From positions 101,765 through 165,764 of the forward strand of contig NZ_CALROT020000004.1 of NCBI RefSeq assembly GCF_943369875.1: DNA of 64,000 nucleotides. Reading direction: 5' to 3'. Below are positions 1 to 64,000 of the stretch, one piece after another (position 1 is the stretch's first letter; every line of letters begins with the position of its first letter). A program made the translations under genes and the position numbers. Origin of the DNA: Vulcanococcus limneticus LL (GTDB lineage: Bacteria; Cyanobacteriota; Cyanobacteriia; PCC-6307; Cyanobiaceae). The notes beneath the pieces were generated by a model. That model ran no database searches and was not told where the DNA came from. It was given only the letters and a program-made list of their open reading frames with translations.

Positions 1-342
1 GTGCTCGATGGCCGCCGCCGATGGGTGCTGCGCTTCCCGGCCGGCCAGCTGCCGCCGGTGAGTGAATTCTGGTCGATCACGATGTACAACCTGCCGCAGC
101 GGTTGCTGGTGGCCAATCCGATCGATCGCTATTCGATCGGCGATCGCACCCAGGGCCTGAAGCTGGGGGCCGATGGCTCCCTGGAGCTCTATCTCCAGCA
201 CGACAATCCCGGCCCCGACAAGGTCTCCAACTGGCTGCCTGCACCGGCTGGCCCCTTCTTCTTCGTGGCCCGTCTCTATGGCCCCGGGGCCACCGCCCTT
301 TCGGGCCAATGGACCCTGCCGGTGCTGGAGGAACGCCGCTAG
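1..342 (+). CDS. DUF1254/DUF1214-family protein, C-terminal part (5' truncated by window edge)
   Basis: LRFPAGQLPPVSEFWSITMY...NPIDRYSIGDRT...NWLPAP.GPF...RLYGP is the typical DUF1214 C-terminal pattern. Confidence 0.8.
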   Translation: MLDGRRRWVLRFPAGQLPPVSEFWSITMYNLPQRLLVANPIDRYSIGDRTQGLKLGADGSLELYLQHDNPGPDKVSNWLPAPAGPFFFVARLYGPGATALSGQWTLPVLEERR

Positions 343-400
343 GCGCCGGGGCCAGGGCCCAGCGGCCAGAGCCCCTGGGGATCGGCTGCGGGCACCCCGC

Positions 401-1210
401 TCAACTCCCCCTGGAGAGCTCCGCCGCCGCCGCCGCATCCACCATCACCCGGAGCCGGGGATGCCGTTGCAGCCAGCTGGCCGGTACGGCGGCCGTGGGG
501 GGCTCCAGCAACGCGCGGCGCAGGATCTCGGCCTTGGCGCCGCCGCTCACCACCAGCAGCAGCTCCTCGGCCTGGAGGATCTCGGCCAGCCCCAGGCTGA
601 TGGCCCAGCGCGGCACCGCCTCCGGATCCCCCCCGAAATCAGCGGCGTTCTGGCGGCGGGTGGCCGGGGCCAGCTCCACAGGGCGGCAGGGGGCCTCGGG
701 GCCGCAGGGGGGCTCGTTGAAGCCCACATGGCCGTTGCTGCCCAGACCCAGCAGCTGCAGGCCGAGGCCGCCGGCGGCGGCGATCGACGCCGCGTAGCGC
801 TGGGCCTCGACCTCCGGATCGGCCGCCAGGCCGTCGGGGAGGCACAGCTGGGCGGGAGCCAGCCCCAGGGGTTCGCCGACGGCGGCGGCCATGGTGGCGG
901 CGAAGGAGCGGGGATCGGCGGGCCCGAGGCCCACGTATTCATCGAGGTTGAAGCTGTGCCAGTGGGCCAGCAGCTCGCGGCGCTCCGCCGCCGGCAGGGC
1001 CGCCAGGTCGTTGCGCAGGGCGGCATAGACGGGCTCCATGGTGCGACCGGTGGCGAGCCCCAGGGGGCGCCGGCTCAGGCCGCGGGCACGATCCCGCAGG
1101 GCCCCGAGCAGCCGCGCGGCCACCCGCCGGCCCAGGGCCTCGGGCCCCGGCTCCACGGCCAGGCGGATGGGAGCGGCCGTGGGGCCGAGCTCCAGGCTGG
1201 TGCCGGGCAT
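401..1210 (-). CDS. nagB: Glucosamine-6-phosphate deaminase
   Basis: LGLATGRT, FNLDEYVGL, LLGLGSNGHVGFNEP motifs; ATG at 1210 overlaps the upstream stop (TGATG). Confidence 0.9.
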   Translation of the reverse strand: MPGTSLELGPTAAPIRLAVEPGPEALGRRVAARLLGALRDRARGLSRRPLGLATGRTMEPVYAALRNDLAALPAAERRELLAHWHSFNLDEYVGLGPADPRSFAATMAAAVGEPLGLAPAQLCLPDGLAADPEVEAQRYAASIAAAGGLGLQLLGLGSNGHVGFNEPPCGPEAPCRPVELAPATRRQNAADFGGDPEAVPRWAISLGLAEILQAEELLLVVSGGAKAEILRRALLEPPTAAVPASWLQRHPRLRVMVDAAAAAELSRGS

Positions 1211-2808
1211 CAGCGCCGTCCGCCGACCGGCAGCGCCGTGGCCGTGGAGCCGCTGTCGTCGCGGCTCTCCACTCCCGTGGCCAGGGCCAGGCCGGGCACC
1301 TCGGTGTAGGGCTGCAGGCGGGCACCGCGGTAGTAGTGGCGCAGGATCTGCTCGAAGCCGGTGCCCCGGCTGGCCATCGCAAAGGCCCCCCACTGGCTCA
1401 TGCCGACCCCATGGCCGAAGCCCCGGCCCACGGCCACCAGCAGCTGGGGAGCCGGTGGCGCCGCGGGCATCCCCCCGGCCACCGGTAACGGCAGGGGCTG
1501 GGGGGCGTCCAGCGGCGCCTGGGCGGGCAGGGTCAGGGCGCCGGCGCCCGCCGGGAGCGGGCCCGCCTCCAGACCCGGCAGCGACAGCGCCGTGGGGCCA
1601 GGCAGCAGCGGCTGCAGCTCAAAGCGCACGAAGGTGCTCTTCAGCCCCAGGCGGGTGCGCAGCTGAGGGCCCGTGAGCACCAGCTGGCCGGCGGGGCCCA
1701 CCACCCGCGCCTGCCTGACGCGACCGCTGGGGGTGGTGGCCAGCACCTGGATCGCCGCCGCCCCGCCGATCTCGGCGAAGGCCTGGCGCAGCTGGGCCGG
1801 ATCCAGGGGCTGGCGCCACTCCCGCACTGGGGAGGTCTGGTCGAAATCCGGCACGCTCACCAGGTAGGGCAGCTGGCGGGGCCAGAGGTCGCCGCTGCTT
1901 TCGGTGACGCCGCCGGCGCTGCTGTGGAACACCGCGTCGATCAGGCTGTCGCCGTAGGTGAGCACCAGGCCGCGGGTGTCGGCCACGGCGGCGCGGGTCG
2001 AGGCGGTCTCCGCCTCCAGACCCTTGTACATCTGGCTGGCGACGGTGGCCTTGAGGTCGTAGGCGGCCCCGGGCTTGCGGCCCTTGAGGGCGTAGGTGCG
2101 GGCCGCCACCGCCTGGGCCCGCAGGGCCTCCAGGGGCCAGCTGGCCGGCATCTCGCTGCCCACCACACTGGGCAGGTAGGTCTCGAGCGGCAGCACGTTG
2201 ATCGCCTGCAGCTGCTCATTGACCGGCCGGATCTGCAGGCGGCCGCGGTAGCGGCGCTTCTGCAGCCACAGGGCCGGATCGGAGTCGGCCGCGGGCACCG
2301 ACTCCAGCCAGAGCTCGCTGAGCCGCAGGGGCATCTGGAGCGGCTCGGGCTCGGGGCTGGGCCCGGCACCGGTGCGCTCGCCGGCCCCGGCGGCCCCCGC
2401 GGCCGGGTCGGGCCCCGGCAGCGCAGCCGCTGCCGCCACCACGACGGGATCCGGCTCCGCCTCCACCAGGCCGGCCCGCCAGCGCAGCCGCAGCGGCCGC
2501 TCGCCCGAGATCACCAGCAGGGCCTTGCCGCGGCCATCGCGCAGGCGCAGGCGGGTGGCGCCAGCGGCCCGCACCGTCAGGGCCGGACCCTCCTGCAGCA
2601 ACACCCGCAGCTCGGGGGAAGGAGCCTCCACCCGGCGCCCCGCGGCCCGGGCCGGATCCGGCGCCAGCAGAACCGGTGGCACCAGCGGGGCCAGCAGGGC
2701 CAGGCCCGCCAGGGGCGCCGCCAGAGCAGCAACCCTGCCCAGGGGCCAGGGCCAGGCCTTGGCGGCAGGGCGTCCTGCATGGCGCCGTGGGTCGCGCTGG
2801 CTCGGCAT
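1210..2808 (-). CDS. SpoIID/LytB domain protein (putative lytic transglycosylase or amidase enhancer)
   Basis: LETYLPSVVGSEMPASWPLEALRAQAVAARTYAL and GRGFGHGVGMSQWGA motifs; N-terminal hydrophobic segment; start chosen at MPSQRD. Confidence 0.9.
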   Translation of the reverse strand: MPSQRDPRRHAGRPAAKAWPWPLGRVAALAAPLAGLALLAPLVPPVLLAPDPARAAGRRVEAPSPELRVLLQEGPALTVRAAGATRLRLRDGRGKALLVISGERPLRLRWRAGLVEAEPDPVVVAAAAALPGPDPAAGAAGAGERTGAGPSPEPEPLQMPLRLSELWLESVPAADSDPALWLQKRRYRGRLQIRPVNEQLQAINVLPLETYLPSVVGSEMPASWPLEALRAQAVAARTYALKGRKPGAAYDLKATVASQMYKGLEAETASTRAAVADTRGLVLTYGDSLIDAVFHSSAGGVTESSGDLWPRQLPYLVSVPDFDQTSPVREWRQPLDPAQLRQAFAEIGGAAAIQVLATTPSGRVRQARVVGPAGQLVLTGPQLRTRLGLKSTFVRFELQPLLPGPTALSLPGLEAGPLPAGAGALTLPAQAPLDAPQPLPLPVAGGMPAAPPAPQLLVAVGRGFGHGVGMSQWGAFAMASRGTGFEQILRHYYRGARLQPYTEVPGLALATGVESRDDSGSTATALPVGGRR

Positions 2809-2951
2809 GCGGCTGGGCCTATCCCTGGTTGGCAGACCATTGTGGACGCCGCCACCGGGGGGCGCCAGGGGGCCGGCACGGCAAGGCGGCCCCAGCGCCC
2901 CGCCGCGGCGTGGGAGCATGCCCCTGAGAGCATCAGGGAGATCCACCGGCC

Positions 2952-3980
2952 GTGCAGGTCACCTTCCTGGGCACCAGCTCCGGCGTTCCCACCCGCTCCC
3001 GCAATGTGTCGGCGGTGGCCCTGCGGCTGCCCCAGAGGGCTGAGCTGTGGCTGTTCGACTGCGGCGAGGGCACCCAGCACCAGTTCCTGCGCAGCGAGCT
3101 GCGGGTGAGCCAGCTGAGCCGGATCTTCATCACCCACATGCACGGCGACCACGTGTTCGGCCTGCCGGGGCTGCTGGCCAGCCTGGGGCTGGCGGGCACC
3201 TGCAGCGGCATCGACCTCTACGGCCCCGACCCGCTGCGCGACTACCTGGAGGGGGTGCTGCGCACCAGCTCCACCCGCATCGGCTACCCGCTGCGCAGCC
3301 ACCGGGTGAAGGAGGCGGCCAAGAGCGGCGCCCTGCTGCTCGACGACGATGACATCACCGTGCGCTGCACCCCCCTGACCCACCGGGTGCCGGCCTACGC
3401 CTACCGGGTGGACCAGAAGCCCCGGGCCGGGCGCTTCGCCGTGGAGCAGGCCAAGGCGCTGGGCATCCCCCCGGGTCCGATCTATGCCGAGCTGAAGGCC
3501 GGCCGCACGGTGACCCTGGAGGACGGCCGCATCATCAACGGCGCCAGCCTCTGCGGCCCCGAGCGCCCCGGCTGCAGCCTCGTGTACTGCACCGACACCG
3601 TGTTCAGCGAGGCGGCGGTGGAGCTGGCCGCCGGCGCGGACCTGCTGATCCACGAGAGCACCTTCGCCCACGCCGAGGCGGAGATGGCCTTCCAGCGCCA
3701 GCACTCCACCAGCACCATGGCGGCCCAGACCGCCCTGGCCGCCGGCGTGAAGCAGCTGGCCCTCACCCACCTGAGCCCCCGCTACATGCCGGGCAACGCC
3801 GTGACCCCCGACGACCTGCTGGCCGAGGCGCGGGCGATCTTCCCCAACACCCTGCTGGCCAAGGACTTCCTCAGCCTCGAGCTGGCCGCCCCGGAGCCCG
3901 AAGCCGGCACGCCCCAGGCGGCCGACGCCGCGGCAGCCCCCCGCGCCACCGCCAGCGCGGGCACCAGCTCCAGCCCCTGA
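2952..3980 (+). CDS. rnz: Ribonuclease Z
   Basis: [27 protein letters not shown] metallo-beta-lactamase motif, HESTF, HST, THLSPRY. Confidence 0.96.
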
Positions 3981-4101
3981 GTCCCGGGGCCGGCGGGGCC
4001 TGCCCCGGGCGGCTCCAGGCCTGTGGCTGCAACACTTCGTGATTGCCTTCCTGATTCCGTCCCGGGGGGCCCTTCCCCCGTGATACAAGGGCTCAGGTGC
4101 G

Positions 4102-4644
4102 GTGATGACCGCCTACTTGCCGGCTTTTTCCATGGCCTCTTTCTTCTCCTCCGCGCGTCGGGTCCTGACCCGGGCTCTGCTGGTTCTGCCCCTGGCCCTG
4201 TTGGTCTGTTTCGCCGGTGCGGCCAACGCCGCCCAGTGGACCGCGGAGCAGCTCACGGTGCCCGCCGGGCCCGACGGCTCCCTGGTCACCTTCAGCGAAC
4301 AGGAGATCAAGGCCGGTCGCAAGGTCTTCAACAGCAGCTGCGGTGAGTGCCACGCCGGCGGCATCACCAAGACCAACCACAACGTGGGCCTCGACCCCGA
4401 GACCCTGGCCCTGGCCACCCCCGCCCGCGACAACGTCGACGCCCTCGTCGACTACCTCAAGGACCCCACCTCCTATGACGGGGAATACAGCATCTCGGAC
4501 GTGCACCCGAGCCTGCGCAGCAGCGACGTGTTCGTGAAGATGCGCGATCTCGATGACGAGGATCTGCGCCTGATCGCCGGCTACATCCTGGTGGCCCCCA
4601 AGGTGCAGGGCCTCCAGTGGGGCGGCGGCAAGATCTACTTCTGA
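4102..4644 (+). CDS. psbV: Photosystem II cytochrome c550
   Basis: Signal peptide, CGECH heme motif, TKTNHNVGL, WGGGKIYF C-terminus. Confidence 0.97.
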   Translation: MMTAYLPAFSMASFFSSARRVLTRALLVLPLALLVCFAGAANAAQWTAEQLTVPAGPDGSLVTFSEQEIKAGRKVFNSSCGECHAGGITKTNHNVGLDPETLALATPARDNVDALVDYLKDPTSYDGEYSISDVHPSLRSSDVFVKMRDLDDEDLRLIAGYILVAPKVQGLQWGGGKIYF

Positions 4645-4691
4645 TCGCCAGCCAGGTCTCCGGGTTGATCCCGGAGCCAACGTTCCACCCA

Positions 4692-4717
4692 GGGGGGCTC
4701 AGCAGAGCCCCCTTTTT
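4692..4717 (+). terminator. Rho-independent terminator after psbV
   Basis: GGGGGCTC-AGCA-GAGCCCCC followed by TTTTT; a second hairpin CTCCGGG-TTGAT-CCCGGAG lies just upstream (~4658-4676). Confidence 0.8.
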
Positions 4718-4733
4718 CATGGCCGTCGGAGGC

Positions 4734-5213
4734 TCACTCCACCGGGGCCGGGGGTGCCACGTTGGCAGGGTCGAGGGAGTGCGGGTGCTTGCTGTACCAC
4801 CACTCCTGCAGGGGGCCCTGCAGCCGCTGGGAGAACAGGGTGAGCACGGTGCGGGTGGGCCGGGAGCCCGGCTGCAGCAGCTCCACGACGTAGGAGGGGC
4901 AGCGTCGGGCGGCCAGGTCGGGCACGAAGCGCCGACCGATCCGGCGCCAGCTGGGCTCCTTGCTGCGCCAGGCCAGGCGGCAGCAGGGCCAGGGCAGCTC
5001 CTCGCGGTCGAACAGCCGGCAGCAGGGGCCCAGCACCCGGAAGCTGTACTGCCCGCCAGGGCTGGTGTGCTCGCTGCCGGGCGCGAACAGCTCCCGCACC
5101 TGGGCAGGGGAGGAGCCGGATGGAGCCAGAGCCACGGCAGTTTGCGCGAATCGTCGGGGGAGGCCCCGAAGGGCGGGTGACAAAAAAGCCACCCCGCAGG
5201 GTGGCCGAGTCAC
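4734..5213 (-). CDS. Conserved picocyanobacterial hypothetical protein (true start probably downstream of 5213)
   Basis: Ordered non-shadow sequence GGQYSFRVLGPCCRLFDREELPWPCCRLAWRSKEPSWRRIGRRF between psbV and petF; the 5' part of the ORF overlaps the petF terminator. Confidence 0.6.
   Translation of the reverse strand: MTRPPCGVAFLSPALRGLPRRFAQTAVALAPSGSSPAQVRELFAPGSEHTSPGGQYSFRVLGPCCRLFDREELPWPCCRLAWRSKEPSWRRIGRRFVPDLAARRCPSYVVELLQPGSRPTRTVLTLFSQRLQGPLQEWWYSKHPHSLDPANVAPPAPVE
5182..5205 (-). terminator. Rho-independent terminator downstream of petF
   Basis: AAAAAA-GCCACCC-CGCA-GGGTGGC on + strand, i.e. hairpin plus U-tract on - strand. Confidence 0.75.
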
Positions 5214-5276
5214 TGAAAGCGAGTAACGAGAGCCATCAAGGCCGCCCCAGGGGGGAGGCTGGATGGCTCAAGGAGC

Positions 5277-5576
5277 TCAGTACAGCTCTTCTTCGGCGTG
5301 GGTCTTGATGGTGACGTCGCTGGTGGGGTAGGCGACGCAGGTCAGCACGAAGCCGGCCTCGATCTGATCGTCGTCCAGGAAGCTCTGGTCCGACTGGTCC
5401 ACGGTGCCGGAGACCAGCTTGCCGGCGCAGGTGCTGCAGGCACCGGCACGGCAGGAGTAGGGGAGGTCGATGCCCTGCTCCTCAGCGGCGTCGAGGATGT
5501 ACTGGTCGTCAGGAACCTCGATGGTCTTGTTGAGGCCTTCGCTCTCGCTGATGAGGGTGACCTTATAGGAAGCCAT
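5277..5576 (-). CDS. petF: Plant-type 2Fe-2S ferredoxin
   Basis: [17 protein letters not shown]...VLTCVAYP. Confidence 0.98.
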
Positions 5577-5751
5577 GGAAGGGATTGGGGCTCACGGAAC
5601 CTGGAGAATTCCCCGGGTCCGTAGGACCGCCCCTTCCTACATCCGCCGGGGTGGCTTCCTGGGGATCTGGGCACCAGAAGCCGGGAAGCCCAATCAAAGG
5701 GTGGGCACAGATCAGCGTGCCTTATGCAACACCGGCAGGCCCAGGCCGCGG

Positions 5752-6687
5752 CTAGGCGGCCGGGGCGGCGCGCCGGATCGTCATCAGGCCCCACTGGCTC
5801 TGCTGGGCCGTGAGCTCCGCCTGCCAGCCCTCGGCGGCCAGGGCCGCCTGCAGCCCCGGGGCCTGGTCCACAAGCAGGCCACTGAGCAGCCCGACGCCGC
5901 TGGGCGCCAGCACCGTGTGGAAGGCCGGGCAGAGGGCCTCGATCACCGGCGCCAGGATGTTGCAGAGCAGCAGGTCGGCGGGCTCCCCCGCCAGCAGCTC
6001 CGCCAGGGCCTCCACCGAGCCCAGGGCCACCGTCAGCCGGTCCTGGAAGCCGCTCACGGCGGCGTTGTCGCGGGTGGCGCGCACCGCCAGGGAATCGGTG
6101 TCGGACGCGGCCACCGTGGCGGCCCCCTGGAGCAGGGCGGCGATGCCGAGGATGCCGCTGCCGCAGCCCAGATCCGCCACCCGGATGGGGCCCAGGTCGG
6201 GGGCCCCATCGCCGCCGCGCTCGGCCGCCAGGGCCTCCAGCGCCTCCAGGCAGAGGCGGGTGGTGGGGTGACTGCCGGTGCCGAAGGCGCTGCCGGGGTC
6301 CATGCGGATCACCAGCCGATCGGCGTGCTCAGGGGGCAGCTCCAGCCAGGCGGGCAGGATCAGCAGCCGCTCCCCCACCGGATCGGCCTGCCAGTGCTGC
6401 TTCCAGCTCAGGCTCCAGTCCTCGTCGGCCTGCTGCTGCCACTGGATCGGGGGCAGCGCCAGGCCGAAGGTGGCGGCCAGGGGCGCCAGGGCCTGCTCCA
6501 GCTGGGCCCGCTCGGCCTCGGGCCAGTCGGCCTCCGGCAACCAGGCCAGCAGGGTGCGCTGCTCGGGCGCCTCAGGGCGGTGCCGCACGGCCACCCGCGG
6601 GATGCCGAGGGCGTTGAGCTTCCAGAGCAGCGATTCCTCCAGCTCCGGGAGCGCCGGCAGCTCCAGCCGCCACCAGGACAGGGACAT
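5752..6687 (-). CDS. prmA: Ribosomal protein L11 methyltransferase
   Basis: DPGSAFGTGSHPTTRLCL, DLGCGSGIL, CNILAPV. Confidence 0.95.
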   Translation of the reverse strand: MSLSWWRLELPALPELEESLLWKLNALGIPRVAVRHRPEAPEQRTLLAWLPEADWPEAERAQLEQALAPLAATFGLALPPIQWQQQADEDWSLSWKQHWQADPVGERLLILPAWLELPPEHADRLVIRMDPGSAFGTGSHPTTRLCLEALEALAAERGGDGAPDLGPIRVADLGCGSGILGIAALLQGAATVAASDTDSLAVRATRDNAAVSGFQDRLTVALGSVEALAELLAGEPADLLLCNILAPVIEALCPAFHTVLAPSGVGLLSGLLVDQAPGLQAALAAEGWQAELTAQQSQWGLMTIRRAAPAA

Positions 6688-6812
6688 GGCCGAGAGGGGC
6701 AAGGGATGGGATGGCGGGCCAGGGGGCCGGAGCCCCGCGGCCGTGGCCCCCTTGTGAGCCGCCGGCCCCGCCAGGGCTCGGGGCCAGGACCGGGGCCGTC
6801 AGAGCAAAGGGC

Positions 6813-8399
6813 TCAGAGGGTCACGGGATGGGCTTCCTGGATGCCGTTGATCTGGTTGATCGTGGCCAGCAGGCTGGGGGGGATCGGATCGTCCACGCTC
6901 AGCACCATCACGGCGTCGCCGCGCACGATGCGACGGCCCACCTGCATCGAGGCGATGTTCACGTTGTGCTCGCCGAGCACGGAGCCCAGCTGGCCGATGA
7001 TGCCGGGCATGTCCCGGTGGCGGGTGAACAGCATGTGGCGGCTCGGGGCCACGTTCACCGGGAACTCATCGATGGTGATGATGCGCAGCTCGCCGTCGGC
7101 GAACACGGCCCCGGTCACGCAGTGGTTGCCCTGGGGGCTGCGGGACACGAGCTGCAGCGAGCCACCGGCGAAGTCGCGGCTGGCGTCGTCCTTCACCTCC
7201 AGCACGTGGATGCCGCGCTCCTTGGCCTCGAGGCTGGCGTTCACGTAGTTGATGCTGTCGCCCAGGGCGGTGGAGAGCAGGCCCTTGAGGGCGGCGATCA
7301 CCAGGGGCTGGGCCGGATGGGCGGCGAACTCGCCCTGCAGCCGCACCTCCAGCTCGCTGATCTGGCCGCCGGCCAGCTGGCTGATCAGCTGTCCCAGGGT
7401 CTCGGCCAGCTGCAGGTGGGGCTTGAGCTGCTCCATCACCTCGGCGTTGAGGCCGGGGATGTTCACGGCACTGCGGGCGGGCAGGCCCAGCAGCACATCG
7501 CGGATCTGCTCGGCCACGTCGATGGCCACGTTCTCCTGGGCCTCCTCGGTGCTGGCGCCCAGGTGGGGGGTGAGGATCAGCCGCTCGGCCACGCCGCGCA
7601 GGGCCGAATCGGCCTCCAGGGGCTCCTTGGCGTACACGTCGAGGGCGGCGCCGGCGATCACGCCGTTCTGCACGGCCTCGGCCAGGGCGGCCTCGTCGAT
7701 GATGCCGCCGCGGGCGCAGTTCACGAGGCGCGCCGTGGGCTTCATCGTCTTCAGCAGCTCGGCGTTCACCAGGTTCTCGGTGTCCGGCGTGCGGGGCAGG
7801 TGCAGGCTCACGTAGTCCGCCTCGGCGAACAGGGCCGGCAGGGGCAGCAGCCGCACCTGCATCTGCTGGGCGCGCTCCGCCGACACGAACGGGTCGTAGG
7901 CCACCACCTCCATGCCCATGGCCCGGGCTACGCGGGCCACGTGGGAGCCGATCTTGCCCAAGCCCACCACGCCGAGCTTCTTCTTGTAGAGCTCGTTGCC
8001 GACGTATTTCTTGCGGTCCCAGCCGCCGGCCATGGTGCTGGCGTGGGCGTGGGGCACGTGGCGCGACAGCGAGAGCATCAGGGCCAGGGCGTGCTCAGCC
8101 GCGGCGATGGTGTTGCCCTCGGGCGAATTCACCACGATCACGCCGCGCTTGGTGGCGGCGGGCACATCGACGTTGTCGACCCCCACACCGGCGCGGCCGA
8201 TGATCCGCAGCTTGTCGGCGGCCTCGATGATGTCGGCCGTCACGGTGGTGCCGGAGCGGATCATCAGGGCGTCGTACTCGCCGATGATCGCCTTGAGCTG
8301 CTCGGGCGGCAGGCCCGTGCGCACGTCCACCTGGGCCACCTGCGACAGGATGTCGATCCCTGTCTGATCGATGGGGTCGGAAACCAGAACCTTCGTCAT
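6813..8399 (-). CDS. serA: D-3-phosphoglycerate dehydrogenase
   Basis: IIGRAGVGVDNVD, GLGKIGS, NCARGGI, TPHLGAST, C-terminal ACT domain (DMPGIIG). Confidence 0.98.
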   Translation of the reverse strand: MTKVLVSDPIDQTGIDILSQVAQVDVRTGLPPEQLKAIIGEYDALMIRSGTTVTADIIEAADKLRIIGRAGVGVDNVDVPAATKRGVIVVNSPEGNTIAAAEHALALMLSLSRHVPHAHASTMAGGWDRKKYVGNELYKKKLGVVGLGKIGSHVARVARAMGMEVVAYDPFVSAERAQQMQVRLLPLPALFAEADYVSLHLPRTPDTENLVNAELLKTMKPTARLVNCARGGIIDEAALAEAVQNGVIAGAALDVYAKEPLEADSALRGVAERLILTPHLGASTEEAQENVAIDVAEQIRDVLLGLPARSAVNIPGLNAEVMEQLKPHLQLAETLGQLISQLAGGQISELEVRLQGEFAAHPAQPLVIAALKGLLSTALGDSINYVNASLEAKERGIHVLEVKDDASRDFAGGSLQLVSRSPQGNHCVTGAVFADGELRIITIDEFPVNVAPSRHMLFTRHRDMPGIIGQLGSVLGEHNVNIASMQVGRRIVRGDAVMVLSVDDPIPPSLLATINQINGIQEAHPVTL

Positions 8400-8524
8400 G
8401 ACCCGGCGGGGTGGGGGCGGCGGGAGGTGCAGTGTAGAGAGCGGCCCTCAGGCGGCCCCCGCGCGCGGCGCCCCCGGGGCCCCGGGGGCGTGGAGAATCA
8501 GGGCGGTCGCCTGCGGAGCGTCGG

Positions 8525-9028
8525 TTGGGAAACAGCGTGGTGGTGGTGCTCTCGGAGCGCAAGCGGCTGCGGCAGCTGCGGGATCAGCTGGCCGCCATGA
8601 CGCCGCCGCCGCTGCGGCTGCTGGCCATCGGCACGGGCGAAGAGCCGGTGGAGGCGGTGCCGGAGCTCAACCCCAAGCTCTCCCGCCAGCTGCGGCAGCG
8701 CAGCATGGCCCGCTGGCTGCTGCCCTTCGGCTTCCTGGCCGGCCTCACCTTCACCTTCATCACCGACCTCGACACCTTCGCCTTCGCCGGCCCGGTGGGC
8801 TCCCACCTGATCGGCGGCCTGCTGGGGCTGGGCTCGGGCTTCATGGGCAGCTTCGCCGCGGCCGCCAGCGTCAGCTCCGACCTGGACGACCGGGTGCGGG
8901 CCCTGCGCAACCGGCTCGAGGAGGGCAACTGGCTGCTGCTGGTGGAGATCGCCTCGGGCCTGGAGATGCCCTGGACCACCCTGCAGTCCGCCAAGCCCAA
9001 GGCCCTGGTGCGCCTCAACGACTTCTGA
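8525..9028 (+). CDS. Hypothetical membrane protein (two TM helices)
   Basis: TTG-start ORF with host codon usage, two hydrophobic segments (WLLPFGFLAGLTFTFI; LIGGLLGLGSGFMGSFAAA), ending 10 bp before the next gene. Confidence 0.7.
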   Translation: MGNSVVVVLSERKRLRQLRDQLAAMTPPPLRLLAIGTGEEPVEAVPELNPKLSRQLRQRSMARWLLPFGFLAGLTFTFITDLDTFAFAGPVGSHLIGGLLGLGSGFMGSFAAAASVSSDLDDRVRALRNRLEEGNWLLLVEIASGLEMPWTTLQSAKPKALVRLNDF

Positions 9029-9038
9029 CGCCCCCGCC

Positions 9039-9899
9039 ATGCTGCCCCGCGAGGACCTGCTCCAAGGAAGCCGCCGGCCCGAGGAGCTGGCCGCCCTGAT
9101 CGATCAGGCCGAGCAGGCCCTGCGCACCTGGCAGCCGGTGTGGACCGGCTTCGTGGCGGCGGACCTGCGCGAGGAGGCCGACCGGCGGCTGGGCAGCCTG
9201 AGCGAACTGACCCTGAACTCGGCGGGCGGCTGGCCCCAGGCCGAGCGGAGGCGCCTGCTGCTGCAGCGGGCCGAGCTGGCGGCGGCCCCTCAGACGGCGG
9301 CCCCTCATGGCAGCGCCGAGACCAGGGGCAGTGCCGAGACCAGCCCGGCGGACGGCGCGGCCCACGCGGAAGAGGCCGCCCCGCTGATGGGCCTGGTGGT
9401 GAGCGGCAACTTCCTGTTCGACCCCGCCGAACCCGGCGACGTGCGGGACGGCCTGCTGGCCGCCGGAGCCGAACCGGGCGAGCTCGGCGACATCTGGATC
9501 CGCGGCGATCGCGGCGCCCAGCTGATCGTCACGCCCGAGCTGGCCGCCCGCCTGCACGGCCAGCCGGCCCGGGTGCGCACGGTGGAGGTGCAGCTGGAGG
9601 CGCTGCCGGTGGAGCAGCTGCAGTTGCCGGCCCAGCGGCAGCCCAAGCAGCTCAGCAGCGTGGAGGCCTCGCTGCGGCTCGATGCGGTGGGGTCGGCGGG
9701 CTTCGGGCTGTCCCGCAGCCGCATGGCGGAGCTGGTGCGCAGCGGCGCCGTGCGCCTCAACTGGCAACCGGTGAGCAGCCCCAGCAAGGAGCTGGCGGTG
9801 GGCGATCGGCTGCGGCTGGAGGGGCGCGGCGAACTGGAGCTGCTGGAGGTGCAGCCCACCAAGCGCGAGCGCTGGCGGGTGGTGCTGCGGCGCAGCTGA
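9039..9899 (+). CDS. Photosystem II S4-domain protein (YlmH/Sll1252-like)
   Basis: GNFLFDPA, GDRGAQ, S4 motif SLRLDAVGSAGFGLSRSRM...VRLNW. Confidence 0.9.
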   Translation: MLPREDLLQGSRRPEELAALIDQAEQALRTWQPVWTGFVAADLREEADRRLGSLSELTLNSAGGWPQAERRRLLLQRAELAAAPQTAAPHGSAETRGSAETSPADGAAHAEEAAPLMGLVVSGNFLFDPAEPGDVRDGLLAAGAEPGELGDIWIRGDRGAQLIVTPELAARLHGQPARVRTVEVQLEALPVEQLQLPAQRQPKQLSSVEASLRLDAVGSAGFGLSRSRMAELVRSGAVRLNWQPVSSPSKELAVGDRLRLEGRGELELLEVQPTKRERWRVVLRRS

Positions 9900-10090
9900 G
9901 CGCACGGGCCCGGGGCCGTCGGCTGTGGGCCCGTGCCGCGAGAGGCGAGGACCGCCGGATTGGGCCCGATGGCCTGGCGCCTCCTGGCGCGGCTGTTGGG
10001 GCAGCTGTTGGCGCTGCTGTTGGGGCGGAAGCCGGACTGCTAAGTTGCTCGGACTGCGGCACTCCTGTGGAGCCTGCCGATCAGTGCCAC

Positions 10091-10162
10091 GGGCGATTAG
10101 CTCAGAGGTAGAGCACTACCTTGACACGGTAGGAGTCACTGGTTCGATTCCAGTATCGCCCA
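10091..10162 (+). tRNA. trnV: tRNA-Val (GAC)
   Basis: GGGCGATTAGCTCAG...CTACC-TT-GAC-AC-GGTAG anticodon arm...GGTTCGATTCC T-arm...ATCGCCCA; CCA not encoded. Confidence 0.97.
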
Positions 10163-10214
10163 CTTTTTTCAGTCAACGCCTACACGGCCTCTCGTCATTC
10201 CGAGCGCCTGAACA

Positions 10215-11639
10215 ATGCAGACCCCGGTCCAGTCTTTCGCGGGACAAGCGTTGGCAGGAGACGGGCTCACCGTGGTGCTGGGGCTGGGTCGTTCCGGTCT
10301 CGGGGCCGCCCGGCTGCTGCGCCAGCAGGGCCAGCGGGTGCTGGTGCTCGAGAGCGGCGGCGGCGAGGCCCTAGAGGCCAAGGCCGAGGCCCTGCGGGCC
10401 GAGGGCATTGCCGTGCAGCTGCACACGCCCCTGGCCGCCGCCAGCTTCGCGGCCCTGGCTGAGCGGCCGGCCCGGGTGATCGTCAGCCCCGGCATTCGCT
10501 GGGACCACCCCGCCCTGGAGGAGCTGCGCTCCCAGGGCATCCGCACCGACGGCGAGATCACCACGGCCTGGGAGGCCCTGCAGCCCGTGCCCTGGATCGG
10601 CATCACCGGCACCAACGGCAAGACCACCGTCACCCACCTGGTGGCCCACCTGCTGGCCAGCGCCGGCCTCGATGCGCCCATGGGCGGCAATGTGGGCCGC
10701 TCGGCGGCGGAACTGGCCCTGGAACGGGTGGGTGCTGGCCGGCCCCTGCCCGCCTGGCTGGTGGTGGAGCTGAGCAGCTACCAGATCGAGGCAGCCCCGG
10801 CGATCGCCCCCCGCATCGGCCTCTGGACCACCCTCACCCCCGACCACCTGGAGCGCCACGGCACCCTGGACCACTACCGCGCCATCAAGCGCGGGCTGCT
10901 GGAGCGCTCGGCGGTGCGCATCCTCAACGCCGACGACCCCGACCTGCGCAGCCGCGCCGCCAGCTGGGACCACGCCCAGTGGGTGAGCGCCGGCCCGCGC
11001 CAGCAGGCCCGGAGCGCCGGCATCGAGCCCCACCTGTGGATCGAGGCCGAGCAGGTGATGGGCCCCAATGGCCCCCTGTTCGACGCCCGCGCCCTGGCCA
11101 TGCCCGGCGCCCACAACCGCCAGAACCTGCTGATGGCCACCGCCGTGGGCCTGGAGCTGGGCCTCAGCGGCGCGGTGATGGAGGAGGCCTTCCGCAGCTT
11201 TCCCGGGGTGCCGCACCGGCTGGAGCGCCTGCGGGAGCTGGAGGGGGTGCGCTGGTACAACGACAGCAAGGCCACCAACTACGACGCGGCCGAAGTGGCC
11301 CTGCGGGCCCTCGACGGCCCCCTGGTGGTGCTGGCGGGCGGGGAGTCGAAGCGGGGCGAGGCCGGCGGCTGGATCGGCGAACTCCGGCGCCAGGCGGCCG
11401 CCGTGGTGCTCTACGGAGCCGCCCGCCAGGAGTTCCAGGGGCTGCTGGAGCAGGGCGGCTACGGCGGGGCCGTGGCCGCCGTGGAGGGGCTGGAGCAGGC
11501 CGTGCCCCTGGCCCGGGAGCTGGCGGCACGCCACGGCTGCCGGGCCGTGCTGCTCTCCCCCGCCTGCGCCAGCTTCGATCAGTACAGCGACTTCGAGGCC
11601 CGCGGCGACCACTTCCGCCGCCTGGTGCAGGCGCTCTGA
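10215..11639 (+). CDS. murD: UDP-N-acetylmuramoyl-L-alanine--D-glutamate ligase
   Basis: GLGRSG, ITGTNGKTT, ELSSYQ, HRLE, NDSKATN, LSPACASFDQY. Confidence 0.97.
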   Translation: MQTPVQSFAGQALAGDGLTVVLGLGRSGLGAARLLRQQGQRVLVLESGGGEALEAKAEALRAEGIAVQLHTPLAAASFAALAERPARVIVSPGIRWDHPALEELRSQGIRTDGEITTAWEALQPVPWIGITGTNGKTTVTHLVAHLLASAGLDAPMGGNVGRSAAELALERVGAGRPLPAWLVVELSSYQIEAAPAIAPRIGLWTTLTPDHLERHGTLDHYRAIKRGLLERSAVRILNADDPDLRSRAASWDHAQWVSAGPRQQARSAGIEPHLWIEAEQVMGPNGPLFDARALAMPGAHNRQNLLMATAVGLELGLSGAVMEEAFRSFPGVPHRLERLRELEGVRWYNDSKATNYDAAEVALRALDGPLVVLAGGESKRGEAGGWIGELRRQAAAVVLYGAARQEFQGLLEQGGYGGAVAAVEGLEQAVPLARELAARHGCRAVLLSPACASFDQYSDFEARGDHFRRLVQAL

Positions 11640-11649
11640 GGGTCAGGGA

Positions 11650-12024
11650 TCAGGGCTCAGTCGACGGCTGCTGCAGGCGCCGCCGGGAGCGGTTCACCGC
11701 CAGGCCGGCCTCCACGGCGGAGCCAAGGCCCACGCCACCCAGGCCGAGATACACGCCCGCCACGGCGGCGCTGGTCGTGAGTTCGGTGACATCCGGGCGA
11801 GTCCGGTTGAGCCACCAGGTGCCCCCACCGATGGCCACGCCGCCCAGCAGGGAAGCGCCCACCGCCGCCGCCGCCCCGATCCAGTAGGCCCCCCAGCGGC
11901 GCTGGTAGAGGTAGCCATGCCCCTGGCAGGCCAGGTTGAGCAGGGCGGCGATCCAGCCCGAGGAGGAGGCCGTCAGCTGGTCGCCGCTGAGGACCAGACG
12001 CGGGGCCGGGGCGGGGGAGGGCAA
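11650..12024 (-). CDS. Hypothetical small membrane protein
   Basis: WIAALLNL...GHGYLYQRRW (TM2-like pattern) and two further hydrophobic segments. Confidence 0.6.
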   Translation of the reverse strand: MPSPAPAPRLVLSGDQLTASSSGWIAALLNLACQGHGYLYQRRWGAYWIGAAAAVGASLLGGVAIGGGTWWLNRTRPDVTELTTSAAVAGVYLGLGGVGLGSAVEAGLAVNRSRRRLQQPSTEP

Positions 12025-12124
12025 GGCGACGCCGACGATTCCACGGACCCTACCCAGGGCCGTCGGCCCGTCAAGCGGGCCATCGGGAGCGGCGTTACCC
12101 TGGCGCCCGAATGCTGGCGCAGCA

Positions 12125-12586
12125 ATGGTCCACTGGCTGATGAAGAGCGAGCCCGATGTCTACGGGATCGACCATCTTCAGCGCGAGGGCAGCACCCTGT
12201 GGGATGGCATTCGCAACTACCAGGCCCGCAATTTCATGCGGACAATGGCCATCGGTGATCGCGCCTTCTTCTATCACTCCAACGCCAAGCCACCGGGGAT
12301 CGTGGGGATGATGGAGGTGATTGAAACCGGCCTCACCGACCCCAGCCAGTTCGACCCCGCCAACAAGTACTACGACCTCAAATCCAAGCCCGAGGCGCCC
12401 CGCTGGGACTGCGTGCGGCTCCAGTACGTGGGCCGCTTCGCCGAGCTGCTCAGCCTGGATGCGCTGCGCGAGCAGTTCAGCGTGGAGGAGCTGCCGGTGG
12501 TGCGCGCCGGCAACCGCCTCTCGATCCTGCCGGTGCCCGAGGCCAGCGCCGAGCGGCTGCTGGCCCTGCTGGGTCCCCTGCGCTGA
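12125..12586 (+). CDS. EVE domain protein
   Basis: HWLMKSEP, WDGIRNYQARNFMRTM..GD..FFYHS. Confidence 0.95.
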   Translation: MVHWLMKSEPDVYGIDHLQREGSTLWDGIRNYQARNFMRTMAIGDRAFFYHSNAKPPGIVGMMEVIETGLTDPSQFDPANKYYDLKSKPEAPRWDCVRLQYVGRFAELLSLDALREQFSVEELPVVRAGNRLSILPVPEASAERLLALLGPLR

Positions 12587-12669
12587 GGCCATGACTGCAG
12601 CCCCCAGGATCCCTGGCGCATCCGGGCACGGCCGGTAGGTTGCCGCCCAGTGCCCTTCCCCCCTCGGCC

Positions 12670-13437
12670 ATGACGCTGCCGGCCCTGCACCCCGGCCCGA
12701 TCCAGATCCGCCGGGCCCTGGGCGAGGGCTGGCGCTGCTTCCAGCTGGCCCCCTGGAGCTTCGTGGGCTTCACCCTGCTGGCGGGGAGCAGCACGGTGCT
12801 GGGCCAGAGCCTGCACAGGGTCGGCGCCGATGCCCTGACCGCGGGGGAGGCCGTGCCCCTGGCGCTGCTGGCCAGCGCGGCGGGCCTGACCCTGGGGCTG
12901 GTGGGCAGCCTGTGGTTGAACGTGGGGCTGGTGCGCGGCGCCTGGATCGGCCTGGCCGGAGATCGGCCCCGCTTCAGCGACCTGGCCCGCTGGGACGGCC
13001 GGGCCATCCTGCGGCTGCTGCTGATCGTGCTGCTGCTCCTGCTGATCAACGTGCTGGTGCTGGTGATCGCCGGCCTGGGCAGCGGCCTGCTGACGCTGGT
13101 GCAGCCGCTGCTGGGGCTGCTGCCGGCCCTGGCGGGTGGGGCCGTGTTCGCCTACATCGCCGTCAACCAGCTGTTGCATCTGCCCCTGGCGGTGCTGGGG
13201 GGCACGGGCCCGGTCGACAGCTTCCGCTCCGGGAGGGTCGCCATCGATCCCCACTGGGGGCGCGGCCTGGCCTTCAGCCTGGTGCTGGGCCTGATCCTGG
13301 TGGCAGGGGCGCTGGCCCTGCTGGCGGGCCTGCTGGTGGCCCTGCCGCTGGTGAACTGCAGCCTGGCGGCGGCCTACCGCCAGCTGTTCGGCCCGGAGGA
13401 CCGCTCCGGCCTGCTGACCTACCGCGGACAGCCCTGA
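12670..13437 (+). CDS. Hypothetical multi-pass membrane protein
   Basis: At least five hydrophobic helices with host codon usage; start taken at MTLPAL. Confidence 0.7.
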   Translation: MTLPALHPGPIQIRRALGEGWRCFQLAPWSFVGFTLLAGSSTVLGQSLHRVGADALTAGEAVPLALLASAAGLTLGLVGSLWLNVGLVRGAWIGLAGDRPRFSDLARWDGRAILRLLLIVLLLLLINVLVLVIAGLGSGLLTLVQPLLGLLPALAGGAVFAYIAVNQLLHLPLAVLGGTGPVDSFRSGRVAIDPHWGRGLAFSLVLGLILVAGALALLAGLLVALPLVNCSLAAAYRQLFGPEDRSGLLTYRGQP

Positions 13438-13461
13438 CACGCGGGCGGCGGCAGAGCCGGC

Positions 13462-13821
13462 TCAGAGCGGCTCAGCGAAGCGGGGTTGCTGGGGAAACAG
13501 GTTGGCCAGGTAGCAGCGGGTGATCTCGCGGCTCTGCACGCCGTTCTGCACCAGGAAGCCGGCCAGGGCCGCCTGGAACAGGCGGTACTGGTCCCAGTTG
13601 GGGTGCGCCTCGATGAAGCCCCGCATCGAGTGCAGCAGGGGTTCGGGCACCTCGGCCCACAGGCTCACCATGCCCGGCGGCTCCATCGGCTCGATGCCGG
13701 CCCCCGCAGGCCCCGTAGCCGCGGCCACCGGCGCCACTGCCGTCGGTACCGCAGCCGCGTGGACCGCCGACTGCCGGGGCGTGATCTGCCATGCCGCTGT
13801 CTGCCCTGCCGTTGTCTCCAT
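13462..13821 (-). CDS. DUF2811 domain protein
   Basis: VSLWAEVPEPL...FIEAHPNWDQYRLFQAALAGFLVQNG. Confidence 0.85.
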   Translation of the reverse strand: METTAGQTAAWQITPRQSAVHAAAVPTAVAPVAAATGPAGAGIEPMEPPGMVSLWAEVPEPLLHSMRGFIEAHPNWDQYRLFQAALAGFLVQNGVQSREITRCYLANLFPQQPRFAEPL

Positions 13822-14192
13822 CGCCCGATGCCGCGCTGTGGGCACCAGTTCCCCACAGCACGGCGCCCGCGTCAAACCGGAGCGCCGAGGGGCCGCGGGG
13901 GTCAGTCTCACCGCAGGATCGCCTGCAGCGCAGTGGCTCTCAGCGACAGTGCCCCTGCCGCGCCCCCCGCTTGAAGCGGCGGGTCCGGCCTGTCAACGGG
14001 AGAGGGCCGAGCGGCGGGGTTCTCCCCAGGCCCCTGCCCCACGGGCCCACCTGGGGGGAGGAGCTGCGGAAAACCGGGGCAAAACCCTGGGGAGAACGCA
14101 GCAGCGCGGGGGAGAACCCCTTCGATCAGCAGTGCTGATCAGCGGCCAATCTCGCCACCGATCTCAGGGCCGCGGGCCGGCAAGCTGGATCG

Positions 14193-15095
14193 ATGGCATC
14201 CGAACCCACCGGCCCCCGCGCGATCGCCCTGCTGGGCACCGGCCTGCTGGGGGCGGCCATCGGCCAGCGCCTGCTGCAGCGGGGCCACCGGCTCAGCGTC
14301 TGGAACCGCACGCCCGAGCGCTGCGCGCCGCTGCTGGCCGCCGGGGCCGAGCTGGCCGCCACGCCGGCCACCGCCATCGCCGCGGCCGAGGTGGTGGTCA
14401 CCGTGCTGAGCGATGGGCCGATCACCGCCGCGGTGCTGCTGGACCAGGGGGGCAGCGCCCTGGCGGGCCGCAGCGTGGTGCAGATCGCTACGATCGCGCC
14501 GGACGAGAGCCGCCAGCTCGACGTCGCGATCCGCAGCCTGGGTGGCCACTACATCGAGGCACCGGTGCTGGGCAGCCGCCCGGAGGCCCTGGCCGGCAAC
14601 CTGCAGCTGATGGCGGGCGGCCCCGCCGCCAGCGTGGAACGGCTCTGGCCGCTGCTGCAGGACCTGGCCGGCACGCCGGTGCGCCTCGGCGAGGTGGGCA
14701 GCGCCATGGCCGCCAAGCTCGCCCTCAACCAGCTGATCGCCAGCCTCACCCACGCCTTCAGCCTCTCGCTGCACCTGGTGCAGCACGCCGGCGTGGAGGT
14801 GGAGGCCTTCATGGCGCTGCTGCGCGGCAGCGCCCTCTACGCCCCCACCTTCGACAAGAAGCTGGAACGGGAGCTCGCCGGCGACTACGCCAACCCCAAT
14901 TTCCCCACCGCCCACCTGCGCAAGGACCTGCTGCTGTTCCTGGCGGCGGCCCGCGGCGCCGGCCTTGCGGTGGAGGGCCTGGAGGGGCTGGCGGCGCTGC
15001 TGGAGCGGGCCACGCCCGCCGGCCTGGACGGGCTCGATTACTGCGCCCTGCACGCCCTCACGGCTGGCCGCCCAGCTGCTGCAGCGCCCGCGTGA
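14193..15095 (+). CDS. NAD(P)-dependent oxidoreductase, 3-hydroxyisobutyrate/2-hydroxy-3-oxopropionate reductase family
   Basis: GTGLLG Rossmann motif, VWNRT, EAPVLGS, KLALN, NFP..HLRKD. Confidence 0.9.
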   Translation: MASEPTGPRAIALLGTGLLGAAIGQRLLQRGHRLSVWNRTPERCAPLLAAGAELAATPATAIAAAEVVVTVLSDGPITAAVLLDQGGSALAGRSVVQIATIAPDESRQLDVAIRSLGGHYIEAPVLGSRPEALAGNLQLMAGGPAASVERLWPLLQDLAGTPVRLGEVGSAMAAKLALNQLIASLTHAFSLSLHLVQHAGVEVEAFMALLRGSALYAPTFDKKLERELAGDYANPNFPTAHLRKDLLLFLAAARGAGLAVEGLEGLAALLERATPAGLDGLDYCALHALTAGRPAAAAPA

Positions 15096-15429
15096 ACGCC
15101 GCGCTGGCCGGCGCCGGCCAGGAGCCCTCGATCGCCCGCTGGCCACCTGCGGGGCTGAGCATCACCCGCAGGTCCCACTGCTCGCGATCCCCCTCGACCG
15201 CCAACCACCAGACCCCGCGCTCCAGCTCCAGCTCGATCGCCTCCTCCGCCATCAGCTGATCGACCAGCGCGGCGTGCTGACCCACCAGGTCGGCCACGGC
15301 GGCCCGCAGGGCCTCGGCCTCCGCCAGGGTCAGCTCGGCCGCCCAGCCGTCACCGCCGATGAGCACAGCAAAGGGCTGGCGCGCACCGTCCCAGGCGAGT
15401 CGCCAGCCCTCTCCTTCCAGATGGATCAC
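15058..15429 (-). CDS. DUF1818 family protein
   Basis: EGEGWRLAWD...LIGGDGWAAELT...LMAEEAIELE. Confidence 0.8.
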   Translation of the reverse strand: MIHLEGEGWRLAWDGARQPFAVLIGGDGWAAELTLAEAEALRAAVADLVGQHAALVDQLMAEEAIELELERGVWWLAVEGDREQWDLRVMLSPAGGQRAIEGSWPAPASAAFTRALQQLGGQP

Positions 15430-15443
15430 CCGCTCCAGCCGGT

Positions 15444-15674
15444 TCAGCCGGGCAGCAGGTCGGGCTGGTCCTGCTCGTCGCTGAGTTCGACGATGGCGCG
15501 CTGTACGGGCTTGATCATCGAGTCTTCGAGCAGGCCGTCGAAGTCGTCAAAGCGGCGCTGCTTGGCGCGGAAGGCGATCCGCACGGTGGTGAGGTAGCGG
15601 TTGCTGGAGTGGCGGATCAGGCTCTCGGCCCGCTGGGCCAGTTCCTTGGGGCTCACGTCGACGCCGATGAACAT
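15444..15674 (-). CDS. rpoZ: RNA polymerase omega subunit
   Basis: [22 protein letters not shown]...[13 protein letters not shown]. Confidence 0.95.
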
Positions 15675-15921
15675 GTCTCCACTGCCTTTAAAGGGAGCTT
15701 AGGTCAGCAGCTTGCGGGGCCTACCCGGGCGGAAGGGTGGCGGACCCAGAGGCTGCGCGAGGTCGAGTCCAACGGCCGCGGAACAGCTCCGGCAGGAGCG
15801 ACCGGCTGCCAGACAGCAGGTCAGGACCTGTAGAAGGAGGCATTCAGCAAAGCCCCGGGTCAGCCCAGCGCCTGCCCGAACAGCCGCCGCACCCCTCCGC
15901 CCCCCGCCACGCTCCACCGCC

Positions 15922-17487
15922 ATGGCCGGCACCCTCGCCATCGACCTGGGCAGCACCACCACCGTGGTGGCCTACCAGCCGGCCGGCGGCCCCGCCGAGC
16001 TGCTGGAGCTTGCCCCCTACACCTGCGGCAGTCCTGCCGTGGTGCCGAGCCTGCTCTGGCTGGCCCAGGCCGACTCCGGCCAGCCCCTGATCGGCCGCCA
16101 GGTGCTGGAGGCCGGGCTGGCGGAGCACCCGGGGCCTGAACTGCACCGGGATTTCAAACGCCACATCGGCCAGGGCGACGCCGGCGATCCGGCCGCCAAC
16201 GCCCCCGCCAGCCTGCTGGCGCCCGAGCAGGCGGCCGAACTGCTGCTGCAGCGCCTCTGGCGCCAGCTGCCGGCGGAGCTGACGCCCAGCCGGCTGGTGC
16301 TCACCGCCCCGATCGACGCCTACCGCGGCTACCGCCGCTGGCTCACCGCCGTGACGGCCAGCCTGGCGGTGCCGGAGATCGCCCTGGTGGATGAGCCCAC
16401 CGCCGCCGCCATCGGCGCAGGCCTGGCACCGGGCAGCCGGGTGCTGGTGGTGGATCTGGGCGGCGGCACGATCGACCTGTCCCTGGTGGCCCTGGAGGGC
16501 GGCGAGGGCCGCGCCGCCCCCATCGCCCAGCTGCTGCGCTTCGGCGGCCGCGACCTGGAGGGCTCTCGCCAGACCCTGCGCACCGCCCGGGTGCTGGGCA
16601 AGGCGGGCCTGGCCCTCGGCGGCCGCGACATCGACCACTGGATCGCCGCCGACCTCTGCCCGGACCAACCGGCTTCGGCGTCGCTGCTGGCCGCTGCCGA
16701 GCGGCTCAAGTGCGCCCTCAGCGACGAACCGGAGGCGCTGACGCTCTGGACGCCGGCCCCCGGCGCCGCCCCCCGCTCCCTGCGCCTGGACCGAGCCGGC
16801 CTGGCGGGGCTGCTGGAGCGGCGGGGCCTGATCGCCGCCCTCGACCAGCTGCTGGAGACCGTGCTGGCCGCCGCCCGCGCCGCCGGCATCGGCCTGGCGG
16901 ACCTGGATGCGGTGCTGCCGGTGGGGGGCACCAGCCGGCTGCCGGCTGTGCAGGCCTGGCTGCAGGAGCGCTGCCCGGGGGTGCCCCTGCGGGGCGAGCG
17001 GCCGATCGAGGCCGTGGCCCTCGGCGCCCTGGCCCTGACCCCGGGCGTGGCGGTGAAGGACGTGCTGAGCCGCGGCGTGTCGCTGCGCTGCTGGGACCAG
17101 CGCAGCGGTCGCCACCGCTGGCATCCACTGTTCGTGCCGGGCCAGGCCTGGCCCACCGAGCGTCCCCTGGAGCTGGTGCTGGCCGCCAGCCGCGAGGGCC
17201 AGCGGGAGCTGGAGCTGGTGCTGGGGGAGCCGCGCAGCGAGGAGCGCAGCGAGGTGGTGTTCGTCGGCGGAATGCCGGTGCTGCGCCAGCGGCCGGCCGG
17301 CGAGGCCGCCGTGGAGGCCTGGCCCCGGCAACCGCAGGCGCTGCCCCTGGCCCCCGCCGCCAGCGCCGGGGTGGATCGGCTGCGGCTGCGGTTCCGGATC
17401 GATGCCGACGGGCAGCTGCAGCTCCAGGCCGAGGACCTGCTGAGCGGCACGGCCCTGCCGGAGCGCAGCCTGGGCAGCGTGCGCTGA
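15922..17487 (+). CDS. Hsp70/DnaK-like family protein (atypical)
   Basis: AIDLGSTTT, DEPTAAA, VDLGGGTIDLS, LGGRDID, VGGTSRLP actin-fold motifs. Confidence 0.88.
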   Translation: MAGTLAIDLGSTTTVVAYQPAGGPAELLELAPYTCGSPAVVPSLLWLAQADSGQPLIGRQVLEAGLAEHPGPELHRDFKRHIGQGDAGDPAANAPASLLAPEQAAELLLQRLWRQLPAELTPSRLVLTAPIDAYRGYRRWLTAVTASLAVPEIALVDEPTAAAIGAGLAPGSRVLVVDLGGGTIDLSLVALEGGEGRAAPIAQLLRFGGRDLEGSRQTLRTARVLGKAGLALGGRDIDHWIAADLCPDQPASASLLAAAERLKCALSDEPEALTLWTPAPGAAPRSLRLDRAGLAGLLERRGLIAALDQLLETVLAAARAAGIGLADLDAVLPVGGTSRLPAVQAWLQERCPGVPLRGERPIEAVALGALALTPGVAVKDVLSRGVSLRCWDQRSGRHRWHPLFVPGQAWPTERPLELVLAASREGQRELELVLGEPRSEERSEVVFVGGMPVLRQRPAGEAAVEAWPRQPQALPLAPAASAGVDRLRLRFRIDADGQLQLQAEDLLSGTALPERSLGSVR

Positions 17488-17613
17488 GCGGCCGGCACCC
17501 GGCAGCCCTGGCCGGCGGCCACCCCGGTGGACGACGCAGCGGCTGGTCCCGGGGGACGACCCAGGGGCCGGCCCATTCATAGAACGGGCCCACTGCACTG
17601 ACGATCTGCTTCC

Positions 17614-18450
17614 GTGGCCATCCGCCGGCACCGGCTTCCGCGCTTCTGGCTGCTGGTCACCCTCGGCCTGGTGGCGGGCGGGGTTGGGGCCGCCTACTGG
17701 TGGGAGCGTCAGCTGCCGGGCCGGCTGGAGCGCGCCGCCCAGGAGGGCCGCCTCGACGACTGCCTGCGCTACGGCGAGCAGCTCACCTCGCTGCGCTGGC
17801 TGGGGGGCGCGGCACCCCAGGAGCAGGGCCGCTGCCGCCGCCTCAAGGCGGAGAACCTCTGGACGTCGGGCCAGGTGGGCGAGGCCCTGCGGGTCCAGCT
17901 GCAGCTGGTGAATTCGGAGGCCGGCAGCTCCGCCGACCAGCGGCGCCTGGTGGAGTGGCAGCGCCAGCTGGAGGCCCGGGCCCTGGCCCGCTTCCAGGGG
18001 GGCGACCTGGAGGGGGCCCTGGCGGTGCTGGCCACGTTCAACGCCGACCACAACCCGGAAGGCACCGCCCTGGGCGACACCCTGCGGGAAAACTGGAACC
18101 GCAACCGCCTGCAGCGGGACCGGGCCCAGCAGCTGATCCCCCAGAAGCGCTGGTGGGAGGCCCTCGATGCCCTCAACCGCATCGACCACCCCTGGTGGAA
18201 GACCCACACCCAACCCCTGCGTCAGCAGGTGCAGAAGGGGATCGACGGACTGCGGAACGCCCACGAGAAGGAGCACGACGGCCATGGCAAGGGGGGCCTG
18301 GAGTCGAACGTGCCGAGCGACAAGCTCAATGCCCTGGTCACGGCCAAGATCGCCGCGGGCGTGGACGACTGGCAGGCCTTCACCTCGGCCTGCAAGGAAC
18401 TGGGGGGCCGGGTGGTGGAGGCCGGGCCGGAGAGCGCCTGCCGCCGCTGA
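17614..18450 (+). CDS. Hypothetical exported or membrane-anchored helical-repeat (TPR-like) protein
   Basis: N-terminal TM (FWLLVTLGLVAGGVGAAYWW) followed by amphipathic helices; host codon usage. Confidence 0.7.
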   Translation: MAIRRHRLPRFWLLVTLGLVAGGVGAAYWWERQLPGRLERAAQEGRLDDCLRYGEQLTSLRWLGGAAPQEQGRCRRLKAENLWTSGQVGEALRVQLQLVNSEAGSSADQRRLVEWQRQLEARALARFQGGDLEGALAVLATFNADHNPEGTALGDTLRENWNRNRLQRDRAQQLIPQKRWWEALDALNRIDHPWWKTHTQPLRQQVQKGIDGLRNAHEKEHDGHGKGGLESNVPSDKLNALVTAKIAAGVDDWQAFTSACKELGGRVVEAGPESACRR

Positions 18451-18525
18451 CCTGCCGCCCTGGGGGCGCGTCCCCAGGCGGCGTAGCACGCGTGACAGGA
18501 TGAGCCGGTCGCACGCGCACCCTCC

Positions 18526-18747
18526 ATGCAAGCGGGAGATCAGGTCAGGGTCAGCCAGAGCGTTGTGGTGTTCCACCACCCCGAGCATCGGGGCCAGGCC
18601 TTCGATCTCCAGGGCCAGCAGGGCCTGGTGCACCAGGTGCTGAACGACTTCAAGGGGCGTCCCATCAGCCCCACCCTGCCGGTGATCGTGGCCTTCGGCC
18701 GCTTCCGCGCCCACTTCCGCGCCGACGAACTCGAGCCGGTGGCCTGA
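18526..18747 (+). CDS. ftrV: Ferredoxin-thioredoxin reductase variable chain
   Basis: GDQVRV..SVVVFHHPEHRGQAFDLQG...GRPISPTLP. Confidence 0.93.
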   Translation: MQAGDQVRVSQSVVVFHHPEHRGQAFDLQGQQGLVHQVLNDFKGRPISPTLPVIVAFGRFRAHFRADELEPVA

Positions 18748-18778
18748 AGGCCCGGCCCCACGCCCAGGGGCAGCCGAC

Positions 18779-19453
18779 CTACGCGCCTGGCTTCAGCAGG
18801 AACACGCCCTCCTCACCGTCGATCGCCTGCAGGCACAGGGCGATCGTCTCCTGGCGGCTGGTGGGCACGACCCGACCGCAGAAATCCGGCTGGATCGGCA
18901 GTTCCCGGTGGCCCCGATCCACCATCGCCAGCAGGCGCACGCGTCGGGGCCGGCCCCAGGCCTGTAGGGCCTCCAGGGCCGCCCGCACGGTGCGGCCCGT
19001 GAAGATCACGTCGTCCACCAGCACCAGCTCGCGGCCCTCAAGGGCCGCCGGCAGCTGGGTCGGGGCCGCCAGCCGGGTGGCCACCCGCTGCAGATCGTCG
19101 CGGTGGAACGTGGGATCGAGGCTGCCCTGGTCCACCGGATGGCCGCAGAGGGCCTGGAGCTTGGCGGCCAGCACCTCCGCCAGGGCCACCCCCCGGGTGG
19201 GGATGCCGAGCAGCAGCAGCGAGCGGCTGTCGTCGACGCTCTCCAGCACCTGGGACGCCAACCGGTTCAGGGTGCGTCCCAGCTCCTGGGCGGACAGGAT
19301 TTCCACACGCGTGGCAGGGGCGTATCCCTGGACCGCAGCGTCGGCCTGGGCGTTCGCGGCAGGCCCTGCGCCGAAGTCCACGGAACCCCCATCACCGCGC
19401 TCGGCGGGGCCGCTCCGCTGAAGGCCGCGCTCCTCGGGACTGGGCAAGACCAC
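18779..19453 (-). CDS. pyrR: Bifunctional pyrimidine regulator / uracil phosphoribosyltransferase (start uncertain; GTG at 19381 or 19306 possible)
   Basis: [47 protein letters not shown]. Confidence 0.93.
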
Positions 19454-19695
19454 GGCATCGGGGAAGGGGCGCCATGCTACGGGCCTTGCCCAGCGGCACC
19501 GGCCCAGCGGGCTCAGGGGCGGGGCTAGGGCCCGGCGACGCCGCAGCGGAGCCCGTACCGCCAGCCGCGTCCGCCCAAGGGGTCGGCCGACCCTGTGGAC
19601 AAAAGCTGACGCAATCGGGGATCAAGCAGGCCCTTAGGAGGGCTCACGGTAGGTTGGGTTGTGGAGATATTGCAGTGAAAGAGCGGGGCGAACGG

Positions 19696-21462
19696 GTGAC
19701 AGCAAATCCTTCCTCCGATCGTGAGTCCAGCCCCAGCGGCTGTCCTGACCCAGGCGCCACGGCTGCCTCCCGGGCCACGGCTGCCTCCAATGCCACGGCT
19801 GCCCCCCATCCCGTCGATGCCGGCCTGCCCCAGGTGGGTGGCTCCTGTTCCACCGCCAGCTTCGTGAGCCGACCCGCCGTGGCGCCGGTGGTGCTCGCCA
19901 TCCTTGACGGCTGGGGCTACCGCCACGACGACGCCCACAACGCGATCCGCGCCGCCGACACGCCGGTGATGGACGCCCTCTGGCACGCCTACCCCCACAC
20001 CCTGATCCAGGCCAGTGGCGCCGATGTGGGCCTGCCGGACGACCAGATGGGCAACTCCGAGGTGGGCCACCTCACCATCGGAGCCGGACGGATCATCCGC
20101 CAGGAACTGGTGCGGATCAGCAAGGCCGTCCAGGATGGCAGCCTGGCCGAAAACCCCGGCCTCAATGCCCTGGCGGACCGGCTGCTGGCCAGCGGCAACA
20201 CCCTGCACCTGATCGGGCTCTGCTCGGACGGCGGCGTCCACAGCCACATCGATCACCTGGGCGGGCTGCTGCGCTGGGCCGCCGGCCGGGGCCTCGACGA
20301 CGTGGCGATCCACGTGGTCACCGATGGCCGCGACACGGCCACCCAGAGCGCCCCGGGCTTTCTGGCCACGATCGAGCGCCAGATCGCCGAGGCCGGTGTG
20401 GGCCGGATCGCCACGATCTGCGGCCGCTACTGGTCCATGGACCGCGACAACCGCTGGGACCGCACCGAGAAGGCCTACCGGCTGCTGAGCGAGCCGGGCG
20501 AGGTCACGCCCCTCACCCCCCTGCAGGTGCTGGAGGCCTCCTACGCCGAGGGCATCACCGATGAGTTCATCGAGCCGGTGCGGCTGGCCCCCGGCCACCT
20601 CAAGGGCGGCGACGGGCTGGTGTGCTTCAACTTCCGCCCCGATCGGGTGCGGCAGCTGGTGCGGGCCCTGGTGCTGCCCGATTTCGAGGCCTTCCCCCGC
20701 GAGCGAATCGCCGACCTCGATCTGGTGACCTTCACCCAGTACGAGGCCGGCCTGCCGGTGGTGGTGGCCTTCCCACCCGAGCCCCTGGATGGCCTGCTGG
20801 GGGAAGTGGTGGCGGCCCATGGCCTCCGCCAGTTCCGCACCGCCGAAACCGAGAAATACCCCCACGTCACCTATTTCATGAACGGCGGCATCGAGCAGCC
20901 GTTCCCCGGTGAAGACCGGCACCTCGTGCCCTCGCCGCGGGTGGCCACCTACGACGAAGCCCCGGCCATGTCGGCGGAGCAGCTCACCGACAACTGCATC
21001 GCCGCCATCGCCAAGGGCATCTACTCCCTGGTGGTGATCAACTACGCCAACCCGGACATGGTGGGCCACACCGGCCAGATGGAGGCGACGGTGAGCGCCA
21101 TCGGCACGGTGGATCGCTGCGTGGGCCGCCTGGTGGAGGCCACCAACCGCATGGGCGGCACCCTGCTGATCACCGCCGACCACGGCAACGCCGAACTGAT
21201 GGAGGGCCCCGACGGCCGCGCCTGGACGGCCCACACCACCAACCCGGTGCCGCTGATCCTGGTGGAGGGCGAGAAGCGCAAGCTGCCGGGCCATGGCACC
21301 GACGTGCGCCTGCGCGAGGGTGGCGGCCTGGCCGACATCGCCCCCACCCTGCTGGAGATCCTGGACCTGCCCCAGCCGCCCCGCATGACCGGCCAGACGC
21401 TGGTGCTGCCCACCGGCACGGCGGTCGCCCCCAGCCGCGTCCCCCAGACCCTCGGGGTCTGA
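19696..21462 (+). CDS. gpmI: 2,3-bisphosphoglycerate-independent phosphoglycerate mutase (start uncertain)
   Basis: [57 protein letters not shown]. Confidence 0.96.
19756..19806 (+). repeat. Three tandem 18-bp units encoding [17 protein letters not shown] in the GpmI N-terminal extension
   Basis: GCCACGGCTGCCTCC-CGG / GCCACGGCTGCCTCC-AAT / GCCACGGCTGCCCCC. Confidence 0.85.
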
Positions 21463-21486
21463 ACCCCAGCGCCCTAGGCTGCCCCC

Positions 21487-21723
21487 ATGCTCCAAACCGT
21501 CTTCACCTGGATCTGGCTGGCCAGCGGCGTGCTGCTGGTGGTGACCGTGCTGCTGCACAGCCCCAAGGGCGATGGCATGGGCGGGCTGGCCAGCAGCGGC
21601 GGCTCCATGTTCAGCAGCGCCCGCAGCGCCGAGAACACCCTCAACCGCGTCAGCTGGACCCTGCTCGCCACCTTCCTCGGCCTCGCCGCCGCCCTGAGTG
21701 CCGGTTGGTTCAAGGGCGCCTGA
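21487..21723 (+). CDS. secG: Preprotein translocase subunit SecG
   Basis: VLLHSPKGDGMGGL...SAENTLNRVSW, two TM helices. Confidence 0.95.
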   Translation: MLQTVFTWIWLASGVLLVVTVLLHSPKGDGMGGLASSGGSMFSSARSAENTLNRVSWTLLATFLGLAAALSAGWFKGA

Positions 21724-21751
21724 TTCCGTCCGCACCGATCGCCCCAGACCA

Positions 21752-22231
21752 ATGACCCGACGTGGCCTGCTCGCCGCCCTCACGGCCGCCGTCTCCCCCC
21801 TGCTGGGGGGGCGCTCTGCAGAGGCGGCCTCCAAGGCGGCCGATCCGGCCTGGCAACTGAGTGAGGCCGAGTGGAAACAGCGCCTCGGTGCCGCCGCCTA
21901 CGACGTGCTGCGCCGCGAGGGCACGGAGCGGCCGTTCAGCAGTCCCCTCAACAAGGAGAAGCGTGCCGGCACCTTCGTCTGCGCCGGCTGCCGCCTGCCC
22001 CTGTTCAGCTCCAAGGCCAAGTACGACAGCGGCACCGGCTGGCCCAGCTTCTGGCAGCCCCTGCCCAACGCGGTGGTCACCAAGCTCGACTTCAAGCTGA
22101 TCGTGCCCCGCACCGAATACCACTGCCGCCGCTGCGGCGGCCACCAGGGCCACGTGTTCGACGACGGCCCCCGGCCCACCGGCAAGCGCTACTGCAACAA
22201 CGGCGTGGCCCTTGCCTTCGATCCGGCCTGA
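21752..22231 (+). CDS. msrB: Peptide-methionine (R)-S-oxide reductase with a twin-arginine-like signal peptide
   Basis: GTERPF, CAGC, KYDSGTGWPSF, RTEYHCRRCGGHQGHVFDDGP.PTGKRYCNNG; N-terminal MTRRGLLAAL. Confidence 0.95.
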   Translation: MTRRGLLAALTAAVSPLLGGRSAEAASKAADPAWQLSEAEWKQRLGAAAYDVLRREGTERPFSSPLNKEKRAGTFVCAGCRLPLFSSKAKYDSGTGWPSFWQPLPNAVVTKLDFKLIVPRTEYHCRRCGGHQGHVFDDGPRPTGKRYCNNGVALAFDPA

Positions 22232-22298
22232 GGCGTCAACCCCCAGCCCTGATTCAGGGTCAGGGGGCGCCCCAGGCGATCTCCCTCAGCTCTCTCCC

Positions 22299-23558
22299 TC
22301 AGCTGGTGAACTCGCTGTTGTAGGCCTCCTCGCCGTGGGCGTTGATGTCCACCCCCTGGCGCTCCTCCGCATCCGTGACCCGCAGGGGGATCACCAGCCG
22401 CAGCAGCACGAGCAGGGCGTAGGTGCCCACCCCCACCCAGAGCACGGTGAAGCCCACCGCCTGGAGCTGGATCCACAGCTGGCCCCAGCGCCCGGCGATC
22501 ACACCGTCGGCACCGGCTGGATTGAGGCTGCGCAGGGTGAACACGCCGGTGAGCAGGGTGCCCAGCAGACCCGCCATGCCATGCACCGGCAGCACGTCGA
22601 GGGTGTCATCGAGCCGCAGGCGCAGCTTCAGCTGCAGGGCCCAGCTGCACAGCGCGGCGGCGGCAAAGCCGATCAGCACCGCCGCCAGAGGACTCACAAA
22701 GCCGGCGGCGGGGGTGATCGCCACCAGGCCGGCCACGGCGCCGGTGGCCACGCCCACGGCCGTGGGCTTGCCGCGCTGCCAGGTCTCGATCAGCATCCAA
22801 CCCAGAGCCGCGGCGGCGCCGGCGGTGTTGGTGGTGAGGCAGGCCAGGGAGGCCAGGTTGCCCGCCACCAGGCCACTGCCACCGTTGAAGCCGAACCAGC
22901 CGAACCAGAGCAGGCCGGTCCCCATCAGGATGAAGGGCACGTTGTGGGGCGGGGCGCCGTGGTCGGGGTAGGTGCGGCGCCGGCCCACCACCACCGCCGC
23001 CACGGCCGCCGCCACGCCGGAGGCCAGCTCCACCACCAGACCACCGGCGAAATCAAGGGCGCCCAGGCCATCGGCACCGAGGAAGCCCCCTGGCCCCCAC
23101 ACCATGTGGGCCAGGGGGATGTAGATCAGTGTGCTCCAGAACAGCACGAACAGGATCCAGGCCCGGAAGTTCATCCGCTCCACCACTGCCCCCGAGATCA
23201 GGGCGGGCGTGATGATCGCAAAGCTGGTCTGGAACAGCGCCACGGCGCCGTGGCTGATCTGACCGTCGCCAAAGGGGGCCGACCAGTTGCTCAGGCCCGC
23301 CCAGGCCAGCCCGCCGATGAAGGGGGCCAGGGGGCCTGAACCGGGGGAAAAGGCCAGGCTGTAGCCGAACAGCACCCAGAGCACGCTCACCAGGGCCATG
23401 GCGCTGAAGCTCATCACCATGGTGTTGAGCACGTTGCGGCTGCGGACGAAGCCCGCGTAGAAGAGCGCCAGAGCCGGCGTCATCATCAGCACCAGCGCGG
23501 CGCTGATGAGCACGAACCCGTTGTTGGCACTGCGCAGCGCCGCGGCGGCCTCGGCCAT
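22299..23558 (-). CDS. amt: Ammonium transporter (Amt family)
   Basis: LMMTPALALFYAG, FQTSFAIITPALISGA..ER, DFAGG, LLWFGWFGFNGGS, GAVAGLVAITP, DDTLDV..VHG; start taken downstream of the NtcA-type box. Confidence 0.95.
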   Translation of the reverse strand: MAEAAAALRSANNGFVLISAALVLMMTPALALFYAGFVRSRNVLNTMVMSFSAMALVSVLWVLFGYSLAFSPGSGPLAPFIGGLAWAGLSNWSAPFGDGQISHGAVALFQTSFAIITPALISGAVVERMNFRAWILFVLFWSTLIYIPLAHMVWGPGGFLGADGLGALDFAGGLVVELASGVAAAVAAVVVGRRRTYPDHGAPPHNVPFILMGTGLLWFGWFGFNGGSGLVAGNLASLACLTTNTAGAAAALGWMLIETWQRGKPTAVGVATGAVAGLVAITPAAGFVSPLAAVLIGFAAAALCSWALQLKLRLRLDDTLDVLPVHGMAGLLGTLLTGVFTLRSLNPAGADGVIAGRWGQLWIQLQAVGFTVLWVGVGTYALLVLLRLVIPLRVTDAEERQGVDINAHGEEAYNSEFTS

Positions 23559-23655
23559 GGGGGTCGCCGCCGCCAGCAGGATCGTCTCAGCCGGACTGAA
23601 CAAGGGAGCTCCCTCAGCACGGCCGACACCCTGCGGCGCCGTGGTCACCAGACCG

Positions 23656-23669
23656 GTAGCCGTTGCTAC
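23656..23669. promoter_or_regulatory. NtcA-type binding palindrome upstream of amt
   Basis: GTA-GCCGTTGC-TAC is an exact GTA-N8-TAC; no canonical -10 box found 22 nt downstream. Confidence 0.6.
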
Positions 23670-23877
23670 GAAACGAGGCGGAAACGGTAGGAACCGCGAC
23701 AAAGTCCGGGTCGCCGCAGGGCTCAAGCGGGGGTGAGGACTGGAGCTCAGGGGCAGGCGGATGGCCATGGGCACATCACCGGCCCGCAGGGCATGGGCCC
23801 TTCATGGGTGGCTGGTGACAGAGCCCGACAACGTCAGCCCACCCGCCTACGTTGAGCCGGAGCCCGACCCTTCCCGG

Positions 23878-24009
23878 ATGCGACATCTGCTCTCCCTCGT
23901 GCTGCTGCTGGCTGGTCTGGCCACCACCGGTGCGGCCGGCGCCTGCGAGCGCCATCTCCAGGGCCACCAGACCGGCTCCGACACCAACAGCGAGGCCAGC
24001 CAGCGCTGA
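23878..24009 (+). CDS. Small secreted hypothetical protein (43 aa)
   Basis: MRHLLSLVLLLAGLATTGAAGA signal peptide followed by CERHLQGHQTGSDTNSEASQR. Confidence 0.6.
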   Translation: MRHLLSLVLLLAGLATTGAAGACERHLQGHQTGSDTNSEASQR

Positions 24010-24044
24010 GCACGCCCAGGCCCCGGGGGCCGGGGAAGAGCAAG

Positions 24045-24068
24045 AAAAAAGCGCCCCCGAAGGGGCGC
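24045..24068 (-). terminator. Rho-independent terminator of groESL
   Basis: AAAAAA-GCGCCCC-CGAA-GGGGCGC on + strand. Confidence 0.8.
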
Positions 24069-24130
24069 CTGGGAGGGGGATCCGGAGATCCCCCTCGTCC
24101 ACTGGACCGTGGACAGGAAGCCGGGGACGA

Positions 24131-26156
<2,026 letters not shown>

Positions 26157-26233
26157 GGATGGATTGCGGAAAGGGTTGCGAAGCCATTGGCATGGCGCCA
26201 AAGACGCCACAGAAAGCCGCTTCTGATGCCGAT

Positions 26234-26260
26234 CTGGCACTCGAAGCTGCTGAGTGCCAA
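26234..26260. promoter_or_regulatory. CIRCE element (HrcA operator)
   Basis: CTGGCACTC-N9-GAGTGCCAA, close to TTAGCACTC-N9-GAGTGCTAA, ~80 bp upstream of groES. Confidence 0.9.
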
Positions 26261-26308
26261 CCTATGGGGAGCGGTGCCGGCCGGGCAATGCGGGTGCTGT
26301 GCGGTTGA

Positions 26309-27940
<1,632 letters not shown>

Positions 27941-27989
27941 TCAGGCACTGCGCCGCCCCACTCCCCCCGCCTGCTGATCTCCTCCGCCC

Positions 27990-28397
27990 ATGACCCTCAC
28001 CCTCCGCGTTCTGGCTCCCGATCAGAGCGTCTTCGACGGCAGTGCCGACGAAGTGATCCTGCCCAGCACCACCGGCCAGCTCGGCATCCTCACCGGTCAC
28101 GTCTCCCTGCTGACCGCCCTCGACACGGGCGTGCTGCGGGTGCGTGAGGGCAACGCCTGGACGGCGATCGCCGTCCTCGGCGGCTTCGCCGAGGTGGAAG
28201 CCGACGAGGTCACCGTGCTGGTCAACGGCGGTGAGCTGGGCAAGAGCATCGACGCCAGCACGGCATCCGCCGAGCTGGACCGGGCCCAGCAGGCCGCCGC
28301 GGCCTTCGAAGGTCAGCCCGCCAGCACTGAAAAGGTGAAGGCCCAGCAGGAGCTGGCGCGGGCTCGGGCCCGGCAGCAGGCCACCCTGGCGAGCTGA
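27990..28397 (+). CDS. atpC: ATP synthase F1 epsilon subunit
   Basis: [29 protein letters not shown]. Confidence 0.98.
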
Positions 28398-28435
28398 GGG
28401 CCATGTCCCCGGCTTTGGGCCGGGCTCCTGGTGTT

Positions 28436-28512
28436 GCCCCCGGACTTGCCCTCTGATTCGTCACCGCCCGTTGGGCGGAATACGAATCAGAGGGCAAGTC
28501 CGGGGGCTTTTT
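28436..28512 (+). terminator. Very long hairpin / terminator after atpD-atpC (perfect 26-bp inverted repeat)
   Basis: GCCCCCGGACTTGCCCTCTGATTCGT (28436-28461) pairs with ACGAATCAGAGGGCAAGTCCGGGGGC (28482-28507); inner CCGCCC/GGGCGG hairpin; TTTTT follows. Confidence 0.8.
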
Positions 28513-28611
28513 GATGGGCGCGGGTGGCCAGGTGGGTGGGGGAATGGCGGAGGGGGGGCTTTGGGGTGGTGGGCCTGGGGGGACTCCTAAGCTCGGGCCG
28601 CAGGGGCTGGG

Positions 28612-29913
28612 GTGATGGGGACGGGGCGGGAGCTGGGGCTGCAGGTGAGGGGCTGGCTGGAGGCTGGCGTGCTCGATCTCGACAACCGCACCGCCCTGGC
28701 GAACCGGCTGATCGATGGGCTCGGGGCCGAGGTGTGGCTGAGCGGGCCGGTGCGGGATCTGGCGGCCCAGCCGCTGCTGCGCCAGGTGCTGCGGCAGCAG
28801 GGCGGGGCCCAGCGCTCGGCCCTGGAGAGCCTGCGGCAGCAGCTGGAGCGCACCTATGCGCCGAGGGTGCTGGCAGAGCTGCTGGAGCTGCTGGAGGCGG
28901 CCAGCGGCCTGCCGGTCGGCCTGCCCGCACCCGACGCGCCACCGACGGGTCGCGCCCAGGGAGCCCAGGGCCTGGCGCTTCCTGTCGGTGGCCCGAGCAG
29001 CCCGAACGGTCTCCACGGAGCAGCGGCCGAGGCCACAGGTCTGGAGCTGGCGGTGGCGGAGCCACCCCTGGATGGGTCCCTGGCGGTGGCCGGACCGCGC
29101 GGGGGCCTGGGGGCACCACGCCCAGCCGCCCTCACGGGGCCTGCAGGCCTCAGCGCCCTCGCCCAGCAGCTGCGGCCGCTGGGGCCGGGCCTGGCCCTGG
29201 CCTTCGCCCTGGCCCTGGTGTGGTGGTGGGCGGCACTGGAACTCGACCGGCGCCTGTTCGATGGCTGGGGCTGGAGCGGGGGCGTGGTGCTGGCCGTGCT
29301 GCTCGCTCTGCTGCAGGCCCTGGCCCTGGGGCCCCTCAAGACGGCCCGGCGCCAGTGGCCCCTGGAGCAGGCCGATGCCACCAATCCCCACGGGGCCTGG
29401 CGCTGGCTCACGGCCCCCTGGATCCACCACGACCAGCGCGAGGCGGCGGTGAATCTGCTGATGCTGCTGGTGCTGCTGGGGCCCTCGCCGCTGCCCCTGG
29501 CCGATGTGGTGCTGCGCTACGCCCTCACCAGCCTGGCCACCGTGGCCCTGGCCCTGCTGGTGGCCCAGCGCCGCACCCCCGAGGGGCGCTGGGACGGGGC
29601 CTCCGGGGCGATCAGTGCCCTGGTGGGCCTGGGCACGGCCGCCAGCCTGCTGCACTGGCGCGCCCTGGATTTCCCCCTGGGCCGCCTGGGTTTCGGCATT
29701 CCGGCCTGGGTGCTGCTGGTGCTCTACGGCGCCCTGCAGCTGGCCTGGGTGCTGCCGCGCCGCAGCGCCCAGGACGACAGCCGGCCGCTTGATCGATTGC
29801 TCAGCAGCCAGTGGTGGTGGGGCCTGGTGCTGGGGATCGGCTGGGCCCTGGTGAGCCGAGCCGGCGAGCTGCTTCAGGCGGCGGCGCGGGCCCGGGCCAC
29901 GGCCGCCATGTAG
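28612..29913 (+). CDS. Fusion of the island N-terminal helical domain with a rhomboid-like membrane domain (probably catalytically incomplete)
   Basis: AWRWLTAPWIH...N (WR loop / TM2), WDGASGA (GxSG); no His in the last TM; N-terminus aligns with the 38027 and 40334 products. Confidence 0.7.
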   Translation: MMGTGRELGLQVRGWLEAGVLDLDNRTALANRLIDGLGAEVWLSGPVRDLAAQPLLRQVLRQQGGAQRSALESLRQQLERTYAPRVLAELLELLEAASGLPVGLPAPDAPPTGRAQGAQGLALPVGGPSSPNGLHGAAAEATGLELAVAEPPLDGSLAVAGPRGGLGAPRPAALTGPAGLSALAQQLRPLGPGLALAFALALVWWWAALELDRRLFDGWGWSGGVVLAVLLALLQALALGPLKTARRQWPLEQADATNPHGAWRWLTAPWIHHDQREAAVNLLMLLVLLGPSPLPLADVVLRYALTSLATVALALLVAQRRTPEGRWDGASGAISALVGLGTAASLLHWRALDFPLGRLGFGIPAWVLLVLYGALQLAWVLPRRSAQDDSRPLDRLLSSQWWWGLVLGIGWALVSRAGELLQAAARARATAAM

Positions 29914-32279
29914 CGGCCCCAGAGCTCAGCCACCAACGCCCCGCTGGCAGCCTCGGCCGGGCGGTTGTCGTCGTTGCCCATCCAGATCGCCGAAAGCAGA
30001 TCCAGCGAGGGGGAGTAACCAATGAACAGCACATCGACACCGTTGTTGGTGGTTCCGGTCTTGCCGCGGCCATCAGCGACCACAGCGGCAGCGCGCCCGG
30101 TACCGCGTTGCACCACGGCAGCCAGCAACCGATCCATATCGGCGGCGATCTCGGGCTTGATCAACTGGCGCGCCTGCTCACCGATCGGCACCGTGACGCT
30201 GCCGGATGGGCAATCGCTGAGGCGACGGATCGAGGAGCACATGCCCAGATCCACGATTCGCTTCACGCCATGCAGCGGCACGGATCGTCCGCCGTTGGCA
30301 ACCACGGCATAGGCACGGGCCATCTCATACAGCAGCGTTTCACGACCACCGAGCATCGTGTTGTAATCAGCATCCAGAGGATTGCTGATACCAAGGTCCC
30401 GTGCCCGTTTGACAACCTGAGCAAGGCCAGCCCGCTCCCCGAGCCGCAAGGCCACAACGTTTTCCGACAAGGCAAAGCCGTCAATTACCGTAGCCAAACC
30501 ACCCGAAGAACCAGCTCCATGACTGCAACCAGCCACATAACTCAGCGGCGCACAGGAGATTGAATCTCCCACCTTCACGCCAGCCTCAAGGGCGGCGATG
30601 AAGGGAAACAATTTAAAGGTAGAACCAGGCTGACGCAAAGCCTGGACCCGGTCAAAACTTGATCGACCGTAATCCCCCCCACCCACATAAGCGAGGATTT
30701 CTCCGGTACTGGGTCTGACACTGATCAGAGCCCCCTGCGCAAGACCGACACCTGCAGCCTGGCCATCCAGAAACCTACGCAGCTGCTGCTGAGCAAGAGC
30801 TTGCAAAGCGGGGTCAATAGTACTCTCAACGTAGTAGTTCCCACCCGAATCTTCATTCAAATTCAGGCCAAACCTTACACCCTCCAATTCGCTGATCACA
30901 TAATCACTGAAATAGGGATAAGCCTTGGTTGCGCTTTCCCGACAAGAGGAGGAATCGATGTTCAAAGGCTTGCGCTTGGCATCCGCCAGCACTTGGTCGG
31001 CCTGGGGGCCGTAGCCCAGAAAACCCTGTTCATGCATCAACTGCAGGACCAGGTTGCGACGGTGCACCGGCAACCATTCACCGTCCCGCAGAGCTTTCAC
31101 CCTCTGCCGATCGCCCTCACTCAGATTTCCCTTGCCCTGTTGACGCAGGCGCTCCTCCAACGCAGCGGCTTCTTGCCATGGTTGCGGCGCATAACAAGGG
31201 CTATAGCCATTGGGACTCGGCAGCAACCCCACCAGAAATGCCGACTGAGCCAGATCCAGCTGACTGGCCGAACGCCGGAAGTAGATCTGAGCGGCCTGCT
31301 CAAAACCATCAGTACCGAGACCGAGATGAGCCCGGTCCAGATACATCTTCAGGATCTGATTCTTGCTATATCCAACCTCAAGCTGCAACGCCACCCACAG
31401 CTCCCGCAGTTTGCGGGTGAGGCTGTAGTCCCGACCAACATCGGCATAGTAGAGACGCGCCACCTGCTGGGTGAGACCACTACCGCCGCCGCTGCCCAGC
31501 AATGCCGATCGGAACGTGCCGAACAGGTCAAGGCCACTGTTCCAACCGAAGCGTGCCTCCTCCGAGGCAATCAACGCCTGACGAAGATGCAGCGGATAGC
31601 TGGCCAGGGATGGCAGGGCCGTTGCCGAACCCTGCTTGGCATCCACCTGACTGCCATCGCTGGCAAAGATCTTCACCGGCCCGGCGATGGAGCGGATCTT
31701 CGAGCCGCCTGCCACCGTGGCCGCCGCCAGCATGCCGCTCACCAGGAGTGCCGAGCTCACCAGGCTGCCGATCCCAAGCCAGTGAATCGCCTGCTCAAGC
31801 GCACTGCGGGGATGGTGGTAGCGCAGGACGGGTGCATCACCCTTCAGCGGAGAGCCCAGCCAAACCGCATCGCCATCTCGCAGGCTGATCGCCTTGATGC
31901 GCCGGTCGCGGTGGAACAGACCGTTGGCGGAGTTGAAATCCTCCAGGGTGAAGTCGCGGTCACTCGCGCGGGCACGCTCGAGGATCGCGTGCACGCGACT
32001 CACGCCCGCCACATCCACCGGAAGCTCCGTGCCTGGATCGCGGCCGATGCGCACGCGCCCCGCACCCAGCACCAGGCGGCTGATCCGCTGCTGCCCCTGC
32101 CAGAGCTCAGCAACAGCCTGACGCTGGCGGAGATCATGCCAGGCCTGGAAGAGCGCACCACGCCTGCCAGCGCCGGCCAGGCTGCCGCGGCCACGCACAG
32201 CCGCAAGCAACTGGCGCCAGGCTTGGCGGCGACCCATGGGGGGGGCGGAAGTCTCCTGCTCCACCGTGGTCTGCTCCAT
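29874..32279 (-). CDS. FHA-domain bifunctional class A penicillin-binding protein (transglycosylase + transpeptidase)
   Basis: FHA IGRD...VSRVHA...NSANG; one TM; GT51 SEEARF, GGSGLTQQV, RKLRE, KNQILKMYL; transpeptidase RQPGSTFK (SxxK), SEN, KTG. Confidence 0.9.
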   Translation of the reverse strand: MEQTTVEQETSAPPMGRRQAWRQLLAAVRGRGSLAGAGRRGALFQAWHDLRQRQAVAELWQGQQRISRLVLGAGRVRIGRDPGTELPVDVAGVSRVHAILERARASDRDFTLEDFNSANGLFHRDRRIKAISLRDGDAVWLGSPLKGDAPVLRYHHPRSALEQAIHWLGIGSLVSSALLVSGMLAAATVAGGSKIRSIAGPVKIFASDGSQVDAKQGSATALPSLASYPLHLRQALIASEEARFGWNSGLDLFGTFRSALLGSGGGSGLTQQVARLYYADVGRDYSLTRKLRELWVALQLEVGYSKNQILKMYLDRAHLGLGTDGFEQAAQIYFRRSASQLDLAQSAFLVGLLPSPNGYSPCYAPQPWQEAAALEERLRQQGKGNLSEGDRQRVKALRDGEWLPVHRRNLVLQLMHEQGFLGYGPQADQVLADAKRKPLNIDSSSCRESATKAYPYFSDYVISELEGVRFGLNLNEDSGGNYYVESTIDPALQALAQQQLRRFLDGQAAGVGLAQGALISVRPSTGEILAYVGGGDYGRSSFDRVQALRQPGSTFKLFPFIAALEAGVKVGDSISCAPLSYVAGCSHGAGSSGGLATVIDGFALSENVVALRLGERAGLAQVVKRARDLGISNPLDADYNTMLGGRETLLYEMARAYAVVANGGRSVPLHGVKRIVDLGMCSSIRRLSDCPSGSVTVPIGEQARQLIKPEIAADMDRLLAAVVQRGTGRAAAVVADGRGKTGTTNNGVDVLFIGYSPSLDLLSAIWMGNDDNRPAEAASGALVAELWGRYMAAVARARAAA

Positions 32280-32335
32280 CACCACCACCACCGATCTGCA
32301 GAGTCATAGGGTAGGCAAAGCACCCCTCTGCGCCG

Positions 32336-32611
32336 TTGCCGCGTCACCATGACCCCTGGGAGTCGTTTCGCCTCTGGCTGGCTTTAACGCTTGCCCTGTA
32401 CGCCATCAGGGCGATCTTCGCAGCCCGGTTGCCCGGAGCCATTCCCGGCTGGATTCTGCTGCTGATGGTTCTGGTGAGTGTTGTGATGGCGGCGAAGGCC
32501 CTGCTGTTCCCCGGCAGGGTCATCCCCTACCGAGAGGGCGACGGCGGCTGGTGGACCGACGTGAGCGACGACTGGCGCCTGTGGTGGCAACGCCGGCGGC
32601 AGGGGCGATGA
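32336..32611 (+). CDS. Small two-TM hypothetical protein
   Basis: TTG start; two hydrophobic helices; Trp/Arg-rich tail; stop overlaps the next ATG (ATGA). Confidence 0.6.
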   Translation: MPRHHDPWESFRLWLALTLALYAIRAIFAARLPGAIPGWILLLMVLVSVVMAAKALLFPGRVIPYREGDGGWWTDVSDDWRLWWQRRRQGR

Positions 32612-33372
32612 GCACCACGGCCCAACTGCACCTGCGCGACACCCCCAGCAAGCGGCTGGCGCTGCAGAGCGGCCAACCGCTGACCATCGGCAGCGCCAGC
32701 AACAACCGCCTGGCCCTGGTGAGCCAGCCGGGTGTATCCCCTCACCATGCGGTGGTGCGTTACACCGCCAGCAACGGCTGGGTGGTGTGCGACTGGCAGA
32801 GCAGCGATGGCACCTATCTGGAGGGGGAGCGAATCCGACGCTGCCGCCCCCTGAGCGATGGGGATGAGATCCGTCTGGGGCGGGATGGACCGGTGCTGGT
32901 GTTCAACCTGGAGACGCCCGCTCCGACGGAGGCCCCAGCGTCCAAGGCCCCCGCCCATGCGGCATCGGCGCAAGCCGCACCGAGCCCTGGCACGCGAACA
33001 CCACAGGGGACCAGTGCTGCGCCACGAACGCCGCCGCCTCGCACGATCGACATCGACGGCACCACCGTGCCCGTGAACCAGATCCGATCGGCGGTGGTGC
33101 TCAGCGAACCCCTCTACCCGAAGATCTTCAGCTGGTGGGTGCTCGCCTGCCTGGGTGGCCTGCTGCTGCTGCCCTTCCCGCTGCTGTTCTGGCCATTGGA
33201 GCTGGCGGCTCTGTGCGGCTGGATTGTGCTGGGCTCCCGCAAGAGCCACACCCTGTTGATCGTCCAGCACGACGGCCAGGCGCAGCGACGTGCCTTTGCC
33301 AACCGGGTGACCGCTCTCTCACACCGGAACGGCATCCGCAAGGCCATCGGTCAGAGTCTCGAGAACCCCTGA
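32608..33372 (+). CDS. FHA-like domain protein with a C-terminal two-TM hairpin domain
   Basis: LTIGS...VSPHHAVV...SSDGTYLEG...LSDGDEIRLG; Pro/Ala linker; beta-TM-TM-beta tail reminiscent of DUF6232 (low confidence). Confidence 0.8.
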   Translation: MSTTAQLHLRDTPSKRLALQSGQPLTIGSASNNRLALVSQPGVSPHHAVVRYTASNGWVVCDWQSSDGTYLEGERIRRCRPLSDGDEIRLGRDGPVLVFNLETPAPTEAPASKAPAHAASAQAAPSPGTRTPQGTSAAPRTPPPRTIDIDGTTVPVNQIRSAVVLSEPLYPKIFSWWVLACLGGLLLLPFPLLFWPLELAALCGWIVLGSRKSHTLLIVQHDGQAQRRAFANRVTALSHRNGIRKAIGQSLENP

Positions 33373-33379
33373 GGACCCC

Positions 33380-34732
33380 GTGACCTGGATACTGCCGGAA
33401 GGCGCCTGGATGCAATTCGAAGGCCTGAGCAGCCCCGTCCAGGTGTTGCGAGGCCTGGGCGGGGGCACCCAGGGGCAGGTGTTTGAGGTGGCGGTGGGCG
33501 GCGAGCGTCTGGCGCTCAAGTGGTATCTGCCCAGCTGCCTGGAGAGAGATCCGCACCTGGAACGGAGGCTGCTGGAGAGCATCCGCGCCACCGCACCCAG
33601 TCGTGCCTTCCTCTGGCCGATCACGCTGCTGCGCCCCTCCGCCTCCAGCCTGCCGTTGATCCGTAGCAAGAATCCCGGCTTCGGCTATCTGATGGAGCTG
33701 CGGCCGCCTCAGTTCGTCGGCGCGGTGGAGCACTACGGCGGTCGGCTCGAGATCAGTCTGCGCCAGGCCCTCAGGGCCAGCTTTTTCCTGGCCGAGGCCT
33801 TTCACGCGCTGCACAGCAAAGGCCTTTGTTACAAGGACATCTCTCTTGGCAATCTGTTCCTGGAGGCGGCAACGGGTCGCATCCTGATCTGCGATAACGA
33901 CAACGTGGATGTGGATGGCCGCGACCTCGGCAGCGTGCTCGGCACCCCGGGATTCATGGCTCCCGAAATCCTGATGAGACGGGGCAGACCCGGTGCCAAC
34001 AGCGATCTCTTCTCGATCGCCGTACTGCTGTTCATGCTGCTGACCCGACACCATCCACTCCGCGGACAGATGGAGCTGGCCATTCGCTGCCTGGATGAAC
34101 CGGCGCGCCGCAAGCTCTACGGGGAGGATCCGGTGTTCATCTTCGACCCACAGGACTGCCGAAACCGGCCCGATCCAACGGAGCACGCTGCCGCTCTGCT
34201 GCTCTGGCCGATCTATCCGATACCCCTTCAGGAGCTGTTCATTCAATCCTTCTGCACAGGCATGCATGCCCCCAGCCAACGGGCCCTCACCGGGCAGTGG
34301 ATGGAGAAGCTGGCCGCCGTGCTCGACCAGCGCCAGACCTGTCCCGCCTGCGGCTCGGAGCACTTCAGTTCCCAGACCACCTGTTGGTATTGCGCCGAGC
34401 CCCTGGGCATCGCTGCGGCGTTGCGCATGGCCAACGGTCGGGTGATGGCCTGCACCGATAACGAGCTACATGCCCACCACTTCAACAGCCTGGAGGCACC
34501 GCGCCTCGATGAGCCGATCGCGCGCGTGGTGGCCCACCCCAGCGACCCCAGGCTGCTTGGACTGCGAAACCTGAGCGATCAGCCCTGGCGGGCCACGGCT
34601 GCGGGGGGCCAGCAGCATGCCGTTGCCCCAGGCAAAACATGTAATCTCGCAGCGCTTCTCCAGCTCGACACACCCTGGGGTGCGGTGCGCCTGGAGCCCG
34701 CCAGAAGCGAGCACCTCAGCACGCGATCCTGA
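33380..34732 (+). CDS. Soluble Ser/Thr protein kinase of the YegI / TerY-P type with a Cys4 zinc ribbon
   Basis: LGGGTQGQV, LALKWY, CYKDISLGN, ICDNDN in place of DFG, GTPGFMAPE, SDLFS; CPACG...CWYC. Confidence 0.92.
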   Translation: MTWILPEGAWMQFEGLSSPVQVLRGLGGGTQGQVFEVAVGGERLALKWYLPSCLERDPHLERRLLESIRATAPSRAFLWPITLLRPSASSLPLIRSKNPGFGYLMELRPPQFVGAVEHYGGRLEISLRQALRASFFLAEAFHALHSKGLCYKDISLGNLFLEAATGRILICDNDNVDVDGRDLGSVLGTPGFMAPEILMRRGRPGANSDLFSIAVLLFMLLTRHHPLRGQMELAIRCLDEPARRKLYGEDPVFIFDPQDCRNRPDPTEHAAALLLWPIYPIPLQELFIQSFCTGMHAPSQRALTGQWMEKLAAVLDQRQTCPACGSEHFSSQTTCWYCAEPLGIAAALRMANGRVMACTDNELHAHHFNSLEAPRLDEPIARVVAHPSDPRLLGLRNLSDQPWRATAAGGQQHAVAPGKTCNLAALLQLDTPWGAVRLEPARSEHLSTRS

Positions 34733-35466
34733 TGCCCGGCTTTCCAAACGTTCGTCTGGCCAACCGGCCGCTGCATTTCTTCTATCTGTGCGATTGCTCC
34801 GGCTCGATGGCCGCCCAGGGCAAGATGCAGTCGCTCAACCAGGCGATTCGGCAGTCGCTGCCGGGCATGGCCAACGTTGCCCGCGACAACCCGGAGGCCC
34901 GGGTGCTGGTAAGGGCTGTGGCCTTCTCCGATCAGGCCAGCTGGCATATCGCTGAGCCCACCTCGGTGGAGACACTGCAGTGGCGTGACCTTGAGGCCGG
35001 AGGGGTGACCGCCATGGGCGACGCCCTGAGGCTGGTGGCCGAGCAGCTGCACACCCCACCGATGGAGGAGCGAGCGCTTCCCCCCGTGCTGGTGCTGATC
35101 TCCGATGGCCAGCCCACCGACGATTTTGAAGCCGGCCTCGAACGGCTGATGCGCGAACCCTGGGCTCAGAAGGCCGTGCGCCTGGCAATCGCCCTCGGCC
35201 ACGATGCCGATCTGGAGGTGCTGCAGCAGTTCATCGGGCCCGCACCCGCCAACCAGCGCGAGCGTTCCCCGCGCAGGCCGCTGCAGGCCAGCAACGCAAC
35301 CTCCCTGGCCCAGTACATCCAATGGGCCTCGACGGCGGTGGTCGGAGCGGCCTCGATGCCCGTGAGCCGGATGGCTGACTCCCAGGACACCGGCAGTACC
35401 CCTCTGCCGGATCTGCCTCCCACCGAAATGGATCCGATCGGCGACGTTGGCCCCATGGTCTGGTGA
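34732..35466 (+). CDS. terY: TerY-like von Willebrand factor A domain protein
   Basis: RPLHFFYLCDCSGSM (MIDAS DxSxS), GGVTAMGDAL, VLISDGQPTDD; lies between a kinase and a PP2C. Confidence 0.85.
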   Translation: MPGFPNVRLANRPLHFFYLCDCSGSMAAQGKMQSLNQAIRQSLPGMANVARDNPEARVLVRAVAFSDQASWHIAEPTSVETLQWRDLEAGGVTAMGDALRLVAEQLHTPPMEERALPPVLVLISDGQPTDDFEAGLERLMREPWAQKAVRLAIALGHDADLEVLQQFIGPAPANQRERSPRRPLQASNATSLAQYIQWASTAVVGAASMPVSRMADSQDTGSTPLPDLPPTEMDPIGDVGPMVW

Positions 35467-36980
35467 CTGAGGTGTCTGGGTCCTGGAGCTGGTCCGCACC
35501 GCTGCATCGCAGCCGCTGCGGCGCCTCCCATCAACGCCGTGGGGTGCCCTGCCAGGACGCCTCCTCGTGCGCCAGTCTGCGCAGTGCCGATGGACTGCCG
35601 GTGGGCCTGATGGCCGTGGCCGACGGCCACGGCGGCAGCCGCTACTGGCTCAGTGATGTGGGAAGCCGGCTGGCTTGCGACCTGGCCCTGCAGCTGGCCG
35701 CCAAGGATCTGGCCAGGCGTCCTCTGAGCACCCCTGGAGCGGATGCGCTCGGGGCTGTTCGGCAGTGGCTGGCAGATGAGCTGCCCTCTCAGCTGGTAGC
35801 GGCCTGGCAAGAAGCCATCCAGGCCGACTGGCAACAACGGGACCTGCCGCCGGAGCATCAGGGCGAGTCGTTCTCCGCCCAGACCTACGGCAGCACCCTG
35901 GCCCTGGTGGTGCTGACTCCCCACTGGTGGGCCCACACCGGGCTGGGCGACTGGGATCTGGTGCTGCTGAGCGACCATCAGCCCGATCAGCTCATCAGCC
36001 AGGAGGCCGACAAAGGCCACCAGGGTGAGGCCACGGAGAGCCTCTGCCTGCCGAGCGCCAGCCGCTGCTTTGCCTCCCGCACCGCCGTGTACCCCCTCAG
36101 CGGCGACCAGCGCCAGGCCTGCGGGCTGGTGCTCAGCACCGATGGCATCCGCAAATCCTGCGCCACCGACGCCGACCACCTGGCTCTGAGCCGCTACCTG
36201 CTGGAGGAAGCCCAGACGCACAAGGCCATCGCTGCGGGCAGCTCGGAGCGGCTGGACACCAGCCTTGATCGCATCAGCCGCGAGGGCAGTGGCGACGACG
36301 TCAGCGTGGCCCTGGCCTGCTTCGGGAGCCTGCAGCCCGGGGCGGTGCCATCGCAACCGGTGCCAATGGCGGCTTTGCCCGATCTGACGCCGCTACCACG
36401 GCTGCCGGAACATCCCAGACTTGCGGCGGAGCAGCCGAGTCCCCAATCCAGACGGGGGCGACGGCAAGCCAGACCAACAGCAGGCCCAGCTCTCCTGCGA
36501 ATTGGCGTGGGACTCGCGACGGGCAGCGCCCTGCTTGTAGCTGCCTGGGTTTGGTTGAGACCGGCACTCTTGCGGCCCTTCTCCACGCCAACCACGTTCG
36601 CCGAGCCCAGCCAGGACATCCCGGCGCGACTGACGGCCACTCAGCAAAACAGCATTCAGCTGGAAATCAAAAGGCTCTGCAGGATGGAGCAGGCCCTGAT
36701 CGAATCCACACTGAACCAACGCAAGGAAATTCCCAAGCACAGCCGTGAGCAACCCAGACACATCGAACGACTCCTGGCCGACAACGATTGGCAGGGCAGC
36801 TTGATTGCCCTCAACCGCCCAGGCAGCACACAGCAAACGCAACTTGCAGCCTTGTGCCCTGCTCTCAACAAAGCATTGAAAGCCTACTGGGCAAAACACA
36901 TTCAGCCTCAGCAGGGCAGAGAGTTCAGTAAGCAAGCCGCACCCACAGACGACCAGCCCACCGTCTCAACAGATCCATGA
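35463..36980 (+). CDS. YegK-like PP2C-family phosphatase with a TM helix and a C-terminal extracytoplasmic domain
   Basis: GASHQRRGVPCQDA, AVADGHGG, GLGD, LSTDG, SGDDVSV; TM LRIGVGLATGSALLVAAWVWL; GTGA overlap with the vWA gene. Confidence 0.88.
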   Translation: MTEVSGSWSWSAPLHRSRCGASHQRRGVPCQDASSCASLRSADGLPVGLMAVADGHGGSRYWLSDVGSRLACDLALQLAAKDLARRPLSTPGADALGAVRQWLADELPSQLVAAWQEAIQADWQQRDLPPEHQGESFSAQTYGSTLALVVLTPHWWAHTGLGDWDLVLLSDHQPDQLISQEADKGHQGEATESLCLPSASRCFASRTAVYPLSGDQRQACGLVLSTDGIRKSCATDADHLALSRYLLEEAQTHKAIAAGSSERLDTSLDRISREGSGDDVSVALACFGSLQPGAVPSQPVPMAALPDLTPLPRLPEHPRLAAEQPSPQSRRGRRQARPTAGPALLRIGVGLATGSALLVAAWVWLRPALLRPFSTPTTFAEPSQDIPARLTATQQNSIQLEIKRLCRMEQALIESTLNQRKEIPKHSREQPRHIERLLADNDWQGSLIALNRPGSTQQTQLAALCPALNKALKAYWAKHIQPQQGREFSKQAAPTDDQPTVSTDP

Positions 36981-37045
36981 ATCCAACCTGCTCCGCCTCC
37001 ATTCAGCCTCCTCAATCCCCACGCGAGCACGGCGGCCAGTTATGA
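36977..37045 (+). CDS. 22-aa bridging mini-ORF (MNPTCSASIQPPQSPREHGGQL)
   Basis: ATG overlaps the PP2C stop (ATGA) and its TGA overlaps the next ATG (ATGA); may be coincidental. Confidence 0.3.
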   Translation: MNPTCSASIQPPQSPREHGGQL

Positions 37046-37986
37046 CGGACTACGCACTGGGCAGCGCGATCCGAGCAGCCCTGGATCAACCCGGATCATC
37101 AGGCTCCCGAAGCGTTGAGTCTCGCCTGCCGCAGCTGGTGGCTGCCGATCAGCAGGATCTGCTGCCGGCCCTCAGCTTCCTGCTGCGCTCGCGCGCCATG
37201 GCCAGCGCCCTGGCCCAGCCCAGCGGCCGTGATGACGGCCGCATCGCCGCCCGACTACTGGCGGAGGTGGAAGCCCAGTACAGCCCGGCCATCTGCCAGA
37301 GGCTCCAGGGGGTGATCCAAGGGATGGTCGGGATGCCCGAGCGACAGGCGCCGCACCCCAGCCCCGCCTGGAGCCCGGTGCCACCGGCTCAGGCGGTGGT
37401 CAACCAGCCGGCGGTCACCACCCTGGTGACCACGAGCAGCAGCGGCAGCAGCTGGGTGGTGGCTCTGCTCTGCTTCCTGATCGGCATCGTGGGGAGCGGG
37501 CTGCTGTTGTTGCTCTGGCAGCAGCAGCAGCAGCAGGGCAAACAAGCCGTCAATGTCAGCGCGACGCCCCCCGCACCGACGAACCCACCGGAGCCGCAGC
37601 CGTCCAGCCCAGTGGCACCGGCTAGTGAACCAAGCGCCGCACCGGCCGGCACCGCAGCGATCGATGCCGCCGTGGCCAGCATTCAGGAGCTCTATGCCGC
37701 CCTCTCCGCCAAGGATTATGCAAGCGCCTCCAACCACTACGGCGGCCAGGCCGCCGATCAGTTTGATCCCACCTTCTTCAACCAATTCGAACGGGTGACC
37801 GTGGCGGATCTCCGCCAGACCAGCAGCGCCGGCTCAACGATGAATTTCGAAGGCGTGGTGACCTTTGTCTATCCGAATGGCGATGTTCAGACCGAATCCC
37901 GTAGCTTCACGATGGATACCCGCACCACGCCCGTGCTGATCACCAGCAGCGAATTCGGACGGGTGCTTCAGCCCCGCCGTGGCTAA
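37042..37986 (+). CDS. Island paralogue P1: N-terminal helical domain, TM, Pro linker, NTF2/SnoaL-like extracytoplasmic domain
   Basis: DYALG...YSPAICQRL; TM WVVALLCFLIGIVGSGLLLLLW; C-terminal IQELYAALSAKDY...QFDPTFFNQFERV...ESRSF. Confidence 0.8.
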   Translation: MTDYALGSAIRAALDQPGSSGSRSVESRLPQLVAADQQDLLPALSFLLRSRAMASALAQPSGRDDGRIAARLLAEVEAQYSPAICQRLQGVIQGMVGMPERQAPHPSPAWSPVPPAQAVVNQPAVTTLVTTSSSGSSWVVALLCFLIGIVGSGLLLLLWQQQQQQGKQAVNVSATPPAPTNPPEPQPSSPVAPASEPSAAPAGTAAIDAAVASIQELYAALSAKDYASASNHYGGQAADQFDPTFFNQFERVTVADLRQTSSAGSTMNFEGVVTFVYPNGDVQTESRSFTMDTRTTPVLITSSEFGRVLQPRRG

Positions 37987-38026
37987 TTAGCCGGCCGGTA
38001 GGCTCAACGCACTCACAGCTGCGCCC

Positions 38027-38986
38027 TTGGCTTCAACCTCTGACCACGCGCTGGGGCAACGACTGGCCCAGCTGATCCAGCAGAGCGGAGACTCAGCCTT
38101 TGAAGGCGGTGTGCTCAGCCGCCGGTTGCAGGCTCAGCTCCAGGATCTGCTCGGTGCCGAGACCTCGCTGCTCAACCCGCTCCGGGATCTGCTGCAGCGA
38201 CCCAGCTTCCGGCAGCTCTTCAGCCTGGGCAGCCAGGGACAGCTCCTCCATGCTCGCGACGCCCTGCTGCGGGATCTGGCTGACGTCTACAGCCCAACAG
38301 TGCTGAACAGGCTGGATGCGGTGCTGCAGGGGTGCCTCAACCTGCACGGGGCCGCTGCCGCCACCTGGCCGGCAGCGGCTCCCCCATCCACCGTCAGGAG
38401 CGCAGCACCAGCCGGCCCGTCAGCCTCCTGGTCATCAGCACCCAGCAGCCAACCCCCTCCTGTCGCCTCCGCGCCCCCCACGGTGGTGACCATCCCCACC
38501 CATGCGCAGGGGCCGACGTCCATCCTGATCGCGCTGCTGGCCCTGATCTGCGGCGCGCTGGTGATGGCCCTGGCGGGGGTGCTGATCGGCAACCGCAGCA
38601 CCAACGGCACCACCAGCCCACCGGCCGCCACGAAGCCGAGCAGCCCTCCAGCACCGACTGCTCCCCTCATCCAACCGGCACCCGAACCGCCGCGGTCAGA
38701 GCCGGAGGCCGCAACGGCCGGCCAGTGGCAGGCTTGCGTGGATTACGGCGGCAACGATGGTCCACCTCCCCAGCCCGGCCAAACATGGTGGCCGGTGGTG
38801 GGCCCCGGCGAAGCCCTCGAAGCCTCCCGCCTGCATTGCCGCGGCGACGCCTTCACCAATGCCAACGGCAATGCGCAGGTCGCCAGCTTTCGCGATCGCG
38901 ATACAGCAGCAGCCTTCGCCCAGCAGCTCACCGAAGACAGCAGTCATCCCTACAGCTTCTGGGTTGGCGACCCCACGCAGCGCTGA
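38027..38986 (+). CDS. Island paralogue P2: N-terminal helical domain, TM, SPOR-like C-terminal domain
   Basis: DHALG...YSPTVLNRL; TM ILIALLALICGALVMALAGVLI; QVASFRDRDTAAAFAQQL resembles the SPOR beta-alpha unit. Confidence 0.75.
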   Translation: MASTSDHALGQRLAQLIQQSGDSAFEGGVLSRRLQAQLQDLLGAETSLLNPLRDLLQRPSFRQLFSLGSQGQLLHARDALLRDLADVYSPTVLNRLDAVLQGCLNLHGAAAATWPAAAPPSTVRSAAPAGPSASWSSAPSSQPPPVASAPPTVVTIPTHAQGPTSILIALLALICGALVMALAGVLIGNRSTNGTTSPPAATKPSSPPAPTAPLIQPAPEPPRSEPEAATAGQWQACVDYGGNDGPPPQPGQTWWPVVGPGEALEASRLHCRGDAFTNANGNAQVASFRDRDTAAAFAQQLTEDSSHPYSFWVGDPTQR

Positions 38987-40171
38987 TCAGGCGCAGCTGC
39001 GCCGCACCTGCGTATAGACCTGCTCAAACCGATCCCACCGGAAGCTGCGGGGGTCGTAGCGACTGCGGCTGCGATCCACCGCGGCATGCGTCGTGATCCG
39101 CTCCAAGGGGATCCCATAGAGAGCCTGCCAGCGCAAGATCTGTTCAGCCAAGGCTCGGTATTGCGCTTCGGTGTATCCCGAGTGCCCGCCCTGATCGCCA
39201 CGGCCATCCTCAGGACTCTCCAGGCTGACATGCAAAGCAATGTTGTTGATGGATGGTGGATTGTTTGCCGAAGTCTTGAAGCTGAGATCCCCAAAAGCAG
39301 AATCGCCAGCGCCATAGGCACGGGCCTGGTCGGGCACGATGCGCACTCTCTCTCCATCACGCCCGATCAACACGTGATAACTGCCCTGGGCCGAATCATT
39401 GGCCTGATCACGCTGGAAGAGCTCAACCGTTGAGGGCAGATCCAGAACCGTTTCATGCAACACGATCAGTGCAGGTTCTGCCGGGATGGCAGCACCGCTG
39501 GCGTCCTGCGTCTGCCGTTTGCCAAAGTTGCTGGCCGCCGCCAGCCGCTGGGTCTCCTGCTGGGGTGACCCCAGACGGGCGCAACGGTCCAGGCCATCCA
39601 CCGCCACGGGCGTGGCTGGCGCGCGCAACGATGAACCTGCGGTGCCCGTGGCCGGAGAACCTGCCGGCGCAAGGGCCGGATCGATCGCTGGGAGGGGTGG
39701 TGCCGCCACTCGAAACGCGGTCAGTCCCAGCCAACTGAGGCCCGCGCCGATGGCCACACCCACGCCCAGCCCCAGCAGCCAGCTGCGTAGATCGGGCTCC
39801 TGCCGATCTGCGGACAGCCCCGAGGCAGGAGCTGAATCCCCACCCTCCTGCCAGCCCTCCAGCAAGCCATCGAGGAAGGCCTGCTGCGGCGACACGCTGT
39901 CGGCCGGAAGGCTCCGACCAGCGCCATCCAGCAGCTCCTTCAGGGCCTGAGCACGGGCGCCATCCTGATCCGAAGCCAGCAGGGTGACGCAGGCCGGGTG
40001 GCGCAGCAGGGTGATCAGGCATTCCCGCAGCTGAGGCTGATCAGCCAGCAAGTGCTGCAACGCATGGGCGATGGCAGCCGGTACCTCCTCCGACGCCAGT
40101 CCACGCCTGCGCGCCGATAACACCAGGCCTCGAGCCAGGGAGAAGAGATCGGAGGCCTGCTGAGAGCGCAT
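38987..40171 (-). CDS. Membrane-anchored N-acetylmuramoyl-L-alanine amidase (Amidase_2) with a diverged island N-terminal domain
   Basis: IVLHET, GSYHVLIGRDG, SLES, YTEAQYRAL, ITTH...YDP Zn-ligand pattern; TM WLLGLGVGVAIGAGLSWLGL. Confidence 0.88.
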   Translation of the reverse strand: MRSQQASDLFSLARGLVLSARRRGLASEEVPAAIAHALQHLLADQPQLRECLITLLRHPACVTLLASDQDGARAQALKELLDGAGRSLPADSVSPQQAFLDGLLEGWQEGGDSAPASGLSADRQEPDLRSWLLGLGVGVAIGAGLSWLGLTAFRVAAPPLPAIDPALAPAGSPATGTAGSSLRAPATPVAVDGLDRCARLGSPQQETQRLAAASNFGKRQTQDASGAAIPAEPALIVLHETVLDLPSTVELFQRDQANDSAQGSYHVLIGRDGERVRIVPDQARAYGAGDSAFGDLSFKTSANNPPSINNIALHVSLESPEDGRGDQGGHSGYTEAQYRALAEQILRWQALYGIPLERITTHAAVDRSRSRYDPRSFRWDRFEQVYTQVRRSCA

Positions 40172-40305
40172 CAGGAGTCAGCCTGGTGAAACGGGAGAGA
40201 GGAACCAAGGCGCCGCCCCGGAGCAGCACAGGCCACCCAGGAGCGCGCATAGGGCAGCGCCCAGAAGTACTGCGGAGCTGCTCAGCCCCAGGTTCACGCC
40301 GATCC

Positions 40306-40311
40306 TATACT
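40306..40311 (+). promoter_or_regulatory. Possible -10 element for P3
   Basis: TATACT in an AT-rich spacer 23 bp before the TTG at 40334. Confidence 0.35.
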
Positions 40312-40333
40312 GATAACAGCGACAAAAAAGTCC

Positions 40334-41353
40334 TTGACAGGCAGCCCTGACTATCAACTTGGCAAGAGAATTGCACAGTTTCTCAATCAGAATGGCAGCA
40401 ACAACAATCCCGACAGCCGACTGATCAACAGCCTGCCAGACCTGATGGGGAGTGATCCATCTCTACTCCCACCCTTACGGGACATGATTCTGCGTCCCAG
40501 CTTGCGCAGGCTGCTGCACGAGAGCCAACCATCCCTCCTGCGGAGTGGACGCGACAGCCTGATTGCAGATCTGCAATTTACCTACAGCAGCACCATCATC
40601 TTTCGACTGCAACGTGTGCTGAGTGGCATCCTCAACCTGCCGGATATCGACGAACCGCGCACTCACGGACAGTGGGTCGATAACCCGCCCCCCCACTCAC
40701 AGGATTGGCCGCCCTCCAGCCACAGCGTTTCAGCACAACCCACCCCCAGCACCACAGTCACCTACGCCATTCAGACGCCATCCCAGGGCCAAAGCGGGCT
40801 GACTGCCGCGATGATCGCCCTGTTGGCCCTCATCTGTGGGGGAGGGCTCGTGGGCTTGATCTGGCTGCTGACCGGCCAATCCCCGCCGACACGCCAGGAT
40901 TCGCCTTCAACAACCCAGGCTCCGACCACGCCCTCACCAGCTGCCCCCGCACCACGTCAGCTGCAGGAGCCCACCCCTGCCCCCTCCAATCCCTGGGGGC
41001 CACCAGAGGAGTACAAATTCGGCCAGGGCCCCAGCCAGACCTATCCAGACACCTGTGCCTTCTCCAAGACGGACGCCCGTGGCGAACGGACGCTGGAGGA
41101 TAAATCACAACTGGAATTCTGGGCTTGCCGTGATGAAGGCGGCGACACCAATACCGGTTATGCCGTGATCTGGGGTGACGGCAAACGCACGGTCTACCGC
41201 TTCATGAACGGCGGGACTGGCGTGGTACAGGGAACCAACGGCCAGGATGTACCGATGTCTTGGCGCAACGACACCCACAACGGCCAGAAGATCATCGCCA
41301 TCAGCCATCAGGACGGGGCAAACTCCTGGATTCCTGGCCATGTGGACGACTGA
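40334..41353 (+). CDS. Island paralogue P3: N-terminal helical domain, TM, unknown beta-rich extracytoplasmic domain
   Basis: DYQLG...YSSTIIFRL; TM MIALLALICGGGLVGLIWLL; C-terminal domain with two Cys and alternating beta-strand patterns. Confidence 0.75.
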   Translation: MTGSPDYQLGKRIAQFLNQNGSNNNPDSRLINSLPDLMGSDPSLLPPLRDMILRPSLRRLLHESQPSLLRSGRDSLIADLQFTYSSTIIFRLQRVLSGILNLPDIDEPRTHGQWVDNPPPHSQDWPPSSHSVSAQPTPSTTVTYAIQTPSQGQSGLTAAMIALLALICGGGLVGLIWLLTGQSPPTRQDSPSTTQAPTTPSPAAPAPRQLQEPTPAPSNPWGPPEEYKFGQGPSQTYPDTCAFSKTDARGERTLEDKSQLEFWACRDEGGDTNTGYAVIWGDGKRTVYRFMNGGTGVVQGTNGQDVPMSWRNDTHNGQKIIAISHQDGANSWIPGHVDD

Positions 41354-41362
41354 ACGCGAGCC

Positions 41363-42513
41363 ATGAACGACCATCAGCTTCGCGTCCTGCTGCGAGAGCG
41401 GATCATGGCCGACCTGCAGAGCGGCATTCCGTGCGAGGGCCAGCACCTGCAGCTGTTGATGGGCGACCCTGCGGCGAGCTTCAGATGCCCCTGCTGCCAG
41501 CCCTGCGCTATCTGGTGAGGAGCCCGGCGTTCAGCAACGCCGTGGAGCAGAGGCCAGCGCTGACCGGGGAAACCCGCCTGCACCTACTGCACGAGGAACT
41601 TGAGAAGGCGTTCACCGTTGCGATCTGCCGACGCATGACGGCGGTGCTGCGGGACCTGCTCGGGCTGCCCGCAGGGGAGATCGCAGCGTTGGGCAAGGCC
41701 AGCGCACCGCCCACCACCCCTGGGCCACAGCCGATGCCAAGGCCTCCGCAACCGCTGCACCGACCGCTGCGGTCCATCGCCGGGCAGTCAAGCCAGTCGA
41801 CGTGAGCGATCCCACAGGGGGGTGAACTGCCCGCGGGCTGGCCGATCGAGGAGTTGATCCGGGAGCAGCCCGGCTGCGGGCGCGCCGCCGCAGGCGGCAG
41901 GCGATCTGTGGCGGTGGTGCTCAGCTTCATGGCCGAGGTGCTGGTGGTGGGCGTCCTGGGAGCGCTGGGCTGGATGGCACAGATCAGCCGTCAACCACTG
42001 CAGCCCCTTCACAGCAGCCAAGGCACCAGCCAGCAGCCGCTGGAAACCGAAGCAGCTCCACTCCAACCACAGGAGCCCGCGGCCAGCCCGCCTTCCCCGG
42101 CACCTGATCTGGGCACACAGGAGGCCAACCCTGACCAGGCGATCACCAGGGCTCAAAAGCTCTATGCCGAGCTCTCGAGCGGCAAGATGGATGCCGTGCG
42201 CCAACTGTTCAGCCCCGCCAGCCTCAGGCAGCGCCAGAGCCAGATCACCGGGCTGGCCACGGGTCAGCTCCAGGCCCGCCAGCTCCAGCGCAACGCCGCC
42301 ACCGATCCGCTCGGGGCCCTGCTCGGCACGGCCTTCCTGGCCCGGGAGCCGCAGCAGACGCCCCGGCCGCTCCGCGCCCTGGGGGCCAGCCCGGAGCTGG
42401 AGGCGGCCCTGGCCGCGACCTGGCCGGCCGGACCGGCGGACAGGAGGATGGGACCACGGCCCGCCCAGGCCGGCCCCACCGGCTCCAGCCGGCCCACGGC
42501 CCCACCGCCATGA
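41363..42513 (+). pseudogene. Island paralogue P4: frameshifted, interrupted and chimeric
   Basis: MNDHQL...MGD then a frameshift near 41468 into ELQMPLLPALRYLV; in-frame TGA at 41803-41805; TM RSVAVVLSF; NTF2-like domain breaks off at FSPA (~42219) and continues into unrelated high-GC sequence. Confidence 0.75.
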
Positions 42514-43556
42514 ACGACTACCAGCTCGGCGCGGCCCTGCGCGCCCAGGTGATCCAGGACCGCCAGCGCGGCCTGCCCGTGGAGGGGCGGCGGCTGCAGG
42601 CGCTGGTGGGCGATCTGGGCGGCGCCGAGCAGGCCGGCCTGCTGCCGGCCCTGCGTTACCTGGTGTTCTGCCCCGCCTTCCACAGCGCGGCGAGCCAGGC
42701 CGAGCCCCTGGCGGATCCGCGGCTGCTGACGCGGCTGATGCAGGAGCTGCAGGAGGTGTTCACCCCCGCCATCTGCCAGCGGATGCAGCGGGTGGTCGAG
42801 GGGCTGCTGGGCCTGCCCGCCACACCGGTCGCGGGTGCAGCCGCGGCTGTCGCCGCCGCACCGGTGCCGGCCCCCGTGCCGGAGCCAGTCGGTCTGGTGG
42901 CGATGCCCGTGCCGCTCGACGATCCGCGCCCGCCCACGTCGGAGCAGGCCCTGGCGCTGCTGGCCGCGAACCGCAGCGGCGCCGGCGGCGGCGGCAGCCG
43001 CTCCCTGGTGGTGGTGCTCTCCTTCCTCTGTGGCGGCCTGCTGGTGGGGCTGCTGGGCCTGCTGGTGTTCCTGCAGATGGCCGGCCGCCGCCAGCCCCAG
43101 CTCGGCACCAGCGAGGCCCGCCCGCCCGTACCTGTGGCCCAGCCGGTGACACCGCCGGCGACCCCGACCCTGCCGGAACCCGAGCCCGGCCCGCCCACCA
43201 GCGACGAGGCGGCCAGCAGCGAGGCCGCCAACCTGAATCAGGCCATCTCCCGGGTGCAGGAGCTCTACGGGGCCCTCTCCAGCAAGAACTACGACGCCGC
43301 CCGCGGCTTCTTCGCCGGAGCCGCCGCCGACCAGTTCGATCCCACCTTCTTCAACCAGTTCGAGCGGGTGAGCGTCGCCGAGCTGCGGGAGAGCGGCCGC
43401 AGCGGCAGCACCCTCACCCTGGAGGGCCAGGTGACCTTCACCTATCCGGATGGCACCAGCCAGCTGGAGAGCCGCAGCTTCACCGTCGACACGGCCACAA
43501 CCCCGGCGGTGATCACGGACAGTGCCTTCGGCCAGGTGCTCAAGGGGCGCCAGTGA
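42510..43556 (+). CDS. Island paralogue P5: N-terminal helical domain, TM, NTF2/SnoaL-like domain (host-like codon usage)
   Basis: DYQLG...FTPAICQRM; TM LVVVLSFLCGGLLVGLLGLLVFL; QFDPTFFNQFERV identical to P1. Confidence 0.82.
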   Translation: MNDYQLGAALRAQVIQDRQRGLPVEGRRLQALVGDLGGAEQAGLLPALRYLVFCPAFHSAASQAEPLADPRLLTRLMQELQEVFTPAICQRMQRVVEGLLGLPATPVAGAAAAVAAAPVPAPVPEPVGLVAMPVPLDDPRPPTSEQALALLAANRSGAGGGGSRSLVVVLSFLCGGLLVGLLGLLVFLQMAGRRQPQLGTSEARPPVPVAQPVTPPATPTLPEPEPGPPTSDEAASSEAANLNQAISRVQELYGALSSKNYDAARGFFAGAAADQFDPTFFNQFERVSVAELRESGRSGSTLTLEGQVTFTYPDGTSQLESRSFTVDTATTPAVITDSAFGQVLKGRQ

Positions 43557-43611
43557 GGACTGGGGCCCTGCGCTGAACCGCGGCCCGTGGAAGCCTGGAG
43601 CGGCGCCCATG

Positions 43612-43635
43612 AAAAAAGCCCCCGGACAGGGGGCT
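43612..43635 (-). terminator. Rho-independent terminator of psrp-3
   Basis: AAAAA-AGCCCCC-GGACA-GGGGGCT on + strand. Confidence 0.75.
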
Positions 43636-43664
43636 CGGCGTCGCCGTCAGCGGAGTGCCCGGAC

Positions 43665-44153
<489 letters not shown>

Positions 44154-44184
44154 TTAGACACAAACAACTAACCTACCAGCCGCC

Positions 44185-45048
44185 GTGGCCCCTGCCCTGA
44201 CGCCCAGCTCACCGGCCAGCCTGCCCGTCGGCCCGTCCAGCGGCGGTGGTCCCGCGGCCGTTCTGCTGTTCGACATCGACGGCGTGATCCGCGATGTGGG
44301 CGCCAGCTACCGCCGCGCCATCGTGGAGACCGTGCACCGGTTCAGCGGCCGGCGGCCCGAACCGGCGGCGATCGATGCCCTCAAGGCCGAGGGCCGCTGG
44401 AACAACGACTGGGAGGCCTCGCTCGAGCTGCTGCGCCGGGGCGGCCTGGGCCAGCCCGGCCAGAGCCCCCTGCCGGCCTTCGCCGACCTGGTGGCGGTGT
44501 TCAACGGCTTCTACTTCGGCGGCGACCCCGACGGGGATCCGTCCGCCTGGCGGGGGTTCATCGGCCAGGAGCCGCTGCTCGTGGAGCGGCCGTTCTTCGA
44601 GGTCCTCAGCGCCGCCGGCGTGGCCTGGGGCTTCGTGAGCGGCGCCGAGCCGCCGTCGGCCCGCTTCGTGCTGGAGGCGCGCCTGGGCCTGGCCGATCCG
44701 CCCCTGATCGCCATGGGCGACGCCCCCGACAAGCCCGATCCCACCGGCCTGCTACGCCTGGCCCACGTCCTGGCCGGCCCCCTGGGCCCCGAGGCGCCCC
44801 CCGTGGCCTACCTGGGCGACACCGTGGCCGACGTGCTCACGGTGCAGCGGGCCCGGGAGCAGCAACCCGGCCAGCGCTTCCTCAGCCTGGCCGTGGCCCC
44901 GCCCCACCTGCAGCAGCCGGGCCGGGAAGCCGAGCGCTGCCGCTACGAGGCCCAGCTGCTGGCCGCCGGCGCGGATGCGGTGATCCCCTCCACCGACCGG
45001 GTGGCGGAGCACCTGCCGTTGACCCCCAGGGACAGCCAGCCCGGATAA
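44185..45048 (+). CDS. HAD-superfamily hydrolase (TIGR01548-like)
   Basis: LLFDIDGVIRDV..SYRRAI, WNNDW, KPDPTGL, YLGDTVADV. Confidence 0.88.
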   Translation: MAPALTPSSPASLPVGPSSGGGPAAVLLFDIDGVIRDVGASYRRAIVETVHRFSGRRPEPAAIDALKAEGRWNNDWEASLELLRRGGLGQPGQSPLPAFADLVAVFNGFYFGGDPDGDPSAWRGFIGQEPLLVERPFFEVLSAAGVAWGFVSGAEPPSARFVLEARLGLADPPLIAMGDAPDKPDPTGLLRLAHVLAGPLGPEAPPVAYLGDTVADVLTVQRAREQQPGQRFLSLAVAPPHLQQPGREAERCRYEAQLLAAGADAVIPSTDRVAEHLPLTPRDSQPG

Positions 45049-45090
45049 GGGACCGCCCTGCCCTCACCGGGATCGCCACGGCCTGACCGA

Positions 45091-45789
45091 TCAGGCGCCC
45101 TCGCGCCCGGGCAGCGCCTCACCCTCCAGAACACAGAGGCACCGGAAGCGCAGGGCCATCAACTGGTCGTAGACGGGGTTGATCTTGCACATCGGCGGGA
45201 TGTGGGCCAGCTTGCGGCCGAACAGCACCAGATCCCGCTCGAACGGGCACTGGGCGGGGATCAGCCGCACCAGCATCCGCGCCACCGCCGCATCCCGGGG
45301 CTCGATCGCCTCCAGCCAGCGCCGCAGCGGATCGAGCAGCCGATGGTTCGGCGCGGGCTCGTCGCCGCAGTCGCTCTCCAGATGGGCCACGAGCTCCTGG
45401 CCCACCGCCAGCAGCTGGCTCCAGTGCCGCAGCAGATCCACCTCCAGGGGGCTGAGGTAGCCATCCGCCAGGGCCACCACCACGGCGCTGCGCAGGAACT
45501 CCTCGGCGAAGGGGGTGCCGATGCCGAGGCGATGGGCCAGGGCCTCATCGCCGGGCAGCCCCAGGTTCTCCAGGGTCTCGCCGGGCACCTCGCGCTCCAG
45601 TTGTGCCTCGAGCTGATGCCGCTCGGCCTCGGCAAGGTGGCCATCCACCAGGGCCAGATGCCGCAGGGCACCGAGCCACACGCGGCGGCGAGCGACGGGA
45701 CAGTCCGGGGAGCTGTATGGAGCCCGCTCAGGGGCACGGTCCCTGGTGCCGGCCTGGGGGCCGGGGTTCTCAACGCGGGGTGCTGTCAT
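45091..45789 (-). CDS. TerB-like / Mo-dependent nitrogenase C-terminal domain protein
   Basis: ALVDG...E and ALADG..SPLE TerB-like repeats; IPAQCPFERD...HIPPMCKINPVYDQL..LRFRCL. Confidence 0.85.
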   Translation of the reverse strand: MTAPRVENPGPQAGTRDRAPERAPYSSPDCPVARRRVWLGALRHLALVDGHLAEAERHQLEAQLEREVPGETLENLGLPGDEALAHRLGIGTPFAEEFLRSAVVVALADGYLSPLEVDLLRHWSQLLAVGQELVAHLESDCGDEPAPNHRLLDPLRRWLEAIEPRDAAVARMLVRLIPAQCPFERDLVLFGRKLAHIPPMCKINPVYDQLMALRFRCLCVLEGEALPGREGA

Positions 45790-45877
45790 CGCCGGATCCA
45801 CGCGGGGCGTGGAGCGTCTGGGGCCGAAGGCCTGGGTGGACGCTATGCAGCCCGCGGGGCCGGCGCAATGGGCCGGC

Positions 45878-47197
45878 TCAGCGCTCCAGCGCCGCCGGCG
45901 CCTTGAGGGCCGCCGCCGTGAGGTTCTCGTAGCCCCGCTCCGTCACGGCCACGTCGTCTTCGATGCGGATGCCGATGCCCTTCCAGCGGTCGTCGATCGC
46001 CGGCTGGCCCTCGGGCACCGCCAGCCGGTCGCTCACGTAGAGGCCCGGCTCCACGGTGAGCACCATGCCCGGCTCCAGGGCCACGTGGTGCTCGCCCAGG
46101 CGATAGGCGCCCACGTCGTGGACATCGAGGCCGAGCCAGTGGCCGGTGCGGTGCATGTAGAGGTGGCGGTAGGCGCCCTGCTCGATGATCCCGTCGGCAT
46201 CGCCTGCCAGCAGCCCCAGCTCCAGCAGGCCCGTCACCAGCACCCGCACGGCCGTCCCATGCACCCCCTCGGCGGTGGCGCCGGGCTGCACCGCCGCCAC
46301 CGCCGCCTCCTGGGCCGCCAGCACCAGCTCGTAGAGGGCCCGCTGCTCGCCCGTGAAGCGGCCGTTCACCGGGAAGGTGCGGGTGATGTCGCCGTTGTAG
46401 TAGTCGGCCAGGGAGCAGCCGGCGTCGATCAGCAGCAGGTCGCCGTCGCGCAGCACGGCGCTGTTGGCCGTGTAGTGCAGCACGCAGGCGTTGTCGCCGC
46501 CGGCGACGATCGAGCCGTAGGCCGGTCCGCGGGCGCCCTGCTCCAGGAAGTGCTGCTCGATCACCGCCTGCACCTGGCGCTCCCCCAGCCCCGGCCGCAC
46601 CACCTCGCGGGCCAGCTCGTGGGCGGCCGCCGAGATGCGGGCCGCCTCCCGCAGCCGCTCCAGCTCCTCGGGACCCTTGCGCAGCCGCAGCTCGTGCAGC
46701 AGCGGGCAGGGGGCCACCAGCCCCAGGGCGGCCGTGCCGCTGCGGGGGGCACGGTCCAGCTGGCTGGCCCAGGCCTGCAGCACCAGCGGCTCCACCGACG
46801 GGTGGCGACCCACCCGGAAGGCGATGCCCTCGGCCCCCTTGAGGTAGTCGCCCAGGCGCTGGGCCAGCTCGCTGCGGGGGTGGGCCAAGTCGGCGCCGAA
46901 GCGCTCCACGGCGCCCTCGCAGCCCCAGCGGCGGCCGTTCCACACCTCGGCGGTGGGGTCCTTCGGCTCCACGAACAGCACGAAGGGGTTCTCCGGGCAG
47001 TGGGGCAGGAACAGCGCCACCGCATCGGGCTCATCGAAGCCGGTGAGATACCAGAAGTCGCTGTTCTGCCGGAACGGGTACTCCACGTCGGCGTGGTGCG
47101 TCACCAGCGGGGCCGCCGGAATCACCGCCGCCGCACCCCCCAGCCGCTCCAGGAAACGGGCGCGGCGGGCGGCAAAGGTCTCGGGCCCGATCAGCAT
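45878..47197 (-). CDS. pepP: Xaa-Pro aminopeptidase
   Basis: PFRQNSDFWYLTGF, CVLHY, LIDAGC...YNGDITRT, HRTGHWLGLDVHD, TVEPGLY, GIRIEDD. Confidence 0.95.
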   Translation of the reverse strand: MLIGPETFAARRARFLERLGGAAAVIPAAPLVTHHADVEYPFRQNSDFWYLTGFDEPDAVALFLPHCPENPFVLFVEPKDPTAEVWNGRRWGCEGAVERFGADLAHPRSELAQRLGDYLKGAEGIAFRVGRHPSVEPLVLQAWASQLDRAPRSGTAALGLVAPCPLLHELRLRKGPEELERLREAARISAAAHELAREVVRPGLGERQVQAVIEQHFLEQGARGPAYGSIVAGGDNACVLHYTANSAVLRDGDLLLIDAGCSLADYYNGDITRTFPVNGRFTGEQRALYELVLAAQEAAVAAVQPGATAEGVHGTAVRVLVTGLLELGLLAGDADGIIEQGAYRHLYMHRTGHWLGLDVHDVGAYRLGEHHVALEPGMVLTVEPGLYVSDRLAVPEGQPAIDDRWKGIGIRIEDDVAVTERGYENLTAAALKAPAALER

Positions 47198-47280
47198 GGG
47201 CGGCGGCGCAGGGGCTGAGCGCGACGATGGCACAGCCGCTTCAATGCGTGCGGCTTGAATAGCGGGATGAGCCCACGGCG

Positions 47281-48303
47281 ATGAATGAGCTGATCGGCCT
47301 GGCGGCCCTGGTGGTGCTGATCCTGGTGGGATCCGCCGTCTGCTCCGGGGTGGAGGCCGCCCTGCTCACCGCCAACCCGCTGCGGGTGCATGAACTGGCG
47401 GGCAGGCCCCAGCCGCCCCGCGGCGCCCGCAGCCTGCAGCAGCTGAAGAGCCGCATGGGCCGGGCCCTGGCGGTGCTGGTGATCGCCAACAACGGCTTCA
47501 ACATCTTCGGCAGCCTGATGCTGGGCGGCTACGCGGCCCAGGTGTTCGAGCGCCTGGGGCTGCGGGGCGCGGCCCTGCCGCTGTTCTCCGTGGGCCTCAC
47601 CGTGCTGGTGATCCTGCTGGGCGAGATCCTGCCCAAGGCCCTGGGCAGCCGCCTGGCCCTGCCGGTGTCGCTGGCCAGCGCCGCGGCGGTGTCGCTGCTG
47701 CTCAGGGTGATGCTGCCGCTGGTGCTGCTGCTGGAGCGGCTGATGCCGGCGATCACGGCCGAGAACGAGCTCACCACCGACGAGGAGGAGATCCGGCTGC
47801 TGGCGCGGCTGGGCTCCCAGAAGGGGCAGATCGAGGCGGATGAGGCCGCCATGATCGGCAAGGTGTTCCAGCTCAACGACCTCACCGCCCGCGATCTGAT
47901 GCTGCCGCGGGTGTCGGCCCCCACCCTGCCGGGCCAGGCCGAACTCAGCGCCGTGCGCGACACCCTGGTGCAGCCGGGGGCCAGTTCCTGGGTGGTGCTG
48001 GGCCAGGAGGTGGACGAGGTGCTGGGCGTGGCCAGCCGCGAGGATCTGCTGGCGGCCCTGGTGCGCGGCGAGGGCGGCAGCACCGTGGCCCAGCACAGCG
48101 AGCCGGTGGAGTTCGTGCCGGAGATGATCCGCGCCGACCGGCTGCTGACCGCCTTCCGCCGCCGCAGCCAGGCCCAGCGGGTGGTGGTGGATGAATTCGG
48201 CGGCTTCGTGGGGGTGATCGGGGCCGAGGCCGTGCTGGCGGTGCTGGCAGGCTGGTGGCGCCGTCCCCCGGGCGGCAGGTCCCTGGAGGCCTTCAGCCCA
48301 TGA
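47281..48303 (+). CDS. CNNM/DUF21 + CBS domain protein (hemolysin-like transporter)
   Basis: SAVCSGVEAALL, LVIANN, GEILPKA, VVVDEFGGFVG. Confidence 0.88.
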   Translation: MNELIGLAALVVLILVGSAVCSGVEAALLTANPLRVHELAGRPQPPRGARSLQQLKSRMGRALAVLVIANNGFNIFGSLMLGGYAAQVFERLGLRGAALPLFSVGLTVLVILLGEILPKALGSRLALPVSLASAAAVSLLLRVMLPLVLLLERLMPAITAENELTTDEEEIRLLARLGSQKGQIEADEAAMIGKVFQLNDLTARDLMLPRVSAPTLPGQAELSAVRDTLVQPGASSWVVLGQEVDEVLGVASREDLLAALVRGEGGSTVAQHSEPVEFVPEMIRADRLLTAFRRRSQAQRVVVDEFGGFVGVIGAEAVLAVLAGWWRRPPGGRSLEAFSP

Positions 48304-49661
48304 CCCCCAGCCCGCCGCCCGTGGCCGAGCGCTGCCGGCTGCTGCTGGAGCAGTGGCGGGGTGAGCTGGCGCTCACCGCCCGGGAGCGCTCGGTGCTGGC
48401 GCCGGAGTGGCAGGCCCTGGAGCGGCAGCTGGACGCCCTGGAGCGGCGCCTGCTGCGGGTGGCCGTGTTCGGGCGGGTGGGGGTGGGCAAGTCGAGCCTG
48501 CTCAACGCGCTGCTGGGGGAGGCCACCTTCGCCACGGACGTGGCCCACGGCTGCACCCGCCGCCAGCAGCGGGCCCGCTGGCCGGTGGCGGTCCCGGGCC
48601 TGGCGGCGGTGGAGCTGGTGGACACCCCCGGCATCGACGAGATCGCCGCCCGGGCCCGTCAGCGCCTGGCGGCCCGGGTGGCCCTCGGGGCCGATCTGGT
48701 GCTGCTGGTGCTCGATGGCGACCTGACCACGCCGGAGGCCGAGGCCCTGGAGCTGCTGCTGGCCAGCGGCAAGCCGCTGCTGCTGGTGCTGAACCGCATC
48801 GACTGCTGGCCCGAGGCGGAGCACGAGGCCCTGCTGGCCAGCATCCGTCGCCGCCTGCCGGCCGCGGCCCGCCACCTGGAGCTGCTGGCGGTGGCCTCGG
48901 CGCCCCGCCGGCCCGAGCTGCTGGCCGACGGGCGGGTGCGCAGCGTGGCCGGCGCCCCCCGGATCGAGCCCCTGCGGCGCCAGCTCACCGCCCTGCTGGA
49001 GAGCAGCGGCGAGCTGCTGCTGGGCCTCAATGCCCTGCGGGCCGCCGATCGCTTCCAGCAGAGCCTGCAGGCCTGGCGGCTGCGCCAGGGCCGGGCGGCG
49101 GCCCAGGGGCTGATCGGTCGCTTCGCCGCCCTCAAGGCCACGGGGGTGGCCGCCAACCCCCTGCTGCTGCTGGATCTGGCCGGCGGCCTGGCCCTCGACA
49201 CGGCCCTGGTGCTGCAGCTCTGCCAGCTCTACGGCCTGCCGATGGGCGGCGCCGGGGCCCGGGCGCTGCTGGTGCGGCTCTCGGCCCAGAACGCCCTGCT
49301 GGGGGGCGCTCAGCTGGGGATCCAGCTCGGGCTGGGGGCCATCCGCCAGCTGCTGCTGCTGGCGGCGCCCCTGAGCGGCGGCCTCAGCCTGGCGCCGGCG
49401 GCGCCGGTGGCCCTGGCCCAGGCGGCCCTGGCGGTGCACACCACCCGCCTCACCGGCCGGCTGGCCGCAGCGGAGCTGCTGCGGGGCGCGGGCCTGGGGG
49501 CGCGCCGACCGGCCTCGCTGCTGCGGCGCCTGGCCCGCCAGGACGGACGGGCCCGGGCCTGGCTGGAGCACTGGCCGGCCCCGGGGGAAACGGCCGGCGC
49601 CGGCGTTCGCGGCGGCCTGGCCAGCCCGGATGCCACGGCCCTGCAGGGGCTGCTGCCGTGA
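48300..49661 (+). CDS. GTP-binding protein with DUF697 (YcjF-like) domain
   Basis: GRVGVGKSS (G1), DTPG (G3), NRID (G4-like); C-terminal ANP...DL; ATGA overlap. Confidence 0.85.
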   Translation: MTPSPPPVAERCRLLLEQWRGELALTARERSVLAPEWQALERQLDALERRLLRVAVFGRVGVGKSSLLNALLGEATFATDVAHGCTRRQQRARWPVAVPGLAAVELVDTPGIDEIAARARQRLAARVALGADLVLLVLDGDLTTPEAEALELLLASGKPLLLVLNRIDCWPEAEHEALLASIRRRLPAAARHLELLAVASAPRRPELLADGRVRSVAGAPRIEPLRRQLTALLESSGELLLGLNALRAADRFQQSLQAWRLRQGRAAAQGLIGRFAALKATGVAANPLLLLDLAGGLALDTALVLQLCQLYGLPMGGAGARALLVRLSAQNALLGGAQLGIQLGLGAIRQLLLLAAPLSGGLSLAPAAPVALAQAALAVHTTRLTGRLAAAELLRGAGLGARRPASLLRRLARQDGRARAWLEHWPAPGETAGAGVRGGLASPDATALQGLLP

Positions 49662-50260
49662 GTCCGGCTGCCGCCGGGTCGGAGCGCCAGGGCCCCGTGG
49701 CCCTGTTCGGCACCAGCGCCGATCCCCCCAGCTGCGGCCACCGCAGCCTGCTGGCGGGCCTGGCCGCCACCTATCCGCTGGTGGCCACCTGGGCCAGCGA
49801 CAACCCCTTCAAGGCCCACGGCGCCCCGCTGGAGGTGCGGGCCCGGCTGCTGGGCGCGGTGGTGGCGGCCCTGAACCGGCCGGGCCTGCGGCTGGAGCAG
49901 GGGCTGAGCAGCCCCCGGGCGATCGAGACCCTGGAGCGGGCCGGGGCCCTCTGGCCGGGCCGGGAGCTGGTGTTCGTGGTGGGCAGCGACCTGGTGCCCC
50001 AGATCCCGCGCTGGGTTCGGGCCGCCGATCTGCTCGGCGGCTGCCGGCTGGCGGTGGTGCCACGCCAGGGCTGGCCCGTGGCCCCCGCCGACCTGCAGCC
50101 CCTGCGGGACCTGGGCGGCAGGGTGGAGCTGCTGCCGCTCTCGATTCCCGCCACGGCCAGCTCGGCGATCCGGCAGCGGGCCCGCCGCGACCAGGTGCCG
50201 GCTGAGCTATGGCCGGAGCTGATCCAGCACAATCTCTACGGCCTCGGCACCCCGCCCTGA
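49658..50260 (+). CDS. nadD: Nicotinate-nucleotide adenylyltransferase
   Basis: ALFGTSADPPSCGH, SDNPFK, FVVGSDL, ASSAIR; GTGA overlap. Confidence 0.92.
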   Translation: MSPAAAGSERQGPVALFGTSADPPSCGHRSLLAGLAATYPLVATWASDNPFKAHGAPLEVRARLLGAVVAALNRPGLRLEQGLSSPRAIETLERAGALWPGRELVFVVGSDLVPQIPRWVRAADLLGGCRLAVVPRQGWPVAPADLQPLRDLGGRVELLPLSIPATASSAIRQRARRDQVPAELWPELIQHNLYGLGTPP

Positions 50261-51957
50261 TGCGCCTCGCGCTCGCCCAGTGCAATCCCCTGGTGGGCGA
50301 CCTGCGCGGCAATGCCGAGCGGCTGCTGGAGGCCTGCGGGCGCGCCGCGGATGCCGGCGCCGAGCTGGTGCTGGCGCCGGAGCTGGCCCTGTGGGGCTAC
50401 CCGGCCCGGGACCTGCTGCTGCGCCCCGACCTGCGCCGCCTCCAGGACCAGCAGCTCGACCGCCTGGCGGCGCAGCTGCCGGCGGGCCTGGCCCTGCTGC
50501 TGGGGGTGAGTGAGCCGGTGCCGGGCCCGCAGCATCCCGACCTGTTCAACGCGGCGGCCCTGGTGGAGGGCAGCCAGTGGCGGATCGTGGCCCGCAAGCG
50601 GCTGCTGCCCAGCTACGACGTGTTCGACGAGCGGCGCTACTTCCGCCCCGCCGCCGAGCCCTGCCTGCTGGAGCTCGAGCGCGGCGGGCGCCGCTGGCGC
50701 CTGGGCCTCAGCCTCTGCGAGGACCTCTGGGTGGACGAGGACCTGCACGGCCACCGGCTCAGCGGCGGCGACCCGATCGGCGATCTGATCCCCCTGGCGC
50801 CGGACCTGCTGCTCAACCTCTCGGCCTCGCCCTTCGCCCAGGGCAAGGCCCAGCTGCGCCGGGACCTGGCGGCGGCGGCCGCCAACCGGCTGGGCTGTGC
50901 GGTGGTCTACGTGAACCAGGTGGGCGGCAACGACGAGCTGGTGTTCGACGGCGGCAGCTTCGTGAGCGCGCCCGGCGGGGCGGTGCTGCTGCAGCTGCCC
51001 TGGGCCGAGGAGGCCCTGGCCTGCTGGGACCTGACGGCCACCGCGGACCCCACCGGGATCCCTGCCGCCCCGATCCCCGGCAACGAGGCGCTGCTGCTGC
51101 GGGTTCTGGTGCTCGGGATCGCCGACTACGCCCGCAAGTGCGGCTTCCGGCGGGCCCTGCTGGGCCTGAGCGGCGGCATCGACTCGGCCCTGGTGGCGGT
51201 GCTGGCCGCCGCGGCCCTGGGGCCCGAGAACGTGCAGGGGCTGCTGATGCCCTCGCCCTGGAGTTCGGCCGGCTCCATCGACGACGCCCTGGCGCTGGCC
51301 GGGCGGCTCGGCCTGGCGACCCACACCCTGCCGATCGCGCCGCTGATGGCGGGGTTCGACACCGCCCTGGCGCCGGCCCTGGACGGGGCTCCAGCCGGCC
51401 TCACGGCGGAGAACCTGCAGTCGCGCATCCGCGGCACGCTGCTGATGGCGGTGGCCAACCAGCAGGGCCAGCTGCTGCTCTCCACCGGCAACAAGAGCGA
51501 GCTGGCGGTGGGCTACTGCACCCTCTACGGCGACATGAACGGCGGCCTGGCCGTGATCGGCGACCTCTACAAGACCACCGTGTTCCGCCTCTGCGCCTGG
51601 ATCGACTCACCCGAGGCCGGACCCAGCCGCGCCGCCCTGGGTCTTCCGGCCGAGGGGGAGCTGATCGGCCGCGCCATCCGCGAGAAGCCGCCCAGCGCCG
51701 AGCTGCGCCCGGACCAGCGCGACAGCGACTCCCTGCCCGACTACGCCGTGCTCGACCCCCTGCTCAAGGGCCTGATCGAGGAGCTGCGCAGCCTGGAGGA
51801 GCTGGTGGCCGGCGGCGCCGATCCGGCGCTGGCGGCGCGGGTGCAGGGCCTGCTGCGCCGGGCCGAGTTCAAGCGGCGCCAGGCGGCGCCCCTGCTCAAG
51901 GTGAGCGGGCGGGCCTTCGGCAGCGGCTGGCGCATGCCGATCGCCGCCGGCGCCTGA
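50260..51957 (+). CDS. nadE: Glutamine-dependent NAD+ synthetase
   Basis: PEL, RKRLLPSYDVFDE, LCEDLW (nitrilase E-K-C triad); GLSGGIDS, ENLQSRIRG, TGNKSE. Confidence 0.96.
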   Translation: MRLALAQCNPLVGDLRGNAERLLEACGRAADAGAELVLAPELALWGYPARDLLLRPDLRRLQDQQLDRLAAQLPAGLALLLGVSEPVPGPQHPDLFNAAALVEGSQWRIVARKRLLPSYDVFDERRYFRPAAEPCLLELERGGRRWRLGLSLCEDLWVDEDLHGHRLSGGDPIGDLIPLAPDLLLNLSASPFAQGKAQLRRDLAAAAANRLGCAVVYVNQVGGNDELVFDGGSFVSAPGGAVLLQLPWAEEALACWDLTATADPTGIPAAPIPGNEALLLRVLVLGIADYARKCGFRRALLGLSGGIDSALVAVLAAAALGPENVQGLLMPSPWSSAGSIDDALALAGRLGLATHTLPIAPLMAGFDTALAPALDGAPAGLTAENLQSRIRGTLLMAVANQQGQLLLSTGNKSELAVGYCTLYGDMNGGLAVIGDLYKTTVFRLCAWIDSPEAGPSRAALGLPAEGELIGRAIREKPPSAELRPDQRDSDSLPDYAVLDPLLKGLIEELRSLEELVAGGADPALAARVQGLLRRAEFKRRQAAPLLKVSGRAFGSGWRMPIAAGA

Positions 51958-52015
51958 ATCCCCGTGGCGGCCCCGCGGCGCCGTCGCCATCGTGGAGGCA
52001 TCCCTCCAGCTCCCT

Positions 52016-53155
52016 ATGGCCAGCGCCGGCCGCGTCGCCTCCATCGCCAGCATCGGCGTGCCCACGGAGATCAAGCGCGACGAGCAGCGCGTGGCCCTCA
52101 CCCCCGACGGGGTGAGGGAGCTGGTGAGCCACGGGCTGGAGGTGCGCATCCAGGCCGGCGCCGGCCAGGGGGCAGGCCTCGACGACGACGCCTTCGCCGC
52201 CGCCGGGGCCCGCCTCGTCGACCGGGAGGAGGCCTGGGCCGCGCACCTGGTGGTGAAGGTGAAGGAGCCCCAGCGCGAGGAGTTCGGCTTCCTGCGCGAC
52301 GACCTGGTGCTGTTCACCTACCTGCACCTGGCGGCCTATGCCGAGGTGGGCCGGGCCCTGCTGGAGGCCGGCACCACGGCCATCGCCTACGAGACCGTGC
52401 AGCTCGACGACGGCAGCCTGCCCCTGCTGGCGCCGATGAGCGAGATCGCCGGCCGGCTGGCGGCCCAGGTGGGCGCCCATCTGCTGGAGAAGCCCCACGG
52501 CGGGCGCGGCCTGCTGATCGGCGGCTGCAGCGGCGTGCGGCCGGCGCGGGTGGTGGTGATCGGGGCCGGCACGGTGGGCTGGAACGCGGCCCGCATCGCC
52601 GCCGCCATGGACGCGGAGGTGCTCCTGCTCGATCGCTCCCCCCAGAACCTGCGCCGGCTGGAGGCCCAGCGCCAGGGGCGCCTGACCAGCCTGGTGAGCA
52701 GCCGCGGCCTGATCGAGCGCCTGGTGCCCAGCGCCGACCTGCTGATCGGGGCCGTGCTGCTGCCGGGCGACCGGGCCCCGACCCTGGTGGAGGAGGCCCT
52801 GGTGGCGCAGATGAAGCCCGGCTCGGTGATCGTCGATGTGGCGATCGACCAGGGCGGCTGCATCGCCACCAGCCGCGAGACCACCCACACCGATCCGGTG
52901 GTGACGATCCACGGCGTGCAGCACTACGCCGTGGGCAACATGCCCGGCGCCGTGCCCTTCACCTCCACCGAGGCCCTGGTGAGCGTCACCCTTCCCTACA
53001 TCCTGGCGATCGCCGGCCGGGGCCTGGTGGAGGCCGTCACGGAGCGGCCCGAGCTGGTGTCGGGGCTGAACACGATCGACGGGGCGGTGTGCCATCCCGG
53101 CGTCGCCAAGGCCCTGGGGGTGCCCAACCGCCACCCGATGGCCTGCCTGCACTGA
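52016..53155 (+). CDS. ald: Alanine dehydrogenase
   Basis: GVPTEIK..EQRVALTP, VKVKEP, PLLAPMSEIAGR, GAGTVG, DVAIDQGGC, YAVGNMPGAVP. Confidence 0.96.
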   Translation: MASAGRVASIASIGVPTEIKRDEQRVALTPDGVRELVSHGLEVRIQAGAGQGAGLDDDAFAAAGARLVDREEAWAAHLVVKVKEPQREEFGFLRDDLVLFTYLHLAAYAEVGRALLEAGTTAIAYETVQLDDGSLPLLAPMSEIAGRLAAQVGAHLLEKPHGGRGLLIGGCSGVRPARVVVIGAGTVGWNAARIAAAMDAEVLLLDRSPQNLRRLEAQRQGRLTSLVSSRGLIERLVPSADLLIGAVLLPGDRAPTLVEEALVAQMKPGSVIVDVAIDQGGCIATSRETTHTDPVVTIHGVQHYAVGNMPGAVPFTSTEALVSVTLPYILAIAGRGLVEAVTERPELVSGLNTIDGAVCHPGVAKALGVPNRHPMACLH

Positions 53156-53584
53156 TCAGCCCGGGCCCGAATCCGAGAGGTCCAGGACCTTCAGGTAGAG
53201 CCACGGGCCGTCGGACCGATCACCCTCGCGGCCGAACAGCGAACACTCCCGCAGCACCCCCGCCTGGCCGCCCACGGCGTAGTGGGCTTCAAAGGTCACC
53301 GTGCCGGTGCGATCGGCGGGGCCTCCAGCCGTGGTGGCCAGGAGGCACAGCCGCTGCCAGCGCACCGCGCCGAGGCTGGCGGCCAGCTCCCGGCGGCGGC
53401 GGGCCAGCGGCTCGAGGGAGGGATGGGTGCGCAACAGATACTCCAGCTCCCCGAGGGCGTAGGCGCTGTAGCGGGAGCGCATCAGCTGCTCGGCCGTGGC
53501 CGCCGGTCGCGTGCCGCGGTGCAGGGGGCCGCAGCAGGCGCCGTAGCTGAGGCCCCCGCAGGGACAGGGCCGATCGAGCGCCAT
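53156..53584 (-). CDS. YchJ family protein (SEC-C motif)
   Basis: CPCGG..YGACC, TAEQLMRSRYSAY, VTFEAHY, E.S.F...G.WLY. Confidence 0.9.
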   Translation of the reverse strand: MALDRPCPCGGLSYGACCGPLHRGTRPAATAEQLMRSRYSAYALGELEYLLRTHPSLEPLARRRRELAASLGAVRWQRLCLLATTAGGPADRTGTVTFEAHYAVGGQAGVLRECSLFGREGDRSDGPWLYLKVLDLSDSGPG

Positions 53585-53596
53585 CACCCCTCCACC

Positions 53597-54718
53597 TCAG
53601 ACCAGCCGCGCCAGGGGGCGCCGCAGGGCGGCGGGATCGAGGCCCTCCCGCAGGGCCAGCACCAGGCCGGCGGCCTCCGCATAGCTGCCCGCCGGCAGCA
53701 CCTCCAGCCCCAGGGCTTCGGCCGACACATTCAGCACGCAGGGGTTGTGGACCGCAATCAGCGGGATACCCCGCTCGGCGCAGGCCAGCACCGCAGCCCC
53801 GCCCAGGGCCCCGGCGGGCGCCACCACGGCCCCCACATCCGCAACCCCGAGGAGATCCCCGCCGCTGCTGCGGGCCAGGGGCCGCTCCAGGGACGACGCG
53901 GGCGCCAGCGGCACCAGATCGGGCGCCCGGCTCAAGCCCACCAGCACGCAGGCCAGGAAGGTGTAGCCCAGCTCCTCACCGGCGGCCCGGGGATCCAGGG
54001 CCGGATTCAGGGGCAGCGGACTCAGGGCCGGGGCATGGGCACAGGGAATCCCCAGCTCCCGGCTGAGCAGATGGCTGATCACCGCCTCGGCCCCCGCCAG
54101 GGCATCCACGCCCGATCCCTGGCGATAGGCAGCGAGGGCCTCGCTGGCGGGGTCCTCCGGGAAGCGGGCCACCACGGCGATCGCCGTGGCCCCCGCCGCC
54201 TGCAGCCGCCGACCGGCGCGCAGCAGCGCCCCGGGCCGGCCCAGGCGGCCCCAGCTGGCGCCGCTGGCCCCGCTGGTCAGCGTGATCTCCAGCGGCTCGT
54301 CGGTGACCTGCACCGGCCCGATGCTGAGGCCCAGGCTGGCGCGACAGCCATCGGCCACCTGCAGGTGGCGGTGGCGCAGCTCGGCCTCGATGCCGGCATC
54401 GAGCAGCAGACCGACCCGTTGCCGCCGCACGGGCCGCAACGCCAGCTCCCCGGCCGCGAAGCGGTCGAGGGCCGAACCCTCCACGTAGTGGAGGCGTGGG
54501 TCGCTCCAGTAGAGGGCCGCCCCGTTCATCACGTTGGGGTGGGTGATCAGGCAGCCGCTGGCGGCCGCCAGCAGCCGGGCCGAGGGCAGGGCATCGCCCG
54601 CAAAGCCCCCGACCTCACAGCCGATGCCCGTGGGGATCACCAGCAGGGTGGGCAGGGGGGCACCCGGGGAACCCGCCGCGCCTGCGGCAGCGAGGGCCAA
54701 GCCAGGCTCGCGGCTCAT
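53597..54718 (-). CDS. DUF3326 domain protein
   Basis: IPTGIGC..GG.AGDA, THPNVMNGA, GVDALAGAEAVISH, HAPAL, AAGEELGYTFL.CVL.GL. Confidence 0.9.
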   Translation of the reverse strand: MSREPGLALAAAGAAGSPGAPLPTLLVIPTGIGCEVGGFAGDALPSARLLAAASGCLITHPNVMNGAALYWSDPRLHYVEGSALDRFAAGELALRPVRRQRVGLLLDAGIEAELRHRHLQVADGCRASLGLSIGPVQVTDEPLEITLTSGASGASWGRLGRPGALLRAGRRLQAAGATAIAVVARFPEDPASEALAAYRQGSGVDALAGAEAVISHLLSRELGIPCAHAPALSPLPLNPALDPRAAGEELGYTFLACVLVGLSRAPDLVPLAPASSLERPLARSSGGDLLGVADVGAVVAPAGALGGAAVLACAERGIPLIAVHNPCVLNVSAEALGLEVLPAGSYAEAAGLVLALREGLDPAALRRPLARLV

Positions 54719-55017
54719 CGCTGAAGCACCGCTTCGATGCGCAGCCGCGAGCCCTCAGGGCCGCCGCCAGCTCCGGGCTCCACAGCCGTGATCGCCCACC
54801 GCAGCAGGCGCCCCTGGGCCGCCAGGGCCGCCTGGATCTGCTCCAGCAGCGGACCGGGTCGCCGCACCAGCTCCAGCTCCACCGCCTCAAGCGCAAGGGA
54901 CCGAGACCCATCCGCCCCCCGCGGCAGGGACGACTGCCCCAACGAGACCAGGCCCCCAGGCTCCAGCTCCTGCGGGTCCAGGCCCTGCGGCTCAGAGCCG
55001 GGAGCCGATCCGCTCAC
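54715..55017 (-). CDS. Conserved hypothetical protein
   Basis: LLRWAITAVE...LRIEAVL; GTGA overlap with the ferredoxin stop and ATGA overlap with the DUF3326 start. Confidence 0.65.
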   Translation of the reverse strand: MSGSAPGSEPQGLDPQELEPGGLVSLGQSSLPRGADGSRSLALEAVELELVRRPGPLLEQIQAALAAQGRLLRWAITAVEPGAGGGPEGSRLRIEAVLQR

Positions 55018-55337
55018 TTCTGGTACTGACCGAACTGGGCCTCGTAGAGGGCGTCCTCCTGGCCGGCGATCAACTTCAGATCGCTGCGGGGGAAGGCCAC
55101 GCACAGCAGCGTGAACCCTTGCTCCTGCAGGTCGGCCTTCACGCCCATCGCGTCGGGTTGGTGGACGCTGCCCTCGGTCACCCGGGCGGCGCAGGTGGTG
55201 CACACCCCCGAACAGCAGGAGCTGGGCAGGGCGACCCCCGCCGCCTCGGCCGCCGCCAGCACGGTCTGGTCGGCGCGGCAGCTGAAGCTGTGCGACGTGC
55301 CGTTCAACTCGGCGACAACGGTGAAGCTCTCACTCAT
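55014..55337 (-). CDS. 2Fe-2S ferredoxin (minor paralogue)
   Basis: LPSSCCSGVCTTCAAR...LLCVAFPRSDL. Confidence 0.93.
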   Translation of the reverse strand: MSESFTVVAELNGTSHSFSCRADQTVLAAAEAAGVALPSSCCSGVCTTCAARVTEGSVHQPDAMGVKADLQEQGFTLLCVAFPRSDLKLIAGQEDALYEAQFGQYQK

Positions 55338-55513
55338 GGGAAGGGCCGCAGCTGCGGCGACTGGCCGGATCGGGACCATCTTCCCGGATCACGGAACTGG
55401 CACTTGCCGCCCCCTGGCGCCTGCCGGGCGGCGCTTCGCCGCGGGCGGAGGCGCGCTGCCCGGCAGGCGCCAGGGGGCGGACCAGGAGTGGGGGGTGGGG
55501 GTGGGGGGAGGTA

Positions 55514-56266
55514 TTAGCCGGGGGGGAGCTGGGTCCACTGGGCGGGGTGGGGGGCCAGGTATTCGGGGGGGGCGGGGGCGCCGGGGGGGGCCAGGGGGGC
55601 GGTGAGGGCCAGGTCGAAGGCGATGGAGAGGCGCACCTCGTCGTCGTCCTCGTTGGCGGTGACGGCGTGGTCGGTGGCGGAGGGGAAGAGCACCAGCAGG
55701 CCGGCCTGGGGCGCCACATCCAGCCAGGGGGCATTCCAGCGCTCAGTGCCGGGGTGATCGGCACGGATCGGGCCGCCATGGCCCACGGCCAGCCCGGGCA
55801 CCAGCTCATTGGCCTGGCGTTGGGGGAACAGCCGCAGGCAGCCGCTGCGGCCGCTGCCATCGCCGTTGAGGTAGTAGACGGCGCTGAGATGGGCATTGGG
55901 GTGGTGGTGGCGGCCCACCACCTGGCCCGCCTCGCTCACCACCGGCCAGGCCCGCTGGATGTGCAGCGCCACGGCGGACCGGTCAAAACCCAGGGCCTCC
56001 AGATAGGCCCAGGCCTGCTGCTGCACCTGCTGGCACAGGCCGGCAAAGGGCTCCAGCCGCTGCAACTGCCACACGCCGTTGATGTCGCCGGTCCAGGCGC
56101 AACCGGGCTCGGGGTTGCCCGTGGCCTGGCCGCGCAGCGCCAGCACCTCCTGCATCCACACCGCCGAATCCCAGGGGTCGGGCCGCAGCTGCACCCGGGC
56201 CAGCGCCAGCGGGAACAGCGGCTCCAGACCGAGGGAACCGGACGCGGACGGCGGCATCAACGACAT
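55514..56266 (-). CDS. Putative 2OG-Fe(II) oxygenase (TIGR02466-like)
   Basis: HHHPNAHLSAVYYL, LVLFPS...H.V, RLSIAFD. Confidence 0.82.
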   Translation of the reverse strand: MSLMPPSASGSLGLEPLFPLALARVQLRPDPWDSAVWMQEVLALRGQATGNPEPGCAWTGDINGVWQLQRLEPFAGLCQQVQQQAWAYLEALGFDRSAVALHIQRAWPVVSEAGQVVGRHHHPNAHLSAVYYLNGDGSGRSGCLRLFPQRQANELVPGLAVGHGGPIRADHPGTERWNAPWLDVAPQAGLLVLFPSATDHAVTANEDDDEVRLSIAFDLALTAPLAPPGAPAPPEYLAPHPAQWTQLPPG

Positions 56267-56268
56267 GC

Positions 56269-56300
56269 AAAAAAGGGGAGCCCCGTGGTGGGGCTCCCCT
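56269..56300 (-). terminator. Rho-independent terminator of the atp1 operon
   Basis: AAAAA-AGGGGAGCCCC-GTGGT-GGGGCTCCCCT on + strand. Confidence 0.85.
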
Positions 56301-56327
56301 CAGCCTGCCTGAAGCCAGAACGTGGCT

Positions 56328-57281
56328 TCAGCTCATCGCGGCCGCGCCGCCCACCACTTCCAGAATCTCCTGGGTAATGGCGGCCTGGCGGGCCTTGTTG
56401 TAGTCCAGCGTCAGCGACTTGGCGAGGGCCTTGGCGTTGTCGCTGGCGTTGTTCATGGCCGTCATGCGGCTGGCCAGCTCGGAAGCCGCAGCCTCCTGCA
56501 GCGAGCGCAGCAGCTGGTTCTGCAGATAGAGCGGCAGCAGCGCGTTGAGCAGCTGCTCGGGGCTCTGCTCGAACACGAAGTCCGACTGCAGGGTCGGGGC
56601 CACGTTCGCGATCTTGTCGACCTCCACGCCGAGACGACCGTCGCGGGTGGTGAGCCGGAAGATCTCGTCGTCGGGGGTGGCGATGCCCTGGGGATCGAGG
56701 GGCAGCAGGGTCTGGGACACCGGCTTGGAGCTCACCAGGTTGATGAACTTGGTGAAGATGATCTCGATCCGATCGGTGCTGCCGGAGAGGAACTCGGCGA
56801 GCACCTCGTTGGCGATCGCACCGGCTTCAGCGGCGTTGGGCACCTGCTCCAGGCCGGTGAAGGTGGCCCGGATCTTGTAAAGGTGGGCTCGGTTCTGGAA
56901 GTAGGTGATCGCCTTGCGGCCGATCAGCACCAGATCCACCGCGTAGCCCTGGCCTTTGAGCTCAGCAAAACGCTGCTCGGTGCGCTTGATGATGTTGGCG
57001 TTGTAGCCACCGCACAGACCCCGGTCGCCGGTGACGGCGAGCAGGGTGATATTGCGCAGGTCGCGATCCTCCAGCAGGGGAGCATCGGCATCTTCGAAGC
57101 GCAGCCGGGACTGGAGGTTCTCCAGCACCCGGGCCAGGCGATCGGCGAAGGGGCGGCTGCGCAGGACCTGTTCCTGGGCACGGCGCACCTTGGCGGCAGC
57201 CACCAGGCGCATGGCCTCGGTGATCTTGCGCGTGTTCTTGACCGAACTGATGCGGTCGCGGATGTCCTTGAGGTTCGCCAT
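56328..57281 (-). CDS. atpG: ATP synthase F1 gamma subunit (atpC in cyanobacterial nomenclature)
   Basis: [40 protein letters not shown]. Confidence 0.98.
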
Positions 57282-57293
57282 TACTCAGGATCC

Positions 57294-59411
<2,118 letters not shown>

Positions 59412-59412
<1 letters not shown>

Positions 59413-59930
59413 CAGGCGTTCCCCAGGTTTTGGATGGACTGGTTCAGCAGCTGGGCCTGGGCGTCGGCATCGAGCTTGCCGGGCAGGCTGGCCAGGGCCT
59501 TCTCGATGGCGAGGCGGGCCGCTTCACGCCGCAGCTGGGTGGTGACACGGGCGGCCTCGGCCTGGAGGTCGGCGGCGGAACCCTGCTTGAGGCGGGCCAT
59601 CTCCTCGATGGTGCGCTTCTCGTTCTCCAGGCGGATCGCCTGGGCACGGGCCTTGCCGTCGGCACGGATCTGCTCGGCCTTCTTCTGGGCCTCGGCCAGA
59701 CCCTGCTGGGCCTGGGCCAGAGCCTCGGTGGAGGCGGCCAGACGGGTCTCGGCGTCGGTCAGGTCGGTGAGAATCGCCGCACGCCGCCGCTCCAGAATGC
59801 CGCCCAGGAAATTGGGGAGGAATTTGTAGAGGGCGAAAATGACGATCGCCAGGTTGATGATGTTGGTCTCGAACGGATTCAGGTTCAGCCCGAATGCACC
59901 GTGCGCGGCCAGGATCGTGGGGAAGTTCAT
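59412..59930 (-). CDS. atpF: ATP synthase F0 subunit b
   Basis: [15 protein letters not shown] followed by coiled coil. Confidence 0.95.
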
Positions 59931-60388
59931 TTGGCGGCCAGCAGGCGGTCGACGATCAGGTCACCGAGCTTCTCGGCATCACCCTGGAGCTGCTTGAAGG
60001 CGCTCTCGCGCTCAGCATCAATCTCGCGGCGGGCCTGTTCGCGGGAGGCATTGGCATCCGCGGTGGCGGCGGCCAGGGCTTCGCGGTAGAGGCGGTCGCA
60101 GTCCTGCTCCGCGTCCTGAATCAGCTTCTGGGTGGCCAGGCGGGCCTCCTTCAGCTGGGCGGCGAGATCCGCTTCCAGACGCTCCACCTGGGCCAGCTTC
60201 TGCTTGGCCTCAGCACGGCTGGTGGTGATGTAGCCCTCGCGCTCCTCCACGACCCGACCAACGGGGCGGAAGAACAGGGCATTGAGAATGAAGGTGAGGA
60301 GCACCACCTGCACCGCCATCAGCGGCAGGGTGGCATCGAGGTCAAAGAGACCTCCCTCCGTTGCACCGAGCAGTAGCCAGCTGGTCAT
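59927..60388 (-). CDS. atpF2: ATP synthase F0 subunit b'
   Basis: [16 protein letters not shown]...FFRPV...ER. Confidence 0.95.
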
Positions 60389-60509
60389 GAGGCGGGGGTG
60401 CGGGCGGATGAAGCGGGCCGCGGAACGGCTTGGGAGCTGGGTGCGAGCGGTAGGAGCCAGGGGTCAGCCGCCAACCGGCGACCGAACCCCCGCTCACCTC
60501 CGTTCGCGA

Positions 60510-60917
<408 letters not shown>

Positions 60918-61646
60918 TCAGTGGTGGGATTCGTGCACCGCTTCGCCGATGTAGTAGGCGGCGAGGGTGGCGAAAATCAGGGCCTGGATGGCGCTGGTGA
61001 ACAGGCCGAGGAACATGGCCGGCAGGGGTACCACCAGGGGCACCAGGAAGGCCAGCACCGCCACCACCAGTTCGTCGGCAAGGATGTTGCCGAACAGACG
61101 GAAGGAGAGCGAGAGCGGCTTGGTGAAGTCCTCGACGATCTTGAAGGGAACCATGATCGGCGTGGGCTCCACGTAGTACTCGAAGTACCGGAAACCCTTG
61201 CGGCTCAGGCCGGCGTAGAAGTACGCCAGCGACACCAGCAGGGCCAGGGCCACGGTGGTGTTGATGTCGGCGGTGGGGGCACCGAGTTCACCGCTGGGCA
61301 GGTGAATCAGCTTCCAGGGCACCAGGGCGCCGCCCCAGTTGCTCACGAAGATGAACAGGAACAGGGTGCCGATGAACGGCAGCCAGTCGCGGTAGGCCTT
61401 CTCGCCGATCTGCTCGCGCGCCATGTCGCGGATGTAGTCCCAGAGGAACTCGAGCAGGTTCTGCACGCCGCGGGGGTCGCGCTCCAGCTTGCGGGTGCCG
61501 ACCACGACCAGGGCGAGCAGGGCGCCGATCACGACCCAGGAGCTCAGGAACACCTGACCGTGGATCTTGAGGTTCCCGAGCTGCCAATAGAGGTGTTGGC
61601 CCACCTCCAGTTCGGCAAAGGGAAGAGCGAGTGGCAAGGGAACCAT
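60918..61646 (-). CDS. atpB: ATP synthase F0 subunit a
   Basis: [31 protein letters not shown]. Confidence 0.98.
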
Positions 61647-61712
61647 CGGGCTGGAAGGGCGGTGTCGCGCGGGCGACGGGTGGGAATGGGGGCCGGCGGA
61701 GCCAGGGGCGGC

Positions 61713-62189
61713 TCAGCGGTCGAACAGCGCCTGGAGGATCAGGGCGGGCTTGTAGAGCACGAAGCCGATCAGGGCCGGCAACAGCTCCAGCTGGGGGGAG
61801 CGCGAGCTTGCCAGCACCAGCACCACCGGCACAAGCAGCTGGATCTTGCCCACCTTCTTGGAGCCGTTGCCGAGCTTGCTCACACTGCGGGCAAGGAGCC
61901 ACAGGTAGAGCAGGCCGGCGAGGGCACCCACCAGCAGACTGCCGGCGGTGGGGAGATCGAATCGCAAGGCCGTGAAGGCCACCGCCGCAGCGGAGACGAT
62001 CACGGTGGCGAGCAACAGGCGCTGCTGCAGTCGCCGGTAGTCGTCCAGCCCGCCATCGACGGCTGCCGAGGCGGCCGCAGGGTCCGCAGCGGCTGCTGCG
62101 GGGCTGGTGGACGGTGGAGTCTCCGAGGAGTCGGAGGCCACCGGGTCCAGGGCCAGGTCGGCAGGCTCGCCGGCGGGGGAACCGTTCAC
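61713..62189 (-). CDS. atpI: ATP synthase protein I (Atp1); start uncertain
   Basis: Four TM helices, LYLWLLARSV, GFVLYKPAL; first gene of the atp operon. Confidence 0.85.
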   Translation of the reverse strand: MNGSPAGEPADLALDPVASDSSETPPSTSPAAAAADPAAASAAVDGGLDDYRRLQQRLLLATVIVSAAAVAFTALRFDLPTAGSLLVGALAGLLYLWLLARSVSKLGNGSKKVGKIQLLVPVVLVLASSRSPQLELLPALIGFVLYKPALILQALFDR

Positions 62190-62287
62190 CAACCCGCCTT
62201 CCGATCCCGCTGAGGGGACGTCGTCGGGGGGGGAAAAGGGGCCTGCCTGCAAGGGCGCCGAGGCTCTGGAAAGGCGCGCGGAATCTA

Positions 62288-63535
62288 TCACGCAGCGTTA
62301 CAAGCCCCTGCCTGGAGCAGCAGAACCTGCTGCCCCTGCAGGGTTCTGGCCGTCTCCAGCAGCCGGGCCTGCTCCCAGCCCAGCGGCAGCTCACCCAGGG
62401 GCCTGGACAGCCCCCCGCCGGCCGTCTCGCCCGCCGCCCCGGAGGCCTCCACGGCCTGCAGCAGGGCCAGGCCATCGGCGCTCAGATCCAGGGGCGCCAT
62501 GTCCGAATCGAGCAGGGCGGTGCCGGGCCAGCCCCAGAGGCAGCGGTTGCGACGGCCGCGGGCCGCCAGCAGGGCTCCGTCGTCCGACCAGGCGTGCTGG
62601 GCCGCTTCCCCCTGGCTGAGGAAGAACTCGAAGTGGCTGATGTCCGGATCCAGGTCCTCCACCAGCTGCCACTGCTGGCGCGGGGGCAGGGCGCGGGCCC
62701 GCTCCAGCAGCTCTCCCTCCAGCAGCCGGGCCGGATCCCACACCTGGGGATTGGAGAATCCGGCGAAGTGCAGGTCCGCCGAGGCCACGAAGGCGAACAG
62801 GCGCTCGAGGTTGTAGCTCGTCTCCTGGGGGTGCAGGTACATGTCGGCGAAGTTGGCGTCGGCGGCGCAGTCAATGGCCCAGCGCTGCTCGTGGTGGCGC
62901 CGCAGCCGGTTGTGCTCGGGCAGCTCGGTGAACAGCCGGCGCCCCAGCCGCAGGCCCTCGGCGCCGCTGCCCACCCCCAGGGCCGTCAGGGCCCGCTGGC
63001 TGCGGTGGATCTCCCAGCGGCCCCCGTCGGCATAGAGAAAGAGATGCAGCAGGGCACCGGGGGCCAGCAGCGCGGCCAGGGCCCGCAGGCCCGCCTCCGG
63101 CTCGCGCAGGTGGTGCAGCACCCCCACCGAGTTGATGTAGTCGAAGGGGCCCTCGCCCTGGAGCTCCAGCAGGCTGCGGTTCTCGATCCGCACCGAGGCC
63201 TGGCGATCGCCGCCGGAGCGCCGCAGGCGCTCACGGGCCACCTCCAGGGTGCCGGGGGAGATGTCCACCGCCAGGATCTCGGCGCCGGGGTTGAGGTGGG
63301 CGAGGTAGTCGGTGCTCACCCCCGTGCCGCAGCCGGCATCGAGGATCCGCAGGGGCCGGCCCTCGGGTCGCTGGGGCGGCAGGGCACCGGTGCTCGCCGC
63401 GTAGGCGGTATCCACGCACCAGCGCCAGTTGTATCCGGGCGGCGGGCCGTCCTGCAGCGGATCCCCGGGGTAGGGGAAGCGGTCGTAGAAGGCGCTCACC
63501 ACCGGCGTGGCGGCATCGGCCGGGGACTGGGTCAT
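62288..63535 (-). CDS. Class I SAM-dependent methyltransferase
   Basis: FYDRFPYP, ILDAGCGTG, FDYINSVGVLHHL, FADMYLHPQE. Confidence 0.9.
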   Translation of the reverse strand: MTQSPADAATPVVSAFYDRFPYPGDPLQDGPPPGYNWRWCVDTAYAASTGALPPQRPEGRPLRILDAGCGTGVSTDYLAHLNPGAEILAVDISPGTLEVARERLRRSGGDRQASVRIENRSLLELQGEGPFDYINSVGVLHHLREPEAGLRALAALLAPGALLHLFLYADGGRWEIHRSQRALTALGVGSGAEGLRLGRRLFTELPEHNRLRRHHEQRWAIDCAADANFADMYLHPQETSYNLERLFAFVASADLHFAGFSNPQVWDPARLLEGELLERARALPPRQQWQLVEDLDPDISHFEFFLSQGEAAQHAWSDDGALLAARGRRNRCLWGWPGTALLDSDMAPLDLSADGLALLQAVEASGAAGETAGGGLSRPLGELPLGWEQARLLETARTLQGQQVLLLQAGACNAA

Positions 63536-63632
63536 GGCAGGGGAAACAAGCGGAGCAGGACCGCCGGCACGGGGACCTGCTGGGGCGAGCTTTTCATGGC
63601 CCCAGCCGGGGTGCAGCAGGGGATCACGTCAG

Positions 63633-63650
63633 GCTGCAAACATTTGTTCA
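63633..63650 (-). promoter_or_regulatory. Degenerate HLR1-like (RpaB) direct repeat upstream of apcE
   Basis: TGAACAAA-TG-TTTGCAGC versus the (G/T)TTACA(T/A)(T/A)-N2 repeat, with several mismatches; TAAGTT -10-like box at 63681. Confidence 0.3.
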
Positions 63651-63711
63651 TGGCCGGCCGGGGGGCCAGAGGGGCAGCCGTAAGTTGCCTTGGCCCGGTT
63701 CGCTCTCCTCC

Positions 63712-64000
63712 ATGACTGTGACCGCCAGCAGCGGCAGCAGCAGGGTTGCACCCCAGCGCTACGACACCCTGCCGCTCTCCAGCGTCCGTCAGGCGGAACA
63801 GCAGGATCGCTTCCCCGACGGCACTGAGCTGCAGACGCTCGCCACCTTCTTCGAGAGCGGCAAGCTCCGCCTCGAGGCCGCCCGTCGCCTCTCGGCCAAC
63901 GCCGAGGCGATCGTGGCCCGTGCCGCCAACCGCATCTTCGCGGGGGGCACGCCGCTCTCCTATCTGGATGCGCCCCTGAGTCCGGCCGCCAGCGAGGAGA
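63712..64000 (+). CDS. apcE: Phycobilisome core-membrane linker ApcE, 5' part (runs off the window)
   Basis: Translated by hand: MTVTASSGSSRVAPQRYDTLPLSSVRQAEQQDRFPDGTELQTLATFFESG..RLEAARRLSANAEAIVARAANRIFAGGTPLSYL; missing from the supplied ORF track because it has no stop. Confidence 0.95.
   Translation, partial: MTVTASSGSSRVAPQRYDTLPLSSVRQAEQQDRFPDGTELQTLATFFESGKLRLEAARRLSANAEAIVARAANRIFAGGTPLSYLDAPLSPAASEE

What the first reader, a model, noticed from the sequence alone, without database searches (positions are those of the whole stretch)
28612..43556. Candidate undescribed system: TerY-P-like kinase/vWA/phosphatase switch linked to an FHA-PBP and an array of membrane receptor/effector paralogues
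Seen: between atpC and psrp-3 lie 14 annotated genes plus a possible mini-ORF, and every recognisable product is either phospho-signalling (kinase, TerY vWA, PP2C, two FHA domains) or cell-envelope-facing (class A PBP, Zn amidase, SPOR-like, rhomboid-like, NTF2-like domains). Genes from 32336 to 37986 are joined by ATGA/TGATG/GTGA overlaps or very short gaps (7 bp before the kinase; 61 bp after the PP2C, spanned by a mini-ORF), and this unit diverges from the FHA-PBP across only ~55 bp. Established: the TerY-PP2C-kinase triad (E. coli YegL/YegK/YegI type) is a known stress-response module with reported anti-phage activity, and FHA domains bind phospho-Thr. Inference: envelope damage or attack is sensed by the single-pass paralogues and the membrane PP2C, the soluble kinase is released, and phospho-Thr is read by the FHA-PBP to control peptidoglycan synthesis versus hydrolysis. 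I do not know of a described system combining these parts.
Basis: partly seen in the sequence, partly recalled or inferred. Interest (0 to 1): 0.92.

Follow-up and report, generated by a model that had tools for sequence, protein, structure and literature searches.

The report
Phospho-switch wired to a cell-wall synthase
Freshwater picocyanobacteria keep a kinase, adaptor and phosphatase trio next to a cell-wall synthase that has a phospho-threonine reader fused to its cytoplasmic end, so phosphorylation probably controls wall growth here; the parts are known, but this wiring and a new membrane-protein family attached to it have not been described.

Summary
Window 28612-43556 encodes an FHA-fused class A PBP, an FHA-TM protein, a small TM protein, a YegI/TerY-P-type kinase, a TerY-like vWA protein and a membrane PP2C. 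It also encodes seven copies (one broken) of a Pfam-less cytoplasmic six-helix N-domain, each fused through a TM helix to a different periplasmic module.

The clustering is not chance. Of 53 picocyanobacterial loci with enough flank, 48 carry FHA-PBP, smTM, FHA-TM, kinase, vWA and PP2C in the same order. This six-gene core also sits in at least three different chromosomal contexts. Relatives in other phyla pair the same triad with FHA-SLT, FHA-PrsW or 2xFHA-ABC exporters.

The most likely function is a Thr-phosphorylation switch on envelope enzymes. It would be read by the invariant FHA pocket of the PBP, and the hyper-conserved vWA tail (LPPTxxD...VW) is the candidate phospho-ligand.

The paralogue array is accessory: 0-2 copies elsewhere, 7 here, with the same array in one metagenome scaffold. 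In this genome about 11 kb (31.1-42.2 kb) was imported by recombination, which left a fossil PP2C 3' end.

The defence reading is not supported, because the locus is syntenic and chromosomal and PADLOC is negative (though uninformative). It is not excluded.

Verdict: a new variant of a known kind, of moderate to high interest.

The parts
28612..29913 (+). RhoN: cytoplasmic N-domain (aa 1-~110), long linker, then a rhomboid-like multi-pass membrane domain. It is probably a pseudoprotease.
   Evidence: Pfam Rhomboid scores 30.3 bits against a cut-off of 22.6. The N-domain HMM gives E 1e-38. An orthologue follows atpC in most freshwater loci. TM2 His and Asn are conserved, but the GxSxG Ser is kept in only 19 of 36 orthologues and there is no TM6 His.
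29874..32279 (-). FHA-PBP1A: cytoplasmic FHA domain (aa ~60-150), TM helix, then periplasmic GT51 glycosyltransferase and transpeptidase. The ORF runs to 32291; the likely ATG is at 32279.
   Evidence: Pfam FHA 1.5e-11, Transgly 1.9e-38, Transpeptidase 4.2e-22. The following are invariant in 51 orthologues: FHA R84, S98, R99, H101 and N123; GT51 E244 and E297; and the SxxK, SxN and KTG motifs.
32280..32335 (.). 56-bp divergent intergenic region holding a conserved, nearly palindromic -10-like motif TAnGCTA (window 32307-32313).
   Evidence: Alignment of 50 orthologous intergenic regions; coordinates. That it acts as a promoter is inference. The sigma-70 scan found nothing.
32336..32611 (+). 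smTM: 91-aa protein with two TM helices, first gene of the operon.
   Evidence: Present in 48 of 53 picocyanobacterial loci, always together with FHA-TM and FHA-PBP. Conserved motifs RDPWxPFRxW and LFPGRV. No Pfam family.
32608..33372 (+). FHA-TM: cytoplasmic FHA domain, Pro-rich linker, TM hairpin and a conserved tail (TALxHRNGIR). It resembles FhaB/FipA.
   Evidence: Pfam FHA 5.4e-15. NCBIfam FhaB_Rv0019c E 1.4e-10, which is below its cut-off. ATGA overlap with smTM. The canonical GR arginine is Ser in the window copy only (R in 47 of 54).
33380..34732 (+). Soluble Ser/Thr kinase of the YegI/TerY-P type: kinase domain, CxxC...CxxC zinc ribbon and a ~100-aa C-terminal domain.
   Evidence: Pfam Pkinase 2e-14. 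Invariant residues: K47, YKD153xSLGN158, D172, TPGFxAPE and C321/324/335/338. Similar to YegI and to the ter-cluster kinase. 1849 homologues found.
34732..35466 (+). TerY-like standalone vWA protein with an intact MIDAS site (DCSGS) and a hyper-conserved C-terminal tail, NIPLPDLPPT232xxDPxxDVGPxVW-COOH.
   Evidence: Pfam VWA 5.6e-07. PADLOC TerY is weak, E 0.0027. Similar to YegL (E 9e-7) and to Klebsiella TerY (E 4e-16). Tail conservation seen in 75 homologues from several phyla.
35463..36980 (+). Membrane PP2C: cytoplasmic PP2C_2 domain (aa 1-~295), linker, TM (~343-365), then a ~140-aa periplasmic tail with two Cys.
   Evidence: Pfam PP2C_2 1.4e-25. Catalytic motifs QD, DGHG, GDxD, DG and GSGDD are at least 90% conserved in 70 homologues. 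The periplasmic part is only 34% identical to L090, against 73% for the catalytic part.
37042..37986 (+). par1: N-domain + TM + NTF2-like periplasmic domain.
   Evidence: N-domain HMM E 4e-42. The C-domain is 56% identical to that of par6, whose model is NTF2-like. An orthologue lies at the same position in L090.
38027..38986 (+). par2: N-domain + TM + an ~88-aa Cys-containing periplasmic domain of unknown fold.
   Evidence: N-domain HMM E 3e-42. No Pfam or PDB hit for the C-domain. The L090 orthologue is 69% identical.
38987..40171 (-). parAmi: N-domain + TM + periplasmic Amidase_2 (a zinc N-acetylmuramoyl-L-alanine amidase of the AmpD/PGRP type).
   Evidence: Pfam Amidase_2 1.3e-17. NCBIfam AmpD E 1e-10. 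N-domain HMM E 6e-35. The L090 orthologue has the same position and strand, and its amidase domain is 82% identical.
40334..41353 (+). par4: N-domain + TM + a ~120-aa periplasmic domain with no recognisable family.
   Evidence: N-domain HMM E 3e-48. No Pfam family. In the L090 orthologue the C-domain is 81% identical.
41363..42513 (+). Broken, chimeric pseudogene. A frameshifted N-domain paralogue (par5) is fused at about 42210 to the fossil 3' end of a resident Vulcanococcus-type PP2C gene. This is the right-hand recombination scar.
   Evidence: Reading frames. The last ~95 aa of ORF 41854-42513 nearly equal the C-terminus of the L015 PP2C. The DNA identity jump at 42210 is.
42510..43556 (+). 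par6: N-domain + TM + NTF2-like domain. This is the 'native' copy, 89% identical to that of Vulcanococcus limneticus. Its type follows the PP2C in many genomes.
   Evidence: N-domain model: six helices, pLDDT 80, no PDB match. C-domain model: pLDDT 89.5 and NTF2-like, with Foldseek hits to 2jq5, the N-terminal domains of PBP5fm and PBP2a, and RsgI9 NTF2.
31100..42210 (.). Imported block of ~11 kb with lower GC. It holds the 5' half of the PBP gene, the whole signalling operon and the paralogue array.
   Evidence: Identity to L015 is 88-94% in the flanks, falls to 70-77% between 31195 and 36317, and there is no collinear match from 36.3 to 42.2 kb. GC3 is 0.69-0.82 inside against 0.88-0.94 in the flanks. 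GC profile. L090 is collinear across the block.

Best explanation
This is a conserved envelope-control module of freshwater picocyanobacteria. The window comes from a Vulcanococcus-like genome in a lake metagenome.

The core is six genes that travel together. One is a bifunctional class A PBP whose cytoplasmic N-terminus is an FHA domain. Transcribed divergently from it is the translationally coupled operon smTM, FHA-TM, kinase, vWA, PP2C.

Proposed mechanism:
1. The soluble YegI/TerY-P-type kinase phosphorylates a threonine at the inner face of the membrane. The best candidate acceptor is T232 in the hyper-conserved C-terminal tail of the vWA protein (LPPTxxD, a pTxxD-type FHA ligand). The kinase itself is an alternative.
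2. The FHA domains of the PBP and of FHA-TM dock on that phospho-threonine. This assembles a membrane complex that switches the PBP's peptidoglycan synthesis on or off, or relocates it.
3. The membrane-anchored PP2C resets the switch.
4. Proteins with the new cytoplasmic six-helix N-domain are interchangeable accessory partners. They place periplasmic modules (NTF2-like, amidase, rhomboid-like and unknown domains) under the same control. They may dock on the vWA MIDAS site through their near-invariant Asp.

Shown: gene content, order, conservation, intact catalytic and pThr-binding residues, and the recurrence of 'triad + FHA-fused envelope effector' across phyla.

Inferred: who is phosphorylated, the sign of the regulation, the input signal and the role of the N-domain.
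For: 1. Conserved linkage. 48 of 53 picocyanobacterial loci with enough flank have FHA-PBP, smTM and FHA-TM beside the triad, and the triad is complete in 51-52 of 52. Start/stop overlaps are kept in relatives. The six-gene core also lies in other chromosomal contexts (L051, L028).

2. Working parts.
- The FHA pThr-binding residues and the GT51 and TPase motifs of the PBP are invariant in 51 orthologues.
- The kinase catalytic residues and zinc ribbon are invariant.
- The PP2C metal-binding motifs are at least 90% conserved.
- The vWA MIDAS site is intact and its C-terminal tail is conserved from cyanobacteria to Acidobacteria, Chloroflexi and Planctomycetes.

3. Recurring theme in the same kinase clade.
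- 2xFHA-ABC2 exporter in marine Synechococcus and Prochlorococcus.
- FHA-PrsW plus a YkuD L,D-transpeptidase in Pegethrix.
- FHA-SLT lytic transglycosylase in Pyrinomonadaceae, and FHA-PrsW in Nostoc.

4. Precedents.
- FHA binding to the phosphorylated C-terminus of a vWA protein, ArnA/ArnB (PMC6509490, PMC12852372).
- PknF with the FHA-ABC exporter Rv1747 (PMC8339232).
- The PstP/PknB/FhaA/FhaB cell-wall locus (PMC6554272).
- Fha binding to pThr of TssL (PMC3953482).

5. Vertical inheritance at a fixed site between atpC and psrp-3, and low-level transcription in a lake metatranscriptome.
Against: - There is no experimental data for any member.
- The phospho-acceptor is a guess. T232 is conserved within picocyanobacteria but not in distant phyla, where the tail is only Ser/Thr- and acid-rich.
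- The N-domain has no conserved Ser or Thr. It is absent within 10 kb of the core in three loci.
- The window's own FHA-TM has lost the canonical phosphate-binding Arg.
- Other members of the triad family sit in ter clusters on conjugative plasmids and on predicted viral contigs. Some TerY-P systems are reported as anti-phage (PMC7699616), so the module need not be a housekeeping one.
- I could not check whether these genomes have another class A PBP.
Confidence: 0.55

Rival explanations
1. An envelope-based anti-phage or anti-grazer defence system. A TerY-P-type triad senses infection or envelope attack and, through the FHA-fused effectors, remodels or shuts down wall synthesis. The N-domain paralogues would act as diversified receptors or effectors.
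For: - The triad is homologous to TerY-P triads. A triad of that name is reported as antiviral (PMC7699616).
- Distant members lie on plasmids and predicted viral contigs.
- In Prochlorococcus MIT 0707 the triad sits next to a phage-type integrase.
- In this genome the block was exchanged by recombination and the paralogue number varies from 0 to 7.
- The PP2C periplasmic tail evolves fast.
Against: - The six-gene core is syntenic and vertically inherited in about 50 genomes at a housekeeping site.
- The output is an apparently fully active class A PBP under strong purifying selection.
- The paralogue C-domains are conserved at 77-82% between window and L090, not hypervariable.
- PADLOC models do not call it, though the control shows this test is blind to E. 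coli YegIKL as well.
- No nuclease, NTPase or other typical defence effector is present.
Confidence: 0.2
2. A metal or oxidative-stress sensing switch in the original sense of the Ter systems. The vWA MIDAS site binds a metal, this gates the kinase/phosphatase balance, and the envelope genes are only one of several outputs.
For: - The vWA keeps a complete MIDAS site.
- It is homologous to the TerY proteins of tellurite-resistance clusters.
- The related D. radiodurans vWA-STPK-FHA-PP2C operon is linked to stress responses (10.64898/2026.01.23.701218).
Against: - There are no terD, terZ, terC or other ter genes in the window or in any of the picocyanobacterial loci.
- The constant neighbours are envelope enzymes with FHA domains, not metal-handling proteins.
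Confidence: 0.12
3. The genes are neighbours without functional coupling, a chance cluster of signalling and envelope genes in a variable region.
For: The paralogue array is variable. Part of the region is a recent recombination import with a pseudogene scar.
Against: - The order and orientation are the same in 48 of 53 loci.
- Start/stop overlaps are conserved.
- The core is kept as a unit in three chromosomal contexts.
- The 'triad + FHA-effector' theme recurs in other phyla.
Confidence: 0.03

Closest known systems
TerY-P (TerY-phosphorylation) triad: vWA (TerY) + PP2C + Ser/Thr kinase. Examples are E. coli YegL/PphC(YegK)/YegI and the ter clusters of Klebsiella and IncHI plasmids (Anantharaman, Iyer & Aravind 2012, cited via PMC4978471; YegI 10.1101/819920; PphC 10.1101/303594).
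   Same: The same three families sit in one translationally coupled operon. [quoted passage not shown] The kinase is 29% identical over 327 aa to the ter-cluster kinase. The vWA is 26% identical over 199 aa to TerY.
   Different: - The gene order is kinase-vWA-PP2C.
- There are no ter genes, DNA-processing genes or T7SS genes.
[quoted passage not shown]
- The PP2C is membrane-anchored and shows no BLASTP similarity to the ter-cluster PP2C.
- The triad is fixed next to an FHA-PBP, FHA-TM, smTM and N-domain proteins.
- It is chromosomal and syntenic rather than island-borne.
Actinobacterial cell-wall/division locus fhaA-fhaB(fipA)-pstP-rodA-pbpA-pknA-pknB (PMC6554272; 10.1101/2022.02.28.482390).
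   Same: A Hanks-type kinase, a membrane PP2C with an extracytoplasmic tail, FHA proteins (one FHA+TM, like FhaB/FipA) and a peptidoglycan synthase lie in one conserved locus. There, phospho-Thr read by FHA domains controls wall synthesis.
   Different: - The kinase here is soluble and has no PASTA sensor.
- A vWA adaptor is present.
- The synthase is a class A PBP, and the FHA domain is fused to it directly rather than acting through MviN, CwlM or FhaA.
- There is no SEDS protein.
- NCBIfam FhaB scores 41 bits against a cut-off of 125.
M. tuberculosis PknF and Rv1747, an ABC exporter with two N-terminal FHA domains (PMC8339232).
   Same: An FHA domain fused to the cytoplasmic end of a membrane envelope effector and controlled by a neighbouring Ser/Thr kinase. 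The marine relatives of this cluster carry exactly a 2xFHA-ABC2 exporter beside the triad.
   Different: In the window the FHA-fused effector is a PBP1A, not a transporter. The kinase family differs, and vWA and PP2C partners are present.
Sulfolobus ArnA (FHA) / ArnB (vWA) / ArnC,D kinases / PP2A module (PMC6509490, PMC12852372, PMC7472852).
   Same: A standalone vWA protein is phosphorylated on its C-terminal part by a Hanks-type kinase and then bound by an FHA domain. A phosphatase resets it. This is the best mechanistic precedent for the proposed vWA-tail/FHA step.
   Different: - It is archaeal.
- Its output is transcriptional control of the archaellum.
- ArnB has a beta-sandwich and a four-helix bundle, not a short linear tail.
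- There are no membrane effectors.
Type VI secretion threonine-phosphorylation pathway, PpkA/PppA/Fha (PMC3953482).
   Same: A kinase, a PP2C and an FHA protein gate a membrane machine after transcription. PpkA itself carries a vWA domain (from my own knowledge). One distant relative of this triad, L071, lies beside three FHA genes and a T6SS tssK.
   Different: There are no T6SS genes here, and the vWA is cytoplasmic and standalone.
Deinococcus radiodurans DRA0331-0334 operon, vWA-STPK-FHA-PP2C (10.64898/2026.01.23.701218).
   Same: The same four domain families occur in one operon.
   Different: There the kinase is a transmembrane protein, the PP2C carries its own FHA domain, and the proposed role is in the DNA-damage response. 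There is no PBP or other envelope effector.

Membership tests
TerY-P triad (sensu Anantharaman et al. 2012) | Standalone TerY-type vWA protein with an intact MIDAS site | tested here: met
   Pfam VWA and VWA_2 hits. DxSxS, T and D are present and conserved. BLASTP to the Klebsiella ter-cluster vWA gives E 4e-16 and to YegL E 9e-7.
TerY-P triad (sensu Anantharaman et al. 2012) | Adjacent PP2C-family phosphatase | tested here: met
   PF13672 E 1.4e-25, and the catalytic motifs are conserved. Sequence similarity to PphC covers only 44 aa, and there is none to the ter-cluster PP2C.
TerY-P triad (sensu Anantharaman et al. 2012) | Adjacent Ser/Thr kinase of the YegI/ter-cluster type | tested here: met
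   tblastn finds 2353 plasmids with the ter-cluster kinase, and the neighbourhood was confirmed. Pairwise identity is 29% over 327 aa, E 4e-29. YegI gives E 3e-6, with the alignment running through the Cys cluster. JGI gives orthologues the COG4248 name.
TerY-P triad (sensu Anantharaman et al. 2012) | Linkage to ter genes (TerD/TerZ/TerC) or DNA-processing modules. This is frequent but not obligatory. | tested here: not met
   None is present in the window region or in the picocyanobacterial loci.
TerY-P anti-phage system (Gao et al. 2020, as modelled in PADLOC 2.0) | Proteins match the PADLOC TerY-P models | tested here: inconclusive
   Only a weak TerY hit (15 bits, E 0.0027). The kinase hits generic PD-T4-6 and mad6 models, and the PP2C hits nothing. 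The control with E. coli YegI, PphC and YegL also gives no TerY-P hit, so the models are too narrow to decide.
TerY-P anti-phage system | Protects against phage when expressed | not testable with these tools
   Needs plaque assays.
Class A penicillin-binding protein (PBP1A family) | GT51 catalytic Glu residues and motifs, and the TPase SxxK, SxN and KTG motifs | tested here: met
   Pfam Transgly and Transpeptidase hits. All motifs are invariant in 51 orthologues. TIGR02074 scores 363 bits, below its 509-bit cut-off, matched in two stretches.
FHA domain (phospho-Thr reader) | Conserved Arg, Ser, Arg/His and Asn of the pThr pocket | tested here: met
   In FHA-PBP, R84, S98, R99, H101 and N123 are invariant. 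In FHA-TM the pocket is kept in orthologues, but the window copy has Ser in place of the GR Arg.
Rhomboid intramembrane serine protease | Ser (GxSxG, TM4) and His (TM6) catalytic dyad | tested here: not met
   The Pfam domain is present and the window copy has the Ser. However, only 19 of 36 orthologues keep it, and none has a His at the TM6 position. No PDB sequence match was available to anchor the alignment.
Actinobacterial FhaB/FipA | Equivalog-level match to FhaB_Rv0019c | tested here: not met
   41 bits against a cut-off of 125. The architecture (FHA + TM) is similar, but this is not membership.
NTF2-like fold (par1 and par6 C-domains) | alpha+beta cone fold | tested here: met
   AF2 model with pLDDT 89.5 and pTM 0.82. 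Foldseek matches NTF2-like domains of 2jq5, PBP5fm/PBP2a, RsgI9 and limonene epoxide hydrolase, with TMq 0.55-0.72. No Pfam hit.
   No Pfam hit at E up to 10 and no PDB sequence hit at E up to 10.

The most novel reading that the evidence does not exclude
The N-domain family (about 430 clusters, no Pfam family, no PDB fold match) is the docking module of a previously unrecognised, modular envelope surveillance system of picocyanobacteria. In this reading each N-domain protein couples a different periplasmic sensor or enzyme to a domesticated TerY-P triad, through the vWA MIDAS site or its tail. The phospho-signal is executed directly by FHA-fused wall enzymes. The cassette slot behind the PP2C is exchanged between lineages by recombination because it faces phages or grazers. 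That would make it a new class of envelope-level immunity or repair, and it would give TerY-P triads their first explicit outputs.
Probability: 0.15. Interest if true: 0.85.

Novelty: new variant of a known kind. Interest (0 to 1): 0.6.

Why it matters
TerY-P triads are widespread, but what they act on is essentially unknown. In this clade the outputs are written into the gene architecture, as FHA domains fused to a class A PBP, a lytic transglycosylase, a PrsW protease or an ABC exporter. This turns an open question into simple experiments, such as phosphosite mapping on the vWA tail, FHA-peptide binding and peptidoglycan labelling.

It would also be the first indication of how picocyanobacteria regulate wall synthesis after translation. 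These are major freshwater primary producers with very few Ser/Thr kinases.

The work also defines a new cytoplasmic domain family. Finally, the recombination scar shows that the whole signalling cassette can be swapped between lineages as a unit.

Tried and rejected
- PADLOC scan for TerY-P: no call. I rejected this as evidence against the triad, because E. coli YegI, PphC and YegL also fail.
- Pfam at E up to 10 on the C-domains of par1, par2, par4 and par6, the PP2C tail, the kinase C-domain, smTM and the FHA-TM tail: nothing usable.
- PDB fold search with the N-domain model: best E 3.7 and TM at most 0.35, so no fold assignment.
- PDB sequence searches with the rhomboid part and the par2 C-domain: no hits. 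'SPOR-like' stays unverified.
- Word-indexed homologue search with the N-domain profile found only 7 proteins. The exhaustive search found 429 clusters, so the first number was a sensitivity artefact.
- A conserved phospho-acceptor in the N-domain: none found. Only an alternating T83 / [S/T]85 in a [TV][YF][AST]P motif.
- Iterated N-domain HMM on loci from other phyla: no hits, so the domain looks restricted to picocyanobacteria.
- Sigma-70 promoter and terminator scans: no promoter-like sites, and terminator-like sites no more frequent than in shuffled sequence.
- Phage database: one weak kinase hit and none for par6.
- Rfam and tRNA scans: nothing inside the region.
- The founding TerY-P paper (PMC4104200) is not held. 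It is cited only through PMC4978471 and my own knowledge.
- Hypervariable periplasmic domains as a sign of an arms race: rejected for the paralogues, whose C-domains are 77-82% identical to L090, but noted for the PP2C tail at 34%.

Full report
**What is in the sequence**

The window is GC-rich (0.72-0.75), dipping to 0.60-0.67 between 30 and 42 kb. Six-frame ORFs, codon-position GC and Pfam give this map.

| Coordinates | Strand | Gene |
|---|---|---|
| 27990-28397 | + | atpC |
| 28612-29913 | + | RhoN: rhomboid-like protein with an N-terminal extension |
| 29874-32279 | - | PBP with FHA, Transgly and Transpeptidase domains |
| 32336-32611 | + | smTM: 91-aa protein with two TM helices |
| 32608-33372 | + | FHA-TM: FHA domain plus TM hairpin |
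| 33380-34732 | + | kinase |
| 34732-35466 | + | vWA |
| 35463-36980 | + | PP2C_2 with TM helix and periplasmic tail |
| 37042-37986 | + | par1, single-pass |
| 38027-38986 | + | par2, single-pass |
| 38987-40171 | - | parAmi, single-pass, Amidase_2 |
| 40334-41353 | + | par4, single-pass |
| 41363-42513 | + | broken gene |
| 42510-43556 | + | par6 |
| 43665-44150 | - | psrp-3 |

So is a 22-aa bridging mini-ORF at 36977-37045. The PBP gene and the operon diverge across 56 bp.

**The paralogue family**

RhoN, par1, par2, parAmi, par4, par6 and the broken gene share a ~105-aa N-terminal domain.

- An HMM of the domain finds seven copies in the window. In related loci it finds at most two, and only in picocyanobacteria. 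The search converges at 76 ORFs.
- An exhaustive profile search of 1.84 billion representative proteins gives 429 clusters. In all of the listed best hits the domain lies at or near the N-terminus.
- Among the best 150, the C-terminal partners are Rhomboid (14), ARC6-like IMS (3), TPR (2), and Amidase_2, GUN4 and FtsH_ext (1 each). Most have no Pfam family.
- The AlphaFold model is a six-helix bundle (pLDDT 80, pTM 0.71) with no match in the PDB (best E 3.7).
- Conserved positions are structural, plus a near-invariant Asp35 and Gly38. No Ser or Thr is conserved.
- The C-domain of par6 and par1 models confidently (pLDDT 89.5). It is NTF2-like, resembling the membrane-proximal domains of PBP5fm and PBP2a and the NTF2 domain of RsgI9.
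- The par2 C-domain has no Pfam or PDB match, so 'SPOR-like' remains unverified.
- The rhomboid keeps the TM2 His and Asn. Its Ser is kept in only 19 of 36 orthologues and it has no TM6 His, so it is probably a pseudoprotease.

**Is the clustering more than chance?**

The kinase has 1849 homologues. The nearest are all from Cyanobium, Synechococcus and Vulcanococcus. Contexts came from encoding contigs and from 80 GTDB loci, and were scored by tblastn with the window proteins.

- Of 53 picocyanobacterial loci with enough upstream sequence, 48 have FHA-PBP (-), smTM, FHA-TM, kinase, vWA and PP2C in the same order.
- The triad is complete in 51-52 of 52 loci.
- Most of these loci lie between atpC-RhoN and psrp-3.
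- The six-gene core also occurs in other contexts. In L051 it lies between ABC-transporter and PRTase-CE genes on one side and SpoIIE-HAMP and RNR genes on the other. In L028 it lies between AraC regulators and an M32 peptidase.
- Start/stop overlaps recur in relatives.

It is not met for the PBP.

It is met for the array. Of 40 fully covered loci, 3 have no N-domain gene, 17 have one and 20 have two, against seven in the window. Only one metagenome scaffold, L090 (GC 0.60, kinase 88% identical), has the same order PP2C-par1-par2-amidase(-)-par4-par5. A closer relative by locus structure, L087, has none.

**Relatives outside the freshwater clade**

| Organism (locus) | Genes beside the triad |
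|---|---|
| Marine lineages (L004-6, Prochlorococcus MIT 0707 L013, L054) | No FHA-PBP. They have a 2xFHA-ABC2 exporter, a Zn-peptidase and Trypsin_2(-TPR); L013 and L054 also have an N-domain protein. L013 also has a phage-type integrase. |
| Pegethrix | MORN, YkuD L,D-transpeptidase, FHA, FHA-PrsW, RDD |
| Pyrinomonadaceae | WD40, FHA, FHA-SLT, FHA, T6SS tssK |
| Nostoc | WD40, FHA-PrsW |

The common denominator is the triad plus an FHA domain fused to a membrane enzyme that acts on the envelope.

**Are the parts functional?**

- In 51 FHA-PBP orthologues the pThr-pocket residues (R84, S98, R99, H101, N123), the GT51 Glu residues and the SxxK, SxN and KTG motifs are all invariant.
- The kinase keeps K47, the YKDxSLGN catalytic loop, D172, TPGFxAPE and a four-Cys ribbon.
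- The PP2C motifs are at least 90% conserved in 70 homologues. Freshwater forms mostly have a TM helix, and marine forms are short and soluble.
- The vWA has an intact MIDAS site and a striking C-terminal tail. In picocyanobacteria it reads NIPLPDLPPTxxDPxDDVGPxVW-COOH. In distant phyla it reads NVPIPxxP...DDVW-COOH.
- The TxxD spacing matches one well-known class of FHA ligands (my own knowledge).
- The window's FHA-TM is the only one of 54 with Ser in place of the GR arginine.

**Relation to known systems**

- The kinase matches E. coli YegI (22%, E 3e-6, through the Cys cluster). The vWA matches YegL (E 9e-7). The PP2C matches PphC only over 44 aa.
- A tblastn search of plasmids finds 2353 records. 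The one I inspected holds the classical ter cluster vWA-TerD-vWA-TerY-C-PP2C-kinase. Pairwise values are: kinase 29% over 327 aa, E 4e-29; vWA 26% over 199 aa, E 4e-16; PP2C no hit.
- The triad is therefore a TerY-P triad in the architectural sense.
- PADLOC models do not recognise it, but they do not recognise YegI, YegK or YegL either.
- Eight predicted viral contigs carry distant kinases. Six have a vWA gene next to the kinase and five also a PP2C, in the same order.
- Functional analogues are the actinobacterial fhaA-fhaB-pstP-rodA-pbpA-pknA-pknB locus (PMC6554272), PknF-Rv1747 (PMC8339232), ArnA/ArnB (PMC6509490, PMC12852372), T6SS Fha-TssL (PMC3953482) and D. radiodurans DRA0331-0334.
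- Literature searches found no description of an FHA-class A PBP fusion or of this cluster.

**History of this particular locus**

The flanks are closest to Vulcanococcus limneticus LL (L015): 88% DNA identity over 23383-31061 and 91-94% over 42210-48000. Identity drops to 70-77% over 31195-36317, and nothing collinear exists between 36.3 and 42.2 kb. GC3 is 0.69-0.82 inside the block and 0.88-0.94 outside it.

The last ~95 aa of ORF 41854-42513 are almost identical to the C-terminus of the L015 PP2C. The front of that ORF is a par-type TM and NTF2 fragment.

So an ~11-kb block was imported from a lower-GC relative. It ran from the middle of the PBP gene to a fifth paralogue. It replaced the resident genes and left a fossil PP2C end as the scar. 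L090 is collinear with the block.

Compared with L090:
- The cytoplasmic core is well kept: vWA 95%, kinase 88%, FHA of the PBP 92%.
- The paralogue C-domains are 77-82% identical.
- Linkers are 32-53% identical.
- The PP2C periplasmic tail is 34% identical.

The array genes are thus maintained by selection, and their periplasmic domains are not hypervariable.

**Expression**

The sequence comes from a lake-water metagenome. In one freshwater metatranscriptome, contigs at least 88% identical cover parts of the cluster at depth 0.1-10. atpC and psrp-3 reach 1700-3000. Nothing covers 38.8-41.5 kb. This is weak evidence for low-level transcription.

**Conclusion**

The cluster is real, and its core is a functional unit. 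The best explanation (about 0.55) is a Thr-phosphorylation switch that controls a class A PBP, and in relatives other envelope enzymes, through fused FHA domains. A TerY-like vWA adaptor would be the likely phospho-ligand and a membrane PP2C the reset. N-domain proteins would be interchangeable accessory partners.

A defence role (about 0.2) and a metal or stress-sensing role (about 0.12) are not excluded.

It is a new variant of a known kind. Its novel elements are the FHA-aPBP fusion, the fixed wiring of a TerY-P triad to envelope effectors and the N-domain family.

Noticed in passing
window 41854-42513 (junction near 42210): This ORF is chimeric. Its front half is a par-type TM plus the start of an NTF2 domain. 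Its last ~95 aa are the fossil C-terminus of a Vulcanococcus-type PP2C. It marks the right end of an ~11-kb recombination import. The left breakpoint lies inside the PBP gene at about 31.1 kb.
   Followed up: yes
window 32749-32751 (FHA-TM residue 48 of the 273-aa ORF): The window's FHA-TM has Ser where 47 of 54 orthologues have the canonical phosphate-binding Arg of the GR motif. It is the only Ser in the set. This could be a weakened FHA domain, a compensated change or a sequencing error.
   Followed up: partly
window 32307-32313: A conserved, nearly palindromic TAnGCTA element sits in the 56-bp divergent region, 24 nt before the smTM start. It is kept in about 50 orthologous intergenic regions that are otherwise GC-rich and variable. 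It may be a shared or bidirectional -10 element.
   Followed up: partly
window 35380-35466 (vWA C-terminal tail): The tail NIPLPDLPPTxxDPxDDVGPxVW-COOH is conserved across picocyanobacteria. Its ends (N[IV]P[IL]P ... DDVW-COOH) are conserved in Acidobacteria, Chloroflexi, Planctomycetes and Nostoc. One marine orthologue (L054) has Glu in place of the Thr.
   Followed up: partly
window 36977-37045: A 22-aa mini-ORF overlaps the PP2C stop and the par1 start by ATGA at both ends. Its conservation was not tested. It may only reflect translational coupling.
   Followed up: no
L013 15168-16361 (Prochlorococcus sp. MIT 0707): A phage-type integrase gene lies about 2 kb downstream of the triad, after a Trypsin_2-TPR gene. 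In this marine lineage the module may therefore sit at the edge of a genomic island.
   Followed up: no
L007, L016, L032, L040, L052 (record titles): Several GTDB MAG records that carry this plainly picocyanobacterial locus are titled Klebsiella, Chitinophaga, Bradyrhizobium, Asaia or Bordetella. The titles appear to be mislabelled.
   Followed up: no
window 60814-60898 (-): Rfam ATPC RNA motif (54.5 bits against a gathering score of 45), far from the finding and not next to the atpB/atpC genes at 26-28 kb.
   Followed up: no
window 29874-29913: The convergent genes RhoN and FHA-PBP overlap by 40 bp at their 3' ends.
   Followed up: no
window 38780-41500: No contigs from the freshwater metatranscriptome X24 lie on parAmi or par4, although neighbouring cluster genes have low coverage. 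These genes are either not expressed or absent from the population sampled.
   Followed up: no

What the first reader, a model, noticed from the sequence alone, without database searches (positions are those of the whole stretch)
28612..42830. A ~100-aa N-terminal helical domain of no family I recognise, repeated in seven island proteins
Seen, aligned by eye: 28612 LIDGLGAEVWLSGPVRDLAAQPLLRQVL..LERTYAPRVLAELLELLEAASGLP; 37042 DYALG..LLPALSFLLRSRAM..VEAQYSPAICQRLQGVIQGMVGMP; 38027 DHALG..LQDLLGAETSLLNPLRDLLQRPSFRQL..LADVYSPTVLNRLDAVLQGCLNL; 40334 DYQLG..LPDLMGSDPSLLPPLRDMILRPSLRRL..LQFTYSSTIIFRLQRVLSGILNLP; 41363 DHQL..LLPALRYLVRSPAF..LEKAFTVAICRRMTAVLRDLLGLP; 42510 DYQLG..LLPALRYLVFCPAF..LQEVFTPAICQRMQRVVEGLLGLP; and, weakest, the amidase LQHLLADQPQLRECLITLLRHPAC. 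Each is followed by a Pro/Ser/Thr/Ala-rich linker and a TM helix, so the domain is predicted cytoplasmic while the C-terminal modules differ. Inference: a shared docking or signalling adaptor that connects interchangeable outer domains to the TerY/kinase core.
Basis: partly seen in the sequence, partly recalled or inferred. Interest (0 to 1): 0.88.

Follow-up and report, generated by a model that had tools for sequence, protein, structure and literature searches.

The report
New cytoplasmic domain tagging cyanobacterial envelope proteins
A previously undescribed ~100-residue helical domain sits at the cytoplasmic N-terminus of a whole set of membrane proteins in small freshwater and marine cyanobacteria, always encoded beside one kinase/phosphatase/FHA signalling cluster that includes a cell-wall synthase, so it most likely marks these proteins as clients of that signalling system.

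Summary
Five intact genes (28612, 37042, 38027, 40334, 42510) and one pseudogene (41363) share a clearly homologous N-terminal domain. The amidase (38987-40171, minus strand) is a weak, partial match. Each copy is followed by a low-complexity linker and a membrane helix.

The domain matches no Pfam, NCBIfam or PDB sequence model. An exhaustive profile search finds 437 clusters (at 50% identity), and in all 150 listed hits the domain is N-terminal. AlphaFold2 gives a confident six-helix bundle (pLDDT 93.7) with no Foldseek match in the PDB or BFVD.

All 27 genome loci recovered carry the picocyanobacterial gene cluster; 24 are labelled as cyanobacterial MAGs. Across 107 related loci the domain genes sit beside a conserved cluster: FHA-fused class A PBP, FHA membrane protein, Zn-ribbon Ser/Thr kinase, vWA protein and PP2C phosphatase. 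They typically lie directly downstream of the PP2C gene or of an FHA-bearing membrane protein.

The locus is syntenic, not mobile. The window carries an extra 6.2-kb array of paralogs.

My best reading is a cytoplasmic adaptor that couples varied periplasmic modules (NTF2-like, rhomboid-like, amidase and others) to this phospho-signalling core. The functional link is well supported. Physical docking was not tested.

The parts
28612..29913 (+). Rhomboid-like membrane protein with the N-terminal domain at 28612-28923 (the real start is probably the ATG at 28615). It is likely a pseudoprotease.
   Evidence: Family HMM 84.8 bits. Pfam Rhomboid 30.3 bits. No conserved His in the last TM helix and the Ser of GxSG is not conserved among 22 homologs.
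29874..32291 (-). Class A penicillin-binding protein with a cytoplasmic N-terminal FHA domain.
   Evidence: Pfam FHA, Transgly and Transpeptidase. Conserved beside the cluster in related loci.
32551..33372 (+). FHA-domain protein with a hydrophobic C-terminal segment that I read as membrane helices (no hydropathy scan was run on it).
   Evidence: Pfam FHA 5.4e-15. NCBIfam FhaB/FipA-like FHA region, below cutoff. Sequence shown.
33380..34732 (+). Soluble Ser/Thr kinase with a C-terminal zinc ribbon (CPACGSEHFSSQTTCWYC).
   Evidence: Pfam Pkinase. CxxC..CxxC present in 55 of 55 orthologs.
34732..35466 (+). vWA protein (TerY-like) with a DxSxS MIDAS motif.
   Evidence: Pfam VWA. DxSxS present in 79 of 80 orthologs. 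The PADLOC TerY model gives only 15 bits.
35463..36980 (+). PP2C phosphatase followed by a hydrophobic segment and a C-terminal tail, read as bitopic from the sequence (no hydropathy scan was run on it).
   Evidence: Pfam PP2C_2 1.4e-25. Sequence shown.
37042..37986 (+). Domain (37042-37341), linker, TM helix, then an NTF2-like periplasmic domain (G copy).
   Evidence: HMM 80.5 bits. TM at residues 139-157. The C-terminus is homologous to that of the 42510 protein.
38027..38986 (+). Domain (38027-38350), linker, TM helix, then a C-terminal domain of unknown fold (H type, with conserved WWPVVG and Cys residues).
   Evidence: HMM 103.6 bits. TM at 166-184. Alignment A8. No Pfam or PDB sequence hit.
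38987..40171 (-). Membrane-anchored Amidase_2 (N-acetylmuramoyl-L-alanine amidase). A weak domain-like N-terminus covers residues 26-85, about 39917-40096.
   Evidence: Pfam Amidase_2 1.3e-17. HMM 18.7 bits against a shuffle maximum of 12.1. hhalign probability 17.6%. Some orthologs lack the N-terminal region altogether.
40334..41353 (+). Domain (40334-40648), linker, TM helix, then a C-terminal domain of unknown fold (J type).
   Evidence: HMM 94.5 bits. TM at 161-179. Alignment A9.
41363..42513 (+). Pseudogene of an NTF2-type member. The domain spans 41363-41694, with a frameshift near 41468 and a TGA at 41803-41805.
   Evidence: Three-frame reading. HMM 55.8 bits for the in-frame part. An independent run's contig shows no listed difference over the stop codon region.
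42510..43556 (+). Domain (42510-42821), linker, TM helix (residues 163-191), then an NTF2-like domain (232-345). This is the ortholog of the single copy in the syntenic relative L001.
   Evidence: HMM 112 bits. AlphaFold2 models. Foldseek gives NTF2-like hits. Synteny.

Best explanation
The repeat is a genuine protein domain family of about 100 residues that matches no Pfam, NCBIfam or PDB entry. It is predicted to fold as a six-helix bundle and, in the sequences recovered here, is found only in picocyanobacteria. In every listed hit it forms the extreme N-terminus of membrane proteins whose periplasmic or membrane modules differ: NTF2-like, rhomboid-like, an H type, a J type, a Cys-pair/coiled-coil type ending in 'RDxPLF', TPR, and probably an amidase.

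I propose that it is a cytoplasmic adaptor that marks these envelope proteins as clients of one conserved phospho-signalling core. That core consists of a Zn-ribbon Ser/Thr kinase, a vWA protein, a PP2C phosphatase and FHA-bearing membrane proteins (an FHA-fused class A PBP, an FHA membrane protein, or a 2xFHA-ABC transporter).

The likely sequence of events is as follows. The folded domain docks a core component. The kinase and phosphatase then set the phosphorylation state of the adjacent linker (16% Ser+Thr on average). The FHA domains of the PBP or transporter read that state. In this way cytoplasmic signalling assembles or releases sets of periplasmic cell-wall modules.

Shown here: homology, N-terminal position, confident fold, absence from known families, and conserved gene neighbourhood with probable operon linkage.

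Inferred: cytoplasmic location, physical docking, phosphorylation of the linker, FHA read-out, and a role in the cell wall.
For: - Homology and significance.
- Family size and position: the profile search finds 437 clusters at E<=1e-3 and 168 at E<=1e-10, N-terminal in all 150 listed hits.
- Architecture: most of the longer members have a single TM helix after the domain.
- No known family: no Pfam hit on the domain in 118 members, none in NCBIfam, none in PDB sequences.
- Fold: AlphaFold2 pLDDT 93.7, pTM 0.86, six helices. Foldseek best E is 2.5 against the PDB and 1.8 against BFVD.
- Neighbourhood: L001 is syntenic, with the full core and two domain genes. All 27 genome loci found by a degenerate motif carry the domain, and 13 show the core within their 8-kb chunk. 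In vWA-centred metagenome loci, 15 of 15 well-covered loci and 33 of 36 loci of at least 9 kb hold a domain gene.
- Adjacency: 31 of 35 NTF2-type genes lie directly downstream of the PP2C gene. 14 of 22 A5-type genes lie directly downstream of the FHA-PBP gene and 2 downstream of a 2xFHA-ABC transporter gene.
- A marine low-GC variant keeps the domain, kinase, vWA and PP2C but replaces the PBP with a 2xFHA-ABC transporter.
- Copy number of domain genes varies from 1 to 7 per locus while the core stays single-copy. That fits many clients served by one core.
- A cell-wall theme runs through the modules: class A PBP, Amidase_2 and NTF2-like domains, whose Foldseek matches include the corresponding regions of PBP5 and of Bd1075.
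Against: - No interaction was computed or measured.
- No column of the folded domain has conserved Ser/Thr, so any phospho-site must lie in the poorly conserved linker.
- The positive-inside rule is not decisive (1.85 against 1.56 K+R). Topology therefore rests on the lack of a signal peptide and on the periplasmic nature of the amidase and of the analogous modules.
- About six A5-type genes and a few others have no core gene within the DNA retrieved.
- Three loci of at least 9 kb show the triad without a domain gene in reach.
- Remote homology to a known helical domain cannot be excluded without HHpred or an AlphaFold DB search.
Confidence: 0.5

Rival explanations
1. The domain is a homo- or hetero-oligomerisation module. 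It assembles the different bitopic proteins into one membrane complex. The kinase cluster is merely co-regulated and does not bind the domain.
For: Several paralogs with different outer modules sit in one array. The fold is a compact helical bundle. Conserved hydrophobic and charged positions (D35, R49, Y84) could form a protein interface of any kind.
Against: Many genomes have only one or two domain proteins. The monomer model is confident and self-contained. The very tight operon linkage to the PP2C gene and to FHA-protein genes is not needed under this model.
Confidence: 0.2
2. The domain is a cytoplasmic sensor or regulatory (for example autoinhibitory or ligand-binding) domain that controls the attached outer module from inside the cell, independently of phosphorylation.
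For: It is found at the N-terminus of membrane proteins in all listed hits. Residues such as G7 and D35 are nearly invariant and could line a small pocket.
Against: One sensor domain would have to control very different modules (NTF2-like, rhomboid-like, TPR) across a single TM helix and a long disordered linker. The conserved neighbourhood with signalling enzymes points to protein-protein signalling.
Confidence: 0.1
3. The locus is an anti-phage TerY-P-type defence island, and the domain proteins are its variable membrane sensors or effectors.
For: The vWA + PP2C + Zn-ribbon kinase architecture matches the TerY-P triad as described in PMC11090510. The paralog array is variable between strains and has lower GC than its flanks in this window.
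Against: The cluster is syntenic and apparently core in this clade, lying between atpBE and the PSRP-3 gene. It carries a class A PBP and an amidase. PADLOC gives only a 15-bit TerY hit and generic kinase hits, and nothing for the PP2C, the FHA protein or (apart from one 15-bit chance-level hit) the domain proteins. No nucleases or restriction genes were seen next to it. No viral relatives were found.
Confidence: 0.08

Closest known systems
TerY-P triad (TerY-like vWA + PP2C phosphatase + Ser/Thr kinase fused to a C-terminal zinc ribbon; Anantharaman et al. 2012, as summarised in PMC11090510)
   Same: Three adjacent, partly overlapping genes encode a vWA protein with a DxSxS MIDAS motif, a PP2C and a kinase with CxxC..CxxC. 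The triad is proposed to act as a phosphorylation-dependent switch.
   Different: Here the triad is embedded with FHA proteins, a class A PBP and the new-domain membrane proteins. The PP2C appears to be membrane-anchored. There are no Ter genes, nucleases or restriction systems nearby. The vWA scores only 15 bits on the PADLOC TerY model. No N-terminal client domain of this kind is mentioned in the description of TerY-P that I could read.
Actinobacterial fhaA-fhaB-pstP-rodA-pbpA-pknA-pknB cell-wall/division cluster (from my own knowledge)
   Same: FHA proteins, a membrane PP2C, a Ser/Thr kinase and a peptidoglycan synthase are encoded together. In that system FHA domains read phospho-threonines in juxtamembrane regions of envelope proteins. 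The FHA region here gives a sub-threshold hit to NCBIfam FhaB/FipA.
   Different: The kinase here is soluble, with a zinc ribbon and no PASTA domains. The synthase is a class A PBP with its own FHA domain rather than a SEDS-bPBP pair. A vWA protein is present. The new N-terminal domain did not match any non-picocyanobacterial sequence in the searches here.
GpsB-type cytoplasmic adaptors of Firmicutes (from my own knowledge)
   Same: GpsB is a small helical cytoplasmic module that connects several envelope and cell-wall enzymes and is tied to a Ser/Thr kinase/phosphatase pair.
   Different: GpsB is a separate soluble protein that binds short cytoplasmic tails of PBPs. Here the helical module is fused to each client. 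There is no sequence or fold similarity.
FHA-ABC transporters such as mycobacterial Rv1747 (from my own knowledge)
   Same: The marine variants and some freshwater variants pair the domain gene with a 2xFHA-ABC-2 transporter gene.
   Different: That transporter family is not known to have a partner carrying this domain.
ARC6/ZipN-like bitopic division proteins with a periplasmic NTF2-like (IMS) domain
   Same: The overall plan is the same: a cytoplasmic N-terminal domain, one TM helix and an NTF2-like outer domain. Three family members hit Pfam ARC6-like_IMS, and the 42510 C-terminal domain is NTF2-like.
   Different: ARC6/ZipN carries a DnaJ-like N-terminal domain, not this one. The window proteins do not hit PF13355.

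Membership tests
Any curated protein family covering the N-terminal domain (Pfam-A, NCBIfam, PADLOC) | Significant match of the ~100-residue N-terminal region to a curated model | tested here: not met
   No Pfam hit on the region in the window proteins or in 118 family members. There is no NCBIfam hit; the GltJ hits lie in the linker and are far below cutoff. No meaningful PADLOC hit.
Any solved or viral predicted structure | Sequence or fold similarity to a PDB or BFVD entry | tested here: not met
   The profile against PDB sequences gives a best E of 0.8. Foldseek against the PDB gives a best E of 2.5 and TM no higher than 0.34. BFVD gives a best E of 1.8. AlphaFold DB and HHpred were not available.
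TerY-P triad | vWA protein with a MIDAS motif | tested here: met
   Pfam VWA. DCSGS in the window protein, and DxSxS in 79 of 80 orthologs.
TerY-P triad | PP2C-like phosphatase encoded next to the vWA gene | tested here: met
   PP2C_2 at 1.4e-25. The gene overlaps the end of the vWA gene (35463-35466).
TerY-P triad | Ser/Thr kinase fused to a C-terminal zinc ribbon | tested here: met
   Pkinase hit. CxxC..CxxC in the window kinase and in 55 of 55 orthologs.
TerY-P triad | vWA protein specifically of the TerY clade | tested here: inconclusive
   The PADLOC TerY model gives only 15.3 bits, E 0.0027. No phylogeny was made.
TerY-P triad | Association with Ter genes, DNA-processing genes or defence genes | tested here: not met
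   The neighbours identified are atpBE, a PBP, FHA proteins, envelope proteins, PSRP-3 and housekeeping genes. The PADLOC scan of nine cluster proteins found no dedicated defence component. The rest of the window was not scanned.
Actinobacterial Fha/PstP/PknAB cell-wall cluster | Transmembrane PASTA-domain kinase and a SEDS-bPBP pair | tested here: not met
   The kinase shows no PASTA domain and no obvious TM segment. The synthase is a class A PBP. This is an analogy only.
Rhomboid intramembrane serine proteases (for the 28612 protein) | Rhomboid domain with a catalytic Ser (GxSG) and a His in the last TM helix | tested here: inconclusive
   The Pfam Rhomboid hit is above cutoff. However, the Ser of GxSG is replaced by Ala, Val or Thr in several of the 22 homologs, and no conserved His exists in the last TM helix (the motif there is WxWGxxxG). 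No alignment to a solved rhomboid could be obtained.

The most novel reading that the evidence does not exclude
The domain has a new fold and serves as the client tag of a TerY-P-type vWA/kinase/phosphatase switch. Through FHA-bearing synthases and transporters, that switch governs peptidoglycan growth or remodelling in picocyanobacteria. This would give the TerY-P triad its first defined housekeeping role and its first identified output proteins. The strain-variable array of tagged periplasmic modules would then be a way of diversifying envelope functions under one regulator.
Probability: 0.3. Interest if true: 0.75.

Novelty: new variant of a known kind. Interest (0 to 1): 0.62.

Why it matters
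Picocyanobacteria are among the most abundant photosynthetic organisms, and how they regulate their cell envelope and division is poorly known. This domain defines a coherent, unannotated set of envelope proteins; every source name seen for them was 'hypothetical protein' or a generic rhomboid label. It ties them to a single Ser/Thr phospho-signalling cluster that contains an FHA-fused class A PBP. That gives concrete, testable candidates for the substrates and outputs of a TerY-P-like triad, whose targets are otherwise unknown. It also adds a confidently predicted fold with no match in the PDB.

Tried and rejected
- The search for related loci on genome contigs failed twice because alignments A2 and A5 had no stretch conserved enough. 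I replaced it with a hand-made degenerate DNA motif.
- A plasmid search with atpD was uninformative.
- The search for homologous proteins with profiles returned only 16-19 hits, mostly short proteins, because of its candidate limit.
- The Anantharaman 2012 paper (PMC4104200) is not held, so the TerY-P definition comes from PMC11090510.
- A literature search found no description of this cluster or domain.
- I looked for a conserved Ser/Thr inside the fold as a phospho-acceptor and found none.
- The positive-inside rule did not settle the topology.
- Attempts to align the rhomboid part to solved rhomboids failed.
- The H-type and J-type outer domains gave no Pfam or PDB sequence hits.
- A viral-contig scan found no relatives.
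- An apparent 42600->41490 joint in run X4 is an artefact. The contig continues along the 42510 gene and is then placed on the similar pseudogene.
- I rejected chance or low-complexity similarity as an explanation on the basis of the shuffle controls.
Full report
**Setting.** The window is high-GC DNA (0.60-0.78) from a lake-water metagenome assembly. It carries atpD and atpC at 26435-28397. Related DNA comes from Cyanobium, Synechococcus and Prochlorococcaceae MAGs.

Downstream of atpC the genes are, in order:
- 28612-29913 (+): rhomboid-like protein
- 29874-32291 (-): FHA-fused class A PBP
- 32551-33372 (+): FHA protein with a hydrophobic C-terminus
- 33380-34732 (+): Ser/Thr kinase with a zinc ribbon
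- 34732-35466 (+): vWA protein
- 35463-36980 (+): PP2C with a hydrophobic segment and a C-terminal tail
- then six genes for single-pass membrane proteins: 37042, 38027, 38987 (minus strand, Amidase_2), 40334, 41363 (pseudogene) and 42510

**Is the repeat real?** Yes.
- BLASTP among the N-termini gives 27-74 bits for the 37042, 38027, 40334, 41363 and 42510 copies. The rhomboid protein joins through 38027 and 40334 at 30-32 bits.
- An HMM of the five core copies scores the rhomboid N-terminus at 27.5 bits. The best of 1000 shuffles reaches 10.2.
- A 154-sequence family HMM finds exactly seven places in a six-frame scan of the whole window, all inside 28.6-43.5 kb.
- The amidase N-terminus is the weak one. 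It scores 18.7 bits against a maximum of 12.1 in 5000 shuffles, but only HMM positions 19-78 align. An amidase ortholog in L017 scores 11.9 bits, reached by 1 of 3000 shuffles. hhalign gives probability 17.6%, E 1.4e-3. Other amidase orthologs have short N-termini with no such region. I take it as a probable degenerate copy.
- The 41363 gene is broken by a frameshift near 41468 and a TGA at 41803-41805. A contig from an independent run covers 41790-42050 with no listed difference at the stop codon.
- Every copy is followed by a low-complexity linker and a TM helix. The P+S+T+A share is 0.43-0.72 in five linkers and 0.33 in the amidase linker. The script gave no value for the 42510 protein.

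**Is it a known family?** No, as far as these tools can tell.
- Pfam gives nothing on the region in the window proteins or in 118 family members. NCBIfam gives nothing. The only PADLOC hit on a domain protein is a 15-bit chance-level Cas11e match.
- A profile search against PDB sequences has a best E of 0.8.
- An exhaustive profile search of 1.84 billion cluster representatives finds 437 clusters at E<=1e-3 and 168 at E<=1e-10. In all 150 listed hits the domain lies at the N-terminus, within roughly the first 140 residues. Among the longer hits it is usually followed by one TM helix at about residues 130-220.
- Where sources name these proteins, the name is 'hypothetical protein' or, for the rhomboid type, a generic rhomboid label.
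- AlphaFold2 on a 52-sequence alignment gives a confident model: pLDDT 93.7, pTM 0.86, with helices at 3-19, 26-36, 39-53, 55-61, 71-83 and 86-99.
- Foldseek finds no significant match in the PDB (best E 2.5, TM no higher than 0.34) or in BFVD (best E 1.8).
- The best-conserved positions are G7 (100%), D35 (95%), L44 and L51 (95%), K/R49 (83%), P47, P55, F57, D/E79, Y/F84 (98%) and R91. No column has conserved Ser/Thr.

**What is attached to it?**
- In the 42510 protein, the full-length model shows the domain, a disordered linker, a TM helix at 163-191 and a C-terminal domain at 232-345. Foldseek places that C-terminal domain among NTF2-like folds. The matches include the RsgI9 NTF2 domain, PBP5 of Enterococcus faecium and the Bdellovibrio protein Bd1075.
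- Other members carry a rhomboid domain (15 of 118), an ARC6-like IMS domain (3), TPR repeats (2) or an FtsH_ext domain (1).
- Two further recurrent outer domains have unknown folds, the H and J types.
- A large group, which I call A5, has a Cys pair just after the TM helix, a coiled-coil-like region and a C-terminal 'RDxPLF/W' motif.

**Genomic context elsewhere.**
- A syntenic 226-kb MAG contig (L001) has the order atpD, atpC, domain-rhomboid, FHA-PBP (minus strand), FHA protein, kinase, vWA, PP2C, one domain-NTF2 gene, then PSRP-3.
- The window is collinear with L001 over 26.5-36.3 kb and 42.5-50 kb. The stretch 36.3-42.5 kb, holding the 37042, 38027, amidase, 40334 and 41363 genes, is extra.
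- A degenerate DNA motif for the most conserved stretch recovered 27 loci from one genome per species. All 27 carry the domain. Three are labelled Bradyrhizobium, Rhizobium and Klebsiella MAGs. Two of these (L006, L010) hold the full cyanobacterial cluster and the third (L007) holds the domain gene with an FHA-ABC fragment, so they look mis-binned.
- Of 80 metagenome loci centred on the vWA gene, all 15 with at least 7 kb upstream and 5 kb downstream hold a domain gene. So do 33 of 36 loci of at least 9 kb.
- Across 107 loci I counted 103 domain ORFs:
  - NTF2 type: 35, of which 31 lie directly downstream of the PP2C gene on the same strand.
  - A5 type: 22, of which 14 lie directly downstream of the FHA-PBP gene and 2 directly downstream of a 2xFHA-ABC-2 transporter gene.
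  - Rhomboid type: 18, of which 15 follow atpC.
  - H type: 7. J type: 5.
- A low-GC marine variant (L071) keeps the domain protein (A5 type, 248 aa), kinase, vWA and PP2C. It pairs them with a 2xFHA-ABC transporter, a Zn-peptidase, a trypsin-TPR protein and a DUF2939 protein instead of the PBP.
- The zinc ribbon is present in 55 of 55 kinases and the MIDAS motif in 79 of 80 vWA proteins.

**Interpretation.** The invariant company of the domain is the kinase/vWA/PP2C triad plus at least one membrane protein with cytoplasmic FHA domains. The core is single-copy, whereas domain genes number from 1 to 7 per locus.

The domain has no signal sequence and begins at or near residue 1. Its partners (FHA domains, kinase, vWA, PP2C catalytic domain) are cytoplasmic, and the attached amidase and NTF2-like modules belong outside the membrane. 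So an N-in topology is the sensible reading, although the positive-inside rule alone does not decide it.

The best-supported explanation is a cytoplasmic adaptor that couples varied envelope modules to this phospho-signalling core. Because the fold has no conserved Ser/Thr, phosphorylation probably falls on the linker (16% Ser+Thr on average), with FHA domains as readers. This would be analogous to the actinobacterial Fha/PstP/PknAB system (from my own knowledge). Which core component the folded domain binds is unknown. The near-invariant D35 could serve as a ligand for the vWA MIDAS site, but that is speculation.

**Comparison with known systems.** The kinase/vWA/PP2C genes fit the architecture of the TerY-P triad as described in PMC11090510. 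The context, however, is a conserved housekeeping-like locus with a PBP, not a defence or Ter context. The vWA protein barely matches the PADLOC TerY model. The domain itself belongs to no known family. I therefore rate the whole as a new variant of known Ser/Thr-FHA envelope signalling that contains a new domain family.

**Limits.** No multimer prediction, HHpred, AlphaFold DB search or whole-genome phyletic profile could be run. The mechanism is inferred from gene neighbourhood and architecture.

Noticed in passing
window 28612-29913, and 21 homologs (alignment A10): The domain-bearing rhomboids look like pseudoproteases. The Ser of GxSG is replaced by Ala, Val or Thr in several members. The last TM helix carries an invariant WxWGxxxG motif with Trp where the catalytic His would be expected.
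   Followed up: partly
window 29874-32291 (-): A class A PBP (transglycosylase + transpeptidase) has a cytoplasmic N-terminal FHA domain, which I believe is an unusual fusion. It is conserved in the related loci that include the region upstream of the FHA-protein gene.
   Followed up: partly
window 29900-42500: GC is 0.62-0.68 here, against 0.72 in both flanks. The rhomboid gene (0.758) and the 42510 gene (0.741) match or exceed the flanks. In relatives the cluster has about the same GC as the DNA downstream of it. Together with the 6.2-kb extra array relative to L001, this suggests replacement by recombination from a lower-GC relative.
   Followed up: partly
window 41363-42513: This is a pseudogene of an NTF2-type member, with a frameshift near 41468 and a TGA at 41803-41805. 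Its C-terminal part is also degraded. An independent run's contig shows no listed difference over the stop codon region.
   Followed up: yes
L006, L007, L010: Contigs filed under Bradyrhizobium ivorense, Rhizobium sp. Q54 and Klebsiella MAGs carry cyanobacterial genes. L006 and L010 hold the cluster (PBP 69-81% identical to the window's), and L007 holds the domain gene with an FHA-ABC fragment. Mis-binning or contamination of those MAGs is likely.
   Followed up: no
L071 1650-11637; also L065, L066, L103, L105: A low-GC (about 0.48) marine variant of the cluster. It has a 2xFHA-ABC-2 transporter, a Zn-peptidase, a short domain protein, a trypsin-TPR protein, a DUF2939 protein, the kinase, the vWA protein and a shorter PP2C (295 aa).
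   Followed up: partly
A5 alignment (P0131 and relatives); L071 4945-5691: The A5-type members share a conserved Cys pair just outside the TM helix (…LCxxxGLC…) and an extreme C-terminal 'R-D/E-x-P-L-F/W' motif. This might be a ligand for a periplasmic partner such as the neighbouring trypsin-TPR protein.
   Followed up: no
window 33380-34732: The kinase has an atypical catalytic loop (YKDISLGN instead of HRDLKxxN) and DND in place of DFG. About 110 residues of unknown fold follow the zinc ribbon.
   Followed up: no
window 34732 and 35463-35466: The kinase stop overlaps the vWA start, and the vWA stop overlaps the PP2C start. This suggests translational coupling of the triad.
   Followed up: no
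window 38597-38986 and 40904-41353: There are two conserved periplasmic domains of unknown fold. The H type has WWPVVG, conserved Cys residues and 'ASFRDR..A..FA..L..D.SHP'. The J type has 'YKFG', 'FWACRD.GG' and 'IIVI.H.DGA.SWIPG'. Neither has a Pfam or PDB sequence match.
   Followed up: partly

Follow-up and report, generated by a model that had tools for sequence, protein, structure and literature searches.

The window analyzed here, a 64 000-nucleotide stretch of Vulcanococcus limneticus LL, carries the gene of a class A penicillin-binding protein (PBP) with an FHA domain and, on the other side of a 56-bp divergent intergenic region, an operon encoding a small membrane protein (orf32336), a second FHA protein, a Ser/Thr kinase, a vWA protein and a PP2C phosphatase (Table 1). 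In the PBP, Pfam places an FHA domain at residues 76-142 (PF00498, E=1.4e-11), scoring 45 bits against a cut-off of 20.7 and covering the full model (1-67 of 67), followed by Transgly at residues 219-371 (E=1.9e-38) and Transpeptidase at residues 520-784 (E=4e-22); the top NCBIfam model is the PBP_1a family. A Kyte-Doolittle scan finds a single hydrophobic segment (residues 167-192), preceded by a cytoplasmic N-terminus of about 165 residues that includes the FHA domain. Because GT51 and transpeptidase domains are obligatorily periplasmic, the catalytic domains should lie outside the membrane. The ORF starts with ATG at 32279, with in-frame GTG codons reaching 32291.

Table 1. Features of the FHA-PBP locus (positions in the window)
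Feature	Position (nt)	Strand	Length	Basis
FHA-class A PBP gene	29874..32279	-	801 aa	ORF translation, Pfam, NCBIfam, hydrophobicity scan, tblastn conservation
PBP transpeptidase domain	29928-30722	-		Pfam
PBP GT51 domain	31167-31625	-		Pfam
PBP TM helix	31704-31781	-		Hydrophobic segment
PBP FHA domain	31854-32054	-		Pfam
Near-palindromic heptamer, candidate shared -10 element	32307..32313			Conservation across loci
Small 2-TM protein (orf32336), TTG start, first operon gene	32336..32611	+	91 aa	Conserved ORF
Second FHA protein	32551..33372	+	273 aa	Pfam FHA E=5.4e-15
Non-canonical Hanks-type Ser/Thr kinase	33380..34732	+	450 aa	Pfam Pkinase E=2e-14
vWA protein, intact MIDAS (D-C-S-G-S)	34732..35466	+	244 aa	Pfam VWA E=5.6e-7
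PP2C phosphatase	35463..36980	+	505 aa	Pfam PP2C_2 E=1.4e-25
Variable tail of exchanged block, single-pass membrane proteins	37042..42200			Block boundaries by identity to relatives
Single-pass membrane protein	37042-37986	+		
Single-pass membrane protein	38027-38986	+		
Amidase_2 single-pass membrane protein	38987-40171	-		
Single-pass membrane protein	40334-41353	+		

The FHA domain contains the motifs RIGRD (G79-R80), VSRVH (S94, H97) and SANG (N119-G120). GT51 has SEEARF, with the catalytic Glu at E240 (motif 1, E-[D/E]), a second catalytic Glu at E293 (motif 3, RKxxE), and the further motifs GGSGLTQQ, RKLRE, KNQILKMYLD and RRNLVL, while the transpeptidase domain has STFK (S553, K556), SEN (S605, N607) and KTG (740-742). 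In tblastn pseudo-alignments of 80 orthologous loci, G79, R80, S94, H97, N119 and G120 are each present in 80/80, as are E240, E293, S553, K556, S605, N607 and K740-T-G; position 241 is E in 56/80 and D in 24/80. Mean identity is 71% for the FHA domain, 74% for the transpeptidase domain and 82% for GT51, and by these conservation figures the FHA domain is under the same constraint as the catalytic domains. The gene product is predicted to be a bitopic class A PBP with intact catalytic motifs, a putative polymerase/transpeptidase, and its FHA domain is a canonical predicted phospho-threonine-binding domain. A match to Yop-YscD_cpl in the PBP falls below the Pfam threshold (30.1 bits, cut-off 33.2).

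The original prediction had described this architecture, its motifs and a one-TM topology, all of which are present by Pfam and hydrophobicity scan. It had also placed the PBP divergently from a kinase operon, and the kinase, vWA and PP2C genes do lie on the + strand at 33380-36980. For the operon itself, the prediction named a TerY-P triad, and the architecture is indeed of the TerY-P type (vWA with MIDAS, PP2C, Ser/Thr kinase with C-terminal zinc ribbon), but orf32336 and the second FHA protein, both conserved, were left out.

Proteins and spacer of the divergent operon

The first operon gene, orf32336, was found in every locus whose upstream sequence was long enough (77/77, mean identity 67%) and has no family in Pfam, NCBIfam or PADLOC. 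The listed ORF of the second FHA protein shares about 60 nt with it, and a start further downstream is therefore probable for the latter. This second FHA protein, present in 72/72 loci, has a cytoplasmic FHA domain (45-110), a Pro/Thr/Ala-rich linker, a hydrophobic hairpin (about 191-229) and a conserved C-tail. Its top NCBIfam model is FhaB/FipA-like (E=1.4e-10), and it also gives a generic domain match to the TagH FHA model (E=4e-7). In the window a Ser (S48) replaces the canonical FHA Arg; at this position 77 relatives have R in 67, K in 7, Q in 3 and S in none.

The kinase contains GxGxxG, LALK, YKDxSLGN, DND replacing DFG, and GT189PGFMAPE, motifs that are conserved among the orthologous loci, and carries a C-terminal zinc ribbon (C321-x2-C324...C335-x2-C338) with no change at any of its four Cys across 32 aligned kinases and with all four kept in at least 90% of 72 loci. 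An AF2 model (pLDDT 83.5, pTM 0.86) adds an all-beta C-terminal domain at about 345-440, and in IMG the kinase family carries the COG-style name of YegI. The vWA protein is the most conserved of the operon (mean identity 80%, 66 loci), with an invariant C-terminal tail (...LPDLPPT231-x-x-D-P...VW). It is 58% identical to the vWA protein of a triad on a Methylomonas plasmid and 27-35% identical to enterobacterial plasmid vWA and ‘TerY-C’ annotated proteins, with 27.5% (E=2e-7) for those annotated as ‘TerY-C metal binding domain’ and 35% for the other plasmid vWA; its match to the PADLOC TerY model has E=0.003. The PP2C protein consists of a catalytic domain (about 1-290) with conserved VADGHG, DWDL, DG and GSGDDV motifs, a TM helix (343-365) and a variable extracytoplasmic C-terminal region with a mean identity of just 35%.

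A heptamer in the divergent spacer reads TAGGGTA on the + strand and TACCCTA on the - strand, with the family consensus TAGC[C/G]T[A/G] in the PBP direction. It occurs in 73/78 loci, mostly 21-27 nt from the projected orf32336 start, against a background of about 0.01 per 100 nt. We consider it a candidate -10 element common to both divergent transcription units. A consensus sigma-70 scan gave no match. The sequencing runs that contain the sequence are DNA runs only, none of them of transcripts.

Linkage and exchange of the PBP gene and the operon

Linkage was assessed in 80 PBP loci from species-representative genomes of the Cyanobium/Vulcanococcus/Synechococcus-5.2 clade. The kinase accompanies the PBP in 68/68 loci, always divergently, and the full kinase/vWA/PP2C triad does so in all of 59 loci; the operon genes are divergent from the PBP across a short spacer each time. 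The flanking rhomboid, atpEB and groESL genes are syntenic in most loci, and because gene order is generally conserved in the clade, some of the linkage is simply a product of synteny. The downstream rhomboid/atpEB context is nevertheless absent in 14/69 loci, and in one group of loci (L020) both flanks differ while the PBP-operon linkage is kept. From these comparisons, the PBP and the divergent operon form one inherited unit in picocyanobacteria of the clade. Since cultured strains carry the locus (Synechococcus sp. WH 5701, Cyanobium gracile and Vulcanococcus limneticus), the hypothesis of a functional link is open to direct testing.

FHA-PBP fusions in other cyanobacteria, which the original prediction had mentioned, were indeed found. 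A second FHA-PBP paralog in the same genomes adjoins lspA and has no kinase, vWA or PP2C gene within 10 kb, and the same holds for five of six sampled distant FHA-PBP lineages; three distant FHA-PBPs (P0146, P0139 and P0140) are without the Arg of Gly-Arg. The expected association with kinases therefore stands for the orthologues but not for the paralog and most distant lineages. On this sampling the fusion as such is neither new nor tied to a kinase, and an FHA-PBP needs no adjacent kinase, given the unlinked paralog and distant lineages; other kinases could be the source of its phospho-threonine ligand.

In this genome, the PBP, the operon and envelope genes have been replaced jointly as one lower-GC block of about 12.3 kb. 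Identity to the nearest relatives (L032 and L061), about 96% before the block, falls precisely at the PBP stop codon (about 29.9 kb) to about 70% and rises again near 42.2 kb. The PBP has 62% GC here and 72% in L032, and protein identity to L032 is 67% for the PBP and 45% for PP2C, compared with 95-100% for flanking proteins. In this comparison with L032 and L061, the identity profile indicates that PBP and operon were transferred together. The membrane proteins in the tail of the block have a common cytoplasmic six-helix N-terminal module of about 105 aa and differing periplasmic C-termini.

A candidate switch for peptidoglycan polymerization and its alternatives

The linkage points to, rather than proves, the direct phospho-control of the PBP by the neighboring kinase that the original prediction had proposed. 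With moderate confidence, we read the FHA-PBP and the operon as a kinase-driven FHA-docking switch that would tune peptidoglycan polymerization. At the inner face of the membrane, the kinase would phosphorylate its own threonines or those of partner proteins. Candidate phospho-sites, chosen by conservation only, are T189 (activation/P+1 loop of the kinase), T231 (invariant T231-x-x-D of the vWA tail) and T254 (tail of the second FHA protein). By docking on such sites, the FHA domains of the PBP and of the second FHA protein would draw the polymerase into a membrane complex, or free it from one, and so tune the site or rate of peptidoglycan polymerization; PP2C would reset the switch, and its variable outer domain could sense the state of the envelope. 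Gene structure, intact domains, conserved residues, the unbroken linkage and the joint transfer are observations; the kinase-substrate pairs, the identity of the FHA ligands and the effect on PBP activity are what we infer. With an FHA membrane protein of its own, the operon is clearly a phospho-threonine/FHA system acting at the membrane, and given the small TM protein as well, the likely unit is a membrane complex of several proteins rather than a simple pairing of kinase and PBP. The membrane anchor of PP2C and the membrane location of the second FHA protein count for the docking switch, while the missing canonical Arg in the window’s second FHA protein counts against it.

It is possible, though rather unlikely, that the PBP and the operon are neighbors without direct coupling: a housekeeping FHA-PBP would read the phospho-threonines of other kinases or bind constitutively, the triad would regulate something else, and clade-wide synteny plus a common promoter region would account for the adjacency. 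Consistent with this, the paralog beside lspA and most distant FHA-PBPs lack an adjacent kinase, the flanks are likewise syntenic in most loci, and the Methylomonas plasmid triad has unrelated partners (Sel1, Tim44-like and Clp-N) and no PBP. Yet the link between PBP and operon is complete in the 59 loci despite the changed flanks, the recombination block stops exactly at the PBP stop and takes in the operon, and the operon itself holds a second FHA membrane protein. We regard it as improbable that the locus is a conflict or defense module, in which a TerY-P-like triad would be an anti-phage or envelope-stress switch with the FHA-PBP as sensor or effector, for example halting or re-routing wall synthesis on infection. 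Such a module would account for the block exchange between lineages and the variable envelope-protein neighbors: the 12.3 kb block has diverged far more than the sequence on either side, a variable membrane-protein family including an amidase adjoins the operon, and a close relative of the triad is on a plasmid. TerY-P-like triads are reported to be stand-alone anti-phage systems and also to accompany restriction systems (after Anantharaman et al. 2012; Gao et al. 2020). The module is, however, in every orthologous locus examined, mostly at the same core-genome site, unlike typical defense islands; PADLOC gives no convincing match (TerY E=0.003, generic kinase matches only for the kinase and none for PP2C), and the PBP, with all catalytic residues, looks like a working synthase.

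Very improbable, in our judgment, is a phospho-independent scaffold, with the FHA fold as a constitutive interaction module of the YscD type that tethers the PBP to a cytoplasmic partner regardless of the kinase. The sub-threshold Yop-YscD_cpl match would agree with it, as would the loss of the Gly-Arg Arg in P0146, P0139 and P0140 and its replacement by Ser in the window’s second FHA protein, but the six phospho-threonine-contact residues are found in 80/80 PBPs of the window type, an invariance that is difficult to account for unless the domain binds phosphopeptides.

In the usual picture, class A PBPs are controlled from outside the membrane or via cytoskeletal partners. If the docking switch is real, a synthase with its own phospho-threonine reader and a dedicated kinase/phosphatase operon would form a direct cytoplasm-to-periplasm control line for wall growth. 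The FHA-PBP would be a candidate output for the TerY-P and YegI/PphC/YegL triads, whose enzymatic activities are known, in a locus of an abundant group of freshwater phototrophs, the picocyanobacteria. As a tentative extension that we find conceivable but doubtful, a TerY-P/YegI-type switch would be hard-wired through FHA domains to a peptidoglycan polymerase, and synthase, switch and six-helix-adaptor envelope enzymes would make up an exchangeable 12-kb ‘wall-control cassette’, swapped possibly under phage or grazing pressure on the envelope. Such a cassette would supply the first defined target of the widespread kinase-vWA-PP2C triad and would regulate a class A PBP in a new and direct way.

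Comparison with known systems

In ordinary class A PBPs, regulation comes from outer-membrane lipoproteins or cytoskeletal partners and involves no fused phosphopeptide reader. The window PBP resembles them (PBP1a/PBP1b; PDB 3udf, 5fgz) in its GT51 and transpeptidase domains, whose catalytic motifs are all present, and in its N-terminal membrane anchor. The solved relatives, in contrast, align only from about residue 194 onwards, and none has an FHA domain.

The TerY-P triad comprises vWA, PP2C and a Ser/Thr kinase with C-terminal zinc ribbon (Anantharaman, Iyer and Aravind 2012, as cited in PMC11090510), and TerY-P-like anti-phage systems are those of Gao et al. 2020. The window has the same three in adjacent genes, a MIDAS vWA, a PP2C and a zinc-ribbon kinase, in an order also found in the Methylomonas plasmid relative, and shares the behavior of a portable cassette that combines with differing partners. 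It differs in its weak similarity to TerY models (PADLOC TerY E=0.003; 27.5% to ‘TerY-C’ annotated proteins) and in being core-genome, clade-wide and coupled to two FHA membrane proteins and a PBP, a coupling of which no description was found in the literature. Near the triad there are no ter genes or DNA-processing/restriction partners, the sole trace being a weak TerB-domain match 8 kb away; its neighbors are PBP, FHA, envelope-protein and housekeeping genes. The module does not fit the profile of anti-phage TerY-P-like systems, since PADLOC gives no convincing match and all orthologous loci contain the module, which is thus not patchy in distribution. The kinase of such systems ends in an OB fold; the C-terminal domain of the window kinase is all-beta in the AF2 model, of no assignable fold.

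In Escherichia coli, YegI (kinase), PphC/YegK (PP2C) and YegL (vWA) are encoded in one operon; YegI is active though without canonical HRD/DFG (D-S-D), and PphC dephosphorylates it (bioRxiv 10.1101/819920, 10.1101/303594). The same three protein types are found in one operon in the window, where the kinase similarly has a D-x-D motif (DND) in place of DFG. Direct matches to E. coli are marginal (vWA-YegL E=6e-5, PP2C-PphC E=0.006, kinase-YegI none), whereas those of the Methylomonas triad are stronger for the two enzymes (kinase-YegI E=2e-10, PP2C-PphC E=8e-8, vWA E=4e-4). Judged by these matches, the Methylomonas triad would bridge the window triad and YegI/PphC/YegL, probably a distant relation. 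Unlike the window, the E. coli locus has no FHA protein or PBP.

The PpkA/PppA/Fha1 threonine phosphorylation pathway of the Pseudomonas aeruginosa H1-T6SS switches a membrane-embedded machine, and likewise combines kinase, vWA domain, PP2C and FHA protein. In contrast to the window, the pathway has its vWA in the periplasm, on the same polypeptide as the kinase, and acts on a secretion system instead of a peptidoglycan synthase. The kinase plus vWA architecture of PpkA is given in PMC1262709.

Control of peptidoglycan synthesis by Ser/Thr kinase, PP2C and FHA proteins is well documented in Actinobacteria (PknA/B-PstP-FhaA/FhaB), where the cell-wall cluster is fhaA-fhaB/fipA-pstP-rodA-pbpA-pknA-pknB. 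As in that cluster, the window encodes a Ser/Thr kinase, a PP2C and two FHA proteins with a peptidoglycan synthase, the FHA domains are predicted to read phospho-threonine at the cytoplasmic membrane face, and the second FHA protein is closest to the FhaB/FipA model. In contrast, the synthase here carries an FHA domain of its own and is a class A PBP, not a SEDS/bPBP pair; the kinase bears a zinc ribbon and lacks PASTA and any extracellular sensor, and a vWA protein belongs to the set. The context of PstP is given in PMC6554272. The window system and the actinobacterial cluster are analogous, not orthologous.

The penicillin-binding protein and its divergent operon

The class A penicillin-binding protein (PBP) combines an FHA domain, a hydrophobic segment, a GT51 domain and a transpeptidase domain (see table), and PBP1A scores best among the NCBIfam models. 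There is only one hydrophobic segment, so the N-terminal FHA domain must lie in the cytoplasm and both catalytic domains in the periplasm, the arrangement of every class A PBP. The strings and domains that the original prediction had read from this protein are all present; Pfam recovers FHA, GT51 and transpeptidase, and the key residues are invariant across 80 orthologues: G79-R80, S94-x-x-H97 and N119-G120 in the FHA domain, E240 and E293 in GT51, and S553-x-x-K556, S605-x-N607 and K740-T-G in the transpeptidase. Identity to the window protein averages 71% for FHA, 74% for transpeptidase and 82% for GT51; by this measure the FHA domain appears to be under about the same constraint as the enzymatic domains. 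Alignment to the solved PBP1a/1b structures begins only at residue ~194, and the FHA domain is absent from all of those aligned. Only some orthologues carry an insertion of ~30-45 residues between GT51 and transpeptidase (residues ~364-407 in the window, …PQPWQEAAALEERLRQQGKGNLSEGDRQRVKALRDGEWLP…), which is probably a helical surface elaboration. An upstream ATG within a conserved intergenic motif was considered as an alternative PBP start and discarded as out of frame in the window.

To the left of the PBP gene are the picocyanobacterial housekeeping genes iPGM, msrB, amt, groEL-groES, atpB-atpE and a rhomboid gene. To its right, across a spacer of just 56 bp, a divergent operon encodes a small membrane protein, a second FHA protein, and a triad of Ser/Thr kinase, vWA protein and PP2C phosphatase; the original prediction had the triad right and left out the first two. 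A near-palindromic heptamer, TAGC[C/G]T[A/G], is found in the spacer of 73 of 78 loci, mostly at a nearly constant distance (21-27 nt) to the small-gene start, and could be a -10 element shared by both divergent units. In 29.6-37.3 kb of the window, a consensus promoter scan returned 0 promoters, and the matches of a terminator scan were below chance and uninformative.

Features of the PBP locus and of related loci (window coordinates unless an accession is given)
Feature	Position	Strand	Details
FHA-class A PBP, 801 aa	29874-32279	-	ORF, ATG at 32279
PBP FHA domain	residues 76-142		Pfam, 45 bits against a 20.7 cut-off
PBP hydrophobic segment	residues 167-192		single
PBP Transgly/GT51 domain	residues 219-371		Pfam E=1.9e-38
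PBP transpeptidase domain	residues 520-784		Pfam E=4e-22
Spacer heptamer, window copy	32307-32313		variant TACCCTA/TAGGGTA
Small protein, 91 aa	32336-32611	+	two TM helices
Second FHA protein, 273 aa	32551-33372	+	Pfam FHA E=5.4e-15; Pro/Thr-rich linker, hydrophobic hairpin
Ser/Thr kinase	33380-34732	+
vWA protein	34732-35466	+	MIDAS motif intact
PP2C phosphatase	35463-36980	+	TM helix 343-365, variable C-terminal region
Carrier of ~105-aa module	28612-29913	+
Carrier of ~105-aa module	37042-37986	+
Carrier of ~105-aa module	38027-38986	+
Carrier of ~105-aa module	38987-40171	-
Carrier of ~105-aa module	40334-41353	+
Carrier of ~105-aa module	~42510-43556	+
Hsp70/MreB-like ORF	15703-17487	+	16 kb from triad
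Mo-nitro_C protein	45091-45942	-	weak TerB-domain match (E=1e-5), 8 kb from triad
DUF697 GTPase	48195-49661		away from PBP
Methylomonas sp. AM2-LC plasmid triad (L092)	CP157007.1, 8581-11484		unannotated plasmid
Paralogous FHA-GT51-TP protein (L090)	JAGQBH010000002.1, 10001-12187		Cyanobium sp. N.Huapi 1H5; also at L082, L086

The kinase conserves across loci a Gly-rich loop, a catalytic Lys, a GT189PGFMAPE loop and a zinc ribbon (C321-x2-C324...C335-x2-C338), as well as Y-K-D...N in place of H-R-D...N and D-N-D in place of D-F-G. Besides kinase domain and ribbon, its AlphaFold2 model (pLDDT 83.5, pTM 0.86) has an all-beta domain at ~345-440 that is predicted with confidence; this domain, which may be FHA-like, OB or other, is also kept in a Methylomonas relative. 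In the vWA protein, an almost invariant tail (residues 224-244, LPDLPPT-x-x-DP-x-x-D-x-GP-x-VW) includes a Thr-x-x-Asp that resembles the classical FHA ligand motif pT-x-x-D and is a candidate docking site. Residue 48 of the second FHA protein, the arginine of the canonical Gly-Arg, is Ser in the window (R in 67, K in 7, Q in 3 and S in 0 of 77 relatives); this could reflect a real, lineage-specific loss of pThr binding or else one altered base (CGC/AGC), be it a variant or an error.

Six membrane proteins, single-pass or polytopic, have a common cytoplasmic N-terminal module of ~105 aa at 19-38% identity. They are one rhomboid, one Amidase_2/AmpD-like protein and four of no named family, and the number of such proteins varies between relatives. 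Structure prediction makes the module a bundle of six helices (pLDDT 83), for which a PDB fold search gave no significant match (all E>3), and it has no family in Pfam or NCBIfam; it could be a common adaptor by which enzymes of the envelope connect to one cytoplasmic system.

Linkage and exchange of the locus

Species-representative genomes supplied 80 loci, all from the Cyanobium/Vulcanococcus/Synechococcus-5.2 group and at 61-81% protein identity, and each locus was searched for the window genes; cultured carriers include Synechococcus sp. WH 5701, Cyanobium gracile and Vulcanococcus limneticus. A search of sequencing runs found the window sequence in DNA metagenomes from lakes only. Among loci with enough upstream sequence, the small TM protein (77/77), the second FHA protein (72/72), the kinase (68/68) and the complete triad (59/59) were always at the PBP locus, and in every such locus they were divergent from PBP. 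This linkage exceeds general synteny, because the rhomboid/atpEB context downstream is missing in 14 of 69 loci, and in the L020 group of loci PBP and operon are together though both flanks differ from the common context. Several of the MAG titles among L001, L026, L028, L050, L051, L068, L074, L076, L078 and L080 name unrelated organisms (for example ‘uncultured Klebsiella sp.’, ‘Asaia bogorensis’, ‘Bradyrhizobium ivorense’ and ‘Bordetella parapertussis’); the DNA of these records is clearly picocyanobacterial (atpBE, groESL, PBP), and the labels look wrong.

The nearest relatives of the window are Synechococcus sp. GreenBA-s (L032) and Vulcanococcus limneticus LL (L061), with flanking DNA ~94-96% and ~90% identical to it, respectively. 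Identity to both falls to ~70% exactly where the PBP gene has its stop codon (~29.9 kb) and recovers only at ~42.2 kb, and the block between (~29900-42200) is 67-83% identical or unalignable. Compared with L032, protein identity is 67% for PBP, 66% for the kinase, 75% for the vWA protein and 45% for PP2C, and 95-100% for the flank proteins atpB, groEL and rhomboid. GC is 66-78% across the window; it is 62-66% in the block versus 72-75% in the same genes of L032, 62% versus 72% for the PBP gene itself, and ~75% in the right flank of the window. The drop in identity between these boundaries, together with the lower GC, suggests that recombination replaced PBP, operon and ~5 kb of envelope genes as one unit of ~12.3 kb, the donor apparently being a lower-GC relative of the type found at L001-L003.

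Relatives of the triad and of the FHA-PBP fusion

TerY-P triads are defined by vWA, PP2C and STK-zinc-ribbon proteins (PMC11090510), and the TerY-P label of the original prediction fits the window triad in architecture. The vWA protein is 27.5% identical to ‘TerY-C metal binding domain-containing’ proteins in a plasmid collection and ~35% identical to vWA proteins of >2000 enterobacterial plasmids; the latter were rejected as ter-operon genes, the one example inspected being a set of vWA, hypothetical and AAA ATPase genes. The Methylomonas plasmid has a triad in identical order (kinase 39%, vWA 58% and PP2C 28% identical to the window), with the zinc ribbon and C-terminal domain of the kinase as in the window. 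Sel1-repeat, Tim44-like, Clp-N and ClpX-zinc-finger proteins follow it, and FHA and PBP genes are absent beside it. Having other partners here, the triad therefore behaves as a portable cassette.

The IMG name for the kinase family is a COG name covering E. coli YegI, and yegI (kinase), pphC (PP2C) and yegL (vWA) are together in E. coli K-12. Matches between window and E. coli proteins are marginal (vWA E=6e-5, PP2C E=0.006), and tblastn gave no direct match of the window kinase to YegI; the link is a transitive one only, through the Methylomonas kinase (E=2e-10) and PP2C (E=8e-8), which match their E. coli counterparts. YegI is an active kinase despite D-S-D for D-F-G and without H-R-D, and PphC dephosphorylates it (bioRxiv 10.1101/819920, 10.1101/303594), so D-N-D and Y-K-D in the window kinase are no argument against activity. 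The window also holds a protein with a TerB-domain match and an Hsp70/MreB-like ORF, and E. coli yegD (Hsp70-family) adjoins yegI; their nearness to the triad is probably coincidence.

Fusions elsewhere were sought in a 50%-identity representative library using only the FHA-TM-GT51 part of PBP as query. The whole window clade forms one cluster in it. Next come about a dozen distant representatives, 35-43% identical and with the FHA region covered, and Pfam confirmed FHA, GT51 and transpeptidase in nine of the ten tested. Named carriers are Pseudanabaenaceae, ‘Oscillatoriales SM2_1_8’, UBA8156 and Synechococcaceae/Cyanobium MAGs, and most of the distant FHA domains retain the G-R, S-x-x-H and N-G residues. 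The fusion is an old one that databases already annotate; its occurrence in other cyanobacteria, as mentioned in the original prediction, is borne out.

The type represented by P0123 is a large separate family of 1341 matches, all of identical architecture, with a member in Cyanobium sp. N.Huapi 1H5, a genome that also has a window-type gene (L056). The paralogous FHA-GT51-TP protein is ~37-43% identical to the window PBP and has the context bioY-lspA-PBP-GTPase (MMR_HSR1+DUF697), with no signalling genes seen at the locus. The window has a DUF697 GTPase of its own, elsewhere. These cyanobacteria therefore carry a pair of FHA-class A PBPs, the window type and the lspA-linked paralog, and only the former is tied to a triad. 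In five distant lineages kinase, vWA and PP2C are all absent within 10 kb. The FHA-PBP of P0140, apparently non-cyanobacterial, is flanked by two ordinary Hanks kinases, one with its own FHA domain; this neighbourhood is no TerY-P triad. The kinase linkage anticipated for homologues thus holds for every window orthologue counted and fails for the paralog and the five distant lineages; as judged from gene order, invariant linkage with the triad is confined to one paralog in one clade.

Possible coupling of wall synthesis to the kinase operon

At the locus, a class A PBP that is intact and has a canonical FHA domain in the cytoplasm is paired with an operon that is always inherited together with it and, in the window, was transferred with it. 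We lean towards phospho-coupling of the PBP to this neighbouring kinase operon. The kinase would make pThr sites on module proteins, the candidates by conservation being T189 (kinase loop), T231 (‘PPT-x-x-D-P’ tail of the vWA protein) and T254 (tail of the FHA membrane protein). Both FHA domains, that of the PBP and that of the second FHA protein, would dock on these sites, and docking would build or dissolve a membrane complex and so set the place or activity of peptidoglycan polymerisation by the PBP. The PP2C, which is anchored in the membrane and has a variable outer part, would reset the switch.

Conserved adjacency alone, with no coupling, gains from the paralog and the distant fusions that lack such linkage, which show that an FHA-PBP needs no neighbouring kinase; we nevertheless hold it to be rather unlikely, and the L020 group, in which PBP and operon stay together with both flanks different, argues against it. 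A role in conflict or defence, with the PBP as sensor or effector, seems improbable: a PADLOC scan of the locus gave generic kinase matches and TerY at E=0.003 only, and with no convincing match the triad was rejected as a defence-system member. Phospho-independent scaffolding by the FHA domain is, in our estimate, very improbable.

A search of the available literature yielded nothing relevant on FHA-aPBP fusions or on a kinase-vWA-PP2C-FHA-PBP grouping. The FHA-PBP architecture is already known, though uncharacterised. One FHA-PBP paralog, invariantly paired and co-transferred with a TerY-P/YegI-type triad, a second FHA protein and a small membrane protein, makes up a combination that appears to be undescribed. 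Interpretation of the pairing as a form of Ser/Thr-kinase control of wall synthesis is partly supported, and the pairing offers a testable candidate output for a TerY-P/YegI-type triad. A like logic is found in Actinobacteria, in PknA/B, PstP and FhaA/FhaB with RodA/PbpA and other wall enzymes, and in the PpkA/PppA/Fha1 pathway of the P. aeruginosa T6SS. PpkA of P. aeruginosa has a kinase-vWA architecture (PMC1262709). In contrast to the actinobacterial and T6SS pathways, the reader domain in the window is fused to the synthase itself.
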